IMG/VR virus record: IMGVR_UViG_3300033074_001909
Span: 32,001-96,000 of that record
Length of the DNA: 64,000 nucleotides
Strand: one strand, 5' to 3'
DNA from: a virus
Taxonomy: Duplodnaviria > Caudoviricetes
The position numbers were made by a program, and so were the translations under genes. This document shows, piece after piece, positions 1 to 64,000 of the stretch. Below the pieces are notes generated by a model, which worked only from the letters and a program-made list of their open reading frames with translations, ran no database searches and had not been told where the DNA came from. Within the stretch, counting starts at the first letter, position 1, and each line of letters opens with the position of its first letter.

Positions 1-1
1 A

Positions 2-268
2 TCTCGGCGCGCCGAGGAGTCGGTGCTGATCGGCGGAGACATTAGCGTTAAGGTGCTGGAGGCCCGCGAGGGCCGCGTGCGGCTGGGAATCAGTGCCCCG
101 CCATATCTGTCGGTCAATCGACCGGAAATCCATCAAGCCAAGGTGTCGGAGGGGCAGGCCATTTTGTCTGTCGGCGGCCTGCTGGCTGAGAACGAGTCCC
201 TGCGGCGCGAGGTACAACGGCTCCGCGGGAAACTCGATTCCGCGCTGATCACGGAGTTTTTTGGGTAG
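2..268 (+). CDS. csrA: CsrA/RsmA-family translational regulator with C-terminal coiled coil (5'-truncated)
   Basis: Frame open from base 2: SRRAEESVLIGGDISVKVLEAREGRVRLGISAPPYLSVNRPEI follows the CsrA pattern (SRR-xE-xxIGxDI-V-V...VRLGI-AP-xxxV-R-E). Confidence 0.85.
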   Translation, partial: SRRAEESVLIGGDISVKVLEAREGRVRLGISAPPYLSVNRPEIHQAKVSEGQAILSVGGLLAENESLRREVQRLRGKLDSALITEFFG

Positions 269-1595
269 ACTCATGTGGATTCTCCCATCCTCACTATCGG
301 GTCATTCTGTACCGGGGTCGGCTGGCTCGACATCGCCGCCAGACTCGCCCTGCAGTACCACGGCATCCGCACCCGCCCTGCCTTTGCATGTGAGTGGGAC
401 AGTTACGCCGCGACTGTTCTCCGATCGCGCATGGAAGACCAGGCCCTGGAGTCGTGCCCTATTTGGTGCGGCGATCTGCGATCCTTTCCAGCAGCGAATT
501 TTCGAGGAGTCGTGGGTGCGGTCGCTGCGGGCTTCCCGTGCCAAGATATTTCCTGCGCCGGAAGAGGCGACGGCATTTACGGCGCACGCAGCGGCATGTT
601 CTTCGACATCCTCGCCGCCGTTCGCGACATGGGATGCGGGCTCCTGTTTCTGGAGAACGTCGGAGCGATCACTGTTCGGGGGCTGGATGCCGTTCTCGGA
701 TCGTTGGCCGAGGGCGGGTTCTCTGCGGAGTGGACGTGTCTATCGGCGTCCGAAGTTGGCGCTCCGCACAAGCGAGAGCGGTGGTTCTGTGTCGCCGTGG
801 CCGACACCGCGAGGGCACGAAGTTGGTGGCTATCAAAACCAGACGGACGGATCTCGCCTGATGACTCTTACTGGAGCGGCCGACAATTGGCCAACGATCA
901 AAGCCACGGACGAGGCGAAGGGCGGACCGAATCAGCGGGACAGCAGCGGCGCGCCGTCACTGGAGATGGCAGCGGGGAACTGGAGCACGCCCAGCGCGAG
1001 CGACGAGAGCAGAATGACCGGCAAGTCGCTGGCGCAGCACACGGCGATCTGGACGACTCCGCAGTCGCACGACGTAAAAAAACGATCCAGAGGCCAGACC
1101 AGCGGACGCTTGAACAACAAGGCCGGGAACGCGTGTCTGGCGACGGATGCGGAGGTATGGCCGACGCCAGCGGCGCGAGACCACAAGAGCGGACAGGCAA
1201 GCGACGAGACGTTCGGCAGCAACGCGAGGCCACTGAACGAAGTGGCTTGCCGATTTTCCCTCCGGGACCAACGGGAGATTGGAGCGGAATCCCAGAATGG
1301 CTCTGGCCAACGATCCGTCCTCCGCTGGATCGTGGCGAACTTGAAACCGCGCTCCGGAGAACTCTCCGATTGGCTGTCCCTGGCAGAAACCGTCGGGAGC
1401 GACGAAGGAACGCTCGACGCGTTGCTGAGCGTCTTGCCACGGCGGCGGAGGCTCAATCCCGCGTTCGTGAATTGGCTGATGGGCACCCCGTCGCCGCTGT
1501 GGACGCGTCCCGAGCCGATCAACTTCGGTGCGCCGGAAATGGCGTCGTGGTGCTCCAGGCAGCTACGGCGTATGCAGCACTTCTTGGCAGACTAG
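261..1595 (+). CDS. Overlapping-frame partner of the C5 MTase (WxTP repeats and motif IX-like segment); true start uncertain
   Basis: 444-codon open frame with WPTP/WPTI/WSTP/WTTP/WPTP repeats and RRLNPAFVNWLMGTP..WT, resembling phage MTase TRD repeats and motif IX. Confidence 0.65.
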   Translation: MGRLMWILPSSLSGHSVPGSAGSTSPPDSPCSTTASAPALPLHVSGTVTPRLFSDRAWKTRPWSRALFGAAICDPFQQRIFEESWVRSLRASRAKIFPAPEEATAFTAHAAACSSTSSPPFATWDAGSCFWRTSERSLFGGWMPFSDRWPRAGSLRSGRVYRRPKLALRTSESGGSVSPWPTPRGHEVGGYQNQTDGSRLMTLTGAADNWPTIKATDEAKGGPNQRDSSGAPSLEMAAGNWSTPSASDESRMTGKSLAQHTAIWTTPQSHDVKKRSRGQTSGRLNNKAGNACLATDAEVWPTPAARDHKSGQASDETFGSNARPLNEVACRFSLRDQREIGAESQNGSGQRSVLRWIVANLKPRSGELSDWLSLAETVGSDEGTLDALLSVLPRRRRLNPAFVNWLMGTPSPLWTRPEPINFGAPEMASWCSRQLRRMQHFLAD

Positions 1596-1609
1596 GAGTA
1601 ACTGGATGA
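275..1609 (+). CDS. C5-cytosine DNA methyltransferase, catalytic chain
   Basis: Motif I FCTGVG, IV GFPCQDIS, VI ENV, VIII PHKRERWF, X QLRCAGNGVV. Confidence 0.92.
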   Translation: MDSPILTIGSFCTGVGWLDIAARLALQYHGIRTRPAFACEWDSYAATVLRSRMEDQALESCPIWCGDLRSFPAANFRGVVGAVAAGFPCQDISCAGRGDGIYGARSGMFFDILAAVRDMGCGLLFLENVGAITVRGLDAVLGSLAEGGFSAEWTCLSASEVGAPHKRERWFCVAVADTARARSWWLSKPDGRISPDDSYWSGRQLANDQSHGRGEGRTESAGQQRRAVTGDGSGELEHAQRERREQNDRQVAGAAHGDLDDSAVARRKKTIQRPDQRTLEQQGRERVSGDGCGGMADASGARPQERTGKRRDVRQQREATERSGLPIFPPGPTGDWSGIPEWLWPTIRPPLDRGELETALRRTLRLAVPGRNRRERRRNARRVAERLATAAEAQSRVRELADGHPVAAVDASRADQLRCAGNGVVVLQAATAYAALLGRLGVTG

Positions 1610-1818
1610 GCAAGTCCACAACGTTACGAGAGCGAATCTTGATGGCGGCTGCGGATCGCTTCCGACGGTCGAAGGTGTCGGTGCCCGTGGCCCAGCGGAT
1701 GGCCCTCGTGCGGGCCGCGCAAGAGCAATTGCAAAGACTGCGCGACAGTAAGGACAAGGGCGCGCGCCTGAAACGCATGAAACTACGGGCTATCGTCGAC
1801 ACGTTAAAAGCGTCGTAG
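1606..1818 (+). CDS. hypothetical basic protein
   Basis: ATG overlaps the MTase stop; AGGAG upstream. Confidence 0.55.
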   Translation: MSKSTTLRERILMAAADRFRRSKVSVPVAQRMALVRAAQEQLQRLRDSKDKGARLKRMKLRAIVDTLKAS

Positions 1819-1856
1819 GACGACGGAAGTGGTGTGATTTACCAAAGGACGGAAAC

Positions 1857-2258
1857 ATGGGACTGGAACGCTTAACGCTGGAAAATCTGGGGCTGCTCGA
1901 CGACGGGGCCGCCGTGAAACAGTTTTTGCGCCTGCTGGATCAGGCCCAGAACGACATCGCCTCACGGCCGGGCGAAAAGCGGCCGCGCAAGATCCAGATC
2001 ATCCTCTCGCTCAAGCCGAAGTCGATCGTCGAACGCGACGAGGATACTGGTCGCTCCGAGACGATCTTGACGGGTGTCGACCTGGGCATCCTGCTCGACG
2101 TGAAACTGCCGAATCGGCGGACGCTCGAGTACGACTTGGGCATCACCGCCGACGGGGGATTGTACTTCAACAAGGACAGTCCCTTCGATCATCGCCAGCG
2201 CACGCTGCCCTTCACCATGACGGCGCAGGCGACGCCAGTGTCCGAAGTTCAAGAGTGA
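1857..2258 (+). CDS. conserved phage hypothetical protein
   Basis: AAGGA SD, 133 aa, in operon. Confidence 0.7.
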   Translation: MGLERLTLENLGLLDDGAAVKQFLRLLDQAQNDIASRPGEKRPRKIQIILSLKPKSIVERDEDTGRSETILTGVDLGILLDVKLPNRRTLEYDLGITADGGLYFNKDSPFDHRQRTLPFTMTAQATPVSEVQE

Positions 2259-2287
2259 GTTCATTTACCAGCAAAGGAATCGTAGTC

Positions 2288-2620
2288 ATGTCCATGTTGC
2301 GGGAGTTGGTCGAGTATCTATTCACGGAAGGCAAAAAGAGCGCCGAGTACAAACTGCTCGAGCATCCCACCGACCGGGATCAGCGAGTGGTCATTGGGCC
2401 GAATGGTGTCCAAACGATGGAGATGGCGCGGCGCGCCCCGACTGAAGTCATCGAGGTTGTGACGCACGACGATTTTGGGGTGTGCGTCGAATCCCGGAGC
2501 GCCTTGGCCCCGGAAGTCTGGTACGACGACAGCAAAGCGGAAGTCTATTCCGACGACCCGCACCGCGACCTGACGATCCGAGTGCGGTTCCAGCATCAAG
2601 CCCTGAAAGAGGCGGCGTAG
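2288..2620 (+). CDS. hypothetical protein
   Basis: AAGGA SD before ATG 2288; tight operon spacing. Confidence 0.6.
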   Translation: MSMLRELVEYLFTEGKKSAEYKLLEHPTDRDQRVVIGPNGVQTMEMARRAPTEVIEVVTHDDFGVCVESRSALAPEVWYDDSKAEVYSDDPHRDLTIRVRFQHQALKEAA

Positions 2621-2621
2621 T

Positions 2622-3047
2622 ATGTCCCTCGGCGTATCACAGCAGCGGGCCTACAAACTGATCCTGGTGGAGTACCCCTACTGCATGGCTTGCGGCCGGG
2701 ACGCCACGGAGCGGCCCGCTAAGTGGGGCGCGCCGTGGCGGCTCGAGCGGGCCCATTTGGCGGCCGGTCGGTCGAAAATGTGCCGGCACGAGGATCGGCG
2801 GGCGGTGGTGTCGCTGTGTGGCCGGTGTCACCTGCTGCACTCGACGCATGGACGCGGGGTAGCCCGGATTAACGGCCTGGAACTACCGCGGCTGTCGAAC
2901 GCGCATGTGCTGTGGATCAAGCGGGAGCGAGATCCCGAATGGTGGGATCTCGCTTGGATACAAGAGCGGTGGCTGGACGTGGTGCCCGACCCGGAATCGC
3001 CGCCCGAGTGGTTTTTAGCCGAGTTCGAGAGTCGAGGGAGGATTTAG
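2622..3047 (+). CDS. HNH-like Zn-binding nuclease
   Basis: CMAC...LERAH...LCGRCH(LLH) pattern. Confidence 0.6.
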   Translation: MSLGVSQQRAYKLILVEYPYCMACGRDATERPAKWGAPWRLERAHLAAGRSKMCRHEDRRAVVSLCGRCHLLHSTHGRGVARINGLELPRLSNAHVLWIKRERDPEWWDLAWIQERWLDVVPDPESPPEWFLAEFESRGRI

Positions 3048-3050
3048 ACT

Positions 3051-3254
3051 ATGATCGTAATGAGCCGACGACGTGATGAGCAGATTGTGATCGGGGATGA
3101 CATCATCGTGACGGTGGCCGATATCCGTGGTGATCGAGTACGGCTGTGCATCGAATCGCCGAGCGGCGCCACGGTGCATCGCGCCGAAGTGTGGCAGGCG
3201 ATCCAGCGGAATCAGGACCAGCAGACGAGCCCCGAGCCACCTCCGACCAAGTGA
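3051..3254 (+). CDS. csrA: CsrA/RsmA-family regulator (second copy)
   Basis: MIVMSRRRDEQIVIGDDIIVTVADIRGDRVRLCIESPSGATVHRAEV. Confidence 0.9.
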   Translation: MIVMSRRRDEQIVIGDDIIVTVADIRGDRVRLCIESPSGATVHRAEVWQAIQRNQDQQTSPEPPPTK

Positions 3255-3266
3255 AGGGAATGGGCG

Positions 3267-3638
3267 ATGTACTACTTCGGCTGCATCGGCAAACCAGGCC
3301 ATTACCTGTGGGATCAAAGGTTACGACGTCAGTGGCAGACTCCGCGCCATTTTCCGCTGTCGCATTACGAAATTCTCGACGGTGGGTTCCTGCCTCCTGG
3401 CGAGCAGGAACAGGGCCGGGTGGTGATTTGGCGGACGTCGGGCTGGGCGATTGCTTCATTCTGGGATCGCAGTGTCGATGCGCGACCCGGATGCAGTTCG
3501 TCGTTCGTGCTGGAGTGCGAGAACGGCTTGAGTGATACGGCGATTATGGACAGGTGTCGCGCAGCGTTCCCTACGATTTTTGCACGTTTTCAGTTTGCGG
3601 TGAGCATCCCCGATTACAAAGCAGCCAGCGCCCCGTAG
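3267..3638 (+). CDS. conserved phage hypothetical protein
   Basis: MYYFGCIGKPGHYLW...SFWDRSVDARPGCSSSF; SD upstream. Confidence 0.7.
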   Translation: MYYFGCIGKPGHYLWDQRLRRQWQTPRHFPLSHYEILDGGFLPPGEQEQGRVVIWRTSGWAIASFWDRSVDARPGCSSSFVLECENGLSDTAIMDRCRAAFPTIFARFQFAVSIPDYKAASAP

Positions 3639-3656
3639 GTGCTGGGTTAGCACGGC

Positions 3657-3695
3657 GGGGGCCTGGGTTCTGTCTTCTCTCCCAGGCCCCCTTTT
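3657..3695 (+). terminator. intrinsic terminator
   Basis: GGGGGCCTGGG...CCCAGGCCCCC stem followed by TTTT. Confidence 0.7.
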
Positions 3696-4041
3696 GAAAC
3701 TTTGTGCAAGGAATCATGCGGCCCAGCGGGGCAACCCGCCACACACTGCAACGTCGTGGGCATAAGAGACGTTGCCCTGGAGCCTCGCCGTCAGGTTGAC
3801 ACGTTCGCTAACGCAGATGCGAGTGGAAACAGAGGCAAACTTGCGTGACAGCCGGGAGAGACCGGCGCTTTTTTGAAACTTTGTGTGTGGTGCCAACGAG
3901 GAATGGCGGTCCTCGTGAAACCTGGGACGGATAACACGCCCTCCTGGACGCATCCAGGGTGCGGTCCGCCGGAAAAACCGAGCCGGCCAACAACCCAGTC
4001 GTAGATCCAGGTAAGTTCGATGGCCCGTCCCGCCTTTTGAA

Positions 4042-4311
4042 TTGAAAGCGATGATTAAATTTCTGGGAACAGTAGGCGACCGCGAAGTGCTTGGGCTGGG
4101 GTTATCTCGCTATAACTGCGACAAACTGCTGGAAGGCAAGTCGATCCAAATCGACTTGGAAAAGATGCTGGCCGAAACGGATCAGTCATACGATTTGAAC
4201 AAGGCGATCGTGCTGATTTTCGGCGGCGAGACCGAGGCTGACATGCAGTTGGATCTTTACAGAATCACGGGATCGCTTCCGACGCCACGAACGCACCGCG
4301 AGGAGAATTGA
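4042..4311 (+). CDS. hypothetical protein
   Basis: ORF in operon; start uncertain (4042 or 4051). Confidence 0.6.
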   Translation: MKAMIKFLGTVGDREVLGLGLSRYNCDKLLEGKSIQIDLEKMLAETDQSYDLNKAIVLIFGGETEADMQLDLYRITGSLPTPRTHREEN

Positions 4312-4315
4312 GAAT

Positions 4316-4618
4316 ATGCAGGCCGACCAATTCGAGCGACTGATCAACCAAGAGGGCTCCCATCTAGCGTCGCAGGTCAAGATGCTCCGAGAGAAGGCGG
4401 AACATTTGATCGCGGAACACGTCGAGTCGCTCAAGGAACGCGGCGAGGCGTTTGAACTAAGCGAGGACGAATCGCGGTTGCTGATGGCTTACCGCGCTTT
4501 CAAGTCCCGCTCGCCGTCCGGCGCCGTGTTCTCCTGGAAAACGCCCGAGGAAAATGGCATTGTTCTTCCAATATCGCCCTCGTTGATCGTCGACCCCCGG
4601 GAGGTTGTGAATCCATGA
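4316..4618 (+). CDS. hypothetical protein
   Basis: ORF, tight spacing. Confidence 0.65.
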   Translation: MQADQFERLINQEGSHLASQVKMLREKAEHLIAEHVESLKERGEAFELSEDESRLLMAYRAFKSRSPSGAVFSWKTPEENGIVLPISPSLIVDPREVVNP

Positions 4619-4929
4619 TGCTTCTTCCGCCGGCCAAAGGCGTGTGTCCGATTTGTGCGGTCGACCATCCGCCGGAGAATCCGCACAACGCGCAGTCGCT
4701 GTATTACCAGTACCGCTTTTTCGGCATCCGCGGTCGTTGGCCCACCTGGGCAGATGCATTAGCCCACTGCACGCCGGAAATGCAGGCAGCGTGGCGAGAA
4801 GCCTTGGAAAAGTACGGGGAGTGGACCGAACCGGACGATGGCGGGCCGATCGCCGATCCGCCAGCCGAGTCATTCACGCAGCCGATCGGCGATATCAATT
4901 CACGAGGCTTTGGACCGGATGCATCATGA
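4615..4929 (+). CDS. hypothetical protein (CxxC, WPTW)
   Basis: ATGA overlap; CPICAVDH. Confidence 0.65.
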   Translation: MMLLPPAKGVCPICAVDHPPENPHNAQSLYYQYRFFGIRGRWPTWADALAHCTPEMQAAWREALEKYGEWTEPDDGGPIADPPAESFTQPIGDINSRGFGPDAS

Positions 4930-4989
4930 ACAACCAAGTCAGGCTGAATTCCAGTTTCTGAAGATGGCCAGAGCGATGGGATTGAGAAC

Positions 4990-5424
4990 ATGATGGCGCT
5001 AACTATCAGCCAGCCTTTCGCCTCGCTGATCGCGTCCGGCGAGAAGTGGATCGAGAACCGTACGTGGTACACGCCGTATCGCGGGCCGTTGGCGATTCAC
5101 GCCGGCAAGGGGACGCAGTACCTGACTGCGAAGGAACTGCGGCAGTATCCGTCCGGCTGCATCGTCGCGGTCGCGAGGCTCGTTGCTTGCGTGCGTATAG
5201 GCGCAATTCAGTTTAACGATGCCATGCCAGCCCACCGCAAGTGTATTGTGCCTGGCACCACGAAAAACTGGTCCGAGGTCGCGCGCCACAAGCATGTCGA
5301 GGGACCGTGGTGCTGGATTCTCGAAGATGTCGTGAAGTTGGAAACGCCGGTGCCGCTGCGCGGGGCGATGGGGTTGTTCTCCGTGTCGAGTTCGATCGAA
5401 GCATTGTTACGGGAGCATGCGTGA
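4990..5424 (+). CDS. ASCH-domain protein
   Basis: ALTISQPFASLIASGEKWIENRTW..YRGPLAIHAG, RGAMGLF. Confidence 0.9.
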   Translation: MMALTISQPFASLIASGEKWIENRTWYTPYRGPLAIHAGKGTQYLTAKELRQYPSGCIVAVARLVACVRIGAIQFNDAMPAHRKCIVPGTTKNWSEVARHKHVEGPWCWILEDVVKLETPVPLRGAMGLFSVSSSIEALLREHA

Positions 5425-5607
5425 TGGGAGTGGCTTGATCGCGGAAGGCTCAGCTACTGCAAGTTGTGATGTGAGGAATGTCCTGGCCGGCTCCACCCCT
5501 GCGAGCGTGAACGAGTTCCCAAGGCCATCGAGGCTAGAGTATGCCAAGGTGGCGGACCGAGTGCCGTGGCTTGATTTAGGTTGGGCTGGACCAGGACGCA
5601 TTTGTGT

Positions 5608-6561
5608 ATGGGCGCTAACACACTGATTCAATGGGCATCACACACGTTCAATCCATGGCGAGGCTGCACGAAGGTCGCCACCGGCTGCCAGAACTGCTAC
5701 GCCGAATCGCAGTCAAAGCGCAATTCCAAGGTGCTCGGGATCTGGGGACCGAACGGGACGCGAGTGGTGGCGTCCGAAGATATGTGGAGCCAGCCGAAGA
5801 AATGGAACAGCGATGCGGAACGCGATGGCGTGCGGCGACGCGTGTTCTGCGCGTCTCTTGCTGATGTGTTCGAGGACTGGAACGGTCAGATGGTTGACTC
5901 TGCTGGACGCAGGTTGACCGCCAATGCGTGGTATCCAAGTCTAGGTCGCGGCGCATATGACGAGTTGACAATGAGTCACGTGCGCGAGCGGCTGGGGGAA
6001 TTGATCCGCGACACTGAGTGGCTTGACTGGTTGGTGTTAACCAAGAGACCAGAGAATATCCCCCGGATGTTTGAGGATCATATGTTCGGGATTCCGGTCG
6101 ATGGCAGGAAAATTAAAATACCAAATTTGTGGCTCGGCACGTCCATCGCCTGCCAGGAGGACGCCGATCGCAACGTGTCGCCGCTGCTGAAGTGCCGCGA
6201 TCTGGCGCCGGTGTTGTGGCTGTCGGTGGAACCGCTGGTTGAGCGTGTAATGCTTCACCCTTGGATTGAGGACGACACGTTTCATCATGCACAGGGCGTG
6301 GACACAGACTGGGTGGTCGTCGGCGGCGAGAGCGGACCGAATGCCAGGCCGTGCAACGTAGAGTGGATTCGCAGTGTCGTCGAGCAGTGCCAGGACACTG
6401 GCGTACCCGTATTCGTGAAACAGCTCGGATCGCAGCCTACAGAACCGGACGGTGCTGGATTCGTTCGTCACGTCATGCTGCGAGACAAGAAAGGTGGAGA
6501 TCCGAGCGAGTGGCCCAAGGATCTGCGCGTGCGTGAATTCCCAGGAGTCGCGTCGCGATGA
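5608..6561 (+). CDS. DUF5131 / phage Gp37Gp68 family (radical-SAM-like) protein
   Basis: IQWASHTFNPWRGCTKVATGCQNCYA, VFCASLADVFE, LTKRPEN, SVEPL, WVVVGGESG, FVKQLG. Confidence 0.92.
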   Translation: MGANTLIQWASHTFNPWRGCTKVATGCQNCYAESQSKRNSKVLGIWGPNGTRVVASEDMWSQPKKWNSDAERDGVRRRVFCASLADVFEDWNGQMVDSAGRRLTANAWYPSLGRGAYDELTMSHVRERLGELIRDTEWLDWLVLTKRPENIPRMFEDHMFGIPVDGRKIKIPNLWLGTSIACQEDADRNVSPLLKCRDLAPVLWLSVEPLVERVMLHPWIEDDTFHHAQGVDTDWVVVGGESGPNARPCNVEWIRSVVEQCQDTGVPVFVKQLGSQPTEPDGAGFVRHVMLRDKKGGDPSEWPKDLRVREFPGVASR

Positions 6562-6720
6562 CCGCCTGCCGCTGGTGCGGCCGCCACCTGAAAACCAAGG
6601 CGTCCCGCCGACGCGGCTACGGACCGGTCTGCTACCGGAAATACGTCCAACGGAAAGGAAAACCAGACAGGCAGTTACGATTACCGCTCACCTACGATTA
6701 AATTCTGGCCGATAAAGGCA

Positions 6721-6749
6721 TTGACAATATGCAAGAGTAATTGCATATT
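6721..6749 (+). promoter_or_regulatory. sigma70-like promoter overlapped by a palindromic operator
   Basis: TTGACA-17-CATATT; AATATGCAA-N6-TTGCATATT perfect inverted repeat. Confidence 0.7.
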
Positions 6750-6847
6750 TAACCTTTAGCGTGGCTGGTAGCTCGCGTCAAAACGGGCTGTCGGTCGAAG
6801 TGCCCAGGGATGCCGTCTTTTTCCGGGTTTTGCCCGCGAGGTGCGCC

Positions 6848-8314
6848 ATGTCCGTGATTGAATTGAGTAATGTTGGTCCCGTGTCGAAACTCACCATTCC
6901 GATCCCCGAGGATGGTGGCGTGTGTGTCCTTCGCGCCCGCAATGGGCGCGGGAAGACGAAGACACTGGAGGCGATTGAGTCCGTGGTCTCCGGCCGCGGC
7001 AAAGTCGAGGTGCGCGACGGTCAGTTGCGGGGAGAAATCGACGCGTTCGGTGTGAGCATGAAAGTCGGGCGGAGTACCCGCCGCACGGGCGAACTCGAGG
7101 TGAGCAGCCTCGAGGGGCGGCTGTCGGTCGCCGAACTGGTCGACCCCAATCTCAAAAGTCCCGAAGCGGCCGATGCCCGCCGCATCAAGGCCCTCGTGCA
7201 ACTGTCGGGAGTCAATCCATCGGCCGAGTTGTTTTATCGGCTGGTGGGTGGCCGTGAGCGGTTCGAGTCGCTGGTGTCGACGGCGACCATCGAGAGCGAC
7301 GATCTTGTCGTCATGGCCGAGCGGATCAAGCGGGATCTGGAGTCGGCAGCCCGCAAAGAGGAATCGCAGGCGGATCACGCCGACGGGCGGGCGAAGGGGG
7401 CGGCCGAGTCCTTGACCGGCATCGACCTGAAGGCCCCCAGCGACACCGCAGCATTGCAGGCCGAATTGGAAGACGCCATCCGCCAGGAATCCGCCCTGCA
7501 GGCCCAGGCGGAAGCGGAAAGTCGGGTAGCGCACGCCGTCGGCAAGACCCGCGCGCAGCTAGCCGAGGCCGAGAAGTCTTACACCGGCCCCACCTTGGTC
7601 GACACCATCGAGCACGAGCGGTCGGCAGCAACGGCCGCGATCGAGGCGGACGAGGATGTTACCCGTCTGCGCGAACAACTGGCGGCGGCCGAGCGACAAG
7701 CCGAGAAAGCCCATGCCAGCCTGACCGCAGCCCGCAAGGCGCGAGTGCAAGCCGAGCGGCACGAATCCCTGGTGGCGGAATGGCGCCAGCAACTCGCCAC
7801 GACGATTCCGCGCGGGCCGGTGGAAGCCGACCTGGTGGCCGCTCGCGCCAAGATCGTTGCCGCCCGCGAGGCGGTGGAACGCGGGGCGGTAATCCGGCGG
7901 GCTCAGCAGAAAGCCGACGAAGCCCAGCGGTTTTTGGATGAGGCTACCGCGCATCGCAAGGCGAGCGAGGCGCTGCGAGAGGCCGCCAAGGGCACGGACG
8001 AGGTGCTATCGGAGGTGGTCGGCAAGTTGGGCGGTCGCCTGCGGGTGGAGGCTGGGCGGCTCGTCCTGGACACGGCGCGGGGCGCGACCTACTTCGCCGA
8101 GTTGTCTCACGGTGAGCGGTGGAAACTGGCCCTGGACATCGCGATCGACGCGGTGGGACCGCGTGGCGTGCTGACCGTGCCGCAAGAGGCGTGGGAATCG
8201 TGCGACGACTTCGCCCGCGAGGCGATCGTCGAGCACGTGCGGGGAACGGGCGTGGTCTTACTCACGGCCGAATGCAGCCGCGACGAAGAAGTCGTGGCGG
8301 AGGTGCTGCAGTAA
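6848..8314 (+). CDS. SMC/SbcC-like ABC ATPase with central coiled coil
   Basis: IELSNVGPV, Walker A ARNGRGKT, long coiled coil, signature-like LSHGE. Confidence 0.8.
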   Translation: MSVIELSNVGPVSKLTIPIPEDGGVCVLRARNGRGKTKTLEAIESVVSGRGKVEVRDGQLRGEIDAFGVSMKVGRSTRRTGELEVSSLEGRLSVAELVDPNLKSPEAADARRIKALVQLSGVNPSAELFYRLVGGRERFESLVSTATIESDDLVVMAERIKRDLESAARKEESQADHADGRAKGAAESLTGIDLKAPSDTAALQAELEDAIRQESALQAQAEAESRVAHAVGKTRAQLAEAEKSYTGPTLVDTIEHERSAATAAIEADEDVTRLREQLAAAERQAEKAHASLTAARKARVQAERHESLVAEWRQQLATTIPRGPVEADLVAARAKIVAAREAVERGAVIRRAQQKADEAQRFLDEATAHRKASEALREAAKGTDEVLSEVVGKLGGRLRVEAGRLVLDTARGATYFAELSHGERWKLALDIAIDAVGPRGVLTVPQEAWESCDDFAREAIVEHVRGTGVVLLTAECSRDEEVVAEVLQ

Positions 8315-8595
8315 TGGCTCTGTTTCACATTCAAGACGCGGATCGACCCGCGTATGTCGTGGCGAAGACCTATGCCGAAGCCGAAAGAAAATGGAGGGCG
8401 GCTGTGGCGGCCGAGAACGACGGAGATGACGGCGGACCGCCGGCTGGCATTTACCTCGTATGTGACGATCGCGATGTGGCGGCCGAGAACGACGGAGATG
8501 ACGGCGGACCGCCGGCTGGCATTTACCTCGTATGTGACGATCGCGAATTGATTGTCGATCACGACTGGTATGAAGCGAAAGGCGGTGGCGCATGA
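8314..8595 (+). CDS. hypothetical protein with internal 24-aa duplication
   Basis: TAATG overlap; VAAENDGDDGGPPAGIYLVCDDR twice. Confidence 0.65.
   Translation: MALFHIQDADRPAYVVAKTYAEAERKWRAAVAAENDGDDGGPPAGIYLVCDDRDVAAENDGDDGGPPAGIYLVCDDRELIVDHDWYEAKGGGA
8403..8546. repeat. perfect 72-bp tandem duplication
   Basis: 8403-8474 equals 8475-8546. Confidence 0.95.
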
Positions 8596-9497
8596 CCATC
8601 GTTTGTGAACGCTATGAGACCCGCGAAGAATGGCTGCAAGCCCGCTCCACGTTCCTGGGAGCCAGCGAGATCGCGGCGATTTTGGGGATGGGCTACGCCG
8701 ACCAATCGCCGATCACGATCTGGGCTGAGAAGGTCCACGGCACGGTGGACGAGCACGAGAAGAAGCGGCTGCGGATCGGCACCATGATGGAGCCGGTCCT
8801 CCGTCAGATGTTCACGGAGGAAACTGGCCTGCCCTGCCAGTCGGTGCAGCATGAAGTCCGCCGGCATCCGGTCTATCCGTTCCTCGGCGCCACCCTGGAC
8901 GGACTGACCACGGACGAGCGGGATGAGTTCTCGATTCCGGTCGAATTGAAGAACGTCGGCCAGTTCAATCTCAAAGACTGGCTCGACGAACCGCCGCTCA
9001 AGTTCCAGTTGCAGGTACAGCAGCAGATGGCCGTGACGGGCGCACCGTACTGCTACCTGTTCGCCTTGATCGGCGGCATGACGCCCAGCGTGGTCCGGCT
9101 CGAGCGGCATGAGCGGCTAATTGCCGGGCTGGTCCGCGAGGCGGAACGCTTCTGGGGCTACGTCGAGCGGCGAGAACTGCCGCCGGTCGACGACTCGGAA
9201 GCCACGGCCAAAGCCCTGTCGCGAATCTGGCGCGAGGATGAGGGCAAGGCCATCTTGTTACCCAGTGAGTCCCAGGAGTGGGCCGAGCGACTAGAGGCGG
9301 CGAAGGAAGCCAAGAAGTCGGCCGAAGCCGAGGAGCGCAAATTCGCCAACCTGCTGAAAGGCGCGATCGCGGATGCCACGTTTGGCGACGTGCCGGGGTT
9401 TGGTCGGTTTTCTTATAAGACACAAACGACGGCGGCGCACGAAGTCAAGGAAAGCACGTTTCGCGTGCTGCGCCGAGTCAAAGTAAAAGGGTATTGA
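8592..9497 (+). CDS. YqaJ-like viral recombinase exonuclease
   Basis: REEWLQARSTFLGASEIAAILG, GTMMEP, ATLDG, ELKN, QVQQQMAVTG. Confidence 0.92.
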   Translation: MTIVCERYETREEWLQARSTFLGASEIAAILGMGYADQSPITIWAEKVHGTVDEHEKKRLRIGTMMEPVLRQMFTEETGLPCQSVQHEVRRHPVYPFLGATLDGLTTDERDEFSIPVELKNVGQFNLKDWLDEPPLKFQLQVQQQMAVTGAPYCYLFALIGGMTPSVVRLERHERLIAGLVREAERFWGYVERRELPPVDDSEATAKALSRIWREDEGKAILLPSESQEWAERLEAAKEAKKSAEAEERKFANLLKGAIADATFGDVPGFGRFSYKTQTTAAHEVKESTFRVLRRVKVKGY

Positions 9498-9500
9498 GCC

Positions 9501-10475
9501 ATGGCCACAGTCCAATCCGAACGACGTACGAACCATGTCGACCAGGTCGAACGCCAGTCGCTGGAAACCGTGATCCGGGAAACCGAGGAGCGGCGCCGCA
9601 GCGTGATCATGGAAGCGGCCTCCATCCTGATGGTGCCGCCCAACAAAGTCCTGACGCTGCTGCGCAATGTGTGGAAAGTGAGCAAGGGGCAGCCCGAGTT
9701 CACCGACGAAGAACTGTTCACGGGCTTGTCGCTGATCGGCAGGTATCACCTGGACCCGATTGCCAAAGAGGTCTACGTCACGCGCGATAAGAACGGTCGG
9801 CTGTTGAACATCGTGGGTATTGACGGCTGGATCAAGATCCTCGACCGCACGGATCATTACGACGGTCTGGAGCAGGTGTATCACGAGGAAAAGGGGGAAG
9901 TGGTCTGGCTCGAAACGCGGATCTACTCGACGAAGCGGACCCGCCCCACCGTGTACCGCGCCTTCATGCGGGAGTATCGGGCCCTGGGTGGCTTCGTGGC
10001 GGAGAAGGCCCCGATTCACATGCTGGGCATCTTCTCGCTGCGGCATGCGGCGCGACGGTTTGTGCCGCTGGGCGGACACGTCGTTACCGAGGATGAGGCC
10101 TTATTCATGGGGGCGCCGGTCGGCGAGGATGAAGTGACCGCGAATGAGACCAAGGACGCGCCCCGGCAATCACGCGCGGACGCCTTGGCCGACTCCCTGG
10201 CGGAAGCCGTGAGCAAGTCGAACGTCACGGAGGCGCCAGGCATGCTTGGCGTGCCGAAGCCGGCCGACGTGTTTGCCGCCTATGAGCGGGAACTGGCCGG
10301 CTGCGAAGAAGAACGTCACGTCATGGCCGCCTACGACCAGTATTTCGGGCCGGACGGTCCGGAGTGGTCGGCCGAAAATGCCGCCATGGGCGTCAAGGCG
10401 CGCGATTATCGATTAGCGGCCATTAAGGCAGTCAGGCGGCCAGCCAAGCGGAATACGCTGCTGGAAGCGGAGTAA
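9501..10475 (+). CDS. RecT/Bet-like ssDNA annealing protein
   Basis: YHLDPIAKEVY...IVGIDGWIKI, P.HML....RHAAR; adjacent to YqaJ. Confidence 0.8.
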   Translation: MATVQSERRTNHVDQVERQSLETVIRETEERRRSVIMEAASILMVPPNKVLTLLRNVWKVSKGQPEFTDEELFTGLSLIGRYHLDPIAKEVYVTRDKNGRLLNIVGIDGWIKILDRTDHYDGLEQVYHEEKGEVVWLETRIYSTKRTRPTVYRAFMREYRALGGFVAEKAPIHMLGIFSLRHAARRFVPLGGHVVTEDEALFMGAPVGEDEVTANETKDAPRQSRADALADSLAEAVSKSNVTEAPGMLGVPKPADVFAAYERELAGCEEERHVMAAYDQYFGPDGPEWSAENAAMGVKARDYRLAAIKAVRRPAKRNTLLEAE

Positions 10476-10635
10476 GCACGGCGGAGTGGAAGCAACGGAG
10501 TCACACAGGATGGGTACGAACCATGGATTGGATCTGGATTATGGATTGGACGGTGATAGCGCGGTGTTGGGGCGGCGGGGCCTGTCTCGCGGTCTGCATG
10601 TGGGCCGCGAGCTGCTTCGTGCTGCGCGACCGGTG

Positions 10636-10878
10636 ATGGCCCGCTTGCGACGGATTGGCCGCGGCGGACTCGGCTATGCCGTGGATGTCATGGCTCACGC
10701 CCGCTGCGCGCAGCTACGACGACTCGAGCATCAACTGCAGCAGCTACGCCGTCGCGAGCGGCACCTGACCGCTTACATCCAGCATGAGCACAGCGATGGG
10801 TTGGATCTCGTGCTGGCCGTGCACGAGTTGCACCGCGTGCAGTGGGAACAGCGGCAACTCCGGGAGCGGTGGCTATGA
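10636..10878 (+). CDS. hypothetical coiled-coil protein
   Basis: C-terminal part of ORF 10486..10878; start uncertain. Confidence 0.45.
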   Translation: MARLRRIGRGGLGYAVDVMAHARCAQLRRLEHQLQQLRRRERHLTAYIQHEHSDGLDLVLAVHELHRVQWEQRQLRERWL

Positions 10879-11237
10879 CGACCGGTTCCGAAGTTTGGCA
10901 ACGCGCCCACGAACTGCATCGCCAGCGGGTGACCTGGGCCATCTACTACCGCGAGATCCTCGGCCCGGCGGGGCTGCTGGCCAAACTGCCGGCTGCTGAC
11001 CGGCGGGAGTTTGTGCAATCCAGCGATTACCGCCAGTTACGGCGCTGGCTGGCAGAACTGATGGAGGGCCGCTACCACGCCGACGAAGTGCGGCTGCGCA
11101 TGATCACCATTCGTGTTCCGGAAGCGATTCACGAACTCTTGAAAGAGGAGGCTCACGACCACCGCACCAGTTTGAATCAACTGGCGATCAGCAAATTGCT
11201 GCAGCCGATCGCCCAAGACTACGTACCACGCAAGTAG
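10875..11237 (+). CDS. ribbon-helix-helix (HicB-antitoxin-like) DNA-binding protein
   Basis: RMITIRVPEAIHELLKEEAHDHRTSLNQLAISKLLQ. Confidence 0.75.
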   Translation: MTTGSEVWQRAHELHRQRVTWAIYYREILGPAGLLAKLPAADRREFVQSSDYRQLRRWLAELMEGRYHADEVRLRMITIRVPEAIHELLKEEAHDHRTSLNQLAISKLLQPIAQDYVPRK

Positions 11238-11296
11238 CCGCTCCGCAGTGAACTGAATCAGCGCGCGAGCGGCCGAGTCACCACCGAAAACTTGGC

Positions 11297-12595
11297 ATGA
11301 CGGAGCATCCCACCATGGTCGCCGACCTGACGATCGACGCGCGATTAAAGTCCGTGCTTCCCCCGCTGACCAGTGACGAAAAGGAACAACTAGAGGCCAA
11401 TATCGTGCGGGCCGGGCGTGTCATCGACCCCATCCTGTACTGGCACGATCCGGAAACGGAGAAGGACTGCATCGTGGAGGGCATGCACCGCTACGAGATT
11501 GCCACCAGACTGGGCATTCCGTTCAAGCGCGAACCGCTCGTGCTGGAAAGCATCCAGCATGCCAAGTTATGGATTTTGGAGCATCAGGCCGGCCGGCGGC
11601 ATTACGCCGACCGGATGCAGGCCCGACTCCTCCGCGGCCAACTCTACAACGAAAGTAAACGTCCCGACGGGGGTCATGGTCATCAACCCCCCTCAAAGAA
11701 GGGCGGGGACCAAAATGAACCCCCGCTCGATTCCGAGTCGGCACGAGATACCGGGCGTGCGGCGGAACGCATCGCGGCCAAGCACGGCGGCAGCGCGTCG
11801 GGCGTCAAGCGCGATGGCAAACTGGTGGCCAGCCTGAAGCAGATTAACCAGCGGATGCGCGAGAAAATCGAGTCTGGCGACTTGCGTGTGCCGGATGCCA
11901 TCGTCCATGCGCTGGCCACGGTCGACCACGCCACGCAGATGACAATCTGGCGCGACGTGCGGGTCCATCAGATGACATGGGCCGAGGCCTGCGCGCATCG
12001 CGGCGCCAAGGCTCCGCAGCCAGTTAAGACCAATCCACCGAAAGCGACAGGTAAGACACCGACGCAGGGAAAATCGGCGGACCGCAGCGGGGACAAAGGA
12101 CAGCGAATGGATTCCCCCGCTGCCGGCTTTTCTACACCACCACAGCCCCCGCAACTCATCAATGAGGCGCGGGAGTTATTCCATCGCATGACCCCAGCGC
12201 AGCGGCAGCAGGTGTACGTGTTATGGGGTGAGTGGCTGGAAGACAGCCAAGCCGATCAACAGGTGGTGAGCAGAGAGGAAACGAGGGCTGAACAACCCGA
12301 GAAAGTCGAGTCGACGCCGAAAACCAAAAAGCAGAAACGTACCACTTTTCAAAAGCCGACGATCGAGGAAATTCAGGCCTACTGTTACGAGCGGAACAAC
12401 GGCATCAGCGGGCAGGATTTCTTTGACTTCTACGAGGCGCGAGGCTGGAAGCTAACTAAGGGTGTGGCCATGGTGGATTGGAAAGCGGCCGTCCACACAT
12501 GGGAAAAGAATCAACGGTTAGACACGTCGCGTCGTCGCGATCCACGCGGCACGCGCTCGGCGGCGGAGGAGTTTCTGTCCTCTCAGGCGAACTGA
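11297..12595 (+). CDS. ParB-N-like domain fused to a phage replication-initiator C-terminal domain
   Basis: N-term LPPLTSDEKEQLEANI..DPI..IVEGMHRY; C-term FQKPTIEEIQAYC..FFDFYEARGWK..MVDWKAAVHTWE. Confidence 0.75.
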   Translation: MTEHPTMVADLTIDARLKSVLPPLTSDEKEQLEANIVRAGRVIDPILYWHDPETEKDCIVEGMHRYEIATRLGIPFKREPLVLESIQHAKLWILEHQAGRRHYADRMQARLLRGQLYNESKRPDGGHGHQPPSKKGGDQNEPPLDSESARDTGRAAERIAAKHGGSASGVKRDGKLVASLKQINQRMREKIESGDLRVPDAIVHALATVDHATQMTIWRDVRVHQMTWAEACAHRGAKAPQPVKTNPPKATGKTPTQGKSADRSGDKGQRMDSPAAGFSTPPQPPQLINEARELFHRMTPAQRQQVYVLWGEWLEDSQADQQVVSREETRAEQPEKVESTPKTKKQKRTTFQKPTIEEIQAYCYERNNGISGQDFFDFYEARGWKLTKGVAMVDWKAAVHTWEKNQRLDTSRRRDPRGTRSAAEEFLSSQAN

Positions 12596-12598
12596 CAT

Positions 12599-13213
12599 AT
12601 GACTCCCGCAGAGAAGCGTCGTTTGGTGGAATTGGTGGCTGGGCTGTGCGAAGCGTTTAATCGCACGCCCACAAAAGCCACGTTTGAGGGCTACACGATC
12701 GGCCTCGAGGACATCCCTTTGCCAGCGATCGAAGGCGCGGTCCGCCGCGCTCTGCGGGAATTGCGGTTTATGCCTACGGCGGCTGAACTGCGGGAACTAG
12801 CCGGTGATCTATCTAGCAGCGATCGAGCGGTGATTGCGTGGGATTGCGTGCTGAAGCACTTGCACCTCGGCCCGTACAAGCATGTGTCTTTCGTGGATGA
12901 CCGCATTATCAATGCCACCATTCGCAACATGGGCGGCTGGCCGACGTTTACCTCACGCTTTACAGACGCCGAGTCGGAAAAGTGGCTTCGCAAGGAGTTT
13001 CTCGACACCTATCGCTCTTTACATCGCGCTGGCGTGACAGGCGATATGTGCGCGCCGCTGCCTGGTTTGGCTGGCGGATCGTATCCAGATGGCCGCGCCT
13101 ACATTCCTCGGCTTGAGCAGGTCCGCACGGAGGGCGTACCGGCCTTGCCTGCGCCTGTGTCGCGCCAGTCGCGCGCGGCAGCATTACCACACGTCGAACT
13201 GAAGAGGCCGTGA
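12599..13213 (+). CDS. replication-associated protein (DUF6475-like, helicase-loader position)
   Basis: FMPTAAELRE..AW..V..GPY..V.F.D.II..IRNMGGW; follows the initiator. Confidence 0.7.
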   Translation: MTPAEKRRLVELVAGLCEAFNRTPTKATFEGYTIGLEDIPLPAIEGAVRRALRELRFMPTAAELRELAGDLSSSDRAVIAWDCVLKHLHLGPYKHVSFVDDRIINATIRNMGGWPTFTSRFTDAESEKWLRKEFLDTYRSLHRAGVTGDMCAPLPGLAGGSYPDGRAYIPRLEQVRTEGVPALPAPVSRQSRAAALPHVELKRP

Positions 13214-13330
13214 TTAAATGAAGCGAAAACCATGCAAGCGATTGACGGGTTGGCGGTATTGGGTGGAACGGCTGCTAGGCCTGCGGGCGCAGCGGCTAGC
13301 GGAGTTACTGGCGCAGAGGAGGCAGGTGCT

Positions 13331-13579
13331 ATGACTGTTATGCGCGCCGAGGAGCTACAGCGGATTGCCACGCGATTGGCGAACTCATGTTTCGTTCGTT
13401 ACTGGCTACATTGGAATCATCCTCACGAGCCGCACTACATGGCGATTGAGTGTCGCGATTTTAGAATGCAGCCGATGCAAATACGCGACATGGAACAGTA
13501 CGGCTTTGAGTGGGATGAAGTTGACAGGCGATATTACATCGAGCGGGATTTGGTGGCGGATGGCCTGAAGTCCACATAA
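13331..13579 (+). CDS. hypothetical protein
   Basis: ORF; start uncertain (13232 or 13331). Confidence 0.5.
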   Translation: MTVMRAEELQRIATRLANSCFVRYWLHWNHPHEPHYMAIECRDFRMQPMQIRDMEQYGFEWDEVDRRYYIERDLVADGLKST

Positions 13580-13609
13580 TCCGCTGGTCGAACCACAAAG
13601 GTATCGAAG

Positions 13610-13792
13610 ATGCGATGCGAACTGATTATCTACTCGCACTCCGAGAATGGCTTGTCGCTGTTCGTCGTGCCGGAAACAGATACCGAGAGGCAGTTGCTGC
13701 GCGGGCTATGGACGCACGGCGAACTGAAAACCTGTAATGGCGTCGCAGACAGGAATAGCAGATCCGCAGGGCGTGGCAGAGGCGTGATATGA
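13610..13792 (+). CDS. small hypothetical protein
   Basis: ORF overlapping the next start. Confidence 0.45.
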   Translation: MRCELIIYSHSENGLSLFVVPETDTERQLLRGLWTHGELKTCNGVADRNSRSAGRGRGVI

Positions 13793-14505
13793 AGCCGCTA
13801 GGACGCAAAGCGTACGGTTCTATTGGACACCTGCCGAACAGCAGACTCGGCCCTGCAGATCACTGCGTGTCGCCGGGGCAAGCTCGTATTTGCTGCGAAC
13901 GGCCTCGCGATAAATCCGACAAGATCATCGTGCAGGAAAAGTACGACGGAAGTTGCTGCGCCGTAGCTCGACTTAAAAACGAGATACATGCTTTAGGCCG
14001 CGCCGGCTATTTGGCGCGCACGTCGAAATACGAGCAGCATCATCTGTTTGCAGACTGGGTCAGCAAGCACGAGGACACATTTCGAGCGATCTTGCTGGAG
14101 GGCGAAAGAGTGGTCGGGGAGTGGCTGGCGCAGGCGCATGGCACCCGCTACGACATCAATTGCTTATTTCCGCCGTTTGTGGCATTCGACATTATGGTTG
14201 ATGACAAGCGGATGGAATTCGATGCGTTCATTGACAGGATAGTGTGCGGCACTGGTGACGACACGCCTCCTGAATGCCTGTCGACTCCGCAAGTAGTGGG
14301 TTATGGATCAATGCCAGTCGCGGAAGCGATGCAGCAGGTATGCAATCCATTTGCAAAAGACCCTGTTGAAGGAGTGGTCTACCGCGTCGAGCGGCAAGGA
14401 AAGGTTGACTTCCTCGCGAAATACGTGCGGCCTGACAAGGTCGATGGTTGTTATCTGCCAGAAATCAGCGGGCAGGAAGCGGTGTGGAATTGGAAGCCTG
14501 AATAA
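13789..14505 (+). CDS. RNA ligase family nucleotidyltransferase
   Basis: Motif I EKYDGS, GEW, FVAFDI, EGVVYR, AKYV. Confidence 0.8.
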   Translation: MKPLGRKAYGSIGHLPNSRLGPADHCVSPGQARICCERPRDKSDKIIVQEKYDGSCCAVARLKNEIHALGRAGYLARTSKYEQHHLFADWVSKHEDTFRAILLEGERVVGEWLAQAHGTRYDINCLFPPFVAFDIMVDDKRMEFDAFIDRIVCGTGDDTPPECLSTPQVVGYGSMPVAEAMQQVCNPFAKDPVEGVVYRVERQGKVDFLAKYVRPDKVDGCYLPEISGQEAVWNWKPE

Positions 14506-14765
14506 TGCACACGCACAGAGTAACCGAAACGCACTCCGACTCCCGCCAGCGACGGTTCAAAGTAGACTGCCGTTGCGACATGGATGTCATCCTGAGCGAC
14601 TGGCGAATACCGCCTTACTTAGAACGGCCGAAAGATGGACCTTGGGCGGGATTGTGCGTGCTCGAGGTTGAGGCCACGCATAGCAAAGGCGGTTGGGTGG
14701 TACTGGTGCGATATGGGAAACCACCGCAGGCGATGACGCGAAAACGCGATCGACTGGCGACATAG
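14505..14765 (+). CDS. hypothetical protein
   Basis: TAATG overlap. Confidence 0.5.
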   Translation: MHTHRVTETHSDSRQRRFKVDCRCDMDVILSDWRIPPYLERPKDGPWAGLCVLEVEATHSKGGWVVLVRYGKPPQAMTRKRDRLAT

Positions 14766-14777
14766 CAGGGATACGAC

Positions 14778-15140
14778 ATGAGTTACAACTGTACTACCTG
14801 GAAAACGACAACACTCGACAAGTTTCGTTTGCCGATTGCGAGCCTGTACAAACATCCTCGCAGCGATTGGCATCCCGAGCGACGTGACGTTACTGGGCTG
14901 ACCATGTTCGCAGTGTGCGAAGCCGGAGTGTCAGGGCACGTGAACGGTGATTGGCTAGAGGTCACGAGCGTCGACATTGCTGGCGAGGGCAGCGGCACGG
15001 CACTGAACTGGATATTCGAGCCAGCCTTTGAGCACAGCACGGGAACGCTCGTAGCCACCTTGATCTGGGAGGGAGGCGATTCCATTCAGCGACTGTCGGT
15101 GGTAGACGGCCAGATCACGACAGAAGAGATCGATATCTGA
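14778..15140 (+). CDS. hypothetical protein
   Basis: ORF with SD; ends WEGGDSIQRLSVVDGQITTEEIDI. Confidence 0.65.
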   Translation: MSYNCTTWKTTTLDKFRLPIASLYKHPRSDWHPERRDVTGLTMFAVCEAGVSGHVNGDWLEVTSVDIAGEGSGTALNWIFEPAFEHSTGTLVATLIWEGGDSIQRLSVVDGQITTEEIDI

Positions 15141-15153
15141 CACAGGACACAAA

Positions 15154-15226
15154 GCGACCGTAGCCTAATGGATCAGGCATCCGCCTTCTAAGCGGAGATA
15201 TGAAGGTTCGATTCCTTCCGGTCGTG
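15154..15226 (+). tRNA. tRNA-Arg(TCT)
   Basis: Acceptor GCGACCG/CGGTCGT, D arm, anticodon stem TCCGC-CTTCTAA-GCGGA, T arm GAAGG-TTCGATT-CCTTC; no encoded CCA. Confidence 0.92.
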
Positions 15227-15241
15227 TTGCATGGATAGTCG

Positions 15242-15294
15242 AGCGATTGTCGGTGGTGGACGGCCAGATTACGACGGAAGAGATTGATATCTAA
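15242..15294 (+). repeat. diverged copy of the last ~53 nt of ORF 14778..15140
   Basis: AGCGATTGTCGGTGGTGGACGGCCAGATTACGACGGAAGAGATTGATATCTAA versus 15088-15140. Confidence 0.85.
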
Positions 15295-15298
15295 AACA

Positions 15299-15405
15299 GG
15301 CTCTGTAGTGTATTGGCCACACGCCGCTGTCACCTTCCGGCCGAGTGCATGCTAGGTTGGATAACAAGCGCAGCGAAATAGCAGGTTCGATTCCTGCCGG
15401 AGTCT
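15299..15405 (+). tRNA. tRNA-like RNA with a 41-nt insertion in the anticodon loop
   Basis: Acceptor GGCTCTG/CGGAGTC, D arm GTGT/ACAC, stem CGCTG/CAGCG enclosing 15330-15370, T arm GCAGG-TTCGATT-CCTGC. Confidence 0.7.
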
Positions 15406-15407
15406 CT

Positions 15408-15795
15408 GGATTGCGAGAAGGCTGAGAGGCCCTAACACGGCCGGGTTATGTCGCGTCGGCACTTTATCCCGCAGAAAAAAGAGCCGAGTCAGAAATAGAG
15501 CAGCGGTTTTAATCTCCCGCTGTGATCGCAGGGGAGCGCGAGCCCCGAACGAAATCGGTCAAAGAGTGTCTCCTTATGGAGTTTCCCAGGCAACGGGTTG
15601 GTGGTCGATCCAACATGCACGCTCCGCCCTGGTCCACACGCGAGAACTAAGAAAACGCTCGTTAGTAAGCCGATTGCGACGATCCGCCAAGTCTCGAAAA
15701 CTCTCAGTCAACGCCTACAAGCACGCCTAACTCGGAGAAGCAGGCTTTCTCGCGAGGGAAGCGTGCTTTAGGTGGAATTGATGACCACCTGGGTA
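15408..15795 (+). ncRNA. candidate large structured ncRNA
   Basis: No credible ORF; long-range pair GGCTGAGAG/CTCTCAGTC and many nested stems. Confidence 0.55.
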
Positions 15796-15800
15796 TCCGC

Positions 15801-16229
15801 ATGGATGAAGACCTCGTACGAGCCCGCGTAGCCGGCCGACTGGCAGCGAACGAATTAGCTGACCTGTACATCACCGAGTCCGCGCGCCTGAAAGAGCAGC
15901 ACGGACTGGAGGCCTCGATCACGTTTTTGGAAACGCTGCGAGACAATCTGCTGGCCATTCGACCTTTGGCGCCCGTCACACCGGTAACGCCGCCCGTAAT
16001 GCCCGAGCCTGCCTATCGGCGGTCCGGATTCAGCGCCGACGAGTGCCCGGACGATTACGTCGTGGTCGAGTTTCACGAGGAAATTGAGGCCGAAACGGAC
16101 CGGGCCATCCTGATCGGGCAGCACTGGATTCCCAAGAGCCAAATTTGGGAGTGTCCGGACCGTGGCGAGTACGTGGAATCGTTGGCCATTCGCGAATGGT
16201 TCGTCGACAAGGAGGGGCTGGCGACTTGA
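15801..16229 (+). CDS. hypothetical protein
   Basis: C-term ETDRAILI..HWIPKSQI..IREWFVDKEGL, a common small phage domain. Confidence 0.7.
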   Translation: MDEDLVRARVAGRLAANELADLYITESARLKEQHGLEASITFLETLRDNLLAIRPLAPVTPVTPPVMPEPAYRRSGFSADECPDDYVVVEFHEEIEAETDRAILIGQHWIPKSQIWECPDRGEYVESLAIREWFVDKEGLAT

Positions 16230-16316
16230 CGAAATTTCGCCGTTGTTCTAAACAAAGTGGACTACCAATAGCGGCACTTCGATCAGAAGCCCGTCGAGCA
16301 ATCGGCGGGCTTTTTT
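16226..16316 (+). promoter_or_regulatory. promoter-leader-terminator element, copy 1
   Basis: TTGACGAAATTTCGCCGTT...TTCTAAA, then AAGCCCGTCGA-GCAA-TCGGCGGGCTTTTTT; near-identical to 60514-60610. Confidence 0.75.
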
Positions 16317-16334
16317 CGTTTCTTGAGGGAGCGT

Positions 16335-16826
16335 ATGGACGCCGACACGATTCGACGCCTCGTCCTGGCAGACGCAGAGTTGAAGGCCTGGGCTTTGGCC
16401 GGACGCGACGGCGATATCGCCCGGGATGCGCGGCTGGCGGAATCGGTGGGCGTCGAGTTCCGGCTCACCTCCCGCGGAGTAAATGACATTTTCGGGCTCG
16501 TGCGGGGCGCCGCCATCATGGCCGCCCTCCGCGCCAAGGCGACCGAGGGGACTCCCGAAGGCGCTATCATCGCCGAAATGCTCTCCATGATGGACATCAA
16601 GACGATCGGCGAGAACCAAGGCGTCGATTTGAATCATGCCGACGCGCCCACGCTGATGGGCCTGCTGGTCTCGGTCAGCATTGTCACGGCCGACGAAGCC
16701 GCTGTGGTGCTGTCCAAGGCCAGAAAGTCCGTCCAGCCCAGCGTGCAGGACGTGTCGCTGGCCCTGCGCGTCTACCGGCCGGAGGGCAAGATCGGCAAAT
16801 ACTCATCGTCCGAACTTCAATCCTGA
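16335..16826 (+). CDS. hypothetical (putative virion-associated) protein
   Basis: GAGGGAG SD; first gene of operon. Confidence 0.7.
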   Translation: MDADTIRRLVLADAELKAWALAGRDGDIARDARLAESVGVEFRLTSRGVNDIFGLVRGAAIMAALRAKATEGTPEGAIIAEMLSMMDIKTIGENQGVDLNHADAPTLMGLLVSVSIVTADEAAVVLSKARKSVQPSVQDVSLALRVYRPEGKIGKYSSSELQS

Positions 16827-16840
16827 GAGGGGCATGACAC

Positions 16841-17056
16841 ATGGCGAACAATCTCACGATCAACCTGAACGATACCGGCTGCGCCGACACGCCGTGCACG
16901 GCCGGGACGTTCAACGTGCGGGCGTTCTACACCGAGGTGGACGCGGGGCACGTGTTCGGATCGTTCAAGAGCCGGGAAGCGGCGGAAAAGTGCGTGTTGG
17001 TCTTGGCTGGCCGCGAGGACGTGGTCAAGGCCGTGATCGAACCCGTGGTGACCTAA
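16841..17056 (+). CDS. hypothetical protein
   Basis: SD and ORF. Confidence 0.65.
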   Translation: MANNLTINLNDTGCADTPCTAGTFNVRAFYTEVDAGHVFGSFKSREAAEKCVLVLAGREDVVKAVIEPVVT

Positions 17057-17073
17057 TCGAAAGGGGGCGGACC

Positions 17074-17373
17074 GTGGCGACTTTGTCAGAACTTCATTCC
17101 TTGCTGTCCGACGATAGCCTGCAGAACAAAGTCCGCGGGGCGGTCTTGAAGATGGCCATCGCGGTGGTGTTCGAGGATGCCGGCACGGCCAATCACGCCA
17201 ATCGGCTGGCCTACGCGAAGGCGGCGTTGAACGACGTGAATGGCGCGGCCGACGACATCGTCAAATATGTCATTGGCGCCAACGCTTCCTCGACGGCGGC
17301 GGAAATCCTCGCGCTGAGCGACAGCACCATCCAAGATCACGTGAACGCTTCTTTGGCGATCTTCGCGAGTTAA
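17074..17373 (+). CDS. hypothetical protein
   Basis: GTG start after AAGGGGG; ATLSELHSLL..TANHANRLAYAK. Confidence 0.65.
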   Translation: MATLSELHSLLSDDSLQNKVRGAVLKMAIAVVFEDAGTANHANRLAYAKAALNDVNGAADDIVKYVIGANASSTAAEILALSDSTIQDHVNASLAIFAS

Positions 17374-17376
17374 CCC

Positions 17377-17922
17377 ATGCCACTGCCCGATTTCAAGTTC
17401 ACGTTCGAGCACGGCACCGCGGTGATCTGGGGTGAATCCGGCGCCAGCGGCGTTACCAAGACGCTGTCCTTCGATGGGCTCGCGGCGGGCTCGGCGCGGA
17501 TGGGCGCGGCGGCGGACCTGGGGGAGGACTGGGACCAGTGGTATTACGTGCAGCTTGTGATTGAAAGCGGCACCGCGCCCACGGCCGCCGGCACGGTCGA
17601 TTTGTTTTTGCCCTGCTCCTACGACAACAGCACGTGGCCGGCTGGTGTCAGTGGCAGCGATGGAGCCTGGCCGAGCGATGGCAACGAGGACGAATGGGCC
17701 AAGCAACTGGACAGCGCGTACGTCTGCTCACTGAAGGCGACCAATGACGCTACCACGGTCCAGCGTCAGGCGCCAGTGTTGTGGCGTCCGAGTGGTCGTT
17801 ATGTCGTGCCGGTCGTCGACAACAACATGGATCAGGCGGTGCGCGACGAGACGACAGCGACCGATAACGACAGCCGGGTGATTCTAGTGCCGGTCCGCTC
17901 ATTGGTGCAGCAGGCAGCATGA
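17377..17922 (+). CDS. putative virion structural protein
   Basis: beta-rich, Ala/Thr/Asp-rich; precedes the LamG gene. Confidence 0.65.
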   Translation: MPLPDFKFTFEHGTAVIWGESGASGVTKTLSFDGLAAGSARMGAAADLGEDWDQWYYVQLVIESGTAPTAAGTVDLFLPCSYDNSTWPAGVSGSDGAWPSDGNEDEWAKQLDSAYVCSLKATNDATTVQRQAPVLWRPSGRYVVPVVDNNMDQAVRDETTATDNDSRVILVPVRSLVQQAA

Positions 17923-18767
17923 GAAACCACGTGCTACAACCGCCGTTTGCCACGGGCGTCCACGACGCGGAGTATCCGCAGTTGTGGAGCGGCATGATGT
18001 TTGGATGGTCTGCCAATCTGGGCATCACGGGTGGCATGATTCGCGACCGGTCTGGCAGGGCGAATCACGGCACGCTGACGAACGCGGACCTGGATACGTA
18101 TTGGGGACGATCGTACGGTTACGCACGCTTGGCATTCTTCACTTCCTATGTGACGATACCTCGAAATGGTCGCTTTGATTTTTCAAGCACAAATCTGTTT
18201 TGGTCCGCATGGGTTAGTGATTTAACAACAAATGGAATTATCTGTAGCACTATATTAAATTCATCGCCGTACTCAGGTTGGGAGATTGCATGTGGGACTA
18301 TTTCAGCTAATAAGCTCCAATTGTGGAATAGTAGTGCCTGGGTAGCGAGTACGTCAAATGTAACAGGGACTGGTATTCGTCATTTATGCGTTTTTAACGA
18401 TGGCGTAAATACTCAATTTTTCATCAACGGACAATTAGACGCTACTGTTTCTCATATAAGATCTGCTACTCCAGGTGACTCAAATTTGGTTATTGGTGCA
18501 AGAGTGTCTGGATGGAATGCCATGAATTGCCGTGTTCATGATTTTTACATAGGCACAGCACAAACATCTACAGTTCAATCGCTTGTAACCATGCTGTACT
18601 TTCTCGGCCCCGGCGGCTGGGCTCGCCGCAAGTCGCCCGCGTCGGTGTGCGTGCCGCTCCAGACGCGACCGCCCCTGCGCCGTACCCGCTCGATCACGCC
18701 GAATCAATGTGTTGATATCCAGTTTCGGCATCGCAACATTGGTCATGGAAGGCTGAAAGCCGGATGA
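17919..18767 (+). CDS. LamG/concanavalin A-like domain protein
   Basis: DRSGRANHGTLTN, FWSAWV, HLCVFNDG...FFINGQLD, LVIGA. Confidence 0.8.
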   Translation: MRNHVLQPPFATGVHDAEYPQLWSGMMFGWSANLGITGGMIRDRSGRANHGTLTNADLDTYWGRSYGYARLAFFTSYVTIPRNGRFDFSSTNLFWSAWVSDLTTNGIICSTILNSSPYSGWEIACGTISANKLQLWNSSAWVASTSNVTGTGIRHLCVFNDGVNTQFFINGQLDATVSHIRSATPGDSNLVIGARVSGWNAMNCRVHDFYIGTAQTSTVQSLVTMLYFLGPGGWARRKSPASVCVPLQTRPPLRRTRSITPNQCVDIQFRHRNIGHGRLKAG

Positions 18768-19315
18768 GTTTCAACCTTGCCATTTACGGTGTTGAATTTG
18801 TGTTCTATCACGCTTTGGAGTCCCAAAGCTCACCGGGGAATTTCCAGACCAACCCCACGCTGGCCAGCGGAGACGTCACGATCAGCAAAGACGGCGGATC
18901 GGCCAGTAATCTGAACACCACGCCCGCAGCGACGCCGGCTGGCGGCAAGCGCATTAAAGTGACCGTGTCGGCCACCGAAATGCAGGCGGACGACATCTCG
19001 CTGGTGTTCTCGGATGCTGCCGGCGATGAGTGGTACGACTCGCACGTGCATATTCAGCCGCTACGGCTGCCGGCCAGCACGATCGACGACGCGGGCGGAT
19101 CTCCCAGCACCACGGCGTTCGGAACGGATTTGACCGAATCATCGGACGACTATTACGTCAATCAGTACATCTACTTTCTGTCGGGGACGAACACGGGACT
19201 GTCGCGGAAAATATCGGATTACAACGGCACGTCCAAGCAGATTACGATCGCGGTCGCGCTCCCCGATGCTCCAGCCGACGGAGACAAGTTTCTCATCCTT
19301 GGCAGGAGTGAATAA
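18764..19315 (+). CDS. putative virion protein
   Basis: GDVTISKDGG..NL; DDYY..F.SG...SRKISDYNG...PADGDKFLI. Confidence 0.7.
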   Translation: MSFNLAIYGVEFVFYHALESQSSPGNFQTNPTLASGDVTISKDGGSASNLNTTPAATPAGGKRIKVTVSATEMQADDISLVFSDAAGDEWYDSHVHIQPLRLPASTIDDAGGSPSTTAFGTDLTESSDDYYVNQYIYFLSGTNTGLSRKISDYNGTSKQITIAVALPDAPADGDKFLILGRSE

Positions 19316-19780
19316 ATGCCGTGGATGTGGGAACTGCTGCAATGGTGGTGGTACGAAGAAGATGAGGAAAGCTCGTCGTCGTCCTCGTCCTCTGCCAGTA
19401 GTCTGAGTAGTTCCTCCAGTAGCAGTCTGTCTTCGTCGAGTCTGTCTTCGTCGAGTCTGTCTTCGTCGAGTCTGTCCTCGCTGTCGAGCCTGTCTTCTTC
19501 TTCGTCGTTATCCAGCAGCTCGTCACTTTCCAGCCAGTCTTCCTCTAGCAGTAGCCAGTCCTCGTCATCCTCTAGCAGTAGCCAGTCGTCGTCATCCAGC
19601 AGCCAATCTTCGTCATCGGTAAGTAGCTCGTCGCTGTCGAGCCAGTCTTCCTCCAGCAGCTCTTCGTCTTCGAGTTCCAGTAGTTCCACGAGTTCCAGTT
19701 CGCGGATCTTTGGCTCGCTGACCGGCACACTGTCGATCACGCCGTCGCTACAGGGCGTCTTATTCATCAATGGTCAGTAG
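19316..19780 (+). CDS. poly-serine protein
   Basis: MPWMWELLQWWWYEEDEE followed by ~110 mostly Ser residues in mixed codons. Confidence 0.7.
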   Translation: MPWMWELLQWWWYEEDEESSSSSSSSASSLSSSSSSSLSSSSLSSSSLSSSSLSSLSSLSSSSSLSSSSSLSSQSSSSSSQSSSSSSSSQSSSSSSQSSSSVSSSSLSSQSSSSSSSSSSSSSSTSSSSRIFGSLTGTLSITPSLQGVLFINGQ

Positions 19781-19789
19781 GAGCGTGCG

Positions 19790-20302
19790 ATGCCTCTTTA
19801 CATTGGCTCCGACAACTCGGTGATCCTCGACAAACTCGCAGACGACGCCAACGGCCAATACATCAACGACGCGGATCTGTCCTTCACGCTGTACCGCCAG
19901 CGGGCTCAAGATGGCGTGATGACTGTCGGTTCGGCGTCACTGTCCTCGGATACAGCGGCCTTCGTGGCTGGCGACGTGGGCAAGTCGATCATCGTGCCGG
20001 GCGCCGGACCTTACGGCAGCGATTTGCAGACGACGATCTCCGCCGTGGTATCCGCCACGCAAGCGACGCTGGCCGCTGCCGCTTCCACGGCGGTGACCTA
20101 CGCGCACTTTCTGGTGTCGATACCCGACGCGAAGGATATCACGATGGATTACGTGGCCAGCAGCAACGGCCGCTACATCGGCATCTTGCAATCGACGGTC
20201 ACACTGGGGCTCGACACGTACACGTTGGTAGTGGATATCGACGGCGGCATTGGGCGCATCGATCAACGGCAAGTGCAGTTGCCCGCTGTGTATCGTGGTT
20301 GA
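19790..20302 (+). CDS. putative virion protein
   Basis: AGGAG SD; AAFVAGDVGKSIIVPGAG...TTISAVVSATQATL. Confidence 0.7.
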   Translation: MPLYIGSDNSVILDKLADDANGQYINDADLSFTLYRQRAQDGVMTVGSASLSSDTAAFVAGDVGKSIIVPGAGPYGSDLQTTISAVVSATQATLAAAASTAVTYAHFLVSIPDAKDITMDYVASSNGRYIGILQSTVTLGLDTYTLVVDIDGGIGRIDQRQVQLPAVYRG

Positions 20303-20400
20303 CGAATTTGCGGTGCGGAGTAGACTGGCTGGCGAAACGGGCTCCTCGACCAGAGGCCCCGTCAGGATCAGGCAGTACCTGATTTGGACGGGGCTTTTTT
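20299..20400 (+). promoter_or_regulatory. promoter followed by leader terminator
   Basis: TTGACG-16-TAGACT; stem GCCCCGTC...GACGGGGC then TTTTTT. Confidence 0.65.
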
Positions 20401-20419
20401 CATGCGCGGTGACAGAATT

Positions 20420-20758
20420 ATGTCCATGACGGAAGCCTCGGGACCGGTCAAGCACGTCAATATTTCTGCATCCGCCTCCGGCGTGACGTCGCTCGTCAGC
20501 GCGGTCGCGAGTCATAAAATCCGCGTCCTGGGGATGGTGCTCAATAACACCGATGCCAGTACGGCCGTGAACGCGACCATCGAGGACGAGGACGGTGGCA
20601 ATCTGATTGGCCCGCTGCGGCTGGCGTCGGGAGCCACGGTCACGCTGCCAGCCAGCGGACTGGGATATGGAGACACGCCCACCGGCAAAGGTCTGGCCAT
20701 CCTCTTAGGAGGAGCCCAAGCCGTCGGTGGATCACTCACTTATCAGGTAATCAAATAA
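20420..20758 (+). CDS. putative structural protein
   Basis: beta-rich ORF. Confidence 0.65.
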   Translation: MSMTEASGPVKHVNISASASGVTSLVSAVASHKIRVLGMVLNNTDASTAVNATIEDEDGGNLIGPLRLASGATVTLPASGLGYGDTPTGKGLAILLGGAQAVGGSLTYQVIK

Positions 20759-21064
20759 ATGGCGGAACAACTATCGCAAGCGCTGATTCTGGCTCGAATC
20801 GACGACACGGTTGGCGCGGCGCCGCAAGATGCGTGGTCGCTCGGTCGCTCGCTCGTGACGGCCGTCGCGGACATCCTCCGGGACGCCCATATCACGGTCC
20901 AGCTCGACGACCTGATCGCGGCCGCCAAGTCGGCGTATGACCGGCAAGTGGCGCCGATCGACATCCCGTGGGTGCCGAATTTGATCGAACCGATGGTCGA
21001 TCAACTGATCTGGCAGTCAATTGAATCCATGATCCGCGCCTTACATTCGCGGTTAGGCCAATGA
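20759..21064 (+). CDS. hypothetical protein
   Basis: PIDIPWVPNLIEPMVD motif. Confidence 0.65.
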   Translation: MAEQLSQALILARIDDTVGAAPQDAWSLGRSLVTAVADILRDAHITVQLDDLIAAAKSAYDRQVAPIDIPWVPNLIEPMVDQLIWQSIESMIRALHSRLGQ

Positions 21065-21699
21065 ACTACGACGGCATCCAACTCTGTGGGGTCGAAGACA
21101 CGCTGGGCGTGGGGCAGATGTGCCGCTGGCCCATGATCGACGTGTCGTGGTCGATTCGCGCCTCGCTGCCGCAGTTTGCCGTCGAAGCCTTCCGCGAAGC
21201 CTGTGAACTGGCCTGGTCCTATTGGTCGAGCGTATGTGGCATCCGGCCGCGTTACACGCCGAATAATCTGACTGCCAATCTGGTGATCGGGCTGCAAACG
21301 ATCGGGCCCGGGGGCGTGCTGGCCGATTGCGAACTGCCGTGCGGCGCCTCCCAGGCCTCGAGCCTGCGGATGCGCATCGACACGCAAGAGTCCTGGGTCA
21401 TCGCCGAAAATCCTCCGAACAACAAAATCGACTTGGTGCGGGTGGTGTGCCATGAACTGGGGCACGGGATCGGCATTCCGCACATCGGCGGCGCCAACCT
21501 GATGGCGCCGACCTACAACGCCCGTCTCCGCCGGCCGCAGGTAGGCGACATCGCCGAGGCGGTCGCGCGTTACGGTACGCCCGTGGCCGTACCACCGCCG
21601 CCAGTGCCACCATCCGACGAGTACGAGGAAGTGACGGCGATCCTGCGCAAGGGCGGCAAAATCTTCGTGCGGACCAAAGGGGTGGTCACCGAATTATGA
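21061..21699 (+). CDS. matrixin/M10-family metzincin peptidase
   Basis: HELGHGIGIPH plus Met-turn ANLMAP, GGVLA. Confidence 0.88.
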   Translation: MNYDGIQLCGVEDTLGVGQMCRWPMIDVSWSIRASLPQFAVEAFREACELAWSYWSSVCGIRPRYTPNNLTANLVIGLQTIGPGGVLADCELPCGASQASSLRMRIDTQESWVIAENPPNNKIDLVRVVCHELGHGIGIPHIGGANLMAPTYNARLRRPQVGDIAEAVARYGTPVAVPPPPVPPSDEYEEVTAILRKGGKIFVRTKGVVTEL

Positions 21700-23426
21700 G
21701 TCTTGATCGACACGCCGCGGCCATCGCCCGCTGGCTGAAGTGGCTGGCCATCGCCGTATTTGCGCTGGCCGTGGTCCTGGCCGCCGCCACGCTCCGCGCT
21801 GCTGAGGAAGAATTGCCCGGCAAGCCTGTCGCCACGGCGGCCGAAGCGGTCGGGTGGGCGCTGGCGGATATCGCCACACTGGGCGAAGCCGATCGGCCAT
21901 TCGCGCGGTACGTGTGGATTCCACCCTGGGGCGATGAACTGTGGGTGGCCGGCCTCAATTTCTCGCTCAACACGGCGGCCTCCCACGCGACCACCTTGCA
22001 ACTTGGGACGCCCATCGCCAACGGCTGGATGGTACGCTACGACTTGCGTCGGCTGGCCCCTGTGGAAAAGCAACTCGAACGGCTACGTGCCGTGTGGGAC
22101 GGACTCGCCACACAAGACCCCTACTTTCACGTGCCGGCCACGAACACCGGGTTGCAAGCCGCGGTGATCGCGCCGCACCTGAAGGAAGAACAGGCGGTGG
22201 CGCTGGCGGGACTGTCCCTGTCCACGGGCGCGATCTATCGTGCGGACTTCCTAGTGGTGAAGATGCTCAGCACGCTCGAGGGGGGCAAGTATTACGACTT
22301 CCTCCAGGTCGACCGGCAGGTGAGTGAGGAGGAAAAGACACGTGGCGTGACGCCTCAGGATAAGTGGCTGGCGACGCTGGGAGTCTTCGAGCAAACGACC
22401 CGCAACCTGTCGGGCGATCAGCGGTCCGCAATTTTCCGGTCGGCCGTCACGGGCAAGCCACGACGAATTGACGTGTTTTACGGGCTCGGGAGAGGCGGGA
22501 ATCTCTGCACGATTACGCACGACATCTCCGATGAGGACGTGGGAGCCGGCCAGCACCCCATTCGCAACCTACTGGAATTCCGCGACTCGGCCCGAGAAAT
22601 CATCGTCGAGCGGCCCAACGGCACGCACGCCTTCGCGCTCACGAACGCCCAAGGCGAATTCCAGGATGCCGCGCCGGACAACGTGGCCCGTGACCATACG
22701 GTGCCCGCGCCCCATACGAGTCGTCTGCAGCCCGCTATTTCCTGCATCCGCTGCCATGGTCCACACGATGGCCTGCAGCCGTTCGGTAACGACGTGAAAA
22801 CGATTTTGAAATCACGACTGGATGTCTTTGCCGACTTGGGTGCCAGCGAGCAGAATACGCGTGAACAAGTGGTGGATCGATTGGCCGGACTCTATGCGGG
22901 CCAACTCGACGCTCCGGACGGTCCGATCGGCCGTGGCCGGCGGGATTACGGCACCACACTGTACCGAATCGCACTCGATTCTGTGTTTGGCGTCGATGAT
23001 GCGCGGATTGTGGCCGAACTGAGTCACGCCGTGAGTGATATTTTTTCGAGTTACCGCTACGACGTGGTAAGCCCAGAGCGGGCCTGCCTGGAACTCGGAC
23101 TCGAAGTGGGCGATGGCGAGGGCATAGCGGGCTTGGATCGCCTGCTGGGCGACCCCTCGCTGGCGATTGTGGTCGATCCCGTGGTGGGCAGTCTCCGCGC
23201 TGGAATCTCGATCAATCGCACGGAGTTTGAGCAGGTGTTTGTCGACCTGTCGCTCCAGGCGGAATCGATCCGCACGGGCAAGACCATGTCGGAACTTCGC
23301 CCTGTGGGAAAGCCCATCGAAGCCGCACCCGTCGTGGATCAACCCACGCCTCCCGCACAGCCCACGGAACCGCCGCCGGCACAACCGCCACCAGCGCGAC
23401 CCAATTCAACTAACCGACGAGGATGA
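21696..23426 (+). CDS. secreted/membrane-anchored CxxCH (c-type heme motif) protein
   Basis: N-terminal hydrophobic signal; SCIRCH. Confidence 0.7.
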   Translation: MSLDRHAAAIARWLKWLAIAVFALAVVLAAATLRAAEEELPGKPVATAAEAVGWALADIATLGEADRPFARYVWIPPWGDELWVAGLNFSLNTAASHATTLQLGTPIANGWMVRYDLRRLAPVEKQLERLRAVWDGLATQDPYFHVPATNTGLQAAVIAPHLKEEQAVALAGLSLSTGAIYRADFLVVKMLSTLEGGKYYDFLQVDRQVSEEEKTRGVTPQDKWLATLGVFEQTTRNLSGDQRSAIFRSAVTGKPRRIDVFYGLGRGGNLCTITHDISDEDVGAGQHPIRNLLEFRDSAREIIVERPNGTHAFALTNAQGEFQDAAPDNVARDHTVPAPHTSRLQPAISCIRCHGPHDGLQPFGNDVKTILKSRLDVFADLGASEQNTREQVVDRLAGLYAGQLDAPDGPIGRGRRDYGTTLYRIALDSVFGVDDARIVAELSHAVSDIFSSYRYDVVSPERACLELGLEVGDGEGIAGLDRLLGDPSLAIVVDPVVGSLRAGISINRTEFEQVFVDLSLQAESIRTGKTMSELRPVGKPIEAAPVVDQPTPPAQPTEPPPAQPPPARPNSTNRRG

Positions 23427-23427
23427 C

Positions 23428-24279
23428 ATGCGTTATTTCGCGTTACTGCTGCTCTTGTTTGCTCACGAAGCCCACGCCTGCCAGCGGTGTGGTCTGTTTG
23501 GGAATCGCTGCCGTTTTGTCTCGAGGCCTGTCGTGCAACAGCATGTGGTGTCACAACCAGTCGCTGTGGCGCCGGTCGCGACGTATCAATCGCCAGACGT
23601 ATTCGTTGTGCAGAATAACTACCCGCAGCCGAACGGTACGATCGGACTCCTGGCCCAGCAGGGCACGAGCGTGTACGGATATCAGGCCGCGGCCGCAGCG
23701 TACTTCGTAAATCCGGCCGAGACTTTGCGGCAAGCGGCAGAACTCGCCAAGGCGGCCAGTGCGACCGCCTCGATTGGCCTCACGGGCTACAACGAGACGG
23801 CACGCACGCAACTGACGCTGCAGGCGGCCATCGCGGAGCCGCTCGCGAAGGGGCAAGCGGCCGCGCAGGTCTTGGGCGCCGCGGGACTGTCGGCGCCATC
23901 CTCGCAGTCGCAATCATTCGCCCTGCGAATCTCGCAGGACTCCGCCGGACGCTGGCAGGTGACGCAAGCCGACCCCGCGCAAGTGTCCGCGACGGTCCAC
24001 GCCGAGATCAACGAGCATTCGACGCCGACAGTTCCTGCGAGGCCCGTCAACGGCGCCTCGGTGCTGGCCGCGAAGTGCGCCCGGTGTCACGGGCTGAATC
24101 TCACCGAGCCCAAGGGCGGCATGTTCCTCGATGCGGGTCATCCGTTGGACTGCGCTACCGTGGTCAAAGCGATCAAGCAGGTGAAGAGCAATAAGATGCC
24201 ACCCGACGGTGGGCTGACGGATCAGGAAAAGGGGTTACTTCTCGACGAACTGCTTTCTCTCGAAAGGGACGGGTCATGA
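23428..24279 (+). CDS. secreted protein with C-terminal cytochrome c-like domain
   Basis: Signal MRYFALLLLLFAHEAHA; KCARCHG...KMPP..GLTDQEKGLL. Confidence 0.75.
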   Translation: MRYFALLLLLFAHEAHACQRCGLFGNRCRFVSRPVVQQHVVSQPVAVAPVATYQSPDVFVVQNNYPQPNGTIGLLAQQGTSVYGYQAAAAAYFVNPAETLRQAAELAKAASATASIGLTGYNETARTQLTLQAAIAEPLAKGQAAAQVLGAAGLSAPSSQSQSFALRISQDSAGRWQVTQADPAQVSATVHAEINEHSTPTVPARPVNGASVLAAKCARCHGLNLTEPKGGMFLDAGHPLDCATVVKAIKQVKSNKMPPDGGLTDQEKGLLLDELLSLERDGS

Positions 24280-24575
24280 AAGGTGTGTTAGCGTGTGTGT
24301 GCTTCTTGCTGTGCTGCGCGGACGTGTCGGCGCATGGCCGCGTGGTGGTTCAGCGGCAGGTAATTCGCCAGCCGCTGTTCCAGCGACAACGGGTGGTAGT
24401 GCGGCAGCAAGTCGTGGTGCCGCAGGCCGTGGTCGCTCCCCAAGCCGTGGTGGTGCAGCCGTTCGTTCAGTCGTATGCCGCGCCGTTGGTAGTGCCGCAA
24501 GCGTTCGTGGTGCCGCAGGCCTTCACGGCGCCATCGTGCGGGGCATGTGGTTCGGCCGCATTGTTCCTGCGGTAG
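24276..24575 (+). CDS. small secreted Val/Gln-rich protein
   Basis: signal peptide, VVPQA repeats. Confidence 0.65.
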   Translation: MKGVLACVCFLLCCADVSAHGRVVVQRQVIRQPLFQRQRVVVRQQVVVPQAVVAPQAVVVQPFVQSYAAPLVVPQAFVVPQAFTAPSCGACGSAALFLR

Positions 24576-24578
24576 GTC

Positions 24579-25022
24579 ATGTCACTTTTCAGTGATCGCG
24601 ACCTGATCGCGTGCATCGACCGGAACACGGCGCGGCTGGTCGGTGCTTTGATGCAAATCGCACGGGCGTTGCGTCGCCCCGCGATGCCGCGTCCGGTGTC
24701 GTTACACGTGGTTTCGCAAGGAGAGAATGGAATGTTGCACTTTCGCATTGTGCTGCCGCCGCCAGGTGCCAGTGATGTCACTGCGCGGGAACTGGCGTAC
24801 CAGATCGGGGACGGCGAACAGGTGATTGAGACGCTGGAAGCCAGCGCTACGGAACTGGCAGGCCTGTCGGGGAATGATAACGATCAGGTCGTGGTATCGC
24901 TGACCGATATCGACGATGCCGGCAACCGCAGTGAACCGCGCGAGCAGACCTTCACGCTGACCGACACCATCGCTCCGCCGCAGCCTGGCGAAATGGGGCT
25001 GATCGTCGACAGCGAATCGTAA
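24579..25022 (+). CDS. hypothetical protein (Ig/FN3-like C-terminus)
   Basis: DDAGNRSEP..FTLTDTIAPPQPG. Confidence 0.65.
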   Translation: MSLFSDRDLIACIDRNTARLVGALMQIARALRRPAMPRPVSLHVVSQGENGMLHFRIVLPPPGASDVTARELAYQIGDGEQVIETLEASATELAGLSGNDNDQVVVSLTDIDDAGNRSEPREQTFTLTDTIAPPQPGEMGLIVDSES

Positions 25023-25133
25023 CCAGGACGGACCCTGGGGCTGTCCGTGCGGCGATGTCAGGAAGGCATCGCCGCACGGTAGCTATAAAAAGCGAGCGGT
25101 GTGGCGTGAGATTCGCAACCGAAAGGGCAGGTG

Positions 25134-25529
25134 ATGGAACTATGGGGCTCATGGGAGCAAATCGCAGCCACGATTGCTGCCTTTTTGGGAGGAGGTGGAC
25201 TCGTGGCCATCGCACGCATTGTTGCCGATTATTTGAAGGATCGCGGCAAGCGACAGGGCGACCGAGATGCCGCGACCGATCACATCATCGAATCTCTGTT
25301 AGCGGATTATAAGGCCGAGTTACATGCCCTCCGGGCACGGCTCGACGCCAGTCATGAGGACCATCAGGATTGCCAGCGCCAAAATGCGGAACTGCGCGAG
25401 AAAATCGGCGCGTTGGCCGAGAAAGTCGCGCGGAACGACGAGGAAATCAAACAGCTCAAACTGTTCTCCTGTTCGGTAGCCGGGTGCCAACTGCGAAAAG
25501 AGATTGAACTGCGACAGAATCAAGGGTAA
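25134..25529 (+). CDS. single-TM coiled-coil protein (holin-like)
   Basis: IAATIAAFLGGGGLVAIA followed by a coiled coil. Confidence 0.6.
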   Translation: MELWGSWEQIAATIAAFLGGGGLVAIARIVADYLKDRGKRQGDRDAATDHIIESLLADYKAELHALRARLDASHEDHQDCQRQNAELREKIGALAEKVARNDEEIKQLKLFSCSVAGCQLRKEIELRQNQG

Positions 25530-25588
25530 GGGTGAGGTGGCAGCCTCCCGTCACGCACGTCAACAATCCTCCCCGGGTAGATTGGACC

Positions 25589-27109
25589 ATGATGAGACAA
25601 GTCTGGTTGGCGGTCCTGTGTCTGGTTGCCGGCTGGTTGCCGGCTCAAGATCAGCCTTTGCAGTACTCGACTCGCCTGCGGACGGTGGAGCCAGGTGGCA
25701 AGTGCCATGTGTGGTTTCCGCAGAACGTGGCTGGCCCGAGTGGTCGGGGATACATCCCCAAGCTGCCGGTCGGCTGGACGTACGCGTATCCGGGCACTTA
25801 CGGACGTGGTTGGTCCGAGTGGCATCGCGGATGGGCCTGGGAAATTCAGGTCGCGCGGGACGCGCAGCCAGGTGCGTATGCGCTCGATTTCATGGACCAG
25901 GGTCAACCAGTTCCCGGGCTGACGCCGATTGTCGTGACGGTCTGTGCGCCGGCTCCCAAACGGCGCCTGAAGCGGCTGATGTCCGCCACGACGGCCGACC
26001 TGCAGTTTTACTTGGACCAGGGTTACGATCTGGAACTGGGTCCCTTTGAGTTTGTGATTACTACGCCGCTACAAGTGCCGGACGGGGCCCGGATTTGTTC
26101 GACCGGTGCGGCTCGCCTAGTGCGGACCGCCGACCGCCATCCCGAGAACCATCCTCACCATGAAATGTTCATTCCGGAGGGGCGCTTCACGCTCGAGCGC
26201 GTGATACTCACTCACGACGGCACCATGCCGGCGGAGCCGTTGTACCTGCACAAGTGGCCTCGTGATACCTCACCCACCTGCCCCAATGTGACGGTGACCC
26301 AATGCGTGATCGAGCGCGGTTACTTGGGCAAGGCCACGGAGTCGAACATGGCCGTGGAGCGGTGCCGGTTCGCCGGCGGCGGGACGGGCATCACGCCCCT
26401 GAACGGTCGGTACGACTACTGTGAGTTCACTGGTACTTCCCCGGATCAGAGCCACAGATTCCTGTGCTGGGGAGCCAATGGCTTGCTGCTCACGAATAAC
26501 CGGTTCGCCGGCACCTCGCGGGGATTTGTGTTCCAAACGGGGGACGTCGTCGGAGCCGCGTTGCTCGACAACTATTGCACCGGGATCCGCGGGGGTAGCG
26601 GCAACGCGAATGAGTGCCTCCTGTTTGAAGCGGGCACTGGATCGCCCATTGCCTGCGACGACGCACATGGTTGCCGAAATAACCTGGTCGTCGACCTGTG
26701 GATCAACGATTGTGCCGGGCCCGGCGTCTCGCTGTACGGATCCGGGATGCACGACAACCAGTTTTGGGGCGTGGACGCGCACACGGATAACAGCAGCCTG
26801 TACGTGATCGCGATCGGCGACGGACAAATCACACGTAACCAGTTTCACAATTGGCAATGCACGGGAGGAGTCGTGTTCCACGGTGATGTGGGACAGGTCA
26901 CTTTCGGTAATATGCAGCTGCTCGAGTCACAGCAACGGCGGGGCAACCAAGGGCCGTTTGCACCTGTGATTCGGCACTTCAACGAGCATTATCCGTTCGA
27001 CCTGGATGAAGAGGCGCGACAAACTGGCGTATTCACGCTCTCGGGCGTCGGGCTTCTAATGCCCAACCGGACGTACGTGCCAATCGATGAGCTGACCGGG
27101 AAAAAATGA
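25589..27109 (+). CDS. secreted right-handed beta-helix (pectin-lyase-like) protein
   Basis: signal peptide; repeated xxNxF / CxF stacks. Confidence 0.6.
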   Translation: MMRQVWLAVLCLVAGWLPAQDQPLQYSTRLRTVEPGGKCHVWFPQNVAGPSGRGYIPKLPVGWTYAYPGTYGRGWSEWHRGWAWEIQVARDAQPGAYALDFMDQGQPVPGLTPIVVTVCAPAPKRRLKRLMSATTADLQFYLDQGYDLELGPFEFVITTPLQVPDGARICSTGAARLVRTADRHPENHPHHEMFIPEGRFTLERVILTHDGTMPAEPLYLHKWPRDTSPTCPNVTVTQCVIERGYLGKATESNMAVERCRFAGGGTGITPLNGRYDYCEFTGTSPDQSHRFLCWGANGLLLTNNRFAGTSRGFVFQTGDVVGAALLDNYCTGIRGGSGNANECLLFEAGTGSPIACDDAHGCRNNLVVDLWINDCAGPGVSLYGSGMHDNQFWGVDAHTDNSSLYVIAIGDGQITRNQFHNWQCTGGVVFHGDVGQVTFGNMQLLESQQRRGNQGPFAPVIRHFNEHYPFDLDEEARQTGVFTLSGVGLLMPNRTYVPIDELTGKK

Positions 27110-27121
27110 ACGGGTCCTTCC

Positions 27122-27249
27122 TCATGAGGACCATCAGGAGTGCCAGCGCCCGCAACGACGAGGAGATTCGCCAACTCAAACTATTTTCCTGCTCTGTAGC
27201 AGGGTGCAACCTGCGGCGGGAAATTGAAGAACGCAACGGCAAAGCATAA
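27122..27249 (+). pseudogene. remnant diverged copy of the 3' end of gene 25134..25529
   Basis: HEDHQECQR..RNDEEIRQLKLFSCSVAGCNLRREIE versus HEDHQDCQR...RNDEEIKQLKLFSCSVAGCQLRKEIE. Confidence 0.8.
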
Positions 27250-27261
27250 GAGACCGGAAGC

Positions 27262-28326
27262 ATGACCACGACACGGAGCGAACAACTGTTCGCCATCGTC
27301 GACCGATTCAACCAAATCCATCGCGACTGGGCGGAGTTCGACACGAACAATCCCGAGCCCACGGAGTTGTACTGGCGCGCGCTGCAGGCCGTGCTGGATA
27401 CGTTCGAAGGGGGCGACCTGCCAGCGGACTGCCGCCCCATGGCCGCCGCCGTCTACAAACTGGCCCAAGAGCGGGCCCGTTACGATGCCTCCGGGATGAC
27501 CACGGTGCCGCAGTCGCTGTTTGCCGCGCGCGAGGAACTGGAGCGGGTAGCCCGGGCCGCACGCTCGCCGCTTGAGCGTCCCCATCGGGAAACTATTCAG
27601 GAACTGGCCAAGCAGAACGTCCCCCATGAGCAGATTGCCCGTATTTGGGGCCTGCGCCGCCCGGACGGTACGGGCCGGGCCGACCTCGTCCAGCAGGAAC
27701 TGAATCAGCCCGGTTCGGTGATCGGGCCCAACTATGTGCATCCCGAGGACCGCATGGCGCATGACCAAGTGCTGGTCGAGCGCCGCAACTGGCAGGCTTT
27801 GGAGGTGCTCAGCCAGAAGGAGCAGGAACGGATCGAGGCGGATCAGAAGCCCTGTCCCGAGACGCCGCGGGAACTGTGGCTGATTGGGGTCAGCACGGCG
27901 CAGGCGGCGAGGATGTTGCGGCAGCCGCAAGAGCAGGTGGCCCGCCTGTGGGACGAGTTCGAACGGGAAAAGGTCGCGATTCAGACGGCGCAGGAGCGCC
28001 CGGCGCCCGTAGCGCCGCCCGCACCGGCGGTGGTAACTCCGCCGCCGGTGGCCGAAGCGGCCACGGCCGATCCGCTGGACGACATGCTGGGCGCAGCCGG
28101 CGACAGTCCCTACGCGCAGTTTGACGGCTGGAGCGAGCAGGAACTGCGGATCGAAGCCAAACGCCTGGGAATTCGCCTGCGAGGCCGCTTCACGCGTGAA
28201 ACGCTGATGGATCGCATTTTGGCCGCGGATCCCACGGCAGAATTGGTGGATGACGACAGCGTCGCGGGCGTCGATGAGTTCGACCACGAGGGCGTGACGG
28301 TCGGCGAGACGGAGGAACCAACGTAA
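27262..28326 (+). CDS. hypothetical protein (possible HTH; C-terminal Rho-N/HeH-like domain)
   Basis: WSEQELRIEAKRLGI...TRETLMDRIL. Confidence 0.7.
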   Translation: MTTTRSEQLFAIVDRFNQIHRDWAEFDTNNPEPTELYWRALQAVLDTFEGGDLPADCRPMAAAVYKLAQERARYDASGMTTVPQSLFAAREELERVARAARSPLERPHRETIQELAKQNVPHEQIARIWGLRRPDGTGRADLVQQELNQPGSVIGPNYVHPEDRMAHDQVLVERRNWQALEVLSQKEQERIEADQKPCPETPRELWLIGVSTAQAARMLRQPQEQVARLWDEFEREKVAIQTAQERPAPVAPPAPAVVTPPPVAEAATADPLDDMLGAAGDSPYAQFDGWSEQELRIEAKRLGIRLRGRFTRETLMDRILAADPTAELVDDDSVAGVDEFDHEGVTVGETEEPT

Positions 28327-28328
28327 GC

Positions 28329-28625
28329 ATGGCCAAGAAAAGCAAGTTTGATTTTTCGCACGTCGAAGACGCCGCGCTGCGCGACAAGCTGGAGCGGACG
28401 GTGGCGGAACATGACCCCGCCGTGCCGCCCGAGGTGAACGCGCACCCGCGGTATGTGTTTGGCCGGGCCACCCCGCACCGTGACGTGGGTGGCAGCGTGA
28501 TCGTCCGCAATGGACTCGACGAGGATCGGGCGGGTACGCTGCTTGGTCCGTTGGGTCGCGCGTGGCGCGTCGACGTCAACGGCACGGTGTTGATTGTGCA
28601 TGATCCGGAAGACTCGTGGGGATAA
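28329..28625 (+). CDS. hypothetical protein
   Basis: ORF in operon. Confidence 0.6.
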   Translation: MAKKSKFDFSHVEDAALRDKLERTVAEHDPAVPPEVNAHPRYVFGRATPHRDVGGSVIVRNGLDEDRAGTLLGPLGRAWRVDVNGTVLIVHDPEDSWG

Positions 28626-28733
28626 ACGACATGGCTTTGAAGCGTTTCGGCAATCTGATGCTGGATCCGGCTGAAGTGGCATTCGAGGACGCCAAGCGAC
28701 TGATGGACTATCTGGAAGGTAACGCAGCAGCCC

Positions 28734-29336
28734 ATGGGCAAACGCCGGATCAAACCGAGTGAACGCAAGCCGGTCGAGCCACCGCGCAAGCGGCGACGCG
28801 GCGTGGTGGACGAACCACCGGACCAAACGCCGCCCGATCCCGAGCAGACCAGCCCGTTCGAACACCTGCGGAACCCCAACCAGCGAATATTCCTGCGGGT
28901 GTACTGTCAGTGCTGGAGCATTACGCAGGCGGCCGAGGCGTCGGGCCTGTCGATATGGGCGCATTACTACTGGAAACGCACGGATGCGCTGTACCGGCGC
29001 GCGTTTGTCCTAGCCTGGAAAATCGCTGGGGACCGGTGCGAGGAAGAGGCGTATCGCCGGGCGGTGACGGGTCTTCGCCGCTTGAAGTTTGGGCCGAAAG
29101 GCAAGCCGCTGATTGATCCCGCCACGCGCCAGCCCTACGTGGAGCACGAATTTTCGGATCGGCTGCTCGAGCGGCTGCTGAAAGCCTTCAAACCACATCG
29201 CTATTGCGACCGGCAGGAGACGCAGCACAACGTGTCGGTGGATAGTCCCGCGCAGGGCAGTGGGGGCATGACGGATCTCTTAAAGACCTTCTGTGATACA
29301 CCACCAGAGTCCCCCGAATCTGCCGCTGCACCATGA
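28734..29336 (+). CDS. terS: terminase small subunit
   Basis: QRIFL..SITQAAEASG..YYW; EEEAYRRAVTG; FSDRLLERLLKA..P..Y; directly upstream of TerL. Confidence 0.8.
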   Translation: MGKRRIKPSERKPVEPPRKRRRGVVDEPPDQTPPDPEQTSPFEHLRNPNQRIFLRVYCQCWSITQAAEASGLSIWAHYYWKRTDALYRRAFVLAWKIAGDRCEEEAYRRAVTGLRRLKFGPKGKPLIDPATRQPYVEHEFSDRLLERLLKAFKPHRYCDRQETQHNVSVDSPAQGSGGMTDLLKTFCDTPPESPESAAAP

Positions 29337-31956
29337 GTCGATCCGCGACTGGCTGCACGCGGCGGCCACGATTCCGATTCAGTGGCGACGTCGGAAGTAT
29401 CTGCGCGACTGCCTGCGGGCCTCGTCCGAGTTGCGGGCCAAGTTGATCGAGAAGAACGACAGCCGGTTGACCACCCATATCCAACGGCTGTTCACGCATC
29501 CCTATTTCGCGTTCGAGCCCCGGCCCGATAATCCCGCCGCCGGCGATCAGCAGACCGGGTTTCTGGAGTCGCAGGCCTTCACGACAGTGGCTCTGGGAGG
29601 CACGGGTAGCGGCAAGAGCTACATCGGCTCACAACGGGCCATCAAGTTCCTCTGCGAGGATCAGCGACCGCCAATCAAGGACACGCCCTTCTTCGTGATC
29701 GCCGACAACCTGGAGGAATCCTCCAAGGCTTGCTGGGCGCAGAAACTCCACGATCTGTTGCCGCGGGAGTGGGTCGACTGGGACCGCATTACCTGGCGCA
29801 GCGCGAAGATGAATTTTCCGCGCATCGTGCCGCTGCGGCCCTGGCAGGACGACCCCAAGACGAACTGGGCGATTTACTTCTGCGGCTACACCCAGGACCG
29901 CAAGGCCTTCCAGGCCATCGCGGCCGGCGGCGCGTGGTTCACGGAACAATTCCCGTACGACATCTACGAGGAAGTCGTCGGGCGTATGCGACAATGGATG
30001 TTCAACGGCGCTCTGTGGCTGGAATTCACGCCGCTGGATCCGACCGACAGCGTCAAAGTCCAGGAGCTGTACGAGAAGTGGACGCGGGGCGAGCTCGACG
30101 AGGATCAATGGTCGTTCTACCGCCTCAACACCGAAGAAGCGGCGAAGAAGGGACACGTCAAGCAGGAGTTTGTCGACACGCTCAAGGCGACGATCTCACC
30201 CGAGATGCTCGCTACCCGCTTGCGCGGGGATTTCGGCTCCTACGAGGGTGTGATCTATCAGAGTCTCAACCCGCTAGTGCATTTCGTGCCCGGGACGCAA
30301 TACGACAAGTGTCCGCGCGATATTAACCTGACGTACAAGCGAGGCATCGACTGGGGCGCCGGCCCATCGAATGCGTTTGTCGTCTTGTGGGGCGCCAAGG
30401 ATTCCATGGGCCGCTGGTTCATTTTCGACGAGTATTACACCACGGATCAGCTCATGACCTGGGAAGATCACGTGCGGGAGATTCACAAGAAGGATGGGTG
30501 GAAACTCATTGGCCAGATAGACCGCGGTCTGACGACGTACCGCCTGGAGCCGATCCCAGGCGTGCCGCAGCGGTGGATTTACGAGCGCTCGAATTTTGGC
30601 CAGACCTACGCGCCACCCGAGCAGCCGGACTTATTCCGTGAGTTCGCGAAATACTGCCTGCCCGTGACGCCAGCCCGGAATGCCTTTCACCCCGGCGTGG
30701 ATTGCGTGCGGCGGCATTTGAAATTCGACGACTTCACGCTCGAGCAGCGGACCGAGCCGCAACTGTTCATCGATCGGCGCGCGTGCCCAAATCTGGCAAG
30801 AGAACTGCCAGCGCTGCAGTGGAAAGACCCGCCCAAGGCAGGCGTGAATCCTTCAAGCGCCAAGATGGAACAGAAAAAAATACATGACCACTCCTGCACG
30901 ATTTCTTCGACGCTCGTGTTGACGGAATCGGGATGGAAGCCAATTATCGAGATCCAGCGAGGCGAGATGGTGGCCTCGCTCGACGGCTGGACTCGGGTGG
31001 AATGCGGAGCGGTCAAGACGGGCGTAAATCGCCCATTGGTGCGAATCACGTTGGACAATGGGGCCGAGGTGGTGTGTACTCCCTGCCATCGGTTCCCGAC
31101 GGAGGATGGATCATGGATCGCGGCGGAACACCTGCTGGGCCGACGTTTGGCGAAGTGGTGCGATACACCACCAGGAGTGGGCAGATGGCGGAATCCATCG
31201 AGTACGGCGGAATGGTGTGGCGACGATACCCCAACTCGCGATTCCCGGCTGCTCGCTACTTCGTCAAGCGAGTTGGTAAGCGGCCTGATGCCATTCTTCT
31301 CCATCGCAGGATCTACGAAGATTTTGTGGGACCAATTCCAAAGGGAATGGCCATCCATCACAAAGACGGGTGCATTACCAACAACCACCCATCCAACCTG
31401 GAACTTTGCACGTTCCGGGATCATTCACAAAAGCATGTGTCCGACAATGTCAACATGCGACAAGGCTTACGCGAGTGGCGACAGAAGCAGCCAGGACAAC
31501 TTCGTCAAATCGCGAAAAATGCCAGCGACGCCTACTGGAGTGATCCACGCGTGGTCAGCCTTACTTGCTCGCATTGCGGCATCGCGTTTTCGTCAAAGGA
31601 CGTGCGCACTAACCGAAAGCGATACTGCTCTGGTGCATGCAATCGGCAGGCGTTGCGAACCGAAAAGCGGCTATGCAAACATTGTGGCCAGGAGTTCTTG
31701 GCGGCATCCTTCGAGCCAAACGTCTTTTGTAGCAAGCGGTGCTCTGCGTGTTATGGAGGTATCCTCCTGCGGAACCGCCGACACGTACTGCATCGCGACT
31801 GAGTCGGGTTCGATGGTGTGGGGAGGCGGAGTCGTGGCGTCAAACTGTGATGCATTGCGCTACCTGCTATACTCCGACTGGATGGGCAACACGGGTGGCA
31901 TCGAAGCCTTCCAGGCCCCGCAGCCGCATCGTCCGCAAGTGCGATTAAGGAAATGA
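29293..31956 (+). CDS. terL: terminase large subunit, intein-containing (start uncertain)
   Basis: Walker A GGTGSGKS, FTPL, RLRGDF, GIDWG, FDEYY, DHS/CDALRY. Confidence 0.9.
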   Translation: MIHHQSPPNLPLHHESIRDWLHAAATIPIQWRRRKYLRDCLRASSELRAKLIEKNDSRLTTHIQRLFTHPYFAFEPRPDNPAAGDQQTGFLESQAFTTVALGGTGSGKSYIGSQRAIKFLCEDQRPPIKDTPFFVIADNLEESSKACWAQKLHDLLPREWVDWDRITWRSAKMNFPRIVPLRPWQDDPKTNWAIYFCGYTQDRKAFQAIAAGGAWFTEQFPYDIYEEVVGRMRQWMFNGALWLEFTPLDPTDSVKVQELYEKWTRGELDEDQWSFYRLNTEEAAKKGHVKQEFVDTLKATISPEMLATRLRGDFGSYEGVIYQSLNPLVHFVPGTQYDKCPRDINLTYKRGIDWGAGPSNAFVVLWGAKDSMGRWFIFDEYYTTDQLMTWEDHVREIHKKDGWKLIGQIDRGLTTYRLEPIPGVPQRWIYERSNFGQTYAPPEQPDLFREFAKYCLPVTPARNAFHPGVDCVRRHLKFDDFTLEQRTEPQLFIDRRACPNLARELPALQWKDPPKAGVNPSSAKMEQKKIHDHSCTISSTLVLTESGWKPIIEIQRGEMVASLDGWTRVECGAVKTGVNRPLVRITLDNGAEVVCTPCHRFPTEDGSWIAAEHLLGRRLAKWCDTPPGVGRWRNPSSTAEWCGDDTPTRDSRLLATSSSELVSGLMPFFSIAGSTKILWDQFQREWPSITKTGALPTTTHPTWNFARSGIIHKSMCPTMSTCDKAYASGDRSSQDNFVKSRKMPATPTGVIHAWSALLARIAASRFRQRTCALTESDTALVHAIGRRCEPKSGYANIVARSSWRHPSSQTSFVASGALRVMEVSSCGTADTYCIATESGSMVWGGGVVASNCDALRYLLYSDWMGNTGGIEAFQAPQPHRPQVRLRK
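30895..31845 (+). mobile_element. intein in TerL (317 aa)
   Basis: C1 CTISSTLVLTESGWKPI, block B CTPCHRF, end TYCI..GVVASN|C; removal restores DHSCDALRY. Confidence 0.88.
31185..31802 (+). CDS. HNH homing endonuclease with Zn fingers, nested out of frame inside the intein
   Basis: AGGAG SD; LLHRRIYEDFVGPIPKGMAIHHKDGCITNNHPSNLE; CSHC/CSGAC/CKHC/CSKRC. Confidence 0.85.
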   Translation: MAESIEYGGMVWRRYPNSRFPAARYFVKRVGKRPDAILLHRRIYEDFVGPIPKGMAIHHKDGCITNNHPSNLELCTFRDHSQKHVSDNVNMRQGLREWRQKQPGQLRQIAKNASDAYWSDPRVVSLTCSHCGIAFSSKDVRTNRKRYCSGACNRQALRTEKRLCKHCGQEFLAASFEPNVFCSKRCSACYGGILLRNRRHVLHRD

Positions 31957-32891
31957 CCATGGCACGACTGAATGCCTCCCAGCGTCGGCAGGTCATCCGG
32001 AACGCGACCCGCGAACTGCGCCGCTCGGGCGGACGTCGCAGCGGATCGGGAGAGCCTGGCCCGTTGGGCGGCCTATTCCGCACGCTGGGGGCCCGCTTCG
32101 GGCCGCTGGGCGAGGTCATCGGCATGCTCGGGGATATCCTGTCCGGCGGACGGCGGGTGACCCGGCGCAATATCGAAGACGCGGTGCGGATCCTGACCGA
32201 AGAGGGATTTGAAGTCGCGCCAGCGCCACCGGAGGCGCCCCCGGTAATTGTGCAGCCTCCGCCGGTGGTGCCGCGTGGGGTACGCCCGGCCCCCGCGGTG
32301 CCGCCGGCATCGATTCCGCCGCTGCCGCCACAGGAACCGGCCGATCCGTGGCCCGCCGAACATTCGGTCCGGATTCTGCCGCGCCGTGTGCGAGGCGTCT
32401 ACGACAGTATCCCGGCCGACATCGACACCTTCCAGGGCTGGATCCTCACGCCCCAGAGCTCCAACGTGCATGCGGTCGCGTACCACGAGGGTATCCTCTA
32501 CGTGTGGTATCGGGCCGCTGGCAAGCCGACCGGGTACAAGGACGGGATCTCGTTATGCACCGGGAAGGCCTATAAGATCGGGATCCGGCCCGACGTGCCG
32601 GGCCCGATCTACTCGTATGGTGGCGCAGGCCGTCCGGTGCCACAGTCGGTGTTTGACGCGATTGCCACGTCGCGTTCGCCAGGCAAGCAGGTCTGGGACA
32701 AGTTGCGCGTGTGCGGATCGCAGTGGCAGCATCAGTACGTGTACACGCTGACCGATGTGCCCATGGGTCAGGCGGTGCCCCGCAAGGCGACGCGTCGCGG
32801 GTTGGCGGTGCGCAATGTCCCCAATGTCGGTCTGGGGCCACGTGGATCTCGCCGTAGCACGCTGCCCGCACGTGTGGCGGGGATCCGGTAA
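31953..32891 (+). CDS. KTSC-like domain protein
   Basis: SSNVHAVAY..LYVWY...YSY..VPQSVFDAI..SRSPGKQVWDKLR. Confidence 0.65.
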   Translation: MTMARLNASQRRQVIRNATRELRRSGGRRSGSGEPGPLGGLFRTLGARFGPLGEVIGMLGDILSGGRRVTRRNIEDAVRILTEEGFEVAPAPPEAPPVIVQPPPVVPRGVRPAPAVPPASIPPLPPQEPADPWPAEHSVRILPRRVRGVYDSIPADIDTFQGWILTPQSSNVHAVAYHEGILYVWYRAAGKPTGYKDGISLCTGKAYKIGIRPDVPGPIYSYGGAGRPVPQSVFDAIATSRSPGKQVWDKLRVCGSQWQHQYVYTLTDVPMGQAVPRKATRRGLAVRNVPNVGLGPRGSRRSTLPARVAGIR

Positions 32892-32905
32892 TTGGCTCCG
32901 CATTC

Positions 32906-32940
32906 GTTGAATGCCCGCGCAGTGGCTTCGTTGCTGCGAG
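32906..32940 (-). repeat. inverted solitary copy of the CRISPR repeat (anti-repeat)
   Basis: Reverse complement CTCGCAGCAACGAAGCCACTGCGCGGGCATTCAAC. Confidence 0.8.
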
Positions 32941-32960
32941 TACAGGTCGACCCACGCCTT

Positions 32961-33140
32961 TGGGCAAGAGCCAAGCCTCTGCGCGGGCACTTCGACCGGT
33001 TGGGACGAGTTCTGCGCAGCCCAAATCCGGAACGCTCGCAGAAACAAAGCCCCTGCGCGGGCACTTCGACTTGTCGACAACCTGGATCCGGTCGAGCACC
33101 GGCTCTCGCAGGAACAAAGCCCCTACGCGGGCATCATCGC
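32961..33140 (+). CRISPR. CRISPR mini-array: three 36-nt repeats, two spacers (38 and 34 nt)
   Basis: Central repeat CTCGCAGAAACAAAGCCCCTGCGCGGGCACTTCGAC (33035-33070); repeat 1 (32961-32996) has a degenerate 5' half, repeat 3 (33105-33140) a degenerate 3' end. Confidence 0.8.
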
Positions 33141-33340
33141 TCTAACCTGGGCCGGCCTTCGCTCCGCGGTCGACTGAGTCCCCCGCGAATCGACTTCGGT
33201 AGTTTCGCCGCGCCCGCATCACGCAGCCATTCCGACAGCGATTTACCTTCCTTCGCGGCCGCCGCCAGAAAGGCCGTCCACCAATCCTGCGGCGCCGTGA
33301 TGTTGCGGCGGATCGTATCGTCTCCATGGGGCTCTGTCAT
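33134..33340 (-). CDS. ribbon-helix-helix DNA-binding protein
   Basis: RRNITAPQDWWTAFLAAAAKEGKSLSEWLRDA. Confidence 0.75.
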   Translation of the reverse strand: MTEPHGDDTIRRNITAPQDWWTAFLAAAAKEGKSLSEWLRDAGAAKLPKSIRGGLSRPRSEGRPRLER

Positions 33341-33353
33341 GCCGGTGATCCTA

Positions 33354-33584
33354 TCACGTCGTGACCGTTATCTGCAGGGTGGCTTTCTCGCGAGTCCAGC
33401 CATGCTGCCGCAGCATCCGCGCCTCGAGCAGTTCCACGCGGTCAAGGCACTGCTGGAGAAATCCCTGTGGCAGATCATAGTCGAGCCCCCAGAACCACTT
33501 CACAACCAGCCAGGTTTGGCGGTCGGTGATTGGTTTCGCGAGTTCCCGCTCCAGGCGGGTAGAAATAGCTTGCGTGGTGGTCAT
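33354..33584 (-). CDS. small hypothetical protein
   Basis: GGAG SD, operon spacing. Confidence 0.6.
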   Translation of the reverse strand: MTTTQAISTRLERELAKPITDRQTWLVVKWFWGLDYDLPQGFLQQCLDRVELLEARMLRQHGWTREKATLQITVTT

Positions 33585-33808
33585 GGTTTGGACGCTCCAT
33601 TGATTCGGAGTAGGTGCAGCTCGAATCGGTCCTTCTCTTCCTGCGTCGCTGGCCGAATCTCAACCGTTTCGCCCGCCTGCAAGGCTGCTTGCACATTAGA
33701 CCAGTCCGACCGAATGCCTCCTGCGGTGTACAAGCACGACATGAGCGTTGCGCTGTCGTGGTAAAAATGCTCGCCGATGTAAATCAGTTTCATGGTCTTC
33801 ATGGTCAT
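33581..33808 (-). CDS. small hypothetical protein
   Basis: AAGGAG SD; MTMKTMKLIYIGEHFY. Confidence 0.65.
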   Translation of the reverse strand: MTMKTMKLIYIGEHFYHDSATLMSCLYTAGGIRSDWSNVQAALQAGETVEIRPATQEEKDRFELHLLRINGASKP

Positions 33809-33988
33809 GCTCCTTGTGAAGAAAATATCGACCGTTGGCCGCGAATGGCCGGCGTCAGCATGCGGGCCGCTCCCCTCGCGGGTCGCGGAAACCACCGGCG
33901 ACGGTCGTCGCGCCGGATCGACGCCGCAGCCCACCTGCCGGACCGCATGACCGGGTGGCCGTCAGGATTGCGGGCTGCGGCGGTTTAG

Positions 33989-34297
33989 TCAGGTATGCTG
34001 GCGGCATCCGCGTACCGGAACGCAAACCCCGGCCCAGTGGCATCGACGAGATACCGGATGCCGGAATCTCCACGATAATTCCGAGAGCCCATCGACCGGG
34101 GCACCGGCGTTGAGCCCGGTGACGTGGTGTCCCGTGGGCATACACTCGATCAGCATCCGCTCGAACTCATCCGTCGGAAGGATACGTGCCACGTCGCGTC
34201 GTGGCACATCGGTGCGCCGCGAGCCGAAGCCAATATTCCGGCGCCCGGTGATGATGAGTTCGTCGCCAATACGCTCGATGGTGTCACTGATTTTCAT
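33989..34297 (-). CDS. small hypothetical protein
   Basis: GGAGAG SD; MKISDTIERIG. Confidence 0.55.
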   Translation of the reverse strand: MKISDTIERIGDELIITGRRNIGFGSRRTDVPRRDVARILPTDEFERMLIECMPTGHHVTGLNAGAPVDGLSELSWRFRHPVSRRCHWAGVCVPVRGCRQHT

Positions 34298-34391
34298 GAT
34301 TCTCTCCGTGATCGAATGCCGCCTTGGGACGGCCGCCGGGCTCACCAGAGCCCGGCGGGGCATTAGGCCGCGAAAGCGGCCCCCTCTGCAT

Positions 34392-34568
34392 CTACCCGTC
34401 GTACTTGACGCGCACAACGCAATGCCAGCCGGCCGCACCGTGCCAGGACATGGGCTCCTCGTCCTCCTGGCCGTCGACGTCCGGCGACGTGTCAGCCATG
34501 CCGCACTCGCCGCAAAACGTCAGGCCGCAGCCGTCCGGTGCCTCGTAGACTCGATATCGCGTGGCCAT
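34392..34568 (-). CDS. small hypothetical protein (58 aa, CxxC)
   Basis: AAGGAGACGACCATG start; MATRYRVYEAPDGCGLTFCGECG. Confidence 0.55.
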   Translation of the reverse strand: MATRYRVYEAPDGCGLTFCGECGMADTSPDVDGQEDEEPMSWHGAAGWHCVVRVKYDG

Positions 34569-34589
34569 GGTCGTCTCCTTGTGTCTCTG

Positions 34590-34931
34590 CTACTCAGCCG
34601 CCTGGATGATTTTGGCGACATCCAGATCGCCGTTGCACGCCGCGTAAATCGGATCGCCATCCGTGTATTCTTCGCCTGGATCGTCCAGGCTGTCTACCAT
34701 TCGCTCGGCAGCAGCGGTTACCTGCTCGGGCGTCAGCTTGGCCGCCACAAACGCATTGGCGGTGGCGGCATCCCAAACGCCAATTTCACACCACGGACGC
34801 GCCGTAGCGGCGGTGAAACCGTAATCGATCCAGTTCTCGGCCTCGTCCTTCGGGTGATTGCCAGTAAACATGCCGCCGTGGTTGCTGAGCATTTCCATCA
34901 TGTCTTGAAGATCCCGATCGATGGTCGTCAT
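34590..34931 (-). CDS. hypothetical protein
   Basis: GAGGAG SD; W..GF....A..W...GVW. Confidence 0.7.
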   Translation of the reverse strand: MTTIDRDLQDMMEMLSNHGGMFTGNHPKDEAENWIDYGFTAATARPWCEIGVWDAATANAFVAAKLTPEQVTAAAERMVDSLDDPGEEYTDGDPIYAACNGDLDVAKIIQAAE

Positions 34932-34981
34932 GGTCGTGTCTCCTCGTGAAAGAAAATCTGGTCGCCGAGCCGCCCCATCGG

Positions 34982-35194
34982 CTACACAATGTTCGTCGCC
35001 TCAGGAATCACTCCGTAGCGATTCAGCAGCCCCACACGCCGTCGCGCGGCTGCTTCTGCCTGCTCTTGCGATGGATAGCCGCCGTTGCACCACGTGGCGT
35101 CGCCGATGTCGATGCGGTAGCCAAAACATCCAGCACTGTAGCCTTCCGGATTCTCGATGATCGTGATGTTGGCTTGCGGGCGTCGTTCGGTCAT
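34982..35194 (-). CDS. small hypothetical protein
   Basis: GAGGA SD. Confidence 0.6.
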   Translation of the reverse strand: MTERRPQANITIIENPEGYSAGCFGYRIDIGDATWCNGGYPSQEQAEAAARRRVGLLNRYGVIPEATNIV

Positions 35195-35259
35195 GGTCGT
35201 GTCCTCGTCTTCGTGTTGGATAAAACCGGGGCGGCCCGAAGGCCGCCCCTCCGTGGGCG

Positions 35260-35730
35260 TCAGAGCGACTCTACCGCAGCGAAACGGCTGCGGTAGTCCG
35301 CCGGGGTCATTCGCTCGGCTGTTACTGCCCCGGCTGCGTCCAGCCGGAGCAGCGTGTACAGCCAGTCCCTCCGGCCGCGATAGCCGGAGGTGACGATGAT
35401 GATGCCCGTCGAGGGCACCCGAAAGACAGCGGCGGCGAAATCGTTGCCGCCGCTCGACGAGGTGGCTACGACCCCGGTCGGTTCGACCGGTGGCAGTTCT
35501 TTCGTGGCAACTGTCTTCGCCTGCTCGGGGCAGGCGAAGCCGTGGAACGTTCCCGCGTCATCTGCGTGCCACAGCACGCAGATGCCTGGGGACAGGCCAA
35601 TCTTACGGTCGCCGATCGTGGCGACCTGGCCGTCGGCGTCGACTGCCAGCGACACACGCCGGCAGTTCGCGCCGGCTTGGCCGGACACGCTTTGCCCCGC
35701 CTTAATTCCGAGCAACATATTCGTGGACAT
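35260..35730 (-). CDS. hypothetical protein, first gene of the minus-strand operon
   Basis: GGAG SD; downstream of promoter. Confidence 0.65.
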   Translation of the reverse strand: MSTNMLLGIKAGQSVSGQAGANCRRVSLAVDADGQVATIGDRKIGLSPGICVLWHADDAGTFHGFACPEQAKTVATKELPPVEPTGVVATSSSGGNDFAAAVFRVPSTGIIIVTSGYRGRRDWLYTLLRLDAAGAVTAERMTPADYRSRFAAVESL

Positions 35731-35772
35731 GAGAATCTCCGTTCGTGGAAGTGGCTTGGTTGTGATGCGTAT

Positions 35773-35802
35773 ACTCTACACACTGTAAACGGCAGAAGTC
35801 AA
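35773..35802 (-). promoter_or_regulatory. sigma70-like promoter of the small-gene operon
   Basis: TTGACT-18-TAGAGT on the minus strand; TACACACT direct repeats in and beside it. Confidence 0.65.
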
Positions 35803-35905
35803 TAACAGTACACACTATTTTTTATCGAAATCCGGAAATAGTCGCAGTAGTCGATAGGGCATGGATTTAGGTATCATGCCCACAACAGGACGGCACCTCG
35901 TTCCG

Positions 35906-35936
35906 AGGCCCGGGAGTCACTCCTTGGGCCTTTTTT
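35906..35936 (+). terminator. leader terminator upstream of the portal gene
   Basis: AGGCCCGGGAG-TCA-CTCCTTGGGCCTTTTTT. Confidence 0.65.
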
Positions 35937-35946
35937 GTTGGGAAAG

Positions 35947-38900
35947 ATGAGCATGACCACCACGCAACCAGGCGGGCAGCGGATCGGCGGACAGACCTAC
36001 ATGCCCGGGCAGATGCTGCCCGAACGCTATCGCCGCGTGCTGGAGCCGTCCGACCGGCCCCGCGATCCCGCCGTCCGTGATCCGGATCTGGCTCCCAACT
36101 TAGGCCGCCATACCGTCCCGCACATCATCACCTTCCAGGGGCTGGTCACCTCCCTAGCCCGGGCCTATCGCAATCCAGACGAGGCCTTCCGACACAGCGT
36201 CGAAAACGCCCACATGATGCTGACGGACCCGACAGTGAGCGGGCCCTTGCACGCGCGGCAGATGATGACGGCGCTGCTCCAGTGGTCGGTGGAAAGCGAG
36301 GACGACAAAGATTCACAGCTCAAAGAAGCGGCCAGCCAACTCCAGAAAGTCCTGGAACGGACGCCGCGGTTCGCTGAACTGCGCCGGTGGCTGCTGGAAG
36401 CTATCTGGTATGGTCGCGCGGCCAGCCAGCACGCGATCGGATTCCACCGCGATCGCTTCGGCGTGCGACGCAGGGTGATCAAGAAATGGCTGCCGATCTC
36501 TGGCGACAAGCTTCTCTTCCGCTACGACGACGGGAGCGGGGAGTTCGACCCGGATCAGATTGGCGTGCGGGTCAGCCCGGGACTCGGCCGCGAGGATATC
36601 ATCGCCGGGCGGCGCAAACTCGAGGCCACAACCGACGGCATGGGCTACTTCCTGGAGCCCTGGGAGCGTCGGCACTGGGCGGTCCACAAGCACATGATCC
36701 GCGACGGGGAATTCGAGGATCCACTCAGCGCAGGGCAGGTGCATGGCGTCGGCCTGCGGCACTTTCTCTATTGGGTCTGGTATCAGAAGCAGGAGGCTAT
36801 GGCGCAGCTCGCCGAGGTGCTCGACCGTACTGGCGCGGGGATCACCATCTACTATTACCCCGTCGGGAATCAGGAAGCGAAAACCCAGGTGGAAAAGGTG
36901 GCCCGCGAGCAGGCGCACACCAACGTGCTGGTGATGCCGTTCGACCCGGCCAGCACAGGCGGCGACCCGTATTCGATTCAACAAATCCCGCCCAACGTAG
37001 CCGGCCTGCAGGCCCTCCAGGACATCGTGGACGGTTATTTCGGCGACATGATCACGCGGGCCATTCTGGGTCAGACGCTGTCCAGCAAACCCTCCGCAGC
37101 GGGCATGAATACGGGCGTCTCGGATCTTCAGAAAGACTCCCTGTTCCATATCGTGCGATACGACGCGGTCAATCTCCAGGAAACCATCACGCGGGAGATC
37201 CTGTTGCCGCTGCGGGACTTCAACCTACCGAAGTTCCGCAACGTGGATTTCTTCTTCAAAATCTCGACCAAAGTCAGCGCGCCGCAGGAAGAACTGGCCG
37301 CCATTTATCAGGCCTGGCAGATGGGCACCAAAATCCGCGTCCAGGATCTCTTCCAGAAGCTCGACATGGCCATGCCGGACAAAGACGACAAGGTCGTGTT
37401 TAACCCGCAGATTGTGTCAGCCATTCAGCAGGTCGAGAGCGCCCCGATGGGTGGTCTCGCCCCGCCCGGTGGCGCCGGGCCTCAGCCTCCCGGCGCCACC
37501 CCATTTCCACCCGGTGCTGCGGAAGGCACCCCTACAAGTGAGGGCGGGGGCCAAAATGAACCCCCGCCCATAGATAGAGGGGGTGCCAGCGGCCAACCGG
37601 AGCAACTGGATAAGGCCGAAAGCCCCGAGCAGGAACGCCGGAAGTTGTTTGGCCCGATCCTGTACGGTAAGCGCGAGGAGTATCTGGAGCGGATCAGGGA
37701 AGCGGTCGAGAACACCGAGCCCAACCCCACCGAGGCCCAGCGCGAGGCCGGCAATTATCGCAAGGGCGTGGTGCATTGGCGGGGTTTAGAAGTGGTGATC
37801 GAGACGCCCAAGGGTCAGCGGCGGCGCCCGGAATGGCCAGCTCTGCGGGCGCATTACGGCTACATCCGCCGGCATTACCACACGGGCGAGCAACGGCTAG
37901 TCACCAGCGAGCCGTGCGCCGACGGCGACCATCTGGATATCTTCTTGGGGCCACAGCCCGAAAGCGACATCGTGTTCGTGATCGACCAAGTGACGGCCGA
38001 CGGAAAGTTCGACGAGCACAAGTGTATCCTGGGCACGACCAACAAGCGGGACGCCCGGGCGCTGTACCTGTCGAACTATGCGGACGGGTGGAAGTGCGGT
38101 CCGATCCGGGGCATGACGATCGAGACGTTCAAGCACTGGCTCGAGCACGGAGACCTGACGAAGCCGGTGGCGCGCCAGAAACTCAGGTACGCGCGGCAAT
38201 TGTCGCTGTTTGACGATACGTTCTCGCTGGTGCGCAAGCCGAGATCACTCTTTGACGAAGGATCGCATCCCCGGGCAAAAGAGCATGTGGAGATCCAGGG
38301 CAAGGAATACGAAGGCGGGCAATGGATCCCGAAAGACGCGGCGGTGGAAGCCACGCCAGCGGCCCAAGAGAAAATCGAGGTAGTGGACAAGTCCACGGGC
38401 GAAACCGAACCACTTGAGCAAACGCTGAAACCTGGGGATAATGCCACCGCATCGCCACCGAGTCCCGAGGACGACTCCCATGACCAACCACGATCCGACG
38501 CAGAATTCGCACCTGGAGAGCCAGATTCCACCGGAGGAGATGGAGATCGAGGACGACCTGACGACGGAGAATCTGGCGGCGCAGGCGATTTGGGAGCAAA
38601 TCCAGTTGGACCGTCAGAAGAACGGATCGTCACCTCACGCCAACAGCACACGCGCCCAGCGGATCGATCCCTCGTTCCAGAGCGACTTCGACAACATCTA
38701 GACGACCACCAGCAGGAAGGCGTCGCCAAGGCGATTGCCTCTCTTCGGGATGTTGGTGGCTTCCTTAACTCCGACGGGACTGGCGTCGGTAAGGCGCAGC
38801 CGCTCGACGAACCGATTTTGACTCCCACCGGATGGAAGCGGATGGGCGATCTGCAAATCGGCGATGAAGTCATTTCAGCCGACGGATTTCCCACCAAAAT

Positions 38901-41900
38901 CAGTGGCGTCTATCCGCAAGGGCACCTGGAAGTCTATCGCGTCACATTCAGCGATGGATCGTGGACCGAATGCTGTGCAGAGCATTTATGGCAAACCCAC
39001 ACATGGTCTGATCGCCGGAATTTATCTCGCGGTTTGCGTCGCCAGGGCAATGTCCGCTCTCTACGTGAAATTGCGAGTAGTTTGGTAGCTAACGGAGGTC
39101 AATCCAACCATTCAATTCCCATGACAGCCCCCGTCGCATTTCAGCCGCGACAAATCTTGCTTGACCCGTATGTTTTGGGCGTGCTGTTGGGTGACGGAGG
39201 AATGTCCCGACAAGCATCGTTGACAGTAACCAGCGTTGACCAGGAAATTCTAGATAGCGTAGGGCATACCTTGCCTACTGGAGTGCGATTGCGACGCATT
39301 GGAAATAGTCCTAGCTACTCGATCACCACGGATCGTCGCGCAACGAAGTCAGGCAATCCAATGGTGACGGAATTACGCCGTTTGGGACTTCATGGACCAG
39401 GAAAAACATCGGATACAAAATTCATCCCGGAAGACTACAAATTCAATTCCGTTGACGTTCGATTGTCCGTCTTGCAGGGACTAATGGATACAGACGGGAC
39501 AATTGATAAGCGTGGCACAAGTTGCGTTTACACGACAACTTCACGGAAATTGGCTGATGACATTGTGTTTCTTGTGCAGTCGTTGGGGGGAACCGCAAGA
39601 ATCCAAAGCAAGCAACCAACGTATTGTTACAACGGTGATAAACGAGACGGCAAGCAAGCGTACAACGTCACCTTGTGTCTTCCTCCTGAATTCAAGCCAT
39701 TCCGGTTGTCAAGGAAGTCAGGACGAGTAGTTCCTAAGTCTAAGTACGCACCTAGGCGATACATCAAGACGGTGGAGCAAATCGGCAGTAAACCTTGTCA
39801 GTGCATTGCAGTTGAAAATAAGTCGCATTTGTATCTGACACGCGGATTCATTGTCACGCACAATACCCGGCAGCTTCTCGCCACCGCGCAGCACTATCTA
39901 GATCAGGGTAAGAAGGTCATTGTCATCGCGCCTAAGGGCGTGACCAAAGCCGACTGGAAGAAAAAGACCGTCACCGGTTCCTGGCAGAATGACAGCCAGG
40001 CCATGGGTGTGCCGATCCACGTGACGCGGGACGAGATCGACCCCAAGGCGGTCAATATCTCGAGCTACGAGAATCTCGCGAAGCTCAAACGGCAGGTCGA
40101 CGACAACACGATCGTGATGTTCGACGAGGCGCACTCGCTGAAGAATCGCGATTCCGCCCGCTCCAAGCACGGCGTGGAAATGGCCAATACCGCGGCGGCG
40201 GTACTCTTTGCCACGGCCACTCCCGTCGACAAGGTCGAGCACCTGCACTACCTGGACCGAGCCGGTGCCTTTGGCGGGCGATATTACGGCCAGACCTACG
40301 AGCAATTGGGACTGGAGCAAGTCGAGCAGAGCATTGGCGGCGGCCAGACGGTCAAGAAGTGGCAGATTCGTCCTGGCGTCAAGGCATCCGAGGTCATGCG
40401 TCGCCTGTCGGGGCTATTCACGCGATTGACGGCCGATGGCCGGATGGTCAAGCGTGAAATCAGCATGAAGGACGTGCCGGTATCGGTACGGCAGGTGAAA
40501 CTGCCTCCCGAGGCCCACGAAGTCCTGGATCGCATTGAGGAGGAACTGACTGGCACCTCGGCCAATGAGGGCCTGGAACGAGCTCGCATCCTGATGCACC
40601 AGCGGCGACAGCAGGAACCGTATAAAGTCGCCCCCGCAGTCGACGAAGCGCTGCAGGCGCTCGACGCGGGCCGGCAGGTGGTGATTTTCGCGTCACGGGT
40701 CAATGAATCGCAGGTTGGCGGAGAGGATGACGACGACGAAAACGCCATCAAGTCCGAAGGAACCATGAAACTCCTGCGGGAAGAGCTCGAGCGGCGTGGC
40801 ATCAAGCCGGCCGACATCGCGGAGATTCACGGCGGGGTCTCCAAGACGAAGATTCCGAAAGAAATGGACCGCTTCCAAGCTGGTCAGGCTCGCGTCGTGA
40901 TCGCCACGGTGGAGAGTGGCGGCACGGGCATTAACCTGGACGACACGCGAGGAGACCGGCCGCGGACGCTGATCATGATGACGGCGCCATTTTCGGCGGT
41001 GGAAAACGTCCAGGCGGCTGGCCGAGTGTGGCGGCTCAAGACGAAGAGCATTCCCGAGATCAAGTATCTGTTCGGGGATACGGAAGTAGACGATTGGAAT
41101 TCGGCGCTGATCAGCAAGAAGATGCGGACGCTGGGCGCGTCGGTAAGCGGCCAGATTGGCAAACTCGACGTGAACAATCTGAACGAGTCGGACGCGATCG
41201 ATTTCGAGTCCGAAGAGCCGTACGAGTGGCAATATCCCGGGGAGGGTGAACCGCCCTCGGCGTCGTTCACTAAACTGGATAGCGGCGAGTGGGGAATGCG
41301 AGTGGATGGCCGGGTGCGACCGGGCGAAACGGTCGAGATCGCGAAGCGGGACGGATCGAAAACGCGGCGGGTAGTCGGGAAGATCGTCAAGGCGGGCGCC
41401 GGATTCACGATCGCGACGTTGAGCGATGCGGCGCCAGCCCGCGAGCAATTGCCGCCGCCTCCACCACCGCCGCCGTCGCCGCCTCCCCCCAAAGCGCCCA
41501 CGGCGAAGCCCAGTCATCCGTTCGAGGCACTGGCGGCGTGGTCGCAGCCGAAAAAGGTGAACACGGCGCAAGGGCCACGGATGGTGCGCAGCGCGCGCCC
41601 GACGGACAAATTCTGGAAAGAGTGGGGCAAGGACAAGGAGCGATTGAAGCGTCAGGGGATCAGCGTCTCGAAGTACCAAGGAGAATGGCAGATTTCCTGG
41701 TGGCAGGAGGCACCTGATCGCAACGCGAAACGCTACGCCAAGGACATCCTGCCCGGCGGACTCGCCGACGACGCGCCACCGGTGGATGCCGCAGCCTTAG
41801 CCCGCGGCATCGCCATCGAGATGGAGCACACAGACGATCCGGCGATCGCCAAGGAAATCGCGGCCGACCATCTGGCGGAATTCCCGGACTACTACGACGC

Positions 41901-42390
41901 CTTGGAACAAATGGAAGCGTCGCTCCGGTCGCGTGCGTCGAAACTGGGAGATCGCCTGCGCTACGCCAAGGACTTAGCAGACCTGTCGGCCGAACCGCTC
42001 ACCTACGCCTGCGCCTGCCGGCAGCGGTACGCGAAGGGTGACGAGTCGAGTCACGATCACGAACTGGGGCATGTAAGCGACCTGGAATTCGGGCAGGTGA
42101 GCGAGACGCCGGCATGGCGTGAGGCGTGGCAGCAAGAACTCGCCAGCGGCGAACTGAACGAGGAATCCAGCGAGAATCCAGCCGAGGGGCTGGCCGAGTA
42201 TGTGGCGCTGGTGCTGCAGTCCCCGAAGCAGGCTCGCGACGAGTACCCGGTTTGCTGGGAATCGCTCGAGATGGCCGGCATGATCGAAGACGTGGCAAGC
42301 GACGGTCCAGCCCGTTATGCTTACGACGAAAGCCAGCACCCTCGTGACGATGATGGCATGGTTCAAGAATACTCCAAATTAACAGGTTGA
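35947..42390 (+). CDS. portal (DUF935/Mu gp29-like) fused to polyvalent cargo: PPase-like domain, SF2/strawberry-notch-like helicase (with intein), DUF5661-like domain
   Basis: LLEAIWYG, GVGL..LYW, ITRAILGQTLS (portal); NYRKG..IETPKG..HYGYI..DGDHLDIFLGP..FDEHK; DGTGVGK/T, FDEAH, GGTGINL, QAAGRVWR; GIAIEMEHTDDP..AKEIAADHL.E.PDYY. Confidence 0.85.
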   Translation: MSMTTTQPGGQRIGGQTYMPGQMLPERYRRVLEPSDRPRDPAVRDPDLAPNLGRHTVPHIITFQGLVTSLARAYRNPDEAFRHSVENAHMMLTDPTVSGPLHARQMMTALLQWSVESEDDKDSQLKEAASQLQKVLERTPRFAELRRWLLEAIWYGRAASQHAIGFHRDRFGVRRRVIKKWLPISGDKLLFRYDDGSGEFDPDQIGVRVSPGLGREDIIAGRRKLEATTDGMGYFLEPWERRHWAVHKHMIRDGEFEDPLSAGQVHGVGLRHFLYWVWYQKQEAMAQLAEVLDRTGAGITIYYYPVGNQEAKTQVEKVAREQAHTNVLVMPFDPASTGGDPYSIQQIPPNVAGLQALQDIVDGYFGDMITRAILGQTLSSKPSAAGMNTGVSDLQKDSLFHIVRYDAVNLQETITREILLPLRDFNLPKFRNVDFFFKISTKVSAPQEELAAIYQAWQMGTKIRVQDLFQKLDMAMPDKDDKVVFNPQIVSAIQQVESAPMGGLAPPGGAGPQPPGATPFPPGAAEGTPTSEGGGQNEPPPIDRGGASGQPEQLDKAESPEQERRKLFGPILYGKREEYLERIREAVENTEPNPTEAQREAGNYRKGVVHWRGLEVVIETPKGQRRRPEWPALRAHYGYIRRHYHTGEQRLVTSEPCADGDHLDIFLGPQPESDIVFVIDQVTADGKFDEHKCILGTTNKRDARALYLSNYADGWKCGPIRGMTIETFKHWLEHGDLTKPVARQKLRYARQLSLFDDTFSLVRKPRSLFDEGSHPRAKEHVEIQGKEYEGGQWIPKDAAVEATPAAQEKIEVVDKSTGETEPLEQTLKPGDNATASPPSPEDDSHDQPRSDAEFAPGEPDSTGGDGDRGRPDDGESGGAGDLGANPVGPSEERIVTSRQQHTRPADRSLVPERLRQHLDDHQQEGVAKAIASLRDVGGFLNSDGTGVGKAQPLDEPILTPTGWKRMGDLQIGDEVISADGFPTKISGVYPQGHLEVYRVTFSDGSWTECCAEHLWQTHTWSDRRNLSRGLRRQGNVRSLREIASSLVANGGQSNHSIPMTAPVAFQPRQILLDPYVLGVLLGDGGMSRQASLTVTSVDQEILDSVGHTLPTGVRLRRIGNSPSYSITTDRRATKSGNPMVTELRRLGLHGPGKTSDTKFIPEDYKFNSVDVRLSVLQGLMDTDGTIDKRGTSCVYTTTSRKLADDIVFLVQSLGGTARIQSKQPTYCYNGDKRDGKQAYNVTLCLPPEFKPFRLSRKSGRVVPKSKYAPRRYIKTVEQIGSKPCQCIAVENKSHLYLTRGFIVTHNTRQLLATAQHYLDQGKKVIVIAPKGVTKADWKKKTVTGSWQNDSQAMGVPIHVTRDEIDPKAVNISSYENLAKLKRQVDDNTIVMFDEAHSLKNRDSARSKHGVEMANTAAAVLFATATPVDKVEHLHYLDRAGAFGGRYYGQTYEQLGLEQVEQSIGGGQTVKKWQIRPGVKASEVMRRLSGLFTRLTADGRMVKREISMKDVPVSVRQVKLPPEAHEVLDRIEEELTGTSANEGLERARILMHQRRQQEPYKVAPAVDEALQALDAGRQVVIFASRVNESQVGGEDDDDENAIKSEGTMKLLREELERRGIKPADIAEIHGGVSKTKIPKEMDRFQAGQARVVIATVESGGTGINLDDTRGDRPRTLIMMTAPFSAVENVQAAGRVWRLKTKSIPEIKYLFGDTEVDDWNSALISKKMRTLGASVSGQIGKLDVNNLNESDAIDFESEEPYEWQYPGEGEPPSASFTKLDSGEWGMRVDGRVRPGETVEIAKRDGSKTRRVVGKIVKAGAGFTIATLSDAAPAREQLPPPPPPPPSPPPPKAPTAKPSHPFEALAAWSQPKKVNTAQGPRMVRSARPTDKFWKEWGKDKERLKRQGISVSKYQGEWQISWWQEAPDRNAKRYAKDILPGGLADDAPPVDAAALARGIAIEMEHTDDPAIAKEIAADHLAEFPDYYDALEQMEASLRSRASKLGDRLRYAKDLADLSAEPLTYACACRQRYAKGDESSHDHELGHVSDLEFGQVSETPAWREAWQQELASGELNEESSENPAEGLAEYVALVLQSPKQARDEYPVCWESLEMAGMIEDVASDGPARYAYDESQHPRDDDGMVQEYSKLTG
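38794..39864 (+). mobile_element. class 3 (Ala-1, WCT) LAGLIDADG intein in the helicase Walker A
   Basis: GK|AQPLDEPILTPTGW; HLW, CQCI, VTHN|T; LGVLLGDG and LQGLMDTDG; lower GC. Confidence 0.92.
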
Positions 42391-43626
42391 TTATGCCCAG
42401 TTTCTCTGTATTTCCTGGTCGAAGATAGTCTTGTGGTGCCACGTCGGTCCGAACGACAGGCTGGATACGCCAGCCGCGTGAGTCCGGAAGCAATGCTCGA
42501 TCCACTCCAGAAACTCGGTTATCGAAGAGGCAACGGATAAACTGGCAGTCGGCGGCAATTCCGACAGCAGGTAGTCGGCTCGGCGCCCGTCATTCGGTAG
42601 CTCTTCTAACTGATAGAAATCGTGATGAACGATCACGGGCGACAGGTAGTCCAGCCAAGTGACGGCCAGGGAGTGCAGAGGTCCGCCGCAGTGTCGCGAG
42701 GCATATTCCAGGAGGTCGCAACAGTGGTAGCCGACCCGCAGCGGGCCTTGCCAGGGATTGGTCACGTTGTGGTCTGACAAAAGTCGCATGTCAGGGCGCC
42801 AGCCCGGGAACGGCCCGGCGCCGTGCCGTGTGGCCAGGGACCGCAGAATGCCCATGTGATGGACATCACGGATCCCCATCGCCTCGAGCGGCTCCCGGGC
42901 AGCATCAAGCGTCACAGTCGACCATGTGGTGTAAGGGTGGAAGCCCACGTGCTCGTCCAATAGGACGCCTTGGGCGCCCTCGAAGATGGCGCAATCCAAC
43001 TTGCCGCTAAGGCCGGTGGCGGACAATTGCAGGTGAAGTTCTTGTGCCACTTCCTGGTACTTGTCGGCATACTCCAGGAACGCCGGCAGGGTGACGCTGA
43101 GGCCATAGTGCTCGGCCTGGGCCTGCAGTTTGTCTCGGCAGACGGTCCGCGACGACAGATCCTTGGCGAAGATAGTCAGGTCGAGGTGGCACCGGGCCAT
43201 GTGCCGGCATTCGCCGATCCCCAGTCCGCAGGAACCGTGCCGCTGGTCCCCGCGAGCGCGCTCCCGTTCGCGATTGATGAAGCGATGCGCCACGGTCGCC
43301 ACGGGGCACTCCGGATGGACACGCAGCAGCGACCACGGGTCGGAGATACCCAGTTCTTGGAGGTGTCGAGCCTCATTACGCATGGCCAGGGGGTCGATGA
43401 TCATGTCCCGCCAGAGCCACGTGGGGACGCCGTGCAGGGTGCCCGCTCCCCATTGGCTGAAGCAATGGGATCGCCCATCCGGCAAAACCACATGATGGGC
43501 GGCCTGGTATCCGCCGCTGTAGCGTACGACCAGGTCCGCCCGCCAGCGTTGGCAGAGGGCATCGACCATGGTGCCTTTCCCCTCGTCACCAAACCCGAGC
43601 CCCACGGTCACAATCGCCCTCGCCAT
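42391..43626 (-). CDS. divergent adenylosuccinate-synthetase (PurA)-like protein
   Basis: GLGFGDEGKG, RYSGGYQAAHHV, HGSCGLGIGE, FEGAQGVLLD, TRHGAGPF. Confidence 0.88.
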   Translation of the reverse strand: MARAIVTVGLGFGDEGKGTMVDALCQRWRADLVVRYSGGYQAAHHVVLPDGRSHCFSQWGAGTLHGVPTWLWRDMIIDPLAMRNEARHLQELGISDPWSLLRVHPECPVATVAHRFINRERERARGDQRHGSCGLGIGECRHMARCHLDLTIFAKDLSSRTVCRDKLQAQAEHYGLSVTLPAFLEYADKYQEVAQELHLQLSATGLSGKLDCAIFEGAQGVLLDEHVGFHPYTTWSTVTLDAAREPLEAMGIRDVHHMGILRSLATRHGAGPFPGWRPDMRLLSDHNVTNPWQGPLRVGYHCCDLLEYASRHCGGPLHSLAVTWLDYLSPVIVHHDFYQLEELPNDGRRADYLLSELPPTASLSVASSITEFLEWIEHCFRTHAAGVSSLSFGPTWHHKTIFDQEIQRNWA

Positions 43627-43640
43627 ATACCCTCGACTCC

Positions 43641-44603
43641 TTACAACGTTGTTAAGCCGGTGCCTTTGGTGACATTAGCCACGGCCCCCGGGCCATCCCG
43701 CAGCACGACGGCCTTGGTGACCGTATCGGCAGAGCGGCCCGCCTCGCCCAGATCCTGTGCCAACCCGGACAGGTCTACGGCGCCTTCACAGACGCCGATT
43801 TGGGCCGCGATGAAGTCGCTGATGGCGGCCGGATCCTCGAGACGGAGCGCCTGCTGTCCCAAGTGTTGCTTCCAGAATTCCAGGATGCGCGGCTCGTTGT
43901 AGTAGGACGTCAGGTTCGGCAGGATGTAAAACACTTCCCACCGCTCCTGGGCCTCTTTCACGATTTGCTCCAGGGGAATGCTAGCTTCGAGTTTGTCGCC
44001 GAAGATGTTCTCCACCTGGTGACGATCGACGCGGGGATAGGCCATTTCATCGCCGATCAGGAAGGCATAGCCCTTCTTCTGACGCTTCTCCCAGGCGTCG
44101 CAGACCGTCTTGCGGGCCAGGAAATACAACGCCAGCTCGTAGGATTCGGTTCGTTGGCCACCCCCTCCGCCCTCGAGGAACAGGTTGGTCAGGTCGTTCT
44201 CGATCTCAATTCCAGACTCGAATTGCCCGACTTGGAGCGGCGCCCGGTCGCACGTGGCATCCCCGACGCCGGCCACGCAAATAGCGGCATCCGCCAAATA
44301 GGACTTGCGCAGCAGCAGGCCCATCAGGGAGCAGAGATTCGCTTGCAAGATGCCCGGGACGGTGTTCATCGAACCGGTGACGTCGAAGCCGACGAACACG
44401 GGCACGGATTCGGGATGCTGCGCGCTGTCGCGGCACTCGCGGATGCCGGCCTTGAGTTTGGCGGGATCGAGCGAGTGATGAGCCGCCGCAGCGGTTTTTC
44501 CTTTGCGGATCGCGTCGTCGTGCGCAAACGTCGGCGCGTTCGTGGCCGACCGATGCAGAGCACGCGAACTGTAATGTTCATCTGACCAACTTGTGCCACC
44601 CAT
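43641..44603 (-). CDS. vWA-domain protein
   Basis: MIDAS DVTGSM, GVGDA, LQVGQFES, EGGGGG..ESYELA, IGDE. Confidence 0.88.
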   Translation of the reverse strand: MGGTSWSDEHYSSRALHRSATNAPTFAHDDAIRKGKTAAAAHHSLDPAKLKAGIRECRDSAQHPESVPVFVGFDVTGSMNTVPGILQANLCSLMGLLLRKSYLADAAICVAGVGDATCDRAPLQVGQFESGIEIENDLTNLFLEGGGGGQRTESYELALYFLARKTVCDAWEKRQKKGYAFLIGDEMAYPRVDRHQVENIFGDKLEASIPLEQIVKEAQERWEVFYILPNLTSYYNEPRILEFWKQHLGQQALRLEDPAAISDFIAAQIGVCEGAVDLSGLAQDLGEAGRSADTVTKAVVLRDGPGAVANVTKGTGLTTL

Positions 44604-44618
44604 GGTGAAAACCCCTTG

Positions 44619-45584
44619 CTACATGTCCAACGGAACAAACACCGGAGGTCCGAAAAGCTGATCCAGCAAGTCGGTAAACTCCGCACACAACTGCCACGCA
44701 TCGGAGGGCGCTAATCGCCCCGGCAGGCAGCAACTACGCATAAAGCCGCGCATCAGCGGCGGCAGAGCCTCCTCGCCGCCGGCCATCTGTACCAGCGTGC
44801 GGGCGGCCAAGTGAATATCCAGCGCGGGCGTCGCCTCCTTGCCGGGATACCACGCCTTGTGGCTGCTGGGCACGACAGGGACTGGACTGCCCAGTTTGGC
44901 GGCATGGATCCAGTCGCACAGCACCAGCCCGTGATTGGCAGCCGACCAGAGGCAGTGCTGGGGCAGGACGGCACAGTGCGCCCAGCCGTAGCGATGGGCA
45001 AAGCCCAGGACGGTGAGCATCCGCTTGAACATCCACGCCAGGTGCCGGCTGTCGAGCGGGGCATGCTTTGTCAACACGTCGGCCGTGGTGAACAGCCCGG
45101 GACGCCGGTGGAACACGTTCACCCGGACTTTTCCCACCAGGAACGATTCCACGGGGAGGGGCAGGTAATGCGAGTAGGTCGACGTGCCCGCCGCCTGTTC
45201 ATGCAAGTGCTCGAGCACTTCCCGCTCTTTGGCGAGGAGGTTATTCGCGGCCGGCAGCGTGACATAAGGCGTTTTGAGGAGGTAGGCCTGTCCGTCACTG
45301 GTCGCATACTGCACGTCGCACAGATCGCCGCGGCCCAGCGTGGAGCGCACGGAATACTCGCGGGTCGGCGAGGTCACCACCTGGAGCGGGGCCTGACTGG
45401 CGGCCGCTTTGAGTGCCCCGAGCTCGCGAAACAGCCGGGCCGCCCGATCGCGGTCCCGTTCGGGGAAACGGTCCGGATGCAGCCGCACCGCGTACCAGCG
45501 ATAGAGCGTGTCGGGGTCGGGACCGAAGAACGCCACTGGATCCAGTCGAGCCGAGGACAGTTCGCGCTCCAGGTCAGCCAGCAT
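44619..45584 (-). CDS. J-domain-like (HPD) fused to a Ser/Thr kinase-like fold
   Basis: YRWYAVRLHPDR; LGRGDLCDV, LLK, AKE..L, AHCAVLPQH, LCDW. Confidence 0.78.
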   Translation of the reverse strand: MLADLERELSSARLDPVAFFGPDPDTLYRWYAVRLHPDRFPERDRDRAARLFRELGALKAAASQAPLQVVTSPTREYSVRSTLGRGDLCDVQYATSDGQAYLLKTPYVTLPAANNLLAKEREVLEHLHEQAAGTSTYSHYLPLPVESFLVGKVRVNVFHRRPGLFTTADVLTKHAPLDSRHLAWMFKRMLTVLGFAHRYGWAHCAVLPQHCLWSAANHGLVLCDWIHAAKLGSPVPVVPSSHKAWYPGKEATPALDIHLAARTLVQMAGGEEALPPLMRGFMRSCCLPGRLAPSDAWQLCAEFTDLLDQLFGPPVFVPLDM

Positions 45585-45621
45585 TTTGCATCTCCTTGCG
45601 AAACAGACTCACCAACGGGTA

Positions 45622-45653
45622 TTGCATTATGCGACTTATATTTCATAATGCAA
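45622..45653. promoter_or_regulatory. palindromic bidirectional promoter/operator
   Basis: TTGCATTATG-N12-CATAATGCAA reads TTGCAT-16-CATAAT on both strands between divergent genes. Confidence 0.65.
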
Positions 45654-45725
45654 CCCGGTGTGTGGTGATACCTGAAATGGACCGCATGGTATCCTGGGGC
45701 CTTTCCCAATTAGGAGGGGGTCGAC

Positions 45726-46922
45726 ATGGCAAGCGAGTGGGTGCCGTACACAGGGCCGCGCGGCGGCAAGGGCTGGCAGCACATGACGTCGGGGCAGGTG
45801 GTGTACGGTGATAAGCCAGGCGAGCAAGCCAAGCCCGAACAGTCGCCGCAGGCCGAGAAGCCCGTCCCCAGACCCGAGCAGGAAACCACGGCCTGGCATC
45901 CGGTAGGCGAGGGGCTGTGGCAACACCCCAAGACGGGCGAACTGGTGAAAGGGAAATCCGCTCCCTCTGCCAGCGAGACCGCCAGCGTGCTGGAGCAGGC
46001 CCGCCAGCGGACGCGACACCCGAGCCAAGAGCCAAAGCCTGCTGCGGCACCCCCTCCGCAGCCTGCCGCGCCTCGATCGGCCTCACCTGAAGGAAGGGCG
46101 GGGGCCAAAATGAACCCCCGCTCGGTCGACGAGTTGGTGAAGGAACTGGATGCCCTGCCGGACGGGGTGGAAATCCTGGGCTGGAAGAAGGAAACGCCCA
46201 TGGGCTTCGGCATGCCGCTGTGGACGCGTAAGGACGAGGCCAAGACGACGGCAGGCATGGTCAAGGCCCATGGCGTGATGGGGATTCGAGGGGCCATGCC
46301 AGACCCGCAGGCAGCCGCCCCTGAGCCAGCCAAAGGGGATCGAGCGTTCTCGCCCGAGGAACTCGACGACGTGGGCGCGGTGTCAGCCATGTTCGGGATT
46401 GCGCCCGGAGACGTGGGCAACGAGCAGCAATTGCGGCTCTTTTTGCGTCGGACAGCGCGGCATGTGGGCTTCGATCCGGACAAGGTGCCAGGAGACAAGA
46501 CCGACAAGGCGGTGGCGGCAGCGCAATTCCTGCGGCAGCGGCGGGGACATCTCGAGGGGCTGGTGAAGATGGCGCAGGGCTATGGCTGGGGCGGAGGGTC
46601 TGGCCGCGAGCTGGCCCAGCGGGCCCGGCATGCGGGGCTGTATCTGGTCAAGAAGGCAGTGCAGGAGGGCTACGAAGTGAGCGGAGACACGGAACAAGAG
46701 CATTTAGCCGGAGCGCTGGACTACCTGCATCACCGGGAGCAGGAGCGGCGGCCGGGTCACGACGTGGGCGGGGTGATTGGGCAGGCTCTGCAGCGGATGC
46801 TGGCGGGCAGCCGGTCAGGCCGGATCAGTTGGTGGGACGTGGCGATGGCGGCGGTTGGTTTTTATGTGGGTTACCAGTTGATGCGGCGTCTGCGCCGCAA
46901 AGGGAGGGACCGATCTTTATAA
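45726..46922 (+). CDS. hypothetical protein (N-terminal GPRGG motif, C-terminal TM)
   Basis: AGGAGG SD; WVPYTGPRGGKGW; WWDVAMAAVGFYVGY. Confidence 0.7.
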   Translation: MASEWVPYTGPRGGKGWQHMTSGQVVYGDKPGEQAKPEQSPQAEKPVPRPEQETTAWHPVGEGLWQHPKTGELVKGKSAPSASETASVLEQARQRTRHPSQEPKPAAAPPPQPAAPRSASPEGRAGAKMNPRSVDELVKELDALPDGVEILGWKKETPMGFGMPLWTRKDEAKTTAGMVKAHGVMGIRGAMPDPQAAAPEPAKGDRAFSPEELDDVGAVSAMFGIAPGDVGNEQQLRLFLRRTARHVGFDPDKVPGDKTDKAVAAAQFLRQRRGHLEGLVKMAQGYGWGGGSGRELAQRARHAGLYLVKKAVQEGYEVSGDTEQEHLAGALDYLHHREQERRPGHDVGGVIGQALQRMLAGSRSGRISWWDVAMAAVGFYVGYQLMRRLRRKGRDRSL

Positions 46923-46937
46923 GATCGGGATAATGGA

Positions 46938-48245
<1,308 letters not shown>

Positions 48246-48259
48246 TAGGAGTTTCAAAG

Positions 48260-48715
48260 ATGACCACTGCCATTGACCGAGTAGTTAGCCATGCGGAAGA
48301 AATCGCCAGCGGAAAGATTCACGCCGTGCAGCCTGGGTTGCCAGTGCGGTTTCCCGCAGCAGCGTCGGAAGGCGATGAGGGATGGCAAGGCGATCTCGGG
48401 CTGCGCGTCGTGCGTCAGGTTCCGGATGATTTGGTGCGCCTAGCTGCTCCGTGCGAGGCAGATCGGCAACTCGTGCCAGGTAACACGCAAGGCGCTCGTC
48501 ACTGCCTTGATTCGCTGGATGGAGTGGAGATTTACCGGCCCAAGGACTGGGGACCAGAATCGCTACTCGGCCCCTGCCTCGTGTTCTCACAAGAACGGAC
48601 AATCCTGCATCCGACGCATGGCGCGGTGACCGTGCCAGCCGGGTTTACGATCCAGTGTCGCTACCAGCGTGAGTTTGATTCCGAGCTGCGACGGGAGCGA
48701 CGCAACGCGGATTGA
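48260..48715 (+). CDS. conserved partner of DUF6745 proteins
   Basis: QGDL..QLVPGNTQGARH..ILHPTHG..YQREF. Confidence 0.7.
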   Translation: MTTAIDRVVSHAEEIASGKIHAVQPGLPVRFPAAASEGDEGWQGDLGLRVVRQVPDDLVRLAAPCEADRQLVPGNTQGARHCLDSLDGVEIYRPKDWGPESLLGPCLVFSQERTILHPTHGAVTVPAGFTIQCRYQREFDSELRRERRNAD

Positions 48716-48779
48716 ACTGCAGGGAGATGGTGTCCTCCGCGATCTACGAGTTGTACAAGCGCCGGGAAGGTGAACAGCC

Positions 48780-49034
48780 ATGAGGAAGAAATTCCGCGTG
48801 CTGAGTAAGCAGCGTAAAGCGGCCCTCCGTCGTCGATTGTCGCACTGGATCAACCGGGCCGTGGCCCGTTGCTACGAGGCCCATCGACGGGACGACGTGG
48901 TCCGCCGCAGCATGTACGGCCGCGAGGCCAAGGGCTGGGCGGAGATTGCCAAGTTCCTCGAACCCGTCCACGTGACCGCGTACCGCAAGCCGGACGGCGG
49001 CATGGCCTTTCTGGGGCCAGGAGAAGAACCGTGA
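48780..49034 (+). CDS. small basic hypothetical protein
   Basis: ORF in operon. Confidence 0.5.
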   Translation: MRKKFRVLSKQRKAALRRRLSHWINRAVARCYEAHRRDDVVRRSMYGREAKGWAEIAKFLEPVHVTAYRKPDGGMAFLGPGEEP

Positions 49035-49540
49035 GCGACATCGACTTGAGCCCGCATGCCATGGAACGATTTTCGTCCCACTTGCCCGAGGTGCTGACGC
49101 AGCAAGTCGAGCAGGGTATTCCGGTGGGCGCACAGCGAGGGGCCGATACGCTGCTGCAATTGCCATGCGGGCTGGTGGCGGTCGTCCGCAGGTCATCGGA
49201 GTCCGGCCGGCGGACGGTGGTGACGGTGCTGCCCAGGGACTATGCCATCGTGAACATGCAGGTCGTGGGGATTCAGCCGCTGGCTACTCCTCGGGGGGCG
49301 GATCTCAGTCAATTGCGGGTCGCGGGCGAAGCGGAAAATCTCCAGAAACTGGCCGAAGAGCATGCCCAGTCCTGCTTGAGTAAGAAGGAGCGGAACGCGA
49401 TCCTGCGCGGGCTGGGTTATGACGTGCAGGGCGCAGCAGGTGGGCTATATCGAGAGTATTATCTGGCCGCGATGGACCGGAAGTTTGCGGATATGAGAGC
49501 GGCCTACAAACGTCAGATGAAAGGATTGCAAGATGGTTAA
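49031..49540 (+). CDS. hypothetical protein (possible BECR-fold RNase-like N-terminus)
   Basis: LSPHAMERF...VVTVLP. Confidence 0.55.
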   Translation: MSDIDLSPHAMERFSSHLPEVLTQQVEQGIPVGAQRGADTLLQLPCGLVAVVRRSSESGRRTVVTVLPRDYAIVNMQVVGIQPLATPRGADLSQLRVAGEAENLQKLAEEHAQSCLSKKERNAILRGLGYDVQGAAGGLYREYYLAAMDRKFADMRAAYKRQMKGLQDG

Positions 49541-49979
49541 GGTCTACGTGGTGGAAGATGGCTGGTACTCCAGCAGACACGTGGTTGGTGTGTTCTCGGA
49601 AGAGCGCAAAGCGGATGCGGAGACTTTGGCTAACTCATGCAAGTGCCAGTGTGAATGCACGGAATTCGAGTTGGATCACCTGCGATTCGTTGATCCAGGC
49701 AAATCATTCTGGCACGTTGAAATGAAGCGTGACGGTCGGGTGGTGTCGCTTTGTGAATATGACTTGCTAAATCTAGACGACATTGGCGAAGATGGTGTCG
49801 TGCCTCCCAACGAACCGGATGCGGAGTGCCGACTGAAAACCGTGGGCACTCGGAAATGGCGGCTGCACTGGACAGGGCAAGCCGACAGCGACGAGCACGC
49901 CGTCAAGATCGTGAATGAGATTCGAGCGGAACTGCTGGCTGGGCATGTGCGTCCTGGCGTGGTGGTCGAGGCCAAGTGA
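49533..49979 (+). CDS. hypothetical protein
   Basis: KVYVVEDGWYSSRHVVGVFS, a common phage motif. Confidence 0.7.
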   Translation: MVKVYVVEDGWYSSRHVVGVFSEERKADAETLANSCKCQCECTEFELDHLRFVDPGKSFWHVEMKRDGRVVSLCEYDLLNLDDIGEDGVVPPNEPDAECRLKTVGTRKWRLHWTGQADSDEHAVKIVNEIRAELLAGHVRPGVVVEAK

Positions 49980-50048
49980 ACACAAGGCTGGGAGAACCGA
50001 CGGTGATTGCGATTGTCCGTGCCGAAATCGACTAGCCGAGGAGAATCA

Positions 50049-50300
50049 ATGACCCCGCTCTACTCGGTAGGCACGTGGGATCCGGAGCTCGAGGCGTACA
50101 CGCCGCAAGTCGGCGTTCCATCCTTCAATCTGACGCTCTGGCAGCTTCGCGATTCACTGAGGATGCTACGTGAAATGGGCTACACAGCGCACCGCACGAG
50201 GTGTCCAGACGGCACTCATGAAGACAACGACTGGAGCGTGTTGGTCGAAAGGACCGACGGAAAACCAGAGTCCGAGATCATGAAAGAATGGGAGCGGTAA
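50049..50300 (+). CDS. hypothetical protein
   Basis: GAGGAG SD. Confidence 0.65.
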   Translation: MTPLYSVGTWDPELEAYTPQVGVPSFNLTLWQLRDSLRMLREMGYTAHRTRCPDGTHEDNDWSVLVERTDGKPESEIMKEWER

Positions 50301-50303
50301 GCC

Positions 50304-50618
50304 ATGGCCACCGAGTGCCAGGACAATCGCTTGAAGGATCTCTTGTTCAAGTGGGTGCATGGCCGCACGGACATTGTGAGCGCGCACCTGAATAAGTCGT
50401 ATGGCTCTTACTTGTTTGTCGTGGTACGCAATGCTGTCAGATATGACCCGATGTTTGATGACGAACTTACCGATCTGGACCTAGCGATCGCCGAAGATCC
50501 AGAACTGCAACACGTGCGATTCAACACCATAGGGCTGCCGCCTGTGTCAGATGCAGCGCTGGCGTCGTTTGTGGACCAGAATACCAGCACGGTCATCTAC
50601 GCAAAGGAGAACGAATGA
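50304..50618 (+). CDS. hypothetical protein
   Basis: ORF in operon. Confidence 0.6.
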   Translation: MATECQDNRLKDLLFKWVHGRTDIVSAHLNKSYGSYLFVVVRNAVRYDPMFDDELTDLDLAIAEDPELQHVRFNTIGLPPVSDAALASFVDQNTSTVIYAKENE

Positions 50619-51166
50619 CCCCCGACCGCCTGAATGAACTCGGTTTGACAATCCTGCATCACCAGGCACTCTCGACCGAGGAGGCTGCCGACCTGTGGCA
50701 AGCGCTAGTCGGACAGCGTCCGCGCACGCCGCAGCGGTGTCATTTTTGCAATGGCGAGGGCTACAAGGCATCGTCAGTGGCGGCTAATCTCGACGCCCAG
50801 AAGATGCCCTGTGGCTGCTGCAAAGCGACTGGATACAAGGACTGCTGGACGTGGAAGAAGGCAGAGCAGGCTGTGCGAGATGCCGTCGAGGCTACGCGAC
50901 TGGATGTCCATCGGCTTCATGTCGACCAGGACGCACCGTCCGTGTCCGTCCGCATAACCAGAGTGCCAGTGGAACCGATGGCGGTCAGCGAGTTAGCAAA
51001 TCACGAGGCCCAGCATATGTCCCACGTAGCAGCAGATTTCGTGGAGGACTGGCTGGTGAATCACGTCGCCATCCAGTCTGATCCCGAGCGATGTAAACTC
51101 GCTTTAGCAGCCGTGTCATCACTCAACGCCCTGTACCAACTGATCGGCCGGCAAGCGGCTAAGTGA
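50615..51166 (+). CDS. hypothetical protein with CxxCxGxG Zn-finger motifs
   Basis: CHFCNGEG, CGCCKATG. Confidence 0.6.
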   Translation: MTPDRLNELGLTILHHQALSTEEAADLWQALVGQRPRTPQRCHFCNGEGYKASSVAANLDAQKMPCGCCKATGYKDCWTWKKAEQAVRDAVEATRLDVHRLHVDQDAPSVSVRITRVPVEPMAVSELANHEAQHMSHVAADFVEDWLVNHVAIQSDPERCKLALAAVSSLNALYQLIGRQAAK

Positions 51167-51306
51167 AATGAATCGAATGATCCACAATGACGGCACGCTT
51201 GAAGTTGCGGCGAAAAGTGCTGTCGGTGATCGGTCGCTAGAAGTCTCGGCGCCCGTTGGCAATATTGCCCGTTCGGGTAGGATGGCCAGCACGGAGGAAC
51301 CGGACC

Positions 51307-54300
51307 ATGGCGACAGGATTCGCTGATCGGTATGCGGCGGAATTTGAAGAGGACAAGCATCCTCGCGACGAAGACGGCCAGTTCACGTTGAAAGTCTCGA
51401 AGATCCACGGCCCCAAGGGGGAAAAGTTCGAGAATCTGGGCGGCAAGCAGCAAGACCTGTTTGCTTTCCGTGGCGAAAAGGGGCAGATGAACCTCTTTTC
51501 CGATGCTGGCGTACCGGATGAATTGCTGCCGAAGCACATCCGCAAGGGCAAGCCGGACACCTACGCCAAGGACGAAGATCCACCCGACTCAGGCCCGCAG
51601 TGGATGACCCTGGGCGGCGGCGCGCGGGCCCTGGTCGCCGAGGACGGCACGATCCTGCAAGGCTGCGAAGGCGTCAAAGGCTACGACCTCGACGAACTGG
51701 ACGAGACCCGAGACGAGCGGGCCGCCAAGCAAGAGCAGGCCGAGGACGCGGGCTGGACGAGCGCCAAAAGCGACCGGGCCCGCGAGACATGGGAAGCCTT
51801 CAAGAACAGCGACCCGACGCACCCACACTTCATCGGCTTGGTCCGGCACGGTGGTAAGTTCCACGCCTTCGACGAGAGCGCTGGGAAACTGCAGGAGCAG
51901 CTCGGCATCGGCGATGGGCAGACGGCCGAGTTCGACGAGGACAAATTGCCGCATCACATGGAGCGGCTGATTGAGAATGGGCATCGGGTAGCCGTGATCG
52001 ACCGGGCCGAGGACGGGACGCCGGATTTGGACAGCGACGCGGACCCCGAGGCCCAGCAGGCGGTGGCAGAGGCCCACGAGGATGTGGCGGAGCAACAGGA
52101 GACCAAACCGGCTGCGGCCGGCTTCGGCATTGAGCCCGTCCATCCCGAGCGACTGAAATTGACCCAAGACGGCCGCGAGATCGGTTACATGAACTTGCGC
52201 GTCATGGGGGACCGGGGCTACATCGACGATACGTCGATTCACGCCGCATCGCGCGGGCAAGGCGTCATGCGGCAGCTATGGCCGCAGATCGAGCAGCACT
52301 TCCGTGATCAGGGAGCCACGTCCATTCGCGCGGACGTGGTCGATCCAGCGGTAGGGGAAAAGGTCTGGGGACCGCTGGGCTTCCAGAAGGAAGGCATGTC
52401 GGGGCCGGTGGAGGTGTATCGCAAGCACCTGGACAGTCCGGCAGCCGATTCGGAACAGGCGACCGACAAGCCACCTAGCACCAAGCGTGGTCGACTGCCA
52501 AGCACGGACGACCCTGCGCATCACGCCGTGGCGCAGCGGTTCGGTATCCCTCCGGAAACCGTCAAGGAGATCCTCGAGACGCATCCGGATGAATTATCCC
52601 GCCGCGATAACTACTTCCCGCCGAACAGTCAGCGAGATGAAGTGGTCGGCCCGACACTGGACTACGAGCCCCATCCTCTGGGATCGGCCAAAATCGATTC
52701 GAGTCAGCACAAGGCCGGCGAGACCGACAATGCCTACGTGGATTTCCTGACGGAGTTCGACCCGCAGCAACTGAAACTCAGTGAGCCTGAAGACGGCATG
52801 AGCAAGAGCCAGTCCGTAGCTGCCTATGCGGACTGGATTAAGGCGGGCATGGAACCGCCGCCTATCAGTGTGTTCGACAGTGCGAACGGAAATGGGAATC
52901 TCGTGTCGACAAACCGCCGTCGCGTGCTGGCTGCGCAGCAAGCTGGCGCCGACAAAATCGTAGGCTGGCACGGGAAGAATAATCCCGAGACGGGATTGCC
53001 GCTCAAGCTGGGCGATATCAAGCGAGCTTATGAAGAAGCCAAGGGGCAGGGCGCGGCAGCATCGGAATCCGACCAGCAGGAGCAGACGCCGGCCGACACG
53101 GCCGGCGAAGCGGACGACTGGAACGCCGCCACCCAGTCCCCGGCCGAGGCCACCGATGACCAATTGGCCCGGGCCATCGAATTCGCCAGCCACCTGCACG
53201 GCCACCATCAGCGTAACGCCCAGAGCGGCCAGATCACTCCCGAGCAACTCACCTCCCTGCACGACATGATCGACGGCCACGTGGCCACGATGCAGGCCGA
53301 ACTGGAAAGGAGAAAGCATGCACAAGACCAGCCCGCAGACCGAGGAAACGCAGCCGCCAGTCCAGGCGGAACCGATGACGCATCAGCAACTGGCGCAGAA
53401 ACTCGACCGACAAGCGGAACTGCTGCAGCAGATCCTGGCCCGACTGGATCACTTGGAACGCGGCACCATGATGCGGGCCAGCGCATCGCCCAGGCCCCCG
53501 GCCCCGTCCGCAGCCTCTTAGAGTCGCTCCATCGACTGCGGGACACCCGCAAGACGGGGCAAGTCGAGACGAAGGAACTGGGGCACGAGTACGCCCGGGA
53601 AATGTACGATCACTTGAAGTCCCTCCGGCACGCCGGGGACGACTTTGGCGAGGTGCATGACCTGTCGCAGGAACTGGGCCACGGGGCGATCGGGTACGCG
53701 TCCCCCGCCGGCAATGTGGCGATGGTCCCGCCGAAATTCAAGGGACAGGACTGGCAAGTGCGGTACACGCTGCCGCATGAGTCGCAGCAGGCCCCGGCTG
53801 CAACTCCCGCCGACGCGCCCAGTGAGCCAGCCGGCCAGGGCGACGAACTCGAACTGCTCGACGACGTGATGGAAGGCGACGCCTACGAAGGCGATCTCCC
53901 CGCCAGCGACGCCGGAGGCGGCTTCCCGTGGGAAGATGCCGGGCAGGATGAACCGCCGACCGCCCCGTCGCAGCAGCCAGCGTACTCCGACGCATGGCGC
54001 GACCTGCACGCGCAGCATCAGGACTTGGTCTACCGCACCATCCCGCATCGGGAGCAGCAGTATCGGCAGGCAGTATCCCAGGCCCAACGCGACCAACAGC
54101 GGTTTGCGGCGAAGGCCGCCGAGTACCAGTCACAGGCGGATCAACTCGAGAGCGTCACGCCCCGCGATCCGGCTCACGCCGTGCGCATGAAGTCGGACCG
54201 GCCTTACGCTGAGGCCCGCCGGCGGATCGACAAGCTTCGCAAGATGAGCGCCGACTTGGATCGCAAGGCCGACGAAGCGAAACTCCATCCCCGGATTGAG

Positions 54301-56376
54301 TTCGCGCGGCAGCAACTTGCCGCCTCTCAGTCGGCCGCCGAGCAGTTAGCGCAGCAGAAGGCCGAGGCCGGTGGCGCCTTGGCGCCCGAAGTCGACCCGG
54401 ACACGGGAAAATCGATCAGCCGTCGCGCCTACCTGGCCAAGCAGCGCGCGGCCGGCCGGGCCGTCCAGCAGGGGAAGGGGGTCAGTCCCCGCACGCCGCT
54501 GGGGCGCGCCATCATTGCGGCGGTGGGCGATGACCCGGTCGAACAGCAGCATTTCGGTGAAGTCCTGAAAGAGATCCACGCCAACGACATCGACGCCGTG
54601 CGGAACCGGAACGACGCCATCAAGGAAACGCTGGCGAATTTTGGGTTCATGGGCCGGGATGCCGGAAAATTCCTGCAGGCGATCCGCAAGTACGAAGATG
54701 CGGACCAGTTCCTGCGCAAGAGTCCGCTGGGTAACAAATTCGACCAGATGACAGAGTACGCCCTGACGCACTTTGGCGAAGTATTGGACGTGGCGCACAC
54801 TCGCACTCACGACGACCCGGAAAGCGCGTTCTTCGAGACGCTTCAGCGAGGCCTGAAACGCGTGCCCGAGCCGCACGATGACGAGGTGGTGTCGAAAGCC
54901 CTGGAGTATTACCTGTCCAGTCTGGAGTCATCGCGCGCCCACGAAGAGCGATTGAAAACCGATCCCGCGTACCGAGAAGAAATGGCCGCGATTGAGCGAG
55001 GCGATTACACATTCTCGCGGCAGGGCGCTAAGATCCGGTACGCCCGCTGGGCGCGGCAGAGACTCAGCCGGTGGTATCGGTATGCCCGTCAGTTGTCGCT
55101 GTTTGATGATCCGGGCGGACTGCAGTCCGCAACCAAGCCGAAGCCGAAAGGCAAGCAGAAAGGCCTGTTCGACGAAGACGACCACCCACGGGCCACGGAA
55201 CACGTCGAGATCAAGGGGAAATCCTACGAGGGCGGTCAGTGGATTCCCAAGGACGAAGCGGCGCAGGCCAGCCCCGCAGCGGCGGAGAAAATTGAAGTCG
55301 TCGACCAGGACACGGGTCAAGCCCAGCCGCTGGACGAAGTGGAAGAACAGCCGTCGGAATCGCCCGGCGCAGAGCCGGCCTCGGCAGATCCAGAACCTTT
55401 CGAGTTCAAGACAGCCGCCCAAGCGGCGCAGGAGGGAATGTCTTTCGCATCATGGCAGCAGCCGATTACAGACGCCTATCGTCATGAGCGGATCGACGAG
55501 GATCATCCAGCCTGGCAAGCAGTCTTAAACGCCCCCAATGTGTCGGACTACAACGACGCCAGGCACGTGTTTGGCAAGCATGTCCTCGCGCATGCCGGCC
55601 AGCAGGAGGTCTTTGGCACGGTCACGGCGCTATCCGACGACCTGCAATCCGGCACGATCACGATGCCCGACGGCAGAGAGGCCAAGCACTTCATTTCCAA
55701 CATGAACGACCTGGGGCCGTTCCTGCAGGATCGCTTGAAGCGGTACATTGCTACGAAGGGGCTCGACGAAACGCGCGAGGCGCTGGCCCGTAGCGAAGCA
55801 GCCAAGTATTTGGCGGGTGTGATGGCCCAAGAGGCATTCCAGAAGCAGACCAACATCGGCGAGGTGATCAAGGCGCACGGGTTCGGCCTGAAGGAAGGTA
55901 TGGCGATCCGGAGCATGGTCGCGGATGAGTTCATGAAGTTGCAAGAGGCAGCCAAGCCCCAAGCGAGCGACGCGCGCAAGCGAGCTCAAGAGAAGCGGCG
56001 GCAAACCGACGAAGCGGCGGAGAAGAAGCCAGACGACACCGCGACATCCGCCGGCAACTACGAGGGCATCCTGCAGGAATCCGCCCCCTACGAAGAGTAC
56101 GGCGACAACTACAATCGGAACATCGCAGCCTCAGCTAATCGGCTGCGCGACGCGATGGAGCGAGGGCACGATGCCAAGATGCTGGATCACTTGGCATCCG
56201 AACTGCGCACCCGGATCGACGTGCATGGGAAGAAGCCACAAGGTGGCGGTGAGGCCGAACGAGGCGACAAGCCAGACGCAGCAGGAGCAGCAGCCGAAGT
56301 CCAGGATCCAGAGCAGCCAGCCGCCGAGGCCGTCGCCAGCGATCAAGAATCCAAGATGGTGATCATCGACAAGTAG
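51307..56376 (+). CDS. large polyvalent protein (MutS-I-like, GNAT and ParB-like domains, HPR motifs)
   Basis: GGAGG SD; FEEDKHPRDEDGQF; LVRHGGKFHAFDESA..LIENGHRVAV; SRGQGVMRQL..WGPLGF; PPPISV..NRRRVLAA. Confidence 0.8.
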   Translation: MATGFADRYAAEFEEDKHPRDEDGQFTLKVSKIHGPKGEKFENLGGKQQDLFAFRGEKGQMNLFSDAGVPDELLPKHIRKGKPDTYAKDEDPPDSGPQWMTLGGGARALVAEDGTILQGCEGVKGYDLDELDETRDERAAKQEQAEDAGWTSAKSDRARETWEAFKNSDPTHPHFIGLVRHGGKFHAFDESAGKLQEQLGIGDGQTAEFDEDKLPHHMERLIENGHRVAVIDRAEDGTPDLDSDADPEAQQAVAEAHEDVAEQQETKPAAAGFGIEPVHPERLKLTQDGREIGYMNLRVMGDRGYIDDTSIHAASRGQGVMRQLWPQIEQHFRDQGATSIRADVVDPAVGEKVWGPLGFQKEGMSGPVEVYRKHLDSPAADSEQATDKPPSTKRGRLPSTDDPAHHAVAQRFGIPPETVKEILETHPDELSRRDNYFPPNSQRDEVVGPTLDYEPHPLGSAKIDSSQHKAGETDNAYVDFLTEFDPQQLKLSEPEDGMSKSQSVAAYADWIKAGMEPPPISVFDSANGNGNLVSTNRRRVLAAQQAGADKIVGWHGKNNPETGLPLKLGDIKRAYEEAKGQGAAASESDQQEQTPADTAGEADDWNAATQSPAEATDDQLARAIEFASHLHGHHQRNAQSGQITPEQLTSLHDMIDGHVATMQAELERRKHAQDQPADRGNAAASPGGTDDASATGAETRPTSGTAAADPGPTGSLGTRHHDAGQRIAQAPGPVRSLLESLHRLRDTRKTGQVETKELGHEYAREMYDHLKSLRHAGDDFGEVHDLSQELGHGAIGYASPAGNVAMVPPKFKGQDWQVRYTLPHESQQAPAATPADAPSEPAGQGDELELLDDVMEGDAYEGDLPASDAGGGFPWEDAGQDEPPTAPSQQPAYSDAWRDLHAQHQDLVYRTIPHREQQYRQAVSQAQRDQQRFAAKAAEYQSQADQLESVTPRDPAHAVRMKSDRPYAEARRRIDKLRKMSADLDRKADEAKLHPRIEFARQQLAASQSAAEQLAQQKAEAGGALAPEVDPDTGKSISRRAYLAKQRAAGRAVQQGKGVSPRTPLGRAIIAAVGDDPVEQQHFGEVLKEIHANDIDAVRNRNDAIKETLANFGFMGRDAGKFLQAIRKYEDADQFLRKSPLGNKFDQMTEYALTHFGEVLDVAHTRTHDDPESAFFETLQRGLKRVPEPHDDEVVSKALEYYLSSLESSRAHEERLKTDPAYREEMAAIERGDYTFSRQGAKIRYARWARQRLSRWYRYARQLSLFDDPGGLQSATKPKPKGKQKGLFDEDDHPRATEHVEIKGKSYEGGQWIPKDEAAQASPAAAEKIEVVDQDTGQAQPLDEVEEQPSESPGAEPASADPEPFEFKTAAQAAQEGMSFASWQQPITDAYRHERIDEDHPAWQAVLNAPNVSDYNDARHVFGKHVLAHAGQQEVFGTVTALSDDLQSGTITMPDGREAKHFISNMNDLGPFLQDRLKRYIATKGLDETREALARSEAAKYLAGVMAQEAFQKQTNIGEVIKAHGFGLKEGMAIRSMVADEFMKLQEAAKPQASDARKRAQEKRRQTDEAAEKKPDDTATSAGNYEGILQESAPYEEYGDNYNRNIAASANRLRDAMERGHDAKMLDHLASELRTRIDVHGKKPQGGGEAERGDKPDAAGAAAEVQDPEQPAAEAVASDQESKMVIIDK

Positions 56377-56451
56377 TAGACGGTTTATCCGGGATGTGCG
56401 ACACTTTCCACGCCCGCCAGTATCGCGGCCAGCCCTTGAACGGAATCATTC

Positions 56452-56853
56452 ATGCCACGTGCCAGCGCTCCCAGTCTTGCCCAGGCCCAGGTGGTGACCG
56501 CCGATCTGGTGACCACCTTGCGTGACTTGCTCCCCGTGTTGCTCCAGAGCCCCCGCGCCTGGGCCATCCGCTATCAGGTGAGAATCCGTAACGGCACCGT
56601 GGACCGCCGCAATTCCAAAATCTGGGACGATTCCCTGGATGATGTACCTTTTCGCGACGGCGAAGACGTGGACGTGGCCATGCAGCGCATCGAGGGCATG
56701 TTTCTCAAATTCCTGCCGCGGTATCTGGGCAATGGCACCAACGGGGAAGCAGAGATCCTTGTGACGATCAAGGACAAGCGGGTAGCGTTTGCCACGGCCC
56801 TGGAGCGGCAACGGCTGTTCACGTGGAAGGCGGACGGCACGAGTGCCACGTAG
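56452..56853 (+). CDS. hypothetical protein immediately upstream of csf1
   Basis: ORF ending 8 nt before csf1. Confidence 0.6.
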   Translation: MPRASAPSLAQAQVVTADLVTTLRDLLPVLLQSPRAWAIRYQVRIRNGTVDRRNSKIWDDSLDDVPFRDGEDVDVAMQRIEGMFLKFLPRYLGNGTNGEAEILVTIKDKRVAFATALERQRLFTWKADGTSAT

Positions 56854-56861
56854 GACGTTAA

Positions 56862-57611
56862 ATGACCGCCCCGCAATTATTTGCCAGCTACTGGCCCGAG
56901 GGACCGCATCGCTGCTACTACTGCGGCGGGCGATGCGACGAGACGCATCGAGCTGCTGATCTGGTCCAGTCGTCGTTTACCGCACGTGATACCGTGGCTG
57001 GCGGTGAGTACGTGTGCCCTGGCTGCATCGCTGCGATGGACGAGAGGGCCACGATTACGCTGGCCGACGGCGAAGTGCGCGAAGGCCAGCGGGTCCGCTG
57101 CTACTCCTGGGTCATCACTGCCGAAGCGGCGATCGCTGCCACCAAAGCTCATCGCGCGTGGCTGACAGGAGCGTGCCTGTCGCCTCCAGAACCGCCCTAC
57201 GTCATCTCGATCAGCGACAGCGGGCAACGGCACCTGCTGTATCGTGCCGTCGTATGCCATTCTCGCGAGATCATTACCGCCACTCTGGAGGGCGAGCGGG
57301 TAACATTCACACCCTATGAGCTTGACGAGCGGTTGACGCTGTGTCGCAAACTGATCGCGGCAACCGGCAAGCCGGCTCTGTCCGAAGCACCGACTGCACG
57401 ATTCGGCATGTCGGTAGTCTCGCATCACGACGACGAATCACTGATCTCCACGTGGCTGGAATGTCGCGAGCAACCGCTGTCTCGCCTGGCGGCGTGGCTC
57501 TCGCCTCCCAAGGAGGAATGCTTACTTGAGTTCCCAGCACCAGCAGCTCCCGCCCCCACTGCCTGTGCTCGACACCGAGCAGTTCAGGCAACGTTTAGCT
57601 GGCTTGATTGA
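56862..57611 (+). CDS. csf1: type IV CRISPR Csf1 (Cas8-like)
   Basis: CYYCG, VCPGC Zn finger; PPEPPYVISISDSGQRHLLYRAVV. Confidence 0.8.
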   Translation: MTAPQLFASYWPEGPHRCYYCGGRCDETHRAADLVQSSFTARDTVAGGEYVCPGCIAAMDERATITLADGEVREGQRVRCYSWVITAEAAIAATKAHRAWLTGACLSPPEPPYVISISDSGQRHLLYRAVVCHSREIITATLEGERVTFTPYELDERLTLCRKLIAATGKPALSEAPTARFGMSVVSHHDDESLISTWLECREQPLSRLAAWLSPPKEECLLEFPAPAAPAPTACARHRAVQATFSWLD

Positions 57612-57999
57612 CCAGCGATCCGAAGTGGACGCCGAAGATTTCGCCAGCGTGGCGGCGTGCGCTATCCATTTTGTCTCGTCGCTGCCGATTGTGTTCGGCG
57701 AGCAGCTCGAGCGCACCACACTGTGGGATAAGATCGGCGCCGCCCTGGATACCGCTTACGCCAAGACCGCCGCCGATGATTGCGACTTCTTTATCAGTCG
57801 CGTGCTGGAGTCGATCCTGGCTTCTCCGGCGGCCGTCGCTCGCTGTGAGGCCATCGGCCAGGTGATAACGTGGCTCTCCGCTGCGCCGACTGAGATGCGG
57901 CACGCGTGGCTGCAGTACATCGCCACGCACCGCTATGCCGTGCTCGTACGCGCTCGCATGGCCTGGGAGCAGCAGAAGGAGGCTCGCGCCAATGCCTGA
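57526..57999 (+). CDS. type IV-B small subunit (Cas11-like), alpha-helical
   Basis: position between csf1 and csf2; helical composition. Confidence 0.65.
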   Translation: MSSQHQQLPPPLPVLDTEQFRQRLAGLIDQRSEVDAEDFASVAACAIHFVSSLPIVFGEQLERTTLWDKIGAALDTAYAKTAADDCDFFISRVLESILASPAAVARCEAIGQVITWLSAAPTEMRHAWLQYIATHRYAVLVRARMAWEQQKEARANA

Positions 58000-58876
58000 G
58001 ACCTATACGATCCTCTGCGTGAGTGAAGCCGCCTCGCCAATCACGCACATGAGCGGCAGCGCCGGCAATGAGGCGATTATCGCTCGTGCGCCCGTGATGA
58101 CGGATCGCGGGAAACTGTGGATACCATACCTCTCAGGTAATGCCCTGCGCCACCGTTGCGTGCGAGATCCAGGCGTGGATTTCCTTTTGGATCTTTACGA
58201 ACTGCGAGGCAAACTTACACTGCCGCAGCTCAATTTCCTGCGGCACGGCGGAAATCTCACGGAGTCCACCGCACACGAGAACACGGCCCGCATCGCCGAG
58301 ATGAAACGCACTTGGCCGCTACTGCGATTGCTGGGTGGCTCGTTGCCAAACCAGATCCTGGCCGGCAGCCTGCAAGTCTGGCGTGGTGAACTGGTGTGCG
58401 AGGAAAACCGCCAATACCTGGCCACGCTCGGAGACTGGCTGCCCACGCGGCGACTCAAGGCTGCCGAGGAGTTCATCGGGAACTACCAGTACACGCGCGG
58501 CGATGCCGCGAAGTCCGGCGAGGCTCAGGCGGAGGAGGATCGCGAGAGCAATCTGATGATCTTCGCTGGCCAGCAGGTCAATCGTGGCTCGCTGTTTGTG
58601 CATGGCTTCGTGGCGCCTCACGCGTCGCGCGTCGAACTGGGCGCGCTGCTGCTGTCGCTCCGACTCTGGCAGTCCCGCGGCGGGACGATCGGCGGACAAG
58701 CGGCGCGCGGCCACGGCCGGCTGGCGATGTCCCTGGTCGGTGCGATCGACCAGTCGTGTGTGGACGAGTACGTCGAGTACGCGATCAGCGTGCGAGATGC
58801 GGCGATCGCGTGGCTTGAGGACTGCTTTGCGAAGCGAGCCGACAAGCCAGCGAAGACAAAGAAGGTGAAGGCATGA
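57992..58876 (+). CDS. csf2: type IV Csf2 (Cas7-family RAMP)
   Basis: SPITH, IPYLSGNALRH, L.HGG.L, PLLRLLGG, G-loop IGGQAARGHG. Confidence 0.88.
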   Translation: MPETYTILCVSEAASPITHMSGSAGNEAIIARAPVMTDRGKLWIPYLSGNALRHRCVRDPGVDFLLDLYELRGKLTLPQLNFLRHGGNLTESTAHENTARIAEMKRTWPLLRLLGGSLPNQILAGSLQVWRGELVCEENRQYLATLGDWLPTRRLKAAEEFIGNYQYTRGDAAKSGEAQAEEDRESNLMIFAGQQVNRGSLFVHGFVAPHASRVELGALLLSLRLWQSRGGTIGGQAARGHGRLAMSLVGAIDQSCVDEYVEYAISVRDAAIAWLEDCFAKRADKPAKTKKVKA

Positions 58877-59538
58877 GCCTGCTCGTGATCGCGCACCTAT
58901 CGTCGCCGCTGGCCGGTGATGCGCCGATGCTGGACGGACTGCTCGAGTTCGAGATGTCGCAGAGACTCGGTGCGGCGTATAAGGTCCGCCGCGATCAGCC
59001 TGCACCGCCCGCCGGAGCGATCCATATTCCGATGCTGCGGCGCGGTATCGGCGGTTGGAGTGTTCCGCTCTGCTCGTCACCGATCTACACCGCCGAGAGT
59101 GATCGGCATGAGTACATCGGCAAGCGGCTGGCGGTCGAGCACGCCAGTGATTTACGCGAGGATGCACGGCTGGTCGTGGCGATGGGCAACGCGACCTACA
59201 AGTCATATCGCCTACCGCTGCGAGTGAGGAATGTGTCACGCGTGGCGTGGTTCTGCGAGGGGCATCGATCGCCGATTTTGAAGCTGCTCAAATCGGTACA
59301 CGCGATCGGCCGGAAGCGGTCAGATGGATACGGTCGCGTGGCGCGATGGACTGGCGAGAACGTGGATGGCAATCATCACTGGTACGGCGAGAGCGAGCAC
59401 GGCCCGGTGCTCATGCGACCGCTGCCGTTTGGCGACTGGCTGCCGCGCAGCCTGCTCGGCGCGAAGCGAGATTTCGGTGCGGTCGTCGCGCCGTACTGGC
59501 ATCCTGATCGCTATGCGGAGATTGTGGTGCCATGCTGA
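58873..59538 (+). CDS. csf3: type IV Csf3 (Cas5-family RAMP)
   Basis: LSSPL..LDGLL, YKSYRLPL, IGRKRSDGYGRV, MRPLP, PYWH. Confidence 0.85.
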   Translation: MSLLVIAHLSSPLAGDAPMLDGLLEFEMSQRLGAAYKVRRDQPAPPAGAIHIPMLRRGIGGWSVPLCSSPIYTAESDRHEYIGKRLAVEHASDLREDARLVVAMGNATYKSYRLPLRVRNVSRVAWFCEGHRSPILKLLKSVHAIGRKRSDGYGRVARWTGENVDGNHHWYGESEHGPVLMRPLPFGDWLPRSLLGAKRDFGAVVAPYWHPDRYAEIVVPC

Positions 59539-60263
59539 TTCGCACTGCTCGCCACACGGCCGCAGACCTGGCATTGTGGGAGTCGCTCGAGGACGCCGAC
59601 ATTCTGAGGCAGGACGTGGCCGCCTATCGCGCACGGTACGCTGAGGCGCTGCACGCGATCGCCGCGTTTACATCCGCAGGCGAGTGCTACGCCGGCATCA
59701 GTTGGGGGAAGGACTCTACCGTGCTGGCTCATCTGATCCAGTGCGTCGCGCCTGACACGCCACTAGCCTGGACGCGAGTAGAACCGATCGCCAATCCAGA
59801 CTGTGTGCTCGTGCGAGATGCGTTCCTGCGATTGCATCCGCACGCGAACTATCACGAGATCACGGAGTGGTGTGAGTGGCGCGATGGAGAGTGGCACGCC
59901 ACTGGCACGCTCGAAAGCGGCATCGCCAAGTGCCGAGAACGATGGGGAGAGCGGACGATACTCGGTATTCGAGCCGAGGAGAGCACCCAGCGTGGGTTCC
60001 GCATTTGGCGCCACGGACTATCGACGGATCGGTCGTGTGATCCACTGGGACGCTGGCGCATCGAGGACGTGATGACCTGCCTGGCAATCGAGGGACTGCC
60101 GGTGCATCCGGCTTACGCCATGCTGGGAGGCGGGCGCTGGCCGCGAGAGCAACTGCGGGTCTCGTCGCTCGGCGGTCGTCGCGGCGATGGCCTCGGGCGA
60201 GCAGAGTGGGAGCGCGAGTATTACGGCGATGTGGTGCGACGGCTGGCCATGACGGACACCTGA
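59532..60263 (+). CDS. CysH/PAPS-reductase-family protein associated with type IV-B
   Basis: PP-loop SWGKDS, LGIRAEES, PLGRW..DV. Confidence 0.85.
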   Translation: MLIRTARHTAADLALWESLEDADILRQDVAAYRARYAEALHAIAAFTSAGECYAGISWGKDSTVLAHLIQCVAPDTPLAWTRVEPIANPDCVLVRDAFLRLHPHANYHEITEWCEWRDGEWHATGTLESGIAKCRERWGERTILGIRAEESTQRGFRIWRHGLSTDRSCDPLGRWRIEDVMTCLAIEGLPVHPAYAMLGGGRWPREQLRVSSLGGRRGDGLGRAEWEREYYGDVVRRLAMTDT

Positions 60264-60268
60264 ACGTA

Positions 60269-60493
60269 TTAATTGCGGCGATACTGCGTGGATTCGCGCG
60301 ACGCTTCCACCAGGTCGATCAGGTGATTGACCAGTTCGGTGAGCATCTCATTCCGCCGCAAATCCGCAATCCGCTCCATGCGTTTATCGGCCGGCAAGGC
60401 CAGCAGCCCGTCCAGGCAGGACTGGCAGAGCGGAATCGGCGAGGCCGACGGAGCCAGTTCACACAGACACGATTGGCAGAGGTGACTTAGCAT
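60269..60493 (-). CDS. small Zn-finger protein
   Basis: two CQSC motifs. Confidence 0.55.
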   Translation of the reverse strand: MLSHLCQSCLCELAPSASPIPLCQSCLDGLLALPADKRMERIADLRRNEMLTELVNHLIDLVEASRESTQYRRN

Positions 60494-60513
60494 GGATTTG
60501 CGTCGGCGGTGTC

Positions 60514-60610
60514 TTGACGAAATTTCGCCGTTATTCTAAATAACATACTCGCGACCAGAAATTGCGGTACTTCGAACAGAAGCCCGTCGGGAAACCGGCG
60601 GGCTTTTTTT
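60514..60610 (+). promoter_or_regulatory. promoter-leader-terminator element, copy 2
   Basis: TTGACGAAATTTCGCCGTT...AAGCCCGTCGG-GAAA-CCGGCGGGCTTTTTTT. Confidence 0.75.
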
Positions 60611-60632
60611 GTTTCTTGAGGGAGTATTGGTT

Positions 60633-60908
60633 ATGGCTGACCCGGTAGTTCGAGACGGATTCGAAATCTCCGGCTCCACCGCGCGGCGCAACCAGCAATC
60701 CAACGCTCCCGTCGGATTTGAATATTACGACACGACCGTCCGCAAGCTGTTCGTGATGGGCCCGCGCGGCTGGGAGCACGTCGGAACCGAAGAGGAGCAG
60801 TCCAGTAGTTCCTCCTCGTCGTCGTCCTCGTCGTCGCTGTCCAGCCAATCCAGTAGCTCCCTCAGTTCGCAGAGTTCTTCTTCGAGTAGCTCGAGTTCCC
60901 AAAGCTAA
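60633..60908 (+). CDS. small protein with poly-Ser tail, paralog 1
   Basis: VVRDGFEISGSTARRN..YYDT..VMGP.GWE then EEEQ-poly-Ser. Confidence 0.7.
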   Translation: MADPVVRDGFEISGSTARRNQQSNAPVGFEYYDTTVRKLFVMGPRGWEHVGTEEEQSSSSSSSSSSSSLSSQSSSSLSSQSSSSSSSSSQS

Positions 60909-60922
60909 GGCACGGTTGACCC

Positions 60923-61123
60923 ATGGTAGTTCGAGACGGATTCGAAATCTCCGGCTCCACCGCGCGGCGCAACCTAATGTCCAACGCGCCGGTCGGACAC
61001 CGGTATTACGACACCGACCACCGGCACCTGTACGTGATGGGACCAGCCGGTTGGGAACGCGTCGCCGAGGAAGAGCAGTCGAGTTCCAGCAGTTCCAGTT
61101 CGTCCAGCAGTTCGTCGAGTTGA
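60923..61123 (+). CDS. small protein with poly-Ser tail, paralog 2
   Basis: tandem duplicate of 60633..60908. Confidence 0.7.
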   Translation: MVVRDGFEISGSTARRNLMSNAPVGHRYYDTDHRHLYVMGPAGWERVAEEEQSSSSSSSSSSSSSS

Positions 61124-61133
61124 TTTTAGCTGC

Positions 61134-62843
61134 ATGAACACCGTCACGCCAATGCGACCGAAGCGCACGCGGGGGAACCCCACCGAGGACGGCGAGTTCG
61201 TGGTCTTCGAGCACGTGCCGATCTTCGATGAGCACGAGGGTGATGACGGCGTGGTGTACGACGAACGGCTGCTGCGGGCCATTGCCGACAACTGCAACCG
61301 CCGCATCCAGACCACCGGCGACTGGTGCCCGGCCGTGGTAGCGCACACCCGCGACCGCGAGGACAAGGCCACCGTCGATGACGATCCCCAGGTGATCGGG
61401 CTGTGCGGTCCGTTCTACGTGGCGGACTTCACGAATGGCGATGGACGGCAGGTTAAAGCGATTCACTGCCACTTTTGGATCTTCCCCGAGGAAGAGAAGA
61501 CCTTCCTGCGAAACCCGCGCCGCAGCGTGGAAATCTGGCCCGAGGAGCGTCCGGAAGACCGGTATTTCGATCCCATCGCCTTGCTGGGCGCGGAAACGCC
61601 CAAGCGCGACCTGGGCATGATCTACAGCCGCCGGCGACCGGGCCGCGAGCCATCTCGGCGGTGCATGGCGGGGCCGCTGCGATACGCGAAGCGTTCGACG
61701 AAGCCGCTGCGGTACGAGGAAGGCGGCGGGGTCGCCAGCACCCCGGGCGGGAACAATACGTTCATTCCGGGGGCCGTCGAGATCCCCAAGAAGAAGAAAC
61801 CACTTCAGCACGCGAAAGGATCATCGCCCATGGCGCTATCACCGGATGATATCAGCCAAATCGTCGAAGCCCTGCGGCCGACGATTGAATCGATTGTCGA
61901 TGAGCGGATGGGGCCGGCGGACCTGGGCAATGACGCCGATCTTGGCGCAGCCCCCGACTTGGGTGGCGCTCCGGACATGGGTGGCGCGGATCTGGGTGGT
62001 GCCCCGGGCGGCGACATGGACGACGTGCCGAACTACGACGACATGGACGAGGAGTCGAAGCTCTACAGCCGCGGACTGGGCCGCAAATACATGCGGTACA
62101 AGAAGGACGAGGGCTGGGATGAGGACGGCGAGTCGTCGTTCATGGCCACGCTCGACGACGACGACAAGGGGAAACTCGGGTCGTACATGAAGTACATGTG
62201 CGACGACGATGACTCGAAGAAGCGGTATGCCGAGCGGTATGCCAAGAGCCCCATCGGCGGCACGGACCTCACCGAGTCGGGCCCGATGGCCACCGGCGAA
62301 ATGAAAGACGGCGAGCCCACGCGTTACGGGAAGGGGATGCCCATGAATTACCAGAAGTTGCGTCAGGAACGCGACGAAGCCGCGGCCAAGTATTCCAAAC
62401 TGAACCGCGAGCACCAGGAACTGAAGCAGAAGTACGCCAAGCAGGAAGGCGAACTGGCGACCGTCCGCCAGAAGGAACGCTATTCCCGCCGGCTGTCGCA
62501 ACTCAAGGATCTCGAGCCGGAGTACGCGTTCGACGCCGAAGAGGAAATGTCCCTCACCGAGGATTTTTCCGACGACCAGTTCACGCGGCACCTGGATGTG
62601 ATCAAGACGCGGTACGCCAAGGTTAGCGGCCAGACGATGCCCACCGAGCGGGAGCGGCCCTTACCATCGCCCGCCCAGGAAAAGCAGCAGCGGTACGCCA
62701 AGCAGGCCACGGATCTGGTGCAGCGCTACCGCAAGGCAGGCCGCAGCATTGATTACGGCAAGCTGCTGGATCACCTGATCGAGAATCACGGCCAGGTGAA
62801 CGAAGACAAACTGTTCCAGTCCAACGGCCACGCGGCCGCCTGA
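61134..62843 (+). CDS. prohead protease-scaffold fusion (Mu I-like)
   Basis: VPIFDEH, IADNCN, VVAHT, PRRSVEI, IALLGAETP; acidic linker and coiled coil; upstream of the capsid genes. Confidence 0.78.
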   Translation: MNTVTPMRPKRTRGNPTEDGEFVVFEHVPIFDEHEGDDGVVYDERLLRAIADNCNRRIQTTGDWCPAVVAHTRDREDKATVDDDPQVIGLCGPFYVADFTNGDGRQVKAIHCHFWIFPEEEKTFLRNPRRSVEIWPEERPEDRYFDPIALLGAETPKRDLGMIYSRRRPGREPSRRCMAGPLRYAKRSTKPLRYEEGGGVASTPGGNNTFIPGAVEIPKKKKPLQHAKGSSPMALSPDDISQIVEALRPTIESIVDERMGPADLGNDADLGAAPDLGGAPDMGGADLGGAPGGDMDDVPNYDDMDEESKLYSRGLGRKYMRYKKDEGWDEDGESSFMATLDDDDKGKLGSYMKYMCDDDDSKKRYAERYAKSPIGGTDLTESGPMATGEMKDGEPTRYGKGMPMNYQKLRQERDEAAAKYSKLNREHQELKQKYAKQEGELATVRQKERYSRRLSQLKDLEPEYAFDAEEEMSLTEDFSDDQFTRHLDVIKTRYAKVSGQTMPTERERPLPSPAQEKQQRYAKQATDLVQRYRKAGRSIDYGKLLDHLIENHGQVNEDKLFQSNGHAAA

Positions 62844-62912
62844 AAGGAATGACCACCGCCGTGAGGCGGAGTTAGTCCCCACAACCGACGTTTTCACGGC
62901 ACTCTGACATAG

Positions 62913-62957
62913 AGCCCGGCGCATTCCCACCACGGGGGTGTTAGCCGGGCTTTTTTT
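62913..62957 (+). terminator. leader terminator upstream of the decoration/capsid genes
   Basis: AGCCCGGC...GCCGGGCTTTTTTT. Confidence 0.65.
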
Positions 62958-62985
62958 GTTGGACCAAGCAAGAGGAGTAAGGCAC

Positions 62986-63375
62986 ATGGATGGTCCCACG
63001 GTGCGAGCCAGCGGGAATATCAACCCTGCCCGTTTCGTCACGATCGACGGGGTGTTTTCGGTCGCGGAAAGCAACTCGGGCGACACGAAGTTGCTCGGGA
63101 TCACCAACGAGAACACGCGCAACGCGCCTGACGCAAATGGCTCGAGCTACCACGCCATCGCGGGCGAGGCGCCGACGCTCCGCCGGCCTGGGCAGTTCTG
63201 CAAGCTCAAGATCGGCTCGGGCGGCTGCACCGCCGGCGACTTCCTCAAGCCGGATAACTCGGGCCAGGGCGTGACGGCCACCACCGGCGCCGTCGCCGGA
63301 GCACAGGCCATGGAAACCGCTTCGGAAGGCGAGTTGGCGGAAGTGCAAGTCCTGTTTCCGACCTACGTGGCGTAA
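62986..63375 (+). CDS. head decoration / capsid cement protein
   Basis: GAGGAG SD; ASGNINPARFV..G..AGD.LKPDNSGQGV..AGAQAME. Confidence 0.75.
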   Translation: MDGPTVRASGNINPARFVTIDGVFSVAESNSGDTKLLGITNENTRNAPDANGSSYHAIAGEAPTLRRPGQFCKLKIGSGGCTAGDFLKPDNSGQGVTATTGAVAGAQAMETASEGELAEVQVLFPTYVA

Positions 63376-63446
63376 GTCGCACAGCGTTGTGTGCCCTTCG
63401 GTGTAACGGGGCACGAAGTGTTCACAACCATAACGGAGTATGAGAC

Positions 63447-64000
63447 GTGCCTACATCAACACCTGCCGATCGTACCACCTACATCCCGGATCATGCCGCC
63501 AGCGGCAAGCTGGTGGTGGATTTCAGCCGGAACCCCAAGGACTTCAAACTGGCGGAATATTGCCAGTACATCCCCACGAAGAAGACCGAAGGGCGCTACG
63601 TCAAGATGACGGTCGAGCAAGCCGGCCGCATCCGCAACACCAACCTGGCCGACTTCCTGTGGCCGGACAGCGCGGACGCTCCGAAGGGCTTCGGTAACCT
63701 GGAGACGTTCAGTTGGGAATCGTACGTCGCCAAGCGGTACGCGTTTCCCTTCACGGTCGGCGAACTGGGTGTCGAGCAGGCCTCGTGGGACGTGCTGGCC
63801 AAGCATGCTCGGGACATGGCGCAGCTCGCCATCACGGCTCGCACGCAGGCCGTGATCACGCTGGCGACCACCTCGGGCAACTACGACGCAGCCCATACGT
63901 CGGCTGTCTCGTCGATTTCGGGCGTGACCGGCAAGTGGGACGTGTCGACGACAGCGCGCATGGATATCAAGCGGAGTTTTGACTACGCCGCTGAAACGAT
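63447..64000 (+). CDS. major capsid protein (3'-truncated)
   Basis: GTG start after GGAG; frame open to the window end (TYIPDHAASGKLVVDFSRNPKDFKL...); position after protease and decoration genes. Confidence 0.75.
   Translation, partial: MPTSTPADRTTYIPDHAASGKLVVDFSRNPKDFKLAEYCQYIPTKKTEGRYVKMTVEQAGRIRNTNLADFLWPDSADAPKGFGNLETFSWESYVAKRYAFPFTVGELGVEQASWDVLAKHARDMAQLAITARTQAVITLATTSGNYDAAHTSAVSSISGVTGKWDVSTTARMDIKRSFDYAAET

Follow-up and report, generated by a model that had tools for sequence, protein, structure and literature searches.

A solo Cas12m-type repeat copy behind the packaging operon of a phage, a candidate single-guide unit

Described relatives and the Cas12m system of the phage

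The closest described systems are the type V-M loci of MmCas12m2, MsCas12m and GoCas12m (PMC10442227, PMC11013384). The effector gene is followed by its array on one strand, and the repeat folds into a two-helix pseudoknot that lies beside the guide. The seven nucleotides at the 5' end of the repeat are dispensable, a guide of about 20 nt follows the handle, and there is no tracrRNA. For characterised Cas12m, a tracrRNA was ruled out by RNA-seq of complexes, and the effector cuts the pre-crRNA itself (PMC11013384). The published MsCas12m crRNA consists of the repeat first and then a 20-nt spacer (supplement of PMC11013384), and in the Cas12m2 structure the stretch from -36 to -30 is disordered, with 17 bp as the optimal heteroduplex length (PMC10442227). 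The locus described here shares these features and has a 36-nt repeat homologous to that of MsCas12m. It differs in its placement in a lytic-type phage genome rather than on a plasmid or chromosome, and in consisting of a single repeat without a downstream repeat, located in a probable 3' UTR 39 kb from the effector. This candidate unit also faces a mini-array on the opposite strand. Cas12m binds DNA without cutting it, and for that reason a phage Cas12m could be a programmable repressor rather than a weapon.

A preprint of September 2026 on the MV-1 myxophage claims the first phage Cas12m (bioRxiv 10.64898/2026.09.14.751636). According to the accessible text of that source, the phage Cas12m has an adjacent array and no adaptation genes, as in the genome analysed here, and the system comprises the effector and one array only. 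Phage Cas12m in the literature searched is, to the extent of that accessible text, a gene plus one array. The present genome, in contrast, also carries a type IV-B operon, clusters of handle-only copies and a convergent pair of repeat cassettes.

Three other groups of RNAs resemble the locus in part. Solitary repeat units, mini-arrays and crRNA-like regulators (Faure 2019, cited in PMC10651486; Shmakov 2023, bioRxiv 10.1101/2023.03.03.530964; crlRNA, bioRxiv 10.1101/2024.12.27.630466), also combine a lone repeat-like unit and a spacer-like stretch with a cognate, non-cutting effector. The known crlRNA/CreR regulators are encoded within cas loci, and what they match is a promoter close by, next to a PAM. 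The solo unit, in contrast, is distant from cas12m and sits behind the last gene of a structural operon, and a search of the phage's own genome found no such partial promoter match beside a PAM for the sequence that flanks it. RNA anti-CRISPRs (Racrs; PMC10651486) share the phage-borne, intergenic single copy of a CRISPR repeat. A Racr, however, is a mimic of a host repeat, unlinked to cas genes, usually transcribed from its own promoter and truly solitary; here the phage itself encodes the effector, no promoter is seen and repeat sequence lies 31 nt away. The anti-repeats of tracrRNAs in type II and several type V systems are likewise imperfect complements on the opposite strand beside an array. 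In contrast to those systems, the effector family here is tracrRNA-free and no tracr-like scaffold follows the copy, and the related V-M arrays of MsCas12m and of a second phage contig (L012) have no equivalent opposite-strand copy.

The window, which is the whole 64,000-nt stretch of DNA that was analysed, corresponds to bases 32001-96000 of a 106,332-bp virus record. The ends of the record overlap by about 78 nt, so the phage genome is probably circular or terminally redundant. A profile built from the main-array repeats only was used in nhmmer to scan the whole 106-kb genome, and the resulting catalogue places the repeat at six loci. The main array of 13 repeats spans the record ends on the same strand as cas12m. 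Two tightly packed clusters of handle-only copies are found at 15.4 and 17.7 kb of the genome and a two-copy unit at 102.2 kb. The remaining two loci, a three-copy mini-array (32961-33140 in nominal 36-nt units) and the solo copy, are both inside the window. A search with a 15-nt core of the repeat, allowing at most two mismatches, returned 27 sites in the genome compared with 0 for the reversed-pattern control. Five of the six loci, including the solo copy and the mini-array, are co-oriented with the gene immediately upstream.

The main array is immediately preceded, on its own strand, by a gene for a 672-aa Cas12u1/Cas12m-like protein. This protein matches Cas12u1 in PADLOC (1e-75) and Cas12m in the PDB (23vw, 1.6e-40; also Cas12m2, 8hhl and 8hio), is 26% identical to MsCas12m over most of its length and has a D-E-D RuvC pattern. 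The same genome therefore holds a cognate cas12m beside an array of the identical repeat. The large ORFs that flank the main array are not paralogous to one another. The genome also carries the Cas6-less type IV-B operon that the first-pass annotation had named. This operon is real, with csf1, cas11, csf2, csf3 and a cysH-like gene at 56862-60263 on the plus strand (PADLOC: typeIV_Cas8 2e-60, Cas11 5e-29, Cas7 4e-76, Cas5 2e-31; a weak PAPS_reduct match), and it has neither Cas6 nor an array of its own. It is 24 kb from the solo copy, and the genome-wide catalogue lists no repeat copies near it. Homologues of Cas12m (n = 9) and of csf2 (n = 19) on PLSDB plasmids have an overlap of 0, which argues against a general partnership of V-M and IV-B systems. 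The repeats are assigned on gene order and homology to the phage's own Cas12m (V-M) system and not to the IV-B operon.

Identity and sense strand of the solo repeat copy

A near-full repeat on the strand opposite to the mini-array had been reported at 32906-32940, and nhmmer confirms it. The solo copy is a full-length match to positions 1-36 of the main-array profile (E = 6.7e-6; plus strand, sense) and at 35 nt is 1 base shorter than the 36-nt repeat unit. It differs from the main-array repeat by four substitutions and one deletion, all in columns that vary within the family. The 1-nt deletion falls within the dispensable 5' seven, so that handle positions 8-36 are intact (29/29), and all pseudoknot pairs are retained (8/8). 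The 18 invariant or nearly invariant columns have no changes, and we estimate that random placement of the changes would avoid these columns with a chance of ~3%.

The canonical order of handle and guide determines which strand of each cassette is sense. In pMESIL02, the Meiothermus silvanus plasmid that encodes MsCas12m, the array lies after the gene on the same strand and has a homologous repeat. The array of the phage contig L012 likewise follows cas12m on the gene's strand and has a covarying hairpin. The pseudoknot was analysed in an alignment of 34 repeat copies, with helices at columns 9-11/20-22 and 14-18/30-34. Pairing is found in 99.6% of the cells, whereas the slid controls are all below 52%; three pairs have changes in both partners, and G·U pairs occur in the sense reading only. 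Truncated copies in the genome keep exactly positions 8-36 (nhmmer), the equivalent of positions -29 to -1, which are ordered in the Cas12m2 scaffold. The sense is fixed by gene order, by the G·U pairs and by where copies are truncated: the handle comes first and the guide behind it. The mini-array is thus sense on the minus strand and the solo copy on the plus strand, and the two cassettes resemble a repeat and its anti-repeat only because they face each other. The two options offered by the first-pass annotation, an anti-repeat on the plus-strand transcript or a solitary unit on the minus-strand transcript, were the right classes with the strands swapped: the copy reads as sense on plus and antisense on minus.

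The mini-array is read from R3 to R1 on the minus strand. R3 (33105-33133) is trimmed to the exact handle (nhmmer positions 8-36) and begins directly after a TGA stop codon (33134-33136); its pair 16-32 is a U·G that exists solely in the minus-strand reading. It is followed by spacer 1 (33071-33104, 34 nt), the full-length repeat R2 (33035-33070; nhmmer E = 9.5e-12, positions 1-36) and spacer 2 (32997-33034, 38 nt), the spacers being delimited by the repeat profile. R1 (32972-32996; nominally 32961-32996) is a terminal remnant in which positions 1-25 are left and the 3' hairpin arm is gone. Terminal CRISPR repeats usually decay by losing their 3' part, and R1 needs no special explanation for this reason.

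The changes in the solo copy follow another pattern. Three of them mismatch all three neighbouring mini-array repeats, which argues that the copy is conserved as a handle and not tuned to its neighbours. Its conservation has the pattern predicted for a protein-bound handle, neither that of an antisense partner nor that of R1-type decay. The solo copy differs from any other copy at no fewer than 2 of 29 handle positions plus an indel. It agrees with the adjacent repeats at 26/29 positions and with distant copies tens of kb away at 27/29; a distinct "solitary" repeat subtype was considered and dropped, the difference being just 1 nt.

A unique flank (32941-32971, plus strand) lies behind the handle and is the candidate guide segment. 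The gap of 20 nt to the mini-array given in the first-pass annotation holds when R1 is counted as a nominal 36-nt unit; measured to the recognisable repeat sequence of R1, 31 nt after 32940 are unique. The handle is followed by unique sequence of guide length on either count (20-31 nt, against the 17-20 nt or more of a guide). The nearest full repeat is 94 nt from the solo copy and the nearest repeat remnant 31 nt. A perfect 6-bp hairpin with a 3-nt loop (32900-32914, plus strand), read from the sequence and present in the fold of 32895-32965, reaches into the solo repeat at its dispensable 5' end.

A candidate one-guide unit at the end of the packaging operon

The solo copy is located behind the packaging operon, which contains TerS (28734-29336, plus strand; phrog_4044), TerL (29293-31956, plus strand; Terminase_6N) and, as its last gene, the 312-aa gp312 (31953-32891, plus strand), whose codon-position GC is typical of coding sequence. 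The 49 homologues of gp312 include many with a KTSC domain (PF13619). Its TAA stop codon occupies 32889-32891, the solo copy starts 14-15 nt downstream, and there is no plus-strand gene after the copy. On the other side lies a 68-aa Arc-like ribbon-helix-helix gene (33134-33340, minus strand; phrog_6506, Arc-like repressor, E = 1e-3), the final gene of a minus-strand module of small ORFs that extends over ~33134-35730 by the ORF list and codon statistics. It is the stop codon of this gene that R3 directly follows. The solo copy and R1 sit between the convergent stop codons (32891 and 33134), and the two cassettes run towards each other, each behind the last gene of a different operon. The start of R3 right after a stop codon, together with the co-orientation of the loci, fits cassettes that ride on 3' UTRs; the mini-array would be a separate opposite-strand cassette joined to the Arc-like gene at its 3' end. 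Two ORFs that traverse the repeats (32892-33764 and 32911-33177) have atypical codon statistics and were rejected as genes.

The best reading of the solo copy, to which we give a probability of roughly 45%, is a solo Cas12m handle-plus-guide unit that rides on the plus-strand 3' UTR. This reading builds on the observed identity, intactness and orientation of the handle, its cognate effector and its gene context. Given its start 15 nt after the final stop codon of the packaging operon, the copy is probably transcribed as the 3' UTR of that operon. Binding of the pseudoknot by Cas12m would be followed by a cut directly before it, and the protein would then retain the handle, together with ~17-20 nt of the sequence from 32941 on, as a single crRNA-like guide.

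Single handles are also found next to genes in other DNA. Three metagenome contigs carry single sense copies with no opposite-strand repeat alongside, and in each of them the copy directly precedes a ribosome-binding site with its start codon. A 189-nt contig from an RNA library covers 32765-32953 and runs from the 3' end of gp312 through the handle to 13 nt beyond it. The contig comes from two runs of one sludge metatranscriptome sample at a depth of 3-4.5, and as these contigs are strand-less and DNA carry-over is possible, it is a weak hint of a transcript that joins gene and handle. At that depth, the absence of RNA-library contigs over 32958-33145 carries no weight. No plus-strand promoter or terminator was detected in a scan of 32400-34000 with a sigma-70-like consensus, which may not be that of the host, so expression of the unit would depend on read-through. 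The sole minus-strand promoter-like site in this region is at the start of the Arc-like gene, and the minus strand also has the sole terminator-like site, at 33829-33841, whereas 32892-33145 contains none.

Targets of the candidate guide, which would be expected beside a T- or C-rich PAM, were searched in several collections. Neither the flank nor the two mini-array spacers have a target in the phage genome (BLAST-short; 17-mers with up to 3 mismatches), nor in IMG/VR (exact 20-21-mers), INPHARED or the fetched loci, which are incomplete collections. All guides together gave 32 matches in the phage's own genome (17-mers, up to 3 mismatches) compared with 10-20 for shuffled guides, and none of the matches is convincing.

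A phage with Cas12m can spread handle-plus-guide units genome-wide, some of them as single copies behind or before genes. The role of the solo unit, whether guide, transcript-end device or antisense partner, would show how the phage feeds Cas12m and also whether it uses Cas12m on its own transcripts.

Other explanations for the facing repeats

Folding the locus, as the first-pass annotation had proposed, does predict strong stems between repeat and anti-repeat. The hairpin of the solo copy with R1 has predicted energies of -54.7 and -52.0 kcal/mol on the two strands (z = -3.8 and -3.4), and 0 and 1 of 200 shuffles fold as well. The folds of the whole locus (-110 and -121 kcal/mol; z = -3.5 and -3.2) are dominated by repeat/anti-repeat stems, and the solo copy closes the entire mini-array into one stem. 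On a read-through transcript, pairing of the handle with its antisense is therefore predicted to compete with folding of the pseudoknot. Because these stems dominate the folds, a structural role at the point of convergence and antisense masking are both kept in play. Such complementarity, however, comes automatically with any inverted copy of a repeat. By the inverted-repeat search it amounts to 81% over 26 nt with R1, 90% over 29 nt with R2 and 81% over 37 nt with R3.

The alternative that survives best, although we consider it unlikely, is that the solo copy and R1 form a palindrome of ~26-30 bp that ends, stabilises or insulates both convergent transcripts. The repeat sequence would be mere raw material for this palindrome, and the explanation is compatible with the handle-plus-guide unit. 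The hairpin is strong on both strands and located exactly between the two convergent stop codons, the 25 positions left in R1 are exactly those with a partner in the solo copy, and the RNA-library contig terminates in the hairpin loop, which is again a weak hint. An intrinsic terminator is a GC-rich hairpin followed by a U-tract. Here a U-tract is missing on both sides, and the terminator scan is negative at this position. A hairpin has no use for positions 26-36 or for the complete pseudoknot, yet the solo copy retains both, and the other repeat loci of the genome have no such palindrome.

It is rather improbable that the solo copy is a functionless relic, left by a recombination or inversion event through which the minus-strand module and its cassette came to lie between gp312 and the portal gene. 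A profile scan with gp312 recovered eight relatives with 34-51% identity, all of them without an insert and without a repeat copy after the gp312 homologue. The locus appears to be a lineage-specific addition, since these eight distant relatives lack it. The gp312-portal block that they are missing is replaced in some by a next gene within 60-150 nt. Repeat copies occur at several module boundaries of the phage genome, so recombination mediated by repeats is plausible, and the failure to find a target for the flank also suits a relic. In contrast to what a relic predicts, all invariant columns and pairs are intact in a copy that has diverged from every other copy. The similarity of the two arms is confined to the repeat itself, and since it stops there, nothing points to a recent inverted duplication. 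Scans with a single protein as query, either gp312 or a 156-aa minus-strand ORF, returned no matches.

Action of the copy as an anti-repeat is very unlikely. In this explanation the copy, on minus-strand transcripts or in trans, would pair with the array repeats, and RNase III would cut the duplexes or the handles would be masked, so that guides are released or silenced or the IV-B system is fed. It can point to the complementarity of 81-90% over 26-37 nt, to the whole-locus folds that close the mini-array into one stem and to a IV-B operon without Cas6 and without its own array. Beyond the automatic nature of that complementarity, several observations disagree with it. Characterised Cas12m has no tracrRNA and is self-processing (PMC11013384, PMC10442227). 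No opposite-strand copy lies beside the arrays of MsCas12m, of L012 or of the other four loci in the genome. The three loop mismatches and the bulge of the solo copy are uncompensated towards its neighbours, the pairing would destroy the pseudoknot that Cas12m requires, and the plasmid sets with Cas12m and csf2 do not overlap. The cis tracrRNA-like helper that the first-pass annotation proposed for the plus-strand transcript is not sustained, the copy being sense on that strand and Cas12m needing no tracrRNA. Its proposal of Cas6-independent, RNase III-type processing for the IV-B system loses its footing as well, the repeats being those of Cas12m. An RNase III rescue of the Cas6-less system is unnecessary because Cas12m processes the pre-crRNA itself without a tracrRNA. 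The solo copy thus gives no support to a tracrRNA-like IV-B route and assigns no source of guides to the IV-B operon.

A role in timing is about as doubtful as the anti-repeat. The solo handle and the mini-array would form a convergent sense/antisense switch that times which guides Cas12m carries. Late read-through from the packaging operon would make the plus-strand unit's own guide and mask the two early guides of the minus strand, either by long repeat/anti-repeat duplexes or by marking them for RNase III, and the reverse would hold early in infection. In a variant of this switch, Cas12m cleavage at embedded handles may set the 3' ends of phage mRNAs.

The least probable explanation is a decoy, in which the lone handle, without guiding, soaks up the Cas12m of a host or rival phage or buffers that of the phage itself. 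Phage-borne solitary repeat units can function as Racrs (PMC10651486), the minus-strand small ORFs that end in an Arc-like regulator recall acr-aca operons, and no target of the flank was found; but the repeat matches the phage's own effector and array, the promoter scan, with a sigma-70-like consensus that may not be of the host's type, found no promoter for the copy, and on the minus strand, that of the candidate acr-like operon, the copy is antisense and mimics nothing. SRUFinder defines a solitary unit by the lack of any full or partial repeat within 100 bp (PMC10651486), and the solo copy, with a repeat inside that distance, is non-solitary under these rules. An exact-pattern scan of one genome for each of 185,579 species found 0 arrays with this handle and two single matches. 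The minus-strand RNA anti-CRISPR of the first-pass annotation is accordingly set aside: a cognate cas gene is present, repeat sequence lies less than 100 bp away, and these scans found neither a promoter nor a matching host array.

Further copies of the repeat are rare. The strict repeat pattern has no other copies in IMG/VR, and in species genomes a looser pattern gave two isolated single matches only. The looser pattern identified six metagenome contigs, three of them with clear lone copies. The closer gp312 homologues are 65-75% identical to the protein described here. The phage itself is present in wastewater, sludge and aquatic metagenomes of 12 studies.

Handle copies elsewhere in the phage genome and on metagenome contigs

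Two clusters composed only of the handle (about positions 8-36 of the crRNA repeat of the phage Cas12m) lie outside the window between plus-strand genes, with seven copies at L009:15385-15713 and four at L009:17645-17839 (L009 is a flanking portion of the record in genome coordinates). Both clusters are sense on the plus strand, only 10-30 nt separate neighboring handles, and two of the copies carry a compensated CGCGG/CCGCG stem. The last handle of the 7-copy cluster ends 16 nt ahead of a probable start codon that has a GAGG ribosome-binding site. A minus-strand two-copy unit, antisense to both flanking genes, is located at L011:6180-6320 (genome 102180-102320, in the portion on the other side of the window) and consists of a handle-only copy, a 36-nt spacer and a full repeat. 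The unit's first handle is preceded at ~10 nt by a promoter-like site (TTGACG-15 nt-TATGAA), and exactly 20 nt separate the end of the unit's last repeat from the stop codon of a convergent 598-aa gene.

Five single handle copies are present on three metagenome contigs, all from one sample (Ga0307375): L013:1365-1400 (minus strand), L014:3328-3363 (minus) and 4051-4086 (plus), and L015:1641-1676 (minus) and 3286-3321 (plus). The sense handle is positioned 0-60 nt 5' of a Shine-Dalgarno sequence and ATG in four of these five (both L014 copies, the L013 copy and the plus-strand L015 copy), and the L014 copies each occupy the leader of one of two divergent genes. One gene neighboring the lone handles of these contigs matches glycoside hydrolase 19 (lysin-like).

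Spacer matches

The main-array spacer at L009:255-289 matches the phage's own genome at ~31 of 35 positions (window 20338-20371; L009:13278-13295 was also compared). The self-match is to a GC-rich hairpin of which the phage genome has at least two copies. The mismatches fall on the PAM-proximal side, and the self-match lacks a T- or C-rich flank. This spacer appears to be directed against related phages while sparing its carrier. Mini-array spacer 2 (window 32997-33034, minus strand) shares ~15 of its first 19 nt with the main-array spacer at L009:39-74, and the two may target variants of one site.

Genes beside the arrays

A minus-strand module of small ORFs (window 33134-35730), whose last gene encodes an Arc-like ribbon-helix-helix protein, separates the packaging genes from the portal fusion gene as an insertion. 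The small ORFs have no family matches, the module is absent from eight distant relatives, and its arrangement recalls that of acr-aca operons. Immediately downstream of the main array lie six large ORFs of 522-876 aa (L009:776-14923); none has a Pfam or PADLOC match, and there is no paralogy among them. Upstream of cas12m lies a gene (L011:6591-7754; genome 102591-103754) whose product is a DUF1559/SBP_bac_10 protein and bears a prepilin-type methylation motif at its N terminus. This gene hints at a Planctomycetota host because the family is typical of that group.

Genome ends and distribution

The record is annotated as 'linear, 75% complete'. The same repeat-spacer unit occurs at both ends (L009:1-80, genome 1-80; L011:10254-10332, genome 106254-106332), which argues that the record is probably a complete genome, either circular or terminally redundant, that was opened within the main array. 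The end-to-end duplication spans ~78 nt, and the last bases differ. Near-identical DNA to window 32300-33700 was found in runs from 12 studies (wastewater, sludge and aquatic metagenomes; 2019-2025); therefore, the phage is widespread.

Follow-up and report, generated by a model that had tools for sequence, protein, structure and literature searches.

The repeat cluster at positions 32961-33140 of a 64,000-nt stretch of phage DNA is probably a remote mini-array of two guides, encoded on the minus strand and belonging to the phage's own type V-M (Cas12m) CRISPR system, by which they would be processed and loaded as crRNAs once transcribed. The stretch analyzed, hereafter the window, corresponds to bases 32001-96000 of a 106,332-bp IMG/VR phage record, and positions below refer to the window unless given as genome positions. 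The record carries genes for a small and a large terminase, and its ends overlap by 76 nt; it is therefore probably a circular or permuted complete assembly. The phage occurs across 13 studies of wastewater, sludge and aquatic metagenomes, and Planctomycetota are only a lead as to its host.

A first-pass annotation made from the letters of the sequence had described three 36-nt repeats separated by unique spacers of 38 and 34 nt. Coordinates, shuffled controls and a search of the genome confirmed this layout. The three copies of about 36 nt lie at 32964-32996, 33038-33070 and 33108-33140, with start-to-start distances of 74 and 70 nt, and a 24-nt core of the repeat was matched twice in the window against 0.00 matches expected from 100 shuffles. 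Both spacers (38 nt at 32997-33034 and 34 nt at 33071-33104) are unique in the 106-kb genome. The repeats at the two ends (32961-32996 and 33105-33140) are degenerate on opposite sides, just as the annotation had noted, with the asymmetry now seen from the other strand. Its central claim, that this is a genuine phage CRISPR mini-array with two spacers that could each be released as a guide, is likewise upheld as a prediction. The same annotation had read both spacers as open, coding-like frames, an observation that carries no weight given that base-composition arithmetic at about 64% G+C leaves a 12-codon frame open in about 70% of cases. The features of the locus are collected in Table 1.

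Table 1. Features of the mini-array, its neighboring genes and the type IV-B-like operon (window positions; bit scores and their E-values from the covariance model).
Feature	Position	Strand	Sequence	Evidence or remark
312-aa ORF	31953..32891	+		No family match; after large terminase gene
Solitary repeat unit, intact scaffold	32905..32940	+		Forms inverted repeats; 42.5 bits, E=2.3e-6
Terminal degenerate repeat, 5' part kept	32961..32996	-	GTCGAAGTGCCCGCGCAGAGGC	36.6 bits
Guide 2, 38-nt spacer	32997..33034	-	CGTTCCGGATTTGGGCTGCGCAGAACTCGTCCCAACCG	Unique in genome
Full 36-nt repeat	33035..33070	-	GTCGAAGTGCCCGCGCAGGGGCTTTGTTTCTGCGAG	51.5 bits, E=4.2e-8
Guide 1, 34-nt spacer	33071..33104	-	AGCCGGTGCTCGACCGGATCCAGGTTGTCGACAA	Unique in genome
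Mini-array unit 1	33105..33140	-		40.9 bits, E=4.8e-6
68-aa ORF, weakly Arc-like (ribbon-helix-helix repressor)	33134..33340	-		phrog_6506, E=0.00097, weak
Type IV-B-like operon csf1-cas11?-csf2-csf3-cysH-like	56862..60263	+		Csf profile matches

The phage is not array-less, since it has a 13-repeat array of this repeat directly downstream of a Cas12m homologue. This main array starts 121 nt downstream of a 672-aa ORF (genome 103821-105839, about 39 kb from the mini-array), on the same strand, and runs from genome position 105961 across the record ends to 614, with spacers of 35-38 nt. The 672-aa ORF matched the Cas12m structures 23vw_A (E=1.6e-40), GoCas12m 8pm4 (E=1.1e-15) and Cas12m2 8hhl/8hio (about 4.5e-14), and its RuvC positions aligned with D, E and D in the structure-match alignment. 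A 4.3-kb contig was also observed to encode a 98%-identical Cas12m. Using a covariance model built from the genome's own copies, we recovered 31 units in the 106-kb record and nothing else, which amounts to 30 distinct units given the overlap of the record ends; the units in the window scored 36.6-51.5 bits alongside the array repeats, in a model trained on the same units. About 27 further copies lie outside the window. These include another mini-array at about 102 kb (units at genome 102180-102287) and two tandem clusters with linkers of only 3-23 nt, one of seven units (genome 15385-15713) and one of four (genome 17645-17839), both in sense orientation between plus-strand genes.

The sequence of the repeat on the cas12m strand is GTTGAAG-TGCCCGCGCAGAGGCKTTGTTTCTGCGAG, and what varies from one scattered copy to another is precisely its first 7 nt. 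The last 29 nt yield a covarying 6-bp helix together with a GCC/GGC stem: CGCAGA pairs with TCTGCG at positions -8 to -3, the upstream GCC pairs with a GGC in the loop, and the terminal bases are AG. The first-pass annotation had placed a GCCC/GGGC stem in the repeat, and its GCC/GGC part does pair, but the main covarying helix is CGCAGA/TCTGCG. Folding energies of single units were no better than those of shuffles (z from -1.4 to +0.9), so we relied on covariation. Across 36 distinct units, 95.7% of the cells of this pseudoknot were paired, compared with 87.1% in shuffles (0 of 500 reached the observed value), and the covariation score was 0.275 against 0.124 (0 of 500). Sliding the pairing partners by 1-3 columns lowered pairing to 25-54%, and pair counts revealed four pairs altered on both sides. 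Rfam gave no family at threshold in the window, with chance-level hits only in 32700-33400 (CRISPR-DR15, 14.7 bits, E=8.1).

This geometry agrees with that of Cas12m2, whose scaffold derives from a 36-nt repeat with a disordered first 7 nt and a 6-bp helix formed through positions -8 to -3, and whose structure shows A(-2) engaged and an extra stem stacked onto the helix (PMC10442227); the phage repeat has the 3' strand of its helix at -8 to -3, an A at -2 and a dispensable 5' 7 nt. A second viral contig (L012) encodes a Cas12m that is 27% identical and carries an array in the matching position and orientation, with a repeat, GTCGAAATGCCTGCTCGGGGGCTTCGTACCTGAGAC, of matching layout in which the stem is kept through compensatory double changes. 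The pre-crRNA repeat of MsCas12m ends in ...CGCCUAGCUCAGGGGCUCGAAAACUGAGAC, followed by the spacer (PMC11013384 supplement). When compared by eye and with no statistic attached, the MsCas12m and L012 repeats share with the phage repeat the layout YGCC-N2-3-stem-GGC-loop-stem-A(C/G). By its attachment to cas12m and its predicted fold, the repeat is thus the type V-M repeat of the phage's own system. The earlier assignment to a Cas6-type class 1 repeat is not sustained, since the fold, the dispensable 5' 7 nt and the published repeats are those of type V-M and the record holds no Cas6: no match to the Cas6 families (PF01881, PF10040) was obtained at E<=1 in six frames of the phage record. A Cas1 family was likewise matched in no frame of the record.

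The strand from which the mini-array would be transcribed is most likely the minus strand, because the orientation of the main array relative to cas12m, the L012 locus, the MsCas12m pre-crRNA, the Cas12m2 geometry and the pairing and covariation data all point to it. G-U pairs outnumbered A-C pairs on the cas12m strand by 11 to 5, a modest excess. The decay of the terminal repeats points the same way: in the main array the most degenerate repeats stand at the end distal to cas12m, and in the mini-array the broken repeat stands at the minus-strand 3' end. The annotation's hairpin near the 3' end of the transcribed strand is accordingly reversed by the cas12m gene, this decay and the published repeats, all of which set the opposite strand. 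With the minus strand most likely the transcribed one, its 8-nt ACTTCGAC handle would be the repeat's dispensable 5' end in reverse complement.

Read in this direction, each unit of the locus takes on a distinct predicted role. In unit 1 (33105-33140), the 29-nt Cas12m scaffold is intact from 33133 down to 33105, and the 5' 7 nt (33140-33134) read GCGATGA, the final bases of the upstream ORF with its TGA stop, in place of the dispensable 7 nt; the scaffold begins 1 base past the stop codon of the Arc-like ORF. The helix of this unit is CGTAGG/CCTGCG, in which pairing is kept via one U-G wobble and one compensatory change from A-U to G-C. The terminal repeat (32961-32996) has lost the 3' strand of its helix, with 1 of 6 pairs still Watson-Crick, one G-U and 2 of 6 lost, and because of this loss it is predicted to be unable to act as a scaffold, although it may mark the 3' end of guide 2. 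Guide 2 resembles spacer 5 of the main array at 15 of its first 20 nt, an outlier among 153 pairs in which the next best reached 11. The 312-aa ORF stops 14 nt ahead of the solitary plus-strand unit, and the sequence beyond that unit (TACAGGTCGACCCACGCCTT...) is unique.

The cluster as a whole occupies the gap between two converging genes, a plus-strand ORF ending at 32891 and a minus-strand ORF ending at 33134. The former, the 312-aa ORF, is the last plus-strand gene ahead of the cluster. The latter, the Arc-like ORF, closes a series of small genes that runs leftward, with its stop adjoining the first scaffold; in its frame, third codon positions take 4 of the 7 listed strain differences. We propose that the mini-array would most likely be transcribed as the 3' tail of this leftward small-gene operon, that Cas12m would attach to every 29-nt pseudoknot scaffold, cleaving on its upstream side, and that two crRNAs would be released, each consisting of a scaffold followed by a 34-nt or a 38-nt guide. 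Such self-processing has precedent, as pre-crRNA maturation by characterised Cas12m proteins themselves takes place within the repeat and needs no tracrRNA (PMC11013384; PMC10442227). The third repeat, having lost the 3' strand of its scaffold, would only close the array. By analogy with characterised Cas12m, the loaded effector would bind complementary DNA adjacent to a PAM and block its transcription or replication without cutting. A third guide-like RNA may come from the plus-strand unit, with which the converging terminase operon ends. A metatranscriptome contig (32765-32953) covers the plus-strand unit only; it shows neither strand nor ends and may represent DNA carry-over. Its end in the RNA library was rejected both as an RNA end and as evidence of transcription, as the contig stops where repeated words begin.

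Comparison with related phage populations suggests that the guides are conserved. Contigs from three other studies, compared over 32000-34400, showed no listed difference in 32892-33247, and one of them was identical across 32981-33247, while the minus-strand genes at 33248-33700 had more than 30 differing sites in relatives. The invariance of the mini-array across relatives is likely and applies to the listed differences, 25 further strain differences lying outside that listing. Spacers absent here occur in the main array of relatives and, in one run, also in the 102-kb mini-array. The annotation had counted invariant spacers as a sign against function; fixed guides beside a changing main array instead fit a hard-wired role.

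We then searched for targets of the two guides. Neither found one in the phage's own genome, where matches anchored at the 5' end extended to only 10 nt, a chance level, and none of at least 11 nt was anchored at the PAM-proximal 5' end, which is the base that directly follows the repeat. A blastn search with 32900-33145 returned no match among GenBank phages, and four PLSDB plasmid matches (E=0.7) from a search with the same interval were rejected as chance. Exact 18-20-mers and back-translated patterns of both spacers had no match in IMG/VR, nor did the repeat, in searches from which the phage's own record was possibly excluded. The first 20 nt of guide 2 had one exact metagenome match, in a GNAT-like ORF, which was rejected as a target because it did not extend past 20 nt and about 1 such match was expected by chance. 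The suggestion that the spacers target competing viruses therefore found no support, with no match for either spacer in the phage collection, in IMG/VR or in the phage itself. The searched collections hold few relatives of this phage: none was found through the neighboring 312-aa gene, and 50,697 phage records yielded no megablast match to window 30000-36000. As a separate observation, spacer 8 of the main array agrees at 31 of 35 positions with an intergenic site in the genome of the phage itself (genome 52330-52364), with PAM-proximal mismatches at positions 4 and 7. This is the pattern to be expected if the main array targets close relatives and its carrier escapes; the core of spacer 8 had no match in IMG/VR, again with the phage's own record possibly excluded.

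The first-pass annotation had interpreted the locus as a guide source for a type IV-B system. The type IV-B-like operon is, by its profile matches, real: Csf1 (E=1.2e-12), Csf2 (1.7e-5) and Csf3 (2e-6) were matched in order, all below curated cut-offs, Csf2 also matched 7JHY (E=2.7e-4), and the cysH-like gene after the csf genes gave a weak PAPS_reduct match (E=0.0081). The presence of this operon is one point in favor of an array read from the plus strand, in which a host Cas6 would cut after the GCCC/GGGC hairpin to leave the 8-nt handle and the crRNAs would load onto the phage IV-B Csf complex or a host class 1 complex. The degenerate ends would leave two releasable crRNAs in the plus orientation as well. 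Borrowing of crRNAs by IV-B systems was hypothesised earlier, without support (PMC7038947), and an Actinomyces plasmid carries IV-B beside an inactivated type V effector and a conserved mini-array (PMC12669027). We nevertheless consider this explanation very unlikely. The array next to cas12m is built from this repeat, published Cas12m repeats match it when it is read in the opposite direction, the G-U pairs favor the other strand, and no Cas6 family was found in the record. No unit lies near the csf operon either, the nearest being about 10 kb away (genome 102180-102287) and the mini-array about 23 kb, and nothing found suggests that the Csf complex takes up the RNAs of the mini-array. In addition, the RNA bound by the solved IV-B complex was heterogeneous and not of CRISPR origin (PMC7937560). 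A link between IV-B and the mini-array is therefore kept as a low-probability possibility and not as an explanation.

Other readings accept the type V-M repeat and differ in what the units would do. The units may be docking or cleavage sites for Cas12m, or structured terminators, by which the 3' ends of the converging operons are marked and processed, with the spacers serving as linkers. The cluster does sit squarely in the space between converging genes, with a unit right next to each stop codon, and the plus- and minus-strand units form inverted repeats of 26-37 nt that are 81-90% complementary. Elsewhere in the genome, tandem units with linkers of 3-23 nt stand between same-strand genes; these linkers cannot be ordinary guides, so the units there may also, or instead, be sites on mRNAs at which Cas12m docks or cuts. 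For the mini-array, we regard this account as unlikely. Its spacing of 34 and 38 nt matches the 35-38 nt of the main array, the decay of its terminal repeat is array-like, no U-tract follows the hairpins of the repeat cluster in the sequence, and relatives show no listed change in the linkers, although linkers should drift freely. The spacing of an array, a decayed terminal repeat and spacers that appear to be fixed thus favor guide cassettes over docking sites.

Two further possibilities fit worse than the guide-cassette reading. Phages are known to carry solitary repeat units that imitate the repeats of the host and act as Cas inhibitors (PMC10651486), and the units here could likewise be Racr-like RNA decoys that titrate a host Cas12m, or a host effector with a similar repeat, to protect the phage. 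An Acidobacteria genome bin with three tandem, spacer-less units of the phage repeat's family is compatible with this idea; a search of that bin with the phage Cas12m as query found no Cas12m. A decoy role is highly improbable, as the phage's own Cas12m uses the same repeat and would itself be titrated, a decoy would need neither full-length spacers nor a closed array, and a scan of 185,579 species-representative bacterial genomes for the repeat pattern returned three loci and no array. Finally, with two of its three repeats degenerate and no targets found, the locus might be a piece of the main array that recombination has moved and that is now decaying without function. Against this, exactly the parts for two scaffold-plus-guide units have been spared, the helix of the first unit is kept via a compensatory change, and the locus shows no listed sequence change across the samples of other studies while its flanks vary, which makes decay barely credible.

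Starting from the guide-cassette reading, a more specific function can be put forward, albeit tentatively and with a rather low expectation that it is correct. Because the guides sit in the 3' tail of an operon and appear fixed while the main array turns over, they may be hard-wired, operon-coupled repressors, with Cas12m acting as a programmable, timed silencer of a conserved host or rival gene and the other scaffolds acting on phage messages. In a bolder extension of the repressor idea, the neighboring IV-B Csf complex would share the RNAs of the mini-array; the csf and Cas12m modules are 11.5 kb apart.

The system closely resembles characterised type V-M systems. With MmCas12m2, GoCas12m, MsCas12m and UnCas12m (PMC10442227, PMC11013384) and the myxophage MV-1, it shares a 36-nt repeat and a 29-nt pseudoknot 5' of the guide; with type V-M systems and the MV-1 locus (bioRxiv 10.64898/2026.09.14.751636), the lack of a tracrRNA and of adaptation genes and an array downstream of the effector; and with Ms, Un, Tf and Mv Cas12m, the RuvC D-E-D alignment. 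A Cas12m from IMG/VR was characterised in 2024, and a phage-borne Cas12m was reported in 2026, with the gene and one adjacent array only (bioRxiv 10.64898/2026.09.14.751636). The phage differs from these type V-M systems in that, in addition to its effector-linked array, it has remote mini-arrays and tandem clusters of scaffolds, lying as far as about 40 kb from the cas12m gene; the mini-array described here is joined to an operon's 3' end.

Viral mini-arrays and solitary repeats are themselves already known (PMC11656645, PMC10651486). Like the locus described here, viral mini-arrays and solitary repeat units (PMC11656645; Racr, PMC10651486) consist of one or two spacers away from cas genes, with a lone repeat beside them. 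However, known viral mini-arrays copy the repeat of the host and mostly target related viruses, whereas this phage uses the repeat of its own effector and no related-virus target was found. Regulatory crRNA-like RNAs encoded by mini-arrays of CRISPR-cas loci and of phages (PMC10120712; bioRxiv 10.1101/2024.10.29.618823) offer another parallel in their degenerate repeats, their fixed guide and a plausible outcome of binding alone. Those RNAs have partial matches to the promoters of cas or defense genes, whereas the guides of the phage have no anchored match of at least 11 nt in the phage genome.

The literature searched did not yield an arrangement in which remote mini-arrays carrying the repeat of a phage's own Cas12m are joined to the ends of operons. 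What appears to be new is the combination, in a Cas12m phage, of remote and apparently fixed guide cassettes at operon ends with tandem scaffold clusters. If the cassettes are used, the virus would run its own small CRISPR-interference network, in which the expression of guides is tied to its transcription programme. Such a network, if true, would be a natural counterpart of laboratory CRISPRi and would provide a lead to the role of non-cutting Cas12m in mobile elements. At the same time, nothing found indicates that the IV-B module draws guides from the mini-array, which removes a tempting false lead.

The Actinomyces plasmid that combines IV-B with an inactivated Cas12b3 (a V-B3 variant; PMC12669027 Extended Data Fig. 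7) is similar in having an array-less Csf/CysH-like module, a small non-cutting type V effector and a short conserved array. The present case differs in that a phage is the element, Cas12m serves as effector, the two modules stand apart and several arrays are present. A IV-B module thus again travels with a small type V system of the non-cutting kind.

The two ORFs that precede the mini-array on the minus strand, the 76-aa ORF and then the Arc-like ORF, are both small and adjacent; the 76-aa ORF is of unknown function. Such a pair could be a regulatory or toxin-antitoxin-like module, with the mini-array guides carried on its transcript. In a sludge metatranscriptome library, one contig of 189 nt matched window 32765-32953 with no differences; it spans the plus-strand repeat unit as well as the last part of the 312-aa ORF. 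Because this contig ends where the repeated words start, it is uninformative on RNA ends.

Features near the mini-array and related loci
Feature	Position	Strand or orientation	Setting
76-aa ORF	window 33354-33584	minus	directly ahead of Arc-like ORF
68-aa Arc-like ORF	window 33134-33340	minus	adjoins mini-array
Second mini-array (two units, 36-nt spacer)	genome 102180-102287 (L009:6180-6287)	minus	
Prepilin-type DUF1559 / H-X9-DG protein gene (PF07596, E=1.6e-49)	genome 102591-103754 (L009:6591-7754)		just upstream of cas12m
Seven tandem Cas12m scaffold units	genome 15385-15713 (L010)	sense	between plus-strand genes
Four tandem Cas12m scaffold units	genome 17645-17839 (L010)	sense	between plus-strand genes
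Three tandem spacer-less units (phage's Cas12m repeat family)	L013:3846-3966, contig DAIDIF010000048.1 (Acidobacteria genome bin)		intergenic

The second mini-array lies antisense between two plus-strand genes, with a promoter-like site (TTGACG-N15-TATGAA) directly upstream of its first unit. In run X17, one low-depth contig carried a different spacer at this site.

The two ends of the phage record, outside the window, are identical over 76 nt (genome 1-76 and 106254-106329), a sequence consisting of one repeat and main-array spacer 5. Given this identity, the record, which is labelled 'linear, 75% complete', is probably in fact a complete assembly, either circular or permuted. Because both ends share these 76 nt, the main CRISPR array continues unbroken across them, with 13 repeats and 12 spacers.

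Comparison of guide 2 (the 38-nt mini-array spacer, window 32997-33034) with main-array spacer 5 (genome 39-74) revealed that 15 of the first 20 nt are common and that the two are unrelated beyond; this was the top pair of 153, the next-best sharing 11, and the targets of the two may be variant copies of one site. Main-array spacer 8 was identical at 31 of 35 positions to an intergenic stretch of the phage itself (genome 52330-52364, window 20330-20364), the exceptions being spacer positions 4, 7, 29 and 35, and an 18-nt core of the matched motif was found again at genome 13278-13295. Spacer 8 looks as if it was acquired from a closely related phage, while the phage that carries it is spared through the mismatches in the seed.

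Within both tandem scaffold clusters, the units are separated by gaps of only 3-23 nt, too short for normal guides, and their helices are intact, with compensatory changes. The clusters may represent sites at which Cas12m docks on mRNA or cuts it. The three units of the Acidobacteria bin are spaced at 38-42 nt, and a search of this 3.2-Mb bin with the phage Cas12m protein found no Cas12m. Atlas look-alikes of the phage's DUF1559 / H-X9-DG protein were mostly from Planctomycetota, a resemblance that offers a lead to the host phylum.

Follow-up and report, generated by a model that had tools for sequence, protein, structure and literature searches.

Organization of the locus

The analysed window covers 64,000 nucleotides (bases 32001–96000 of a single 106,332-bp contig) of an uncultured phage of ~106 kb. 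Three of its open reading frames carry a short tyrosine motif: the portal-cargo fusion P0001, the polyvalent cargo protein P0002 and the protease-scaffold P0003. All tetrapeptides listed in a sequence-only reading as Y-[A/S/G]-[K/R] motifs are found in these three proteins at the places given there. The motif is real and strongly non-random, but its description needs refinement. The conserved part is [RK]-Y-[AS], with K, R, A, Y, E or Q accepted at the fourth position.

The portal-cargo fusion

P0001 is composed of a Mu-type portal (Portal_Mu, residues 93–476), an InPase domain (600–737), a junction module, an intein-interrupted SNF2/Sno helicase, two small domains, DUF5661 (1951–1994) and a zincin-like domain. 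Its features are located in the window as follows.

35935–42390, + strand: portal-cargo fusion P0001, 2151 aa (Pfam, PHROGs; more than 100 homologous portal fusions)
37660–37671, + strand: LYGK (Y577), after a Pro/Gly-rich post-portal linker and 20 aa before the InPase domain
38185–38301, + strand: junction module after the InPase domain, with RYAR (Y752), LSLFDD and an LFDE-x2-HPRA tag
41731–42036, + strand: RYAK (Y1934), DUF5661, RYAK (Y2010), RYAK (Y2032)
42058–42312, + strand: zincin-like C-terminal domain with HELGH (2042–2046) and EGLAEY (VIA-align fold matches)
42313–42378, + strand: RYAY (Y2128), HPRDDDG tag and EYSK (Y2146) at the C-terminus (pLDDT <50)

The motif had been described as lying at the domain boundaries of the fusion. 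Indeed, the sites fall on BLAST homology breakpoints and within stretches between domains that have low pLDDT (<65). Y752 is located 15 aa past the end of the InPase domain, HSP ends cluster at residues 740–759, and an [RK]YA[KR] site follows the InPase domain in most portal fusions that possess one. DUF5661 is flanked by Y1934 and Y2010, and HSPs of the DUF5661 module begin at residue 1937, immediately past the first RYAK. Y1934, Y2010 and Y2032 are all found in segments with pLDDT <65, and Y2146 is five residues away from the stop codon. LYGK is present at the border of Portal_Mu and InPase as described, but it is part of a separate conserved motif, FGPIL[YNH]x[KR], in which relatives can have Asn or His in place of the Tyr.

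The zincin-like domain (model residues 303–381) gives weak VIA-align matches to PPEP-2 (6fpc_A, Z 6.1) and anthrax lethal factor (Z 4.5–4.8). The HExxH signature is conserved in distant homologs and degenerate in the two closest (HTLGH and HLLGH).

The polyvalent cargo protein

51256–56376, + strand: polyvalent cargo protein P0002, 1706 aa (Pfam recognises only a GNAT domain)
51328–51393, + strand: N-terminal RYAA (Y26, or Y9 if Met18 is taken as the first residue), followed by an HPRDEDGQF tag
51559–51570, + strand: TYAK (Y103), where the N-terminal leader module ends
55036–55218, + strand: RYAR (Y1262), RYAR (Y1276) and a second LSLFDD/HPRA junction module

P0002 likely starts at Met18 (the database copy has 1689 aa). 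The motifs noted for it, RYAA, TYAK and twice RYAR, are all present. The RYAA-tag region has a homolog inside P0210, in the form of a YAK-HPRD junction, and N-terminal RYAA/HPR-type arrangements are also found in P0188–P0195. At TYAK, the homologs P0211 and P0214 start (with their residues 2–4) exactly at the aligned residues 102–106 of P0002. The junction module is 56% identical to P0001 residues 746–843 on the amino-acid level and 67% on the nucleotide level, and two to three copies of the LSLFDD/HPRA module occur in P0211 and P0212. Modules of P0002 are common to P0210–P0214. P0001 and P0002 each combine at least two unrelated effector domains or modules in one polypeptide in a head or packaging context, as do phage polyvalent proteins.

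The protease-scaffold

61134–62843, + strand: protease-scaffold gene P0003, 569 aa (fold match, conserved residues, AF2 model)
61620–61691, + strand: IYSR (Y164) and RYAK (Y184), in the disordered linker right after the protease domain
62061–62762, + strand: the other nine Y[ASG][KR] sites, all within the scaffold region (Y311, Y369, Y398, Y420, Y434, Y450, Y494, Y521 and Y541)

P0003 is a real protease-scaffold, as judged by its gp21/herpesvirus-type N-terminal domain, an invariant His and Ser, and its position upstream of the capsid gene. A domain with the prohead-protease fold (residues ~20–147) precedes disordered linkers and a helical scaffold region. With residues 6–147 of the model, the only matches in the PDB were T4 gp21 (5jbl_A; VIA-align Z 7.1, r.m.s. 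deviation 3.7, 122 aligned residues) and the protease of the herpesvirus VZV (Z 5.8, 90 aligned), both with moderate Z values. In the ESM Atlas, the N-terminal domain resembles Mu-like_Pro, Phage_GPO and S78 clusters (TM 0.58–0.65). Foldseek with the whole model gave no PDB match with E≤0.001, and an exhaustive aligner was needed. A profile search of PDB sequences with alignment A1 returned coiled-coil noise only. Residues 1–169 have no Pfam match even at E≤5, and P0003 has no PHROG match. If it belongs to the assemblin/HK97-fold family, it represents a divergent, unmodelled branch.

H71, T72 and the PRRS131VE segment are invariant in 30 homologs; H71 and S131, the candidate catalytic residues, are 60 residues apart. 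P0003 also contains long disordered acidic and Pro-rich inserts and a candidate internal start at Met233. Downstream, a 145-aa ORF is followed by a 346-aa capsid candidate (window positions 63447–64487), and this order is found in 47 related loci. No Y[ASG][KR] site is present in the capsid candidate. Capsid proteins that are assembled on a separate scaffold often remain uncut.

The 11 sites comprise IYSR, four RYAK, LYSR, RYGK, KYSK, KYAK, RYSR and DYGK. Y164 is conserved to at least 90% as [LMI]IYS[KR] in the 30 homologs, and residues 147–233 have pLDDT <50 in the AF2 model. In the same model six sites (Y311, Y420, Y434, Y450, Y521, Y541) are part of confident helices. Only five of 11 are disordered or at helix ends, including Y398 in a disordered segment and Y369 and Y494 at helix ends. 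Among the 30 homologs there is no or almost no variation at Y420 and K422, and the residue between them varies. Cleavage sites would be expected at propeptide or domain borders in accessible segments. This applies to the junctions of P0001 and to the leader borders of P0002 (Y26, Y103), but not to the helical sites of P0003.

Enrichment of the motif

A comparison of the three ORFs with the rest of the proteome, as proposed in the sequence-only reading, revealed enrichment. P0003 has 11 Y[ASG][KR] sites with 0.8 expected by shuffling (11 is reached in 0 of 2000 shuffles; Fisher test against the remaining proteome, 2e-13). RYA[KR] occurs four, four and two times in the three ORFs (Fisher test 1e-7, 2e-5 and 3e-3, respectively) and is absent from the remaining 28,997 aa of the genome. 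For the broader Y[ASG][KR] the enrichment in P0002 is weak (4 observed, 1.3 expected; 71 of 2000 shuffles reach 4).

Over 80 homologs of the scaffold and over 100 portal fusions have retained the motif. In an unbiased tripeptide scan of the scaffold parts of 84 homologs, YAK was the most over-represented tripeptide (179 observed, 11 expected), although counts across homologs reflect shared ancestry and hence are not independent. About half of the scaffold tyrosines in these homologs have K/R at −1, A/S at +1 and K/R at +2. Across ~40 non-redundant IMG/VR loci, [RK]Y[AS][KR] is 25-fold enriched in the protease-scaffold (54 observed, 2.1 expected) and 7-fold in the large upstream cargo ORFs (26 versus 3.6). 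The counts are 4 versus 3.9 expected in other upstream ORFs and 6 versus 2.7 in downstream structural ORFs.

Searches of 50,697 cultured-phage records with tblastn gave no match for P0003 and P0002, and of the portal/InPase query only the InPase domain was matched.

The cargo junction and the HPR tag

In the cargo proteins, the junction has a fixed order. The Tyr site is followed after 8–35 aa by a tag of the form HPR-x(2–9)-G-x-F. A Tyr site is located 3–40 aa upstream of 48 of the 72 HPR..G.F tags and downstream of two (random positions, 10%). Many stand-alone polyvalent proteins have the motif 8–30 residues from the N-terminus, and several terminate 4–8 residues past a Y[AS] motif. Conjugative-type polyvalent proteins with the same InPase domain contain neither the Tyr site nor the HPR tag. 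The HPR..G.F tag that is paired with the Tyr site seems to be undescribed.

Comparison with known systems

The motif of T4 gp21 is L/I-x-E, and the processing of Mu gpH is a further precedent. In T4, phiKZ and SPN3US, the prohead protease processes scaffold, portal and ejection proteins at a single short motif, which recurs within propeptides; for phiKZ gp175 and SPN3US gp245 it is A-x-E (PMC10052503). The system described here is similar in having one head protease and one motif, repeated in the scaffold or core and at the borders of cargo and portal. Short N-terminal leaders are removed from cargo in those phages (PMC10052503), and the same is proposed here. In contrast, the motif here is built around a Tyr with basic flanks and not on x-x-Glu, protease and scaffold form a single fusion protein, and the proposed cuts lie between many internal modules and not only at N-terminal propeptides. 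Furthermore, the cargo is fused C-terminally to the portal and the capsid protein is apparently uncut, in a system known from sequence.

P2 gpO has an N-terminal serine protease (residues 1–141, Ser107) that a linker connects to the scaffold part at the C-terminus. Its substrates are gpO itself, the capsid protein and, presumably, the portal (PMC7552001). P0003 shares this layout of protease domain, linker and scaffold with P2 gpO and Mu gpI/gpZ. Its candidate start at Met233 parallels the nested in-frame scaffold gene of Mu and likewise of KS10. P0003 has no Pfam-level match to the P2 gpO and Mu families and has twice their length. Mu gpI, gpH, gpF and gpT show no enrichment of Y[AS][KR], so the known portal processing of Mu cannot be mapped onto the motif.

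In herpesviruses, the assemblin is fused upstream of the scaffold, releases itself just past the protease domain and cuts the scaffold. Each precursor has two sites, with a small P1 residue (Ala) and a Tyr nearby in the release site. The herpesvirus consensus is Y-[VL]-[KQ]-A/S, compared with [RK]-Y-[AS]-[KR] here.

P0001 and P0002 resemble the polyvalent proteins of Iyer et al. 2017, multi-enzyme polypeptides of head modules with portal fusion, InPase, SNF2-type helicase, zincin-like and GNAT domains (PMC5512222). Packaging of such proteins and their delivery along with the DNA have been predicted, and processing by zincin-like or C-terminal assemblin-like peptidases has been proposed (PMC5512222). 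A text search of that paper found no mention of the junction motif, the HPR tag or DUF5661. The literature search yielded nothing specific on a Tyr-anchored prohead-protease motif or on the processing of portal-cargo fusions.

Possible function of the motif

The motif is packed into a protease-attached scaffold and recurs at the joints of cargo modules, and therefore likely marks cuts by the head protease. Chances are about even that the [RK]-Y-[AS]-([KR]) peptides are recognised by the prohead protease that this phage encodes as the N-terminal domain of P0003. In the procapsid, the protease would free itself at the conserved I-Y-S-[KR] just past its domain and would then degrade the attached scaffold at ~10 further sites. 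Portal-fused and free polyvalent proteins would be cut at their module junctions, and the short N-terminal leader would be removed. Separate enzyme modules, each starting shortly before an HPR..G.F tag, would stay in the head until ejection. The scissile bond may follow the small A/S, since the next residue is variable. The sequence-only reading, which had proposed maturation sites that release cargo for injection, is partly supported, in that the sites are non-random, conserved, located at module borders and shared with a protein of prohead-protease fold; the cutting itself and the injection of cargo are presumed.

Cleavage is favoured by the enrichment in this genome, in the scaffold homologs and across the ~40 loci, by the prohead-protease fold of P0003 with its invariant H71 and S131, by the sites at homology breakpoints of P0001 and by the precedents named above. 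Furthermore, Y164 occupies the disordered stretch just past the protease domain, where fusions of the P2 gpO type cut themselves (PMC7552001). TYAK of P0002 marks the starts of homologs, and the conjugative-type InPase proteins lack both site and tag. On the other hand, the modelled helical position of scaffold sites and the invariant Y420/K422 would be just as compatible with a structural or binding function. The site-free capsid candidate also counts against cleavage, as do the lack of significant covariation between scaffold and cargo and the portal fusions P0104, P0117, P0127 and P0148, which do not have the strict motif despite the homologous protease-scaffold in those relatives. The same applies to locus L031, where five IIRYAR[KE]K junctions are present in the cargo and the scaffold retains only Y-R-R and Y-Q-K. 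A cut 4–8 residues before the end of a protein would achieve little.

The main rival reading takes the peptides for docking signals, as copies of a short linear motif that on the scaffold bind the inner capsid or portal and on cargo proteins recruit these into the procapsid, comparable to encapsulin cargo-loading peptides or the T4 capsid-targeting sequence. This is possible but clearly the less probable role, and both roles together are also conceivable. Places near the N- or C-terminus are typical of targeting peptides, and the helical scaffold sites with Y420/K422 as well as the ordered pairing with a second conserved tag agree with docking. It does not account for the best-conserved site in the linker behind the protease domain, nor for sites at the exact homology breakpoints between swappable modules. 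Moreover, cargo covalently attached to 12 portal subunits could presumably not exit the head without cleavage. It is rather unlikely that two unrelated phenomena without a common reader are combined here, namely a structural Y-x-K in the scaffold (coiled-coil or capsid contacts) and RYA[KR] as part of a linker cassette for recombinational shuffling of cargo. The cassette is duplicated in this genome and present in 2–5 copies in relatives, modules are reshuffled exactly at these points, and L031 uncouples cargo from scaffold sites. Likewise, the +2 residues of scaffold and cargo do not covary significantly from locus to locus (rho 0.15, n=10). However, the longest exact DNA word common to the two cassette copies has only 14 nt and thus is a poor substrate for homologous recombination. 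The same preference for K/R, Y, A/S and K/R in two classes of head-module proteins and nowhere else in the genome is hardly a coincidence. Additionally, in L043, L044 and L046 the scaffold sites have no basic +2 residue and the neighbouring large ORFs show the same variant, although this is anecdotal.

In line with what Iyer et al. 2017 proposed for polyvalent proteins in general, the enzyme that cuts the junctions might instead be the zincin-like metallopeptidase domain with which P0001 ends. Its HELGH and EGLAEY, its fold resemblance to PPEP-2 and lethal factor, the homologous domains that terminate many portal fusions and the prediction of processing by such domains (PMC5512222) are in line with this proposal. 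Nevertheless, it is very improbable. The structural similarities are weak, RYA[KR] junctions are retained in the two closest relatives although their catalytic Glu is gone, and their polyvalent partner P0210 has no HExxH. The 25-fold enrichment in a scaffold fused to a serine-type protease would also be left unexplained.

Implications of the proposed cleavage by the prohead protease

The results bear on how polyvalent proteins are packaged and possibly split into enzymes, for which processing by zincin-like domains is the only published proposal found (PMC5512222). A motif common to the cargo and to the head protease's own scaffold offers a concrete and cheap test of the processing question. 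If the prohead protease cuts at these sites, hundreds of portal- and MuF-type cargo proteins that are still uncharacterised could be divided into domains directly from their sequences, and prohead proteases would gain a new specificity class. More tentatively, the Tyr site and HPR..G.F may form the general grammar of a cargo cassette in a large group of uncultured phages, that is, of packaged, tagged and injectable modules released by the head protease. Any enzyme placed behind a cut site and a tag would then be packaged, in 12 copies if fused to the portal or else within a free polyprotein, and the construction, shuffling and processing of polyvalent proteins would be explained. The HPR..G.F tag could act as a packaging signal, with which capsids might be loaded with foreign proteins. 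As an anecdotal lineage variant of the motif, Y-R-[KR] is found in P0045.

Three plus-strand ORFs and their domains

The window, bases 32001-96000 of one 106,332-bp contig, contains a phage head module, and three ORFs in it carry the finding presented here.

35935-42390, plus strand: P0001, portal-cargo fusion, 2151 aa
P0001 residues 93-476: Portal_Mu (Pfam)
P0001 residues 600-737: InPase (Pfam)
P0001 residues about 950-1743: LAGLIDADG intein within a SNF2/Sno-type helicase (Pfam)
P0001 residues 1951-1994: DUF5661 (Pfam)
51256-56376, plus strand: P0002, polyvalent cargo protein, 1706 aa (the database copy begins at Met18)
61134-62843, plus strand: P0003, predicted protease-scaffold, 569 aa

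GNAT is the sole Pfam match in P0002, and P0003 has no match in Pfam or PHROG searches. The LAGLIDADG/Hom_end intein splits the P-loop region of the P0001 helicase (residues ~950-1310, window ~38780-39860); over this span the PHROG matches are to terminases and primases that bear inteins.

An AlphaFold model of P0003 was built on 30 homologs. Residues 20-135 fold confidently and are followed by long disordered stretches (147-233, 261-296 and 372-402) and by helices, one of them 57 residues long. A Foldseek search with the model gave no match. With an exhaustive structure aligner, the T4 prohead protease gp21 is the best match (Z 7.1, 122 residues, model 6-147) and a herpesvirus protease (Z 5.8) the only further one on the N-domain. 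An independent comparison, with the ESM Atlas, puts the domain beside clusters of Mu-like_Pro, Phage_GPO and Peptidase_S78. Across the family, His71 and Ser131 do not vary. P0003 reads as a protease-scaffold with the architecture of P2 gpO, an N-terminal protease domain and a C-terminal scaffold. In gpO the protease comprises residues 1-141 with the catalytic Ser107; it cleaves itself as well as the capsid protein, and the portal is presumably a further substrate (PMC7552001).

Within P0003, Met233 (ATG at 61830; window 61814-61832) is conserved in most homologs just ahead of the first scaffold helix, and a Shine-Dalgarno-like GAAAGGA lies 9 nt upstream of the ATG. Met233 may be the start of a nested in-frame scaffold gene, similar to Mu I/Z. 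An invariant Tyr194 in [RK]-Y-[EQS] is followed by PGG-x-NTFIP (residues 193-212, window 61710-61770). N208 and T209 are nearly invariant, and the whole segment has a pLDDT around 30. Among the tripeptides enriched in the family, NTF takes second place. The segment is a second conserved linear motif of P0003. Directly downstream of the P0003 gene are a decoration-like 145-aa ORF, possibly a decoration/cement protein (window 62938-63375), and a 346-aa capsid candidate (window 63447-64487, running past the window end) that contains RYAF and RYVK.

The tyrosine motif in the scaffold and in related loci

The sequence-only reading had listed short tyrosine motifs in these three proteins as maturation-protease sites, and every listed tetrapeptide was found in its place. 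Enrichment against the rest of the proteome was borne out as well: RYA[KR] occurs 4, 4 and 2 times in P0003, P0001 and P0002 and is absent from the other 28,997 residues (about 120 ORFs). The broader Y[ASG][KR] is found 11 times in P0003, where 0.8 are expected from its own composition and none of 2000 shuffles reaches 11; the corresponding values are 7 against 1.7 in P0001 and 4 against 1.3 in P0002.

Nearly all of 85 metagenomic P0003 homologs have 4-12 copies. An unbiased ranking of all tripeptides in their scaffold parts has YAK at the top (179 observed, 11 expected), with RYS, YSK, KYA, ERY, YSR and RYA next. Among 1367 scaffold tyrosines, 50% are preceded by K/R, 43% are followed by A/S and, for 52%, the second residue on is K/R. 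The first site, Y164 in [LMI]-I-Y-S-[KR], is at least 90% conserved and lies, in the model, in the disordered linker directly after the protease domain. The remaining sites keep their position while the middle residue drifts among A, S, G, Q, N and R; Y420 and K422 show no or next to no variation.

The strict form, [RK]Y[AS][KR], was compared with shuffled sequences in 47 IMG/VR loci around P0003 homologs, near-duplicates removed.

Occurrence of [RK]Y[AS][KR] in the de-duplicated IMG/VR loci
Protease-scaffold: 54 observed, 2.1 expected
Upstream ORFs of at least 700 aa: 26 observed, 3.6 expected
All other upstream ORFs: 4 observed, 3.9 expected
Downstream structural ORFs: 6 observed, 2.7 expected

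At the sequence level, the motif is confirmed as a family property that generalises to a large group of uncultured phages.

Junction modules in the cargo

The cargo copies conserve [RK]-Y-[AS] as their core, and the residue after it can be K, R, A, Y, E or Q. Because this residue varies, counting RYAA and RYAY as copies, as had been done, is justified. The LYGK after the portal, counted likewise, is present but belongs to a separate conserved motif, FGPIL[YNH]x[KR], in which the Tyr is replaceable.

The core opens an ordered module: the Tyr site is often followed by (G)Q-x-S-L-F or W-[DE]-E and then by the tag HPR-x(2-9)-G-x-[FW]. HPR is second to HKC (13 observed) among over-represented post-portal tripeptides and the most enriched of those with many occurrences (78 observed, 12 expected). 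A Tyr site lies 3-40 residues upstream of 48 of 72 HPR..G.F tags and downstream of 2, compared with 10% for random positions. In stand-alone phage-type polyvalent proteins the module comes first, its Tyr at residues 9-32. A number of phage polyvalent proteins (P0188, P0191, P0192, P0194 and P0212), and also P0001 (window 42367-42390), stop 4-8 residues past [RK/E]-Y-[AS], for example with VSKYSMQA, LKYSQTGE or EYSKLTG. Neither the Tyr site nor the HPR tag is found in conjugative-type polyvalent proteins that share the InPase domain.

P0001 (746-843; window 38170-38463) and P0002 (1266-1376; window 55051-55383) each have a copy of one duplicated cassette of roughly 100 aa, RYARQLSLFDD ... HPRA-x-EHVEI-x-GK-x-YEGGQWIPKD ... 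EKIEVVD, with 56% amino-acid and 67% nucleotide identity and a longest exact common word of 14 nt. The polyvalent proteins P0211 and P0212 contain 2-3 copies of this cassette. In the related locus L031, a 1755-aa cargo ORF (40-5307) has a different cassette, FFRS-x-P ... SRKGEIIRYAR[KE]K, five times, one at residue 9.

More than 100 Mu-type portal fusions were found. In close relatives of P0001, [RK]YA[KR] follows the InPase domain by about 10-15 residues, regardless of the next domain. When P0001 was compared with the fusions by BLAST, HSPs clustered in where they begin (residues 580-599 and 1930-1939) and in where they end (490-510, 740-759, the 1930s and the 1990s); the clusters coincide with the motif positions. 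Four other proteins share the DUF5661 module from exactly residue 1937 on, the one right after RYAK. In a second structure model (P0001 residues 1745-2151), the segments that hold Y1934, Y2010, Y2032, Y2128 and Y2146 all have a pLDDT below 65 and either separate folded units or follow them. Residues 2-4 of P0211 and P0214 align with P0002 residues 102-106, immediately at TYAK, and the N-terminal RYAA-HPRD of P0002 aligns with an internal YAK-HPRD junction in the polyvalent protein P0210. The proposed placement at domain boundaries holds for the cargo. In the scaffold, confident helices of the AlphaFold model contain 6 of the 11 P0003 sites.

Candidate readers of the motif

The best single explanation from the sequences, with roughly an even chance of being right, is that the motif is a prohead-protease site. 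This protease would be the simplest reader because the scaffold to which it is covalently joined has the densest array of motifs, because no site is better conserved than the one where protease and scaffold meet, and because portal-fused cargo could not exit the head uncut. The main rival is a docking peptide, which accounts equally well for the invariant sites in scaffold helices and for the copies at extreme termini; the motif possibly serves both docking and cutting.

A different cutter, the second candidate, is predicted at the C-terminal end of P0001, where an intact HELGH and EGLAEY (window 42058-42312) mark a zincin-like domain with a fold weakly like PPEP-2 and anthrax lethal factor. 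Domains of this kind terminate many portal fusions, and Iyer et al. proposed that peptidases of this type process polyvalent proteins (PMC5512222). Against this candidate, the catalytic Glu has been lost in the two closest relatives (HTLGH, HLLGH), which still keep the junction motifs, and their polyvalent partner P0210 has no HExxH. This motif is absent altogether from the zincin-like domains of P0177 and P0178.

Several observations weaken the prohead-protease reading. The capsid candidate has no Y[ASG][KR], four relatives with a homologous protease-scaffold have no strict motif after the portal, and L031 combines its five IIRYAR[KE]K cargo junctions with only Y-R-R and Y-Q-K in the scaffold. 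Covariation of the motif between scaffold and cargo across loci was not significant, phage Mu has no such motif and no cultured relative was found. Neither the Tyr motif nor this branch of proteases nor the HPR tag paired with the motif was found in the literature searched; the principle is known already. SPN3US gp245 follows it with another motif: it cuts at A-x-E in the portal, the ejection proteins and itself, and the propeptides hold multiple motif copies (PMC10052503).

Follow-up and report, generated by a model that had tools for sequence, protein, structure and literature searches.

A portal gene continued in frame into enzymatic domains

The 64,000-nucleotide window analysed here contains a single ORF at 35935..42390, counted as 2151 codons from its first TTG (all coordinates are those of the window, and all features lie on the plus strand). 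Because a terminator-like hairpin at 35905-35932 abuts TTG 35935, translation probably begins at ATG 35947, as taken in a previous sequence-only reading of this DNA, or at ATG 35953. From ATG 35947 the gene (35947..42390) encodes a portal-anchored polyvalent protein of 2,147 aa.

The chain begins with a portal domain of the Mu gp29/DUF935 type (35947..37440, aa ~1-502), recognised by Pfam and, from an AF2 model, by Foldseek. Portal_Mu matched aa 93-476 with an E value of 1e-32 and a score of 114 bits, the cut-off being 23.9 (positions of Pfam domains are counted from TTG 35935). When the AF2 model was searched with Foldseek, the top matches were all portals, with 151 matches at E<=1e-3 (JBD30, 8rka, 1e-14; Mu, 9khx, 3e-11; the G20c portal was also matched). 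Both analyses bear out the N-terminal DUF935-like portal of about 500 aa proposed from the letters alone, and the model confirms that the N-terminus adopts a portal fold. The closest portals of cultured phages, those of Mu-like Pseudomonas phages, are ~25% identical. The gene sits among late head genes near the terminase, with TerS and TerL ~4 kb upstream, and its Portal_Mu match is unique within the 106-kb record; the missing ~25% of the record could still contain another portal or a MuF gene. In the AF2 model the crown helices run to about aa 501, and the cargo begins after them. A Pro/Gly-rich linker (37441..37650, aa 503-572), disordered as judged by composition and pLDDT (<50 for aa 503-560), leads to a GPILYGK motif (aa 573-579). 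Such motifs directly follow the portal in relatives, where the comparable contexts read GPILHAK, GPIQFAR and PIQYAAE.

A chain of this length might be an artefact, either of an assembly or sequencing error that fused two or more genes or of a chimeric contig; the source is indeed a linear viral contig from a metagenome, ~75% complete. Contigs from other samples argue against this. Besides one identical contig, in a dataset (X1) that may be the source sample, a contig from another study (X3, sludge) spanned 35935-38396 with 2 substitutions and 0 gaps, a second X3 contig spanned 38432-41329 with 0 differences, and contigs from a third study (X5, wastewater) spanned 36235-38150 with 26 substitutions and 0 gaps. 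The portal-InPase junction and the intein described below are thus both bridged without indels by contigs of two other studies, and no insertion or deletion was reported in any contig aligned to the gene (X1, X3 and X5). The contigs that cross the junction show no frameshift after the portal, one of the outcomes that the sequence-only reading had named as fatal to its proposal. Of 40 listed strain differences, 27 fall at codon position 3, on either side of the junction between portal and cargo. At the C-terminal tag, between 42328 and 42357, a strain in X3 carries 774 other letters. Finally, long in-frame extensions are also present on more than 100 homologous portals found on other contigs. 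The artefact reading, to which we give almost no credence, is already close to refuted: the chain is one real open frame, as first read, and not an accident of assembly.

Cargo domains and an intein inside the helicase

The first cargo domain is a type I inorganic-pyrophosphatase-like domain (InPase; 37732..38145, aa 600-737) with a DGDxxD acidic motif (Pfam PF18823, E 2e-34), in agreement with the PPase-like domain first noticed after the portal. A helicase follows in two parts. Its N-extein (38647..38793) ends in the first part of the Walker A motif (DGTGVGK), and its C-extein (39865..41169, aa 1311-1745) is a Strawberry-notch-like SF2 ATPase carrying the motifs DEAH, ATATP and QAAGRVWR. AAA_34 (31 bits) and Helicase_C_4 (31.9 bits), each above its cut-off, together with Helicase_C, cover aa 1389-1743, and the helicase matched PHROG 62 'DNA helicase' with an E value of 3e-35. 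The SF2 helicase call was correct as to the domain but had missed an intein inside the Walker A loop.

This intein (38794..39864, 357 aa, aa 954-1310) belongs to class 3 and contains a LAGLIDADG homing endonuclease (Pfam LAGLIDADG_3, 42.8 bits). In an alignment, homologues lacking it read DGTGVGKTRQ where it interrupts Walker A (GVGK|T). It begins with Ala and is followed by Thr at +1. The best PDB matches were the class-3 inteins MchDnaB1 (6rix) and MsmDnaBi1 (6bs8), with E values of 7e-16 to 5e-14, and the Trp, the block-F Cys and the T-H-N residues are aligned with those of class-3 inteins. Likeness to these DnaB inteins (PMC7664689) extends from the first residue, Ala, and the Trp-Cys-Thr signature to the site of insertion, in the P-loop after GK. 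They differ in that the host protein here is an SF2 Sno-like helicase within a virion protein and that the endonuclease has been kept, the solved ones being mini-inteins. With a GC content of 0.50 and a GC3 of 0.51, the intein is poorer in GC than the portal and helicase coding sequence that flanks it (0.61-0.62 and 0.77-0.80, respectively). Since the intein splits the P-loop, the helicase needs protein splicing; the intein would remove itself in this way and restore the ATP site.

Downstream of the helicase lie two small modules (41212..41724; aa 1760-1835 and 1855-1930) with a poly-Pro run between them (41452-41484), which draws unrelated contigs in the contig comparison. By phmmer, one set of six homologues, all with the helicase, contains both modules (P0004, P0005, P0008, P0009, P0011 and P0012), and in relatives they occur only alongside this helicase. 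DUF5661 comes next (41785..41916, aa 1951-1994; Pfam PF18905, 47.6 bits), as anticipated. The 'further small domains' of the first reading thus exist, but part of what it had placed under that name is the 357-aa intein, and its list, right in the domains that it names, had omitted the region after DUF5661.

That region holds a zincin metallopeptidase core (42046..42285, aa 2038-2117), in which HELGH stands at aa 2042, an Asp lies three residues past its second His, and the third-ligand helix reads EGLAE. A search of representatives gave 133 relatives, mostly at the C-termini of proteins, with the alignment consensus YAHExxHAxDG...EGFAEF; among family members, 10/30 matched ATLF and 7/30 Peptidase_M90 in Pfam. 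The AF2 core has a pLDDT >90. Foldseek returned PPEP-2 (6fpc), PPEP-1/3 and the catalytic domain of lethal factor with a probability of ~1.0, although with E values of only 0.07 or weaker, and the nearest Atlas clusters were ATLF. The zincin in this protein has no Pfam match and, unlike its stand-alone relatives, is missing the beta-sheet half upstream; this copy may therefore be inactive.

Tyr-Ala sites, HPR tags and partner proteins

Between InPase and helicase lies a junction module (38170..38463, aa 746-843) containing RYAR (aa 751), QLSLFD, an HPR-type tag and V.I.GK.Y.GGQWIP, which recurs at the domain junctions of homologues. A C-terminal RYA and HPR tag (RYAYDESQHPRDDDG, 42313..42357) closes the chain. 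The same junction module, 56% identical, occupies aa 1266-1376 of a second giant protein (51256..56376; 1,706 aa), which has a GNAT domain and an N-terminal RYA-HPR tag. Because of this tag and the shared module, the second giant protein is probably cargo as well.

The motif [RK]YA[KR] occurs four times in the portal chain, twice in the second giant protein and five times in a third protein, encoded at 61134..62843 (569 aa), whereas shuffles gave means of 0.04-0.08; the remaining ORFs (79,089 aa) contain only 2 more. HPR-type tags, like these sites, are almost confined to the three proteins in this genome. In the portal chain, Tyr-Ala sites lie at domain borders: site 751 follows InPase, DUF5661 stands between RYAK at aa 1933 and RYAK at aa 2009, and the peptidase is flanked by sites 2031 and 2127. 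Between portal and InPase there is no canonical [RK]YA[KR], only the variant LYGK. HPR tags numbered 41 in 31 of 114 homologues, with 0 in shuffles and 0 inside the portal domain. We found no description in the literature of punctuation by [RK]YA[KR] and HPR tags; the placing of [RK]-Y-A-[KR] at domain boundaries is a new detail, missed by the sequence-only reading.

The gene for the 569-aa protein immediately precedes those for the scaffold and the major head protein. It had no match in Pfam or PHROGs, and we propose it as a candidate prohead protease-scaffold solely from Atlas structure leads (TM 0.52-0.58 to Phage_GPO, Mu-like_Pro and S78 clusters). No Pfam protease family matched anywhere in the record.

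Relatives and the possible fate of the cargo

Homologous fused portals form 70 clusters of 1,183-3,765 aa, plus 45 shorter ones, with the cargo shuffled among them. The survey of C-terminal extensions proposed with the first reading yielded 45 of 67 complete IMG/VR relatives longer than 600 aa, so that about two-thirds of the portal clade is extended, by up to about 3,200 aa. InPase is the commonest cargo (21/50 extended relatives); other sets include sigma-70, ADP-ribosyltransferase, NUDIX, topoisomerase IB, methyltransferases and ParB. Genome matches of the clade are mostly in Planctomycetota MAGs.

The sequence-only reading had held that portals normally stand alone and that such domains are more often fused to MuF or minor head proteins. 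Portal-enzyme fusions have, however, already been published: InPase, PBECR and 2H domains (Iyer, Burroughs, Anand, de Souza and Aravind 2017, PMC5512222, which cites the InPase-portal fusion BcepF1.124), to which Nudix and ART were added (PMC9503650), all read as head-packaged effectors. The present chain shares with polyvalent proteins the joining of unrelated enzyme domains in one phage polypeptide, the location beside terminase and portal genes, and the proposed logic of packing into the head, injection and processing by a peptidase (PMC5512222). Published portal fusions are described as simple, with one effector, whereas here a five-module chain of ~1,650 aa also carries an intein. Portal gp19 of the cultured PB1-like Pseudomonas phage Pa193 (765 aa; PDB 9b41) likewise has a C-terminal InPase, to which ours is homologous (residues 639-761, E 9e-22), and the virion map does not resolve its residues 529-765 (PMC11456595). 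Its portal domain is not close kin of this one, and the protein stops after InPase, falling ~3 residues short of where site 751 lies here. Mu gp29 (gpH) has the same Pfam portal family and fold, and its last ~124 residues are absent from the virion, a loss ascribed to protease I (PMC11915804); yet the tail removed in Mu is short and without known enzyme, and our record has no Pfam match to Mu-like_Pro or Phage_Mu_F. PHROGs and RefSeq label relatives of the helicase and InPase 'DarB-like antirestriction'. P1 DarB, one of the Dar head-incorporated antirestriction proteins, is also large and includes a helicase, and it travels in the capsid and enters the host together with the DNA, but it is a separate protein loaded via DarA/Hdf and not a portal fusion. 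The chain has no methyltransferase domain alongside its helicase, so this analogy is loose.

In solved portals the crown end faces the capsid interior. The cargo would hang from this end, which makes a carrier for about 12 copies the natural reading; we infer packaging, copy number and a counter-defence role. We consider it rather probable that the portal gene was extended into a phage-type polyvalent protein whose cargo is packaged in the head, cut at Tyr-Ala sites and ejected. Twelve procapsid-seeding subunits would then hold twelve cargo chains inside the shell, where the head-maturation protease, perhaps aided by the C-terminal zincin, would cut the Tyr-Ala sites, in a manner comparable to the C-terminal trimming of the portal in phage Mu. 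Portal and InPase, as one unit, would remain at the vertex. Cleavage would set free the helicase block, DUF5661 and the peptidase as internal proteins, which would exit along with the DNA; their early action in the next host would most likely be directed at restriction or nucleotide-based defence.

Alternatively, the cargo might never be released and might act from the portal crown on phage DNA at packaging or ejection, for example with the helicase handling the DNA and InPase working at the vertex. Pa193, whose portal keeps a terminal InPase, at least 10 IMG/VR relatives that end directly after this domain, and the missing canonical site between portal and InPase all fit such tethering. We nevertheless regard it as unlikely, as the cargo of relatives consists of typical early-infection effectors, the sites that bracket the downstream domains are shared with the candidate protease-scaffold, and a peptidase core lies at the chain end. 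Sites at domain borders would suit equally well a polyprotein that merely couples expression, with the cargo cut off before or during assembly and working in the cell that makes the virions; P1 DdrB is in fact processed before packaging (PMC5512222). This seems quite unlikely for a gene among late head genes next to the terminase, and a portal anchor would be odd for a protein meant to remain outside the capsid; moreover, the same tags on a separate giant protein suggest a shared capsid route.

Taken together, the sequence-only interpretation is partly supported: its domain list and single frame hold, and fusions of enzymes to portals had been described before. The chain is a large, well-punctuated example of the already described loading of enzymes into capsids, and its zincin core and Tyr-Ala sites bear on a possible route of cargo release.

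A single frame anchored on a Mu-type portal

Reading of the ORFs in the window placed one uninterrupted frame of 2151 codons at 35935..42390 on the + strand, and residues are numbered here from its first TTG. A terminator-like hairpin with a T-run (35905-35932) abuts this TTG, so that the true start is most likely ATG 35947 or ATG 35953. The start at ATG 35947 chosen in the sequence-only reading is thus one of the two likeliest, since the hairpin touches the upstream TTG.

To this portal gene, which belongs to a linear IMG/VR record of 106,332 bp that is ~75% complete, we aligned Logan contigs from four public sequencing runs. Run X1, possibly the source sample itself, yielded one contig identical to the gene. 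A contig of X3 (sludge, another study) bridged 35935-38396 with two substitutions and 0 gaps, and the same run also bridged 38432-41329 with zero differences. X5, a wastewater run from a third study, bridged 36235-38150 with 26 substitutions and 0 gaps. Along the portal gene, the contigs of the four runs showed neither insertions nor deletions, which rules out a missed stop or a frameshift; the single frame proposed earlier therefore stands, also across 37400-37700. The third codon position of the frame accounted for 27 of the 40 listed differences, on either side of the portal-cargo junction, and long C-terminal chains likewise follow in frame in over 100 homologous portals from other contigs. 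A short portal might also arise by a programmed -1 frameshift. The only slippery heptamer near the portal-cargo junction is GGGTTTA (residue 616), which is followed by an immediate stop in the -1 frame; the heptamer is non-slippery in the strains of X5 and X9, and this explanation is ruled out as well.

All the domains named in the sequence-only reading (portal, PPase-like, SF2 helicase and DUF5661) were recovered by Pfam, which also matched LAGLIDADG_3 and Hom_end, two families that it had not named. When the N-terminus, the linkers, the modules after the helicase and the C-terminal domain were searched at E<=10, Pfam matched only the intein and DUF5661. The portal domain itself (Portal_Mu, PF06074, of the Mu gp29/DUF935 type) was found at residues 93-476 with 114.2 bits against a cut-off of 23.9 (E 1e-32), the match spanning profile positions 5-334 of 336. 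In the portal search, made with PF06074 only, it was the single match in the 106-kb, ~75%-complete record. We built an AlphaFold2 model of residues 1-560 on 22 homologues (mean pLDDT 70). Foldseek returned 151 matches to it at E<=1e-3, and the top ones were all portals, namely those of JBD30 (E 1e-14), Mu (3e-11), Pakpunavirus P7-1, HFTV1 and G20c (range E 1e-14 to 1e-9). These matches support a portal fold (clip, stem, wing and crown) for the modelled region. Its last helices, which end near residue 501, are taken from the model to be the crown and are followed by a disordered Pro/Gly linker (residues 503-560). Since the crown points into the capsid in solved portals, the cargo would start inside the head.

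The terminase genes lie upstream of the portal gene, with TerS at 28734-29336 and TerL, of 887 aa, at 29293-31956 (+). The PHROG match of TerL covers 829 residues against 513 profile positions, which suggests that it holds a large insert, possibly another intein.

Enzyme modules and an intein in the helicase P-loop

Downstream of the linker, an InPase domain (PF18823) occupies residues 600-737 (118.7 bits against 26.8, E 2e-34). The acidic metal-binding motif of this putative enzyme, DGDHLD, aligned with DGDEVD of gp19, the 765-aa portal of Pseudomonas phage Pa193, whose residues 639-761 (PDB 9b41) are its closest solved relative (E 9e-22). Residues 529-765 of the Pa193 portal gave no density in the cryo-EM study (PMC11456595). 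The InPase is followed by a junction module (residues 746-843) that is 56% identical to residues 1266-1376 of a second giant protein encoded at 51256-56376 (+).

Next comes a Strawberry-notch-like SF2 helicase, for which Pfam located AAA_34, Helicase_C_4 and Helicase_C within residues 1389-1743 (AAA_34, PF13872, 31.0 bits against 27; Helicase_C_4, PF13871, 31.9 against 30.5). The motifs DEAH, ATATP and QAAGRVWR can be read in the translation, and motif I is whole only once an intein is removed; motifs I, II, III and VI of this helicase type are thus predicted to be present. The intein is an insert of 357 aa (residues 954-1310, window 38794-39864) between GVGK and T, at a site where intein-less homologues read DGTGVGKTRQ. 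It begins with Ala and ends with His-Asn followed by Thr (+1). Class-3 inteins are defined by the lack of Cys, Ser or Thr at position 1, with Trp in block B, Cys in block F and Thr in block G (PMC7664689). The best PDB matches of the insert were the class-3 inteins MchDnaB1 and MsmDnaBi1 (E 7e-16 to 5e-14), and its 'EHLW', 'CQCIAV' and 'VTHN|T' aligned with the W, the block F C and the T-H-N of MchDnaB1, a sequence signature that marks it as a class-3 intein. A LAGLIDADG endonuclease forms its middle (LAGLIDADG_3, 42.8 bits against 22.5; Hom_end, 26.7 against 21.1), with the two motifs LGVLLGDGG and LQGLMDTDGT. Judged from the sequence, the predicted helicase could bind ATP only after splicing.

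The GC content of the insert is 0.50 and its GC3 0.51, in contrast with 0.61-0.62 and 0.77-0.80 in the flanking portal and helicase coding sequence; the intein is probably a recent arrival. No joint across 38794-39864 that would reveal an empty site was found in the contigs of the four runs, and the intein-less state was found only in more distant homologues. In P0004, a 73%-identical portal relative, the same helicase is interrupted by two inteins that differ from this one and sit elsewhere, a Cys-1 intein ahead of TGVGKT and a second one inside the DExH box. The Strawberry-notch-like helicase is an intein hot spot. We also counted 26 differences in the X5 strain within 36235-38150 but only 0-1 within 38175-41474, the region of intein and helicase; a recent exchange could account for this pattern (36235-41474), as could a homing tract with co-conversion.

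Two small modules and a poly-Pro run (residues 1760-1930), which in relatives were found only alongside this helicase, lead to DUF5661 (residues 1951-1994, Pfam) and to a C-terminal HExxH domain. Neither a direct Pfam match, even at E<=10, nor anything beyond chance matches in a PDB sequence search was obtained with this last domain. A full HMMER search of 1.84 billion representatives did retrieve 133 relatives, proteins 70-2,200 aa long, most of which carry the conserved core (residues 2039-2117) at their very C-terminus. Their alignment consensus reads YAHExxHAxDG...EGFAEF. The portal chain has HELGH at 2042 and a downstream EGLAE helix; of the 30 relatives aligned, 90% or more keep E39, H42 and D45, and all keep E80. 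Pfam ATLF was matched by 10 of these 30 and Peptidase_M90 by 7. The core helices were modelled at pLDDT >90, and the modelled core matched Pro-Pro endopeptidases and the lethal-factor catalytic domain with a probability of ~1.0 and an E of 0.07 or weaker. A lead from the Atlas agrees with a zincin (ATLF-type) assignment. The link to the M34/lethal-factor-like zincins is transitive, running through relatives, predicted fold and Atlas lead. The N-terminal beta-sheet subdomain is absent, with a gap where stand-alone relatives have ~100 residues, and the upstream part of the model is of low confidence. Because this half of the fold is missing, peptidase activity is uncertain and we limit the name to zincin core. 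It corresponds to the HExxH-xx-D 'MPTase' variant that Iyer et al. described for phage polyvalent proteins (PMC5512222). The PPEP-like fold of the model also raised the idea of a peptidase that might cut poly-Pro linkers.

A polyvalent chain in a clade with variable cargo

Portals are usually described as stand-alone rings. Here, several unrelated effector or enzyme domains (InPase, Sno-like helicase, DUF5661 and zincin core) share one frame with a terminase nearby, and the hub domains of polyvalent proteins (MPTase, InPase, SWI2/SNF2) are represented by the InPase, the Sno-like ATPase and the HExxH-xx-D MPTase variant. We classify the chain as a portal-anchored, phage-type polyvalent protein. 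Proteins of this kind and the general principle have already been published (PMC5512222, PMC9503650); what the present chain contributes is a P-loop with a class-3 intein, a truncated zincin and junction sites that recur in a candidate protease-scaffold, together with a clade of probable Planctomycetota phages in which portal cargo is highly variable. The capsid-borne DarB of phage P1 combines a methyltransferase with a helicase. In contrast, Pfam found no methyltransferase domain in the portal chain, which is therefore not a member of the DarB family; 'DarB-like' PHROGs were matched only by its helicase and InPase parts. By analogy, its mode of action may resemble that of DarB.

Among cultured phages the portal domain found only ~25% identical matches, in Mu-like Pseudomonas phages. 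GTDB genomes held 34 related loci, most of them in Planctomycetota MAGs (Pirellulales, Planctomycetaceae, Thermoguttaceae). Two (L010 and L027) sit within Planctomycetota MAG contigs 1.1 and 2.4 Mb long, which makes it probable that some are integrated prophages and gives a clue to the host of the clade. About half of the GTDB copies are stand-alone portals of ~540 aa and the others reach 635-1,333 aa; of 67 complete IMG/VR relatives, 22 have at most 600 aa and the other 45 range up to 2,701 aa. InPase was the commonest cargo (21/50 extended relatives), and the Strawberry-notch-like helicase occurred in 1/50. Other cargo in the protein database comprised sigma-70, NUDIX, ParB, ADP-ribosyltransferase, topoisomerase IB, methyltransferases and 2H. 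Fusions to sigma-70 region 2/4, and one to topoisomerase IB, were seen in the portal relatives P0019, P0021, P0079, P0084-P0087 and P0097.

A three-gene cassette on the - strand (42391-45584) converges on the portal gene, its last gene ending one base past the portal stop codon. It encodes an adenylosuccinate-synthetase-like protein (phrog_1211 'PurZ-type', E 2e-60; Pfam Adenylsucc_synt), a phrog_2971 protein and a kinase-like protein.

Junction motifs and a model of cargo maturation

Five R-Y-A motifs occur in the portal chain (residues 751, 1933, 2009, 2031 and 2127), all of them interdomain: after the InPase, on either side of DUF5661 and on either side of the peptidase core. The pattern [RK]YA[KR] was counted 4 times in the portal chain, 2 times in the second giant protein and 5 times in the 569-aa product of 61134-62843 (+), with shuffle means of 0.04-0.08 in these three proteins; the remaining stop-to-stop ORFs of the genome, 79,089 residues in all, held just two copies. 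The 569-aa gene directly precedes those for a scaffold (phrog_673) and a major head protein (phrog_1005), an arrangement recorded at 61134-62843 of the window and at 2939-3376 and 3448-4488 of L116. PHROGs found both genes; the Pfam models Mu-like_Pro, Phage_Mu_F, Phage_capsid and Peptidase_S78 had no match anywhere in the record. The 569-aa protein has an acidic middle and a coiled-coil tail, and its N-terminal 200 residues resembled P2 gpO, Mu protease I and S78 prohead proteases in an Atlas structure search (TM 0.52-0.58). This likeness makes it a candidate prohead protease-scaffold, as a lead and not as proof.

A second motif, an HPR-x3-G-type tag often preceded by QLSLFD, was present in 41 copies in 31 of 114 portal homologues, with zero in shuffles and zero inside the portal domain. 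In many peptidase relatives the tag lies 125-175 residues upstream of HExxH, which places it at the N-terminus of the stand-alone relatives of ~250 aa. The portal chain ends with RYAYDESQHPRDDDG. At the last HPR tag, between 42328 and 42357, a close strain in run X3 carries 774 letters where the portal gene has 28 different ones, which fits a gain or loss of modules at junction tags. The second giant protein opens with RYA...HPRDEDGQF; this start and the common junction module make it probably another capsid cargo protein. It has 1,706 aa, with GNAT as its sole Pfam match, and shares the junction module of ~100 aa. We also noted that residues 15-30 of the portal N-terminus (window 35935-36025), QRIGGQTYMPGQMLPERY, resemble the junction-module element 'V.I.GK.Y.GGQ.IP', a likeness that recurs at the N-termini of P0036, P0046 and P0057. 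No published description of the [RK]YA[KR] or HPR motifs was found in a literature search, and the HPR tag is absent from the MuF-toxin paper PMC5576092 and from PMC5512222.

One reading, which we hold only tentatively and consider somewhat improbable, is that the chain is a capsid-internal polyprotein with a two-part junction code, in which the phage prohead protease would cut at Tyr-Ala and an HPR-x3-G-x-F-type tag would head each module. The same code would then mark the portal cargo, the second giant protein and the protease-scaffold itself. Under this polyprotein reading, portal-InPase would stay at the vertex and the intein-matured helicase and the other modules would be freed and ejected, and the conserved junctions would double as recombination joints for the swapping of cargo between phages.

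From the results on chain architecture, anchor fold, intein and peptidase core, and on the narrow distribution of the junction motifs, we propose the following course of events. Twelve portal subunits would seed the procapsid and thereby enclose twelve cargo chains, by our own arithmetic ~2 MDa of protein and a small share of the capsid volume. The intein would splice itself out, and the prohead protease would cut at the Tyr-Ala sites, perhaps with a contribution of the zincin. In a comparable trimming, the Mu portal loses its last ~124 residues (PMC11915804). The portal-InPase unit would probably remain at the vertex; the C-terminus of the Pa193 portal falls about 3 residues short of the place where the portal chain has its first Tyr-Ala site. 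Cleavage would set the helicase block, DUF5661 and the peptidase free to leave with the DNA, and release depends on it because covalently tethered cargo could not be ejected. A role in counter-defence is inferred solely by analogy with P1 DarB-like helicases and from the InPase proposals of Iyer et al.

The portal gene offers a concrete, testable model of how such cargo may be enclosed, spliced, severed at defined Tyr-Ala sites and then delivered. Should a protease indeed cut at these junctions, both the virion cargo and the fragments into which it is processed would become predictable from sequence alone in many phages. An uncultured phage clade, probably living on Planctomycetota, anchors up to ~2,700 residues of swappable enzymes on its portal.
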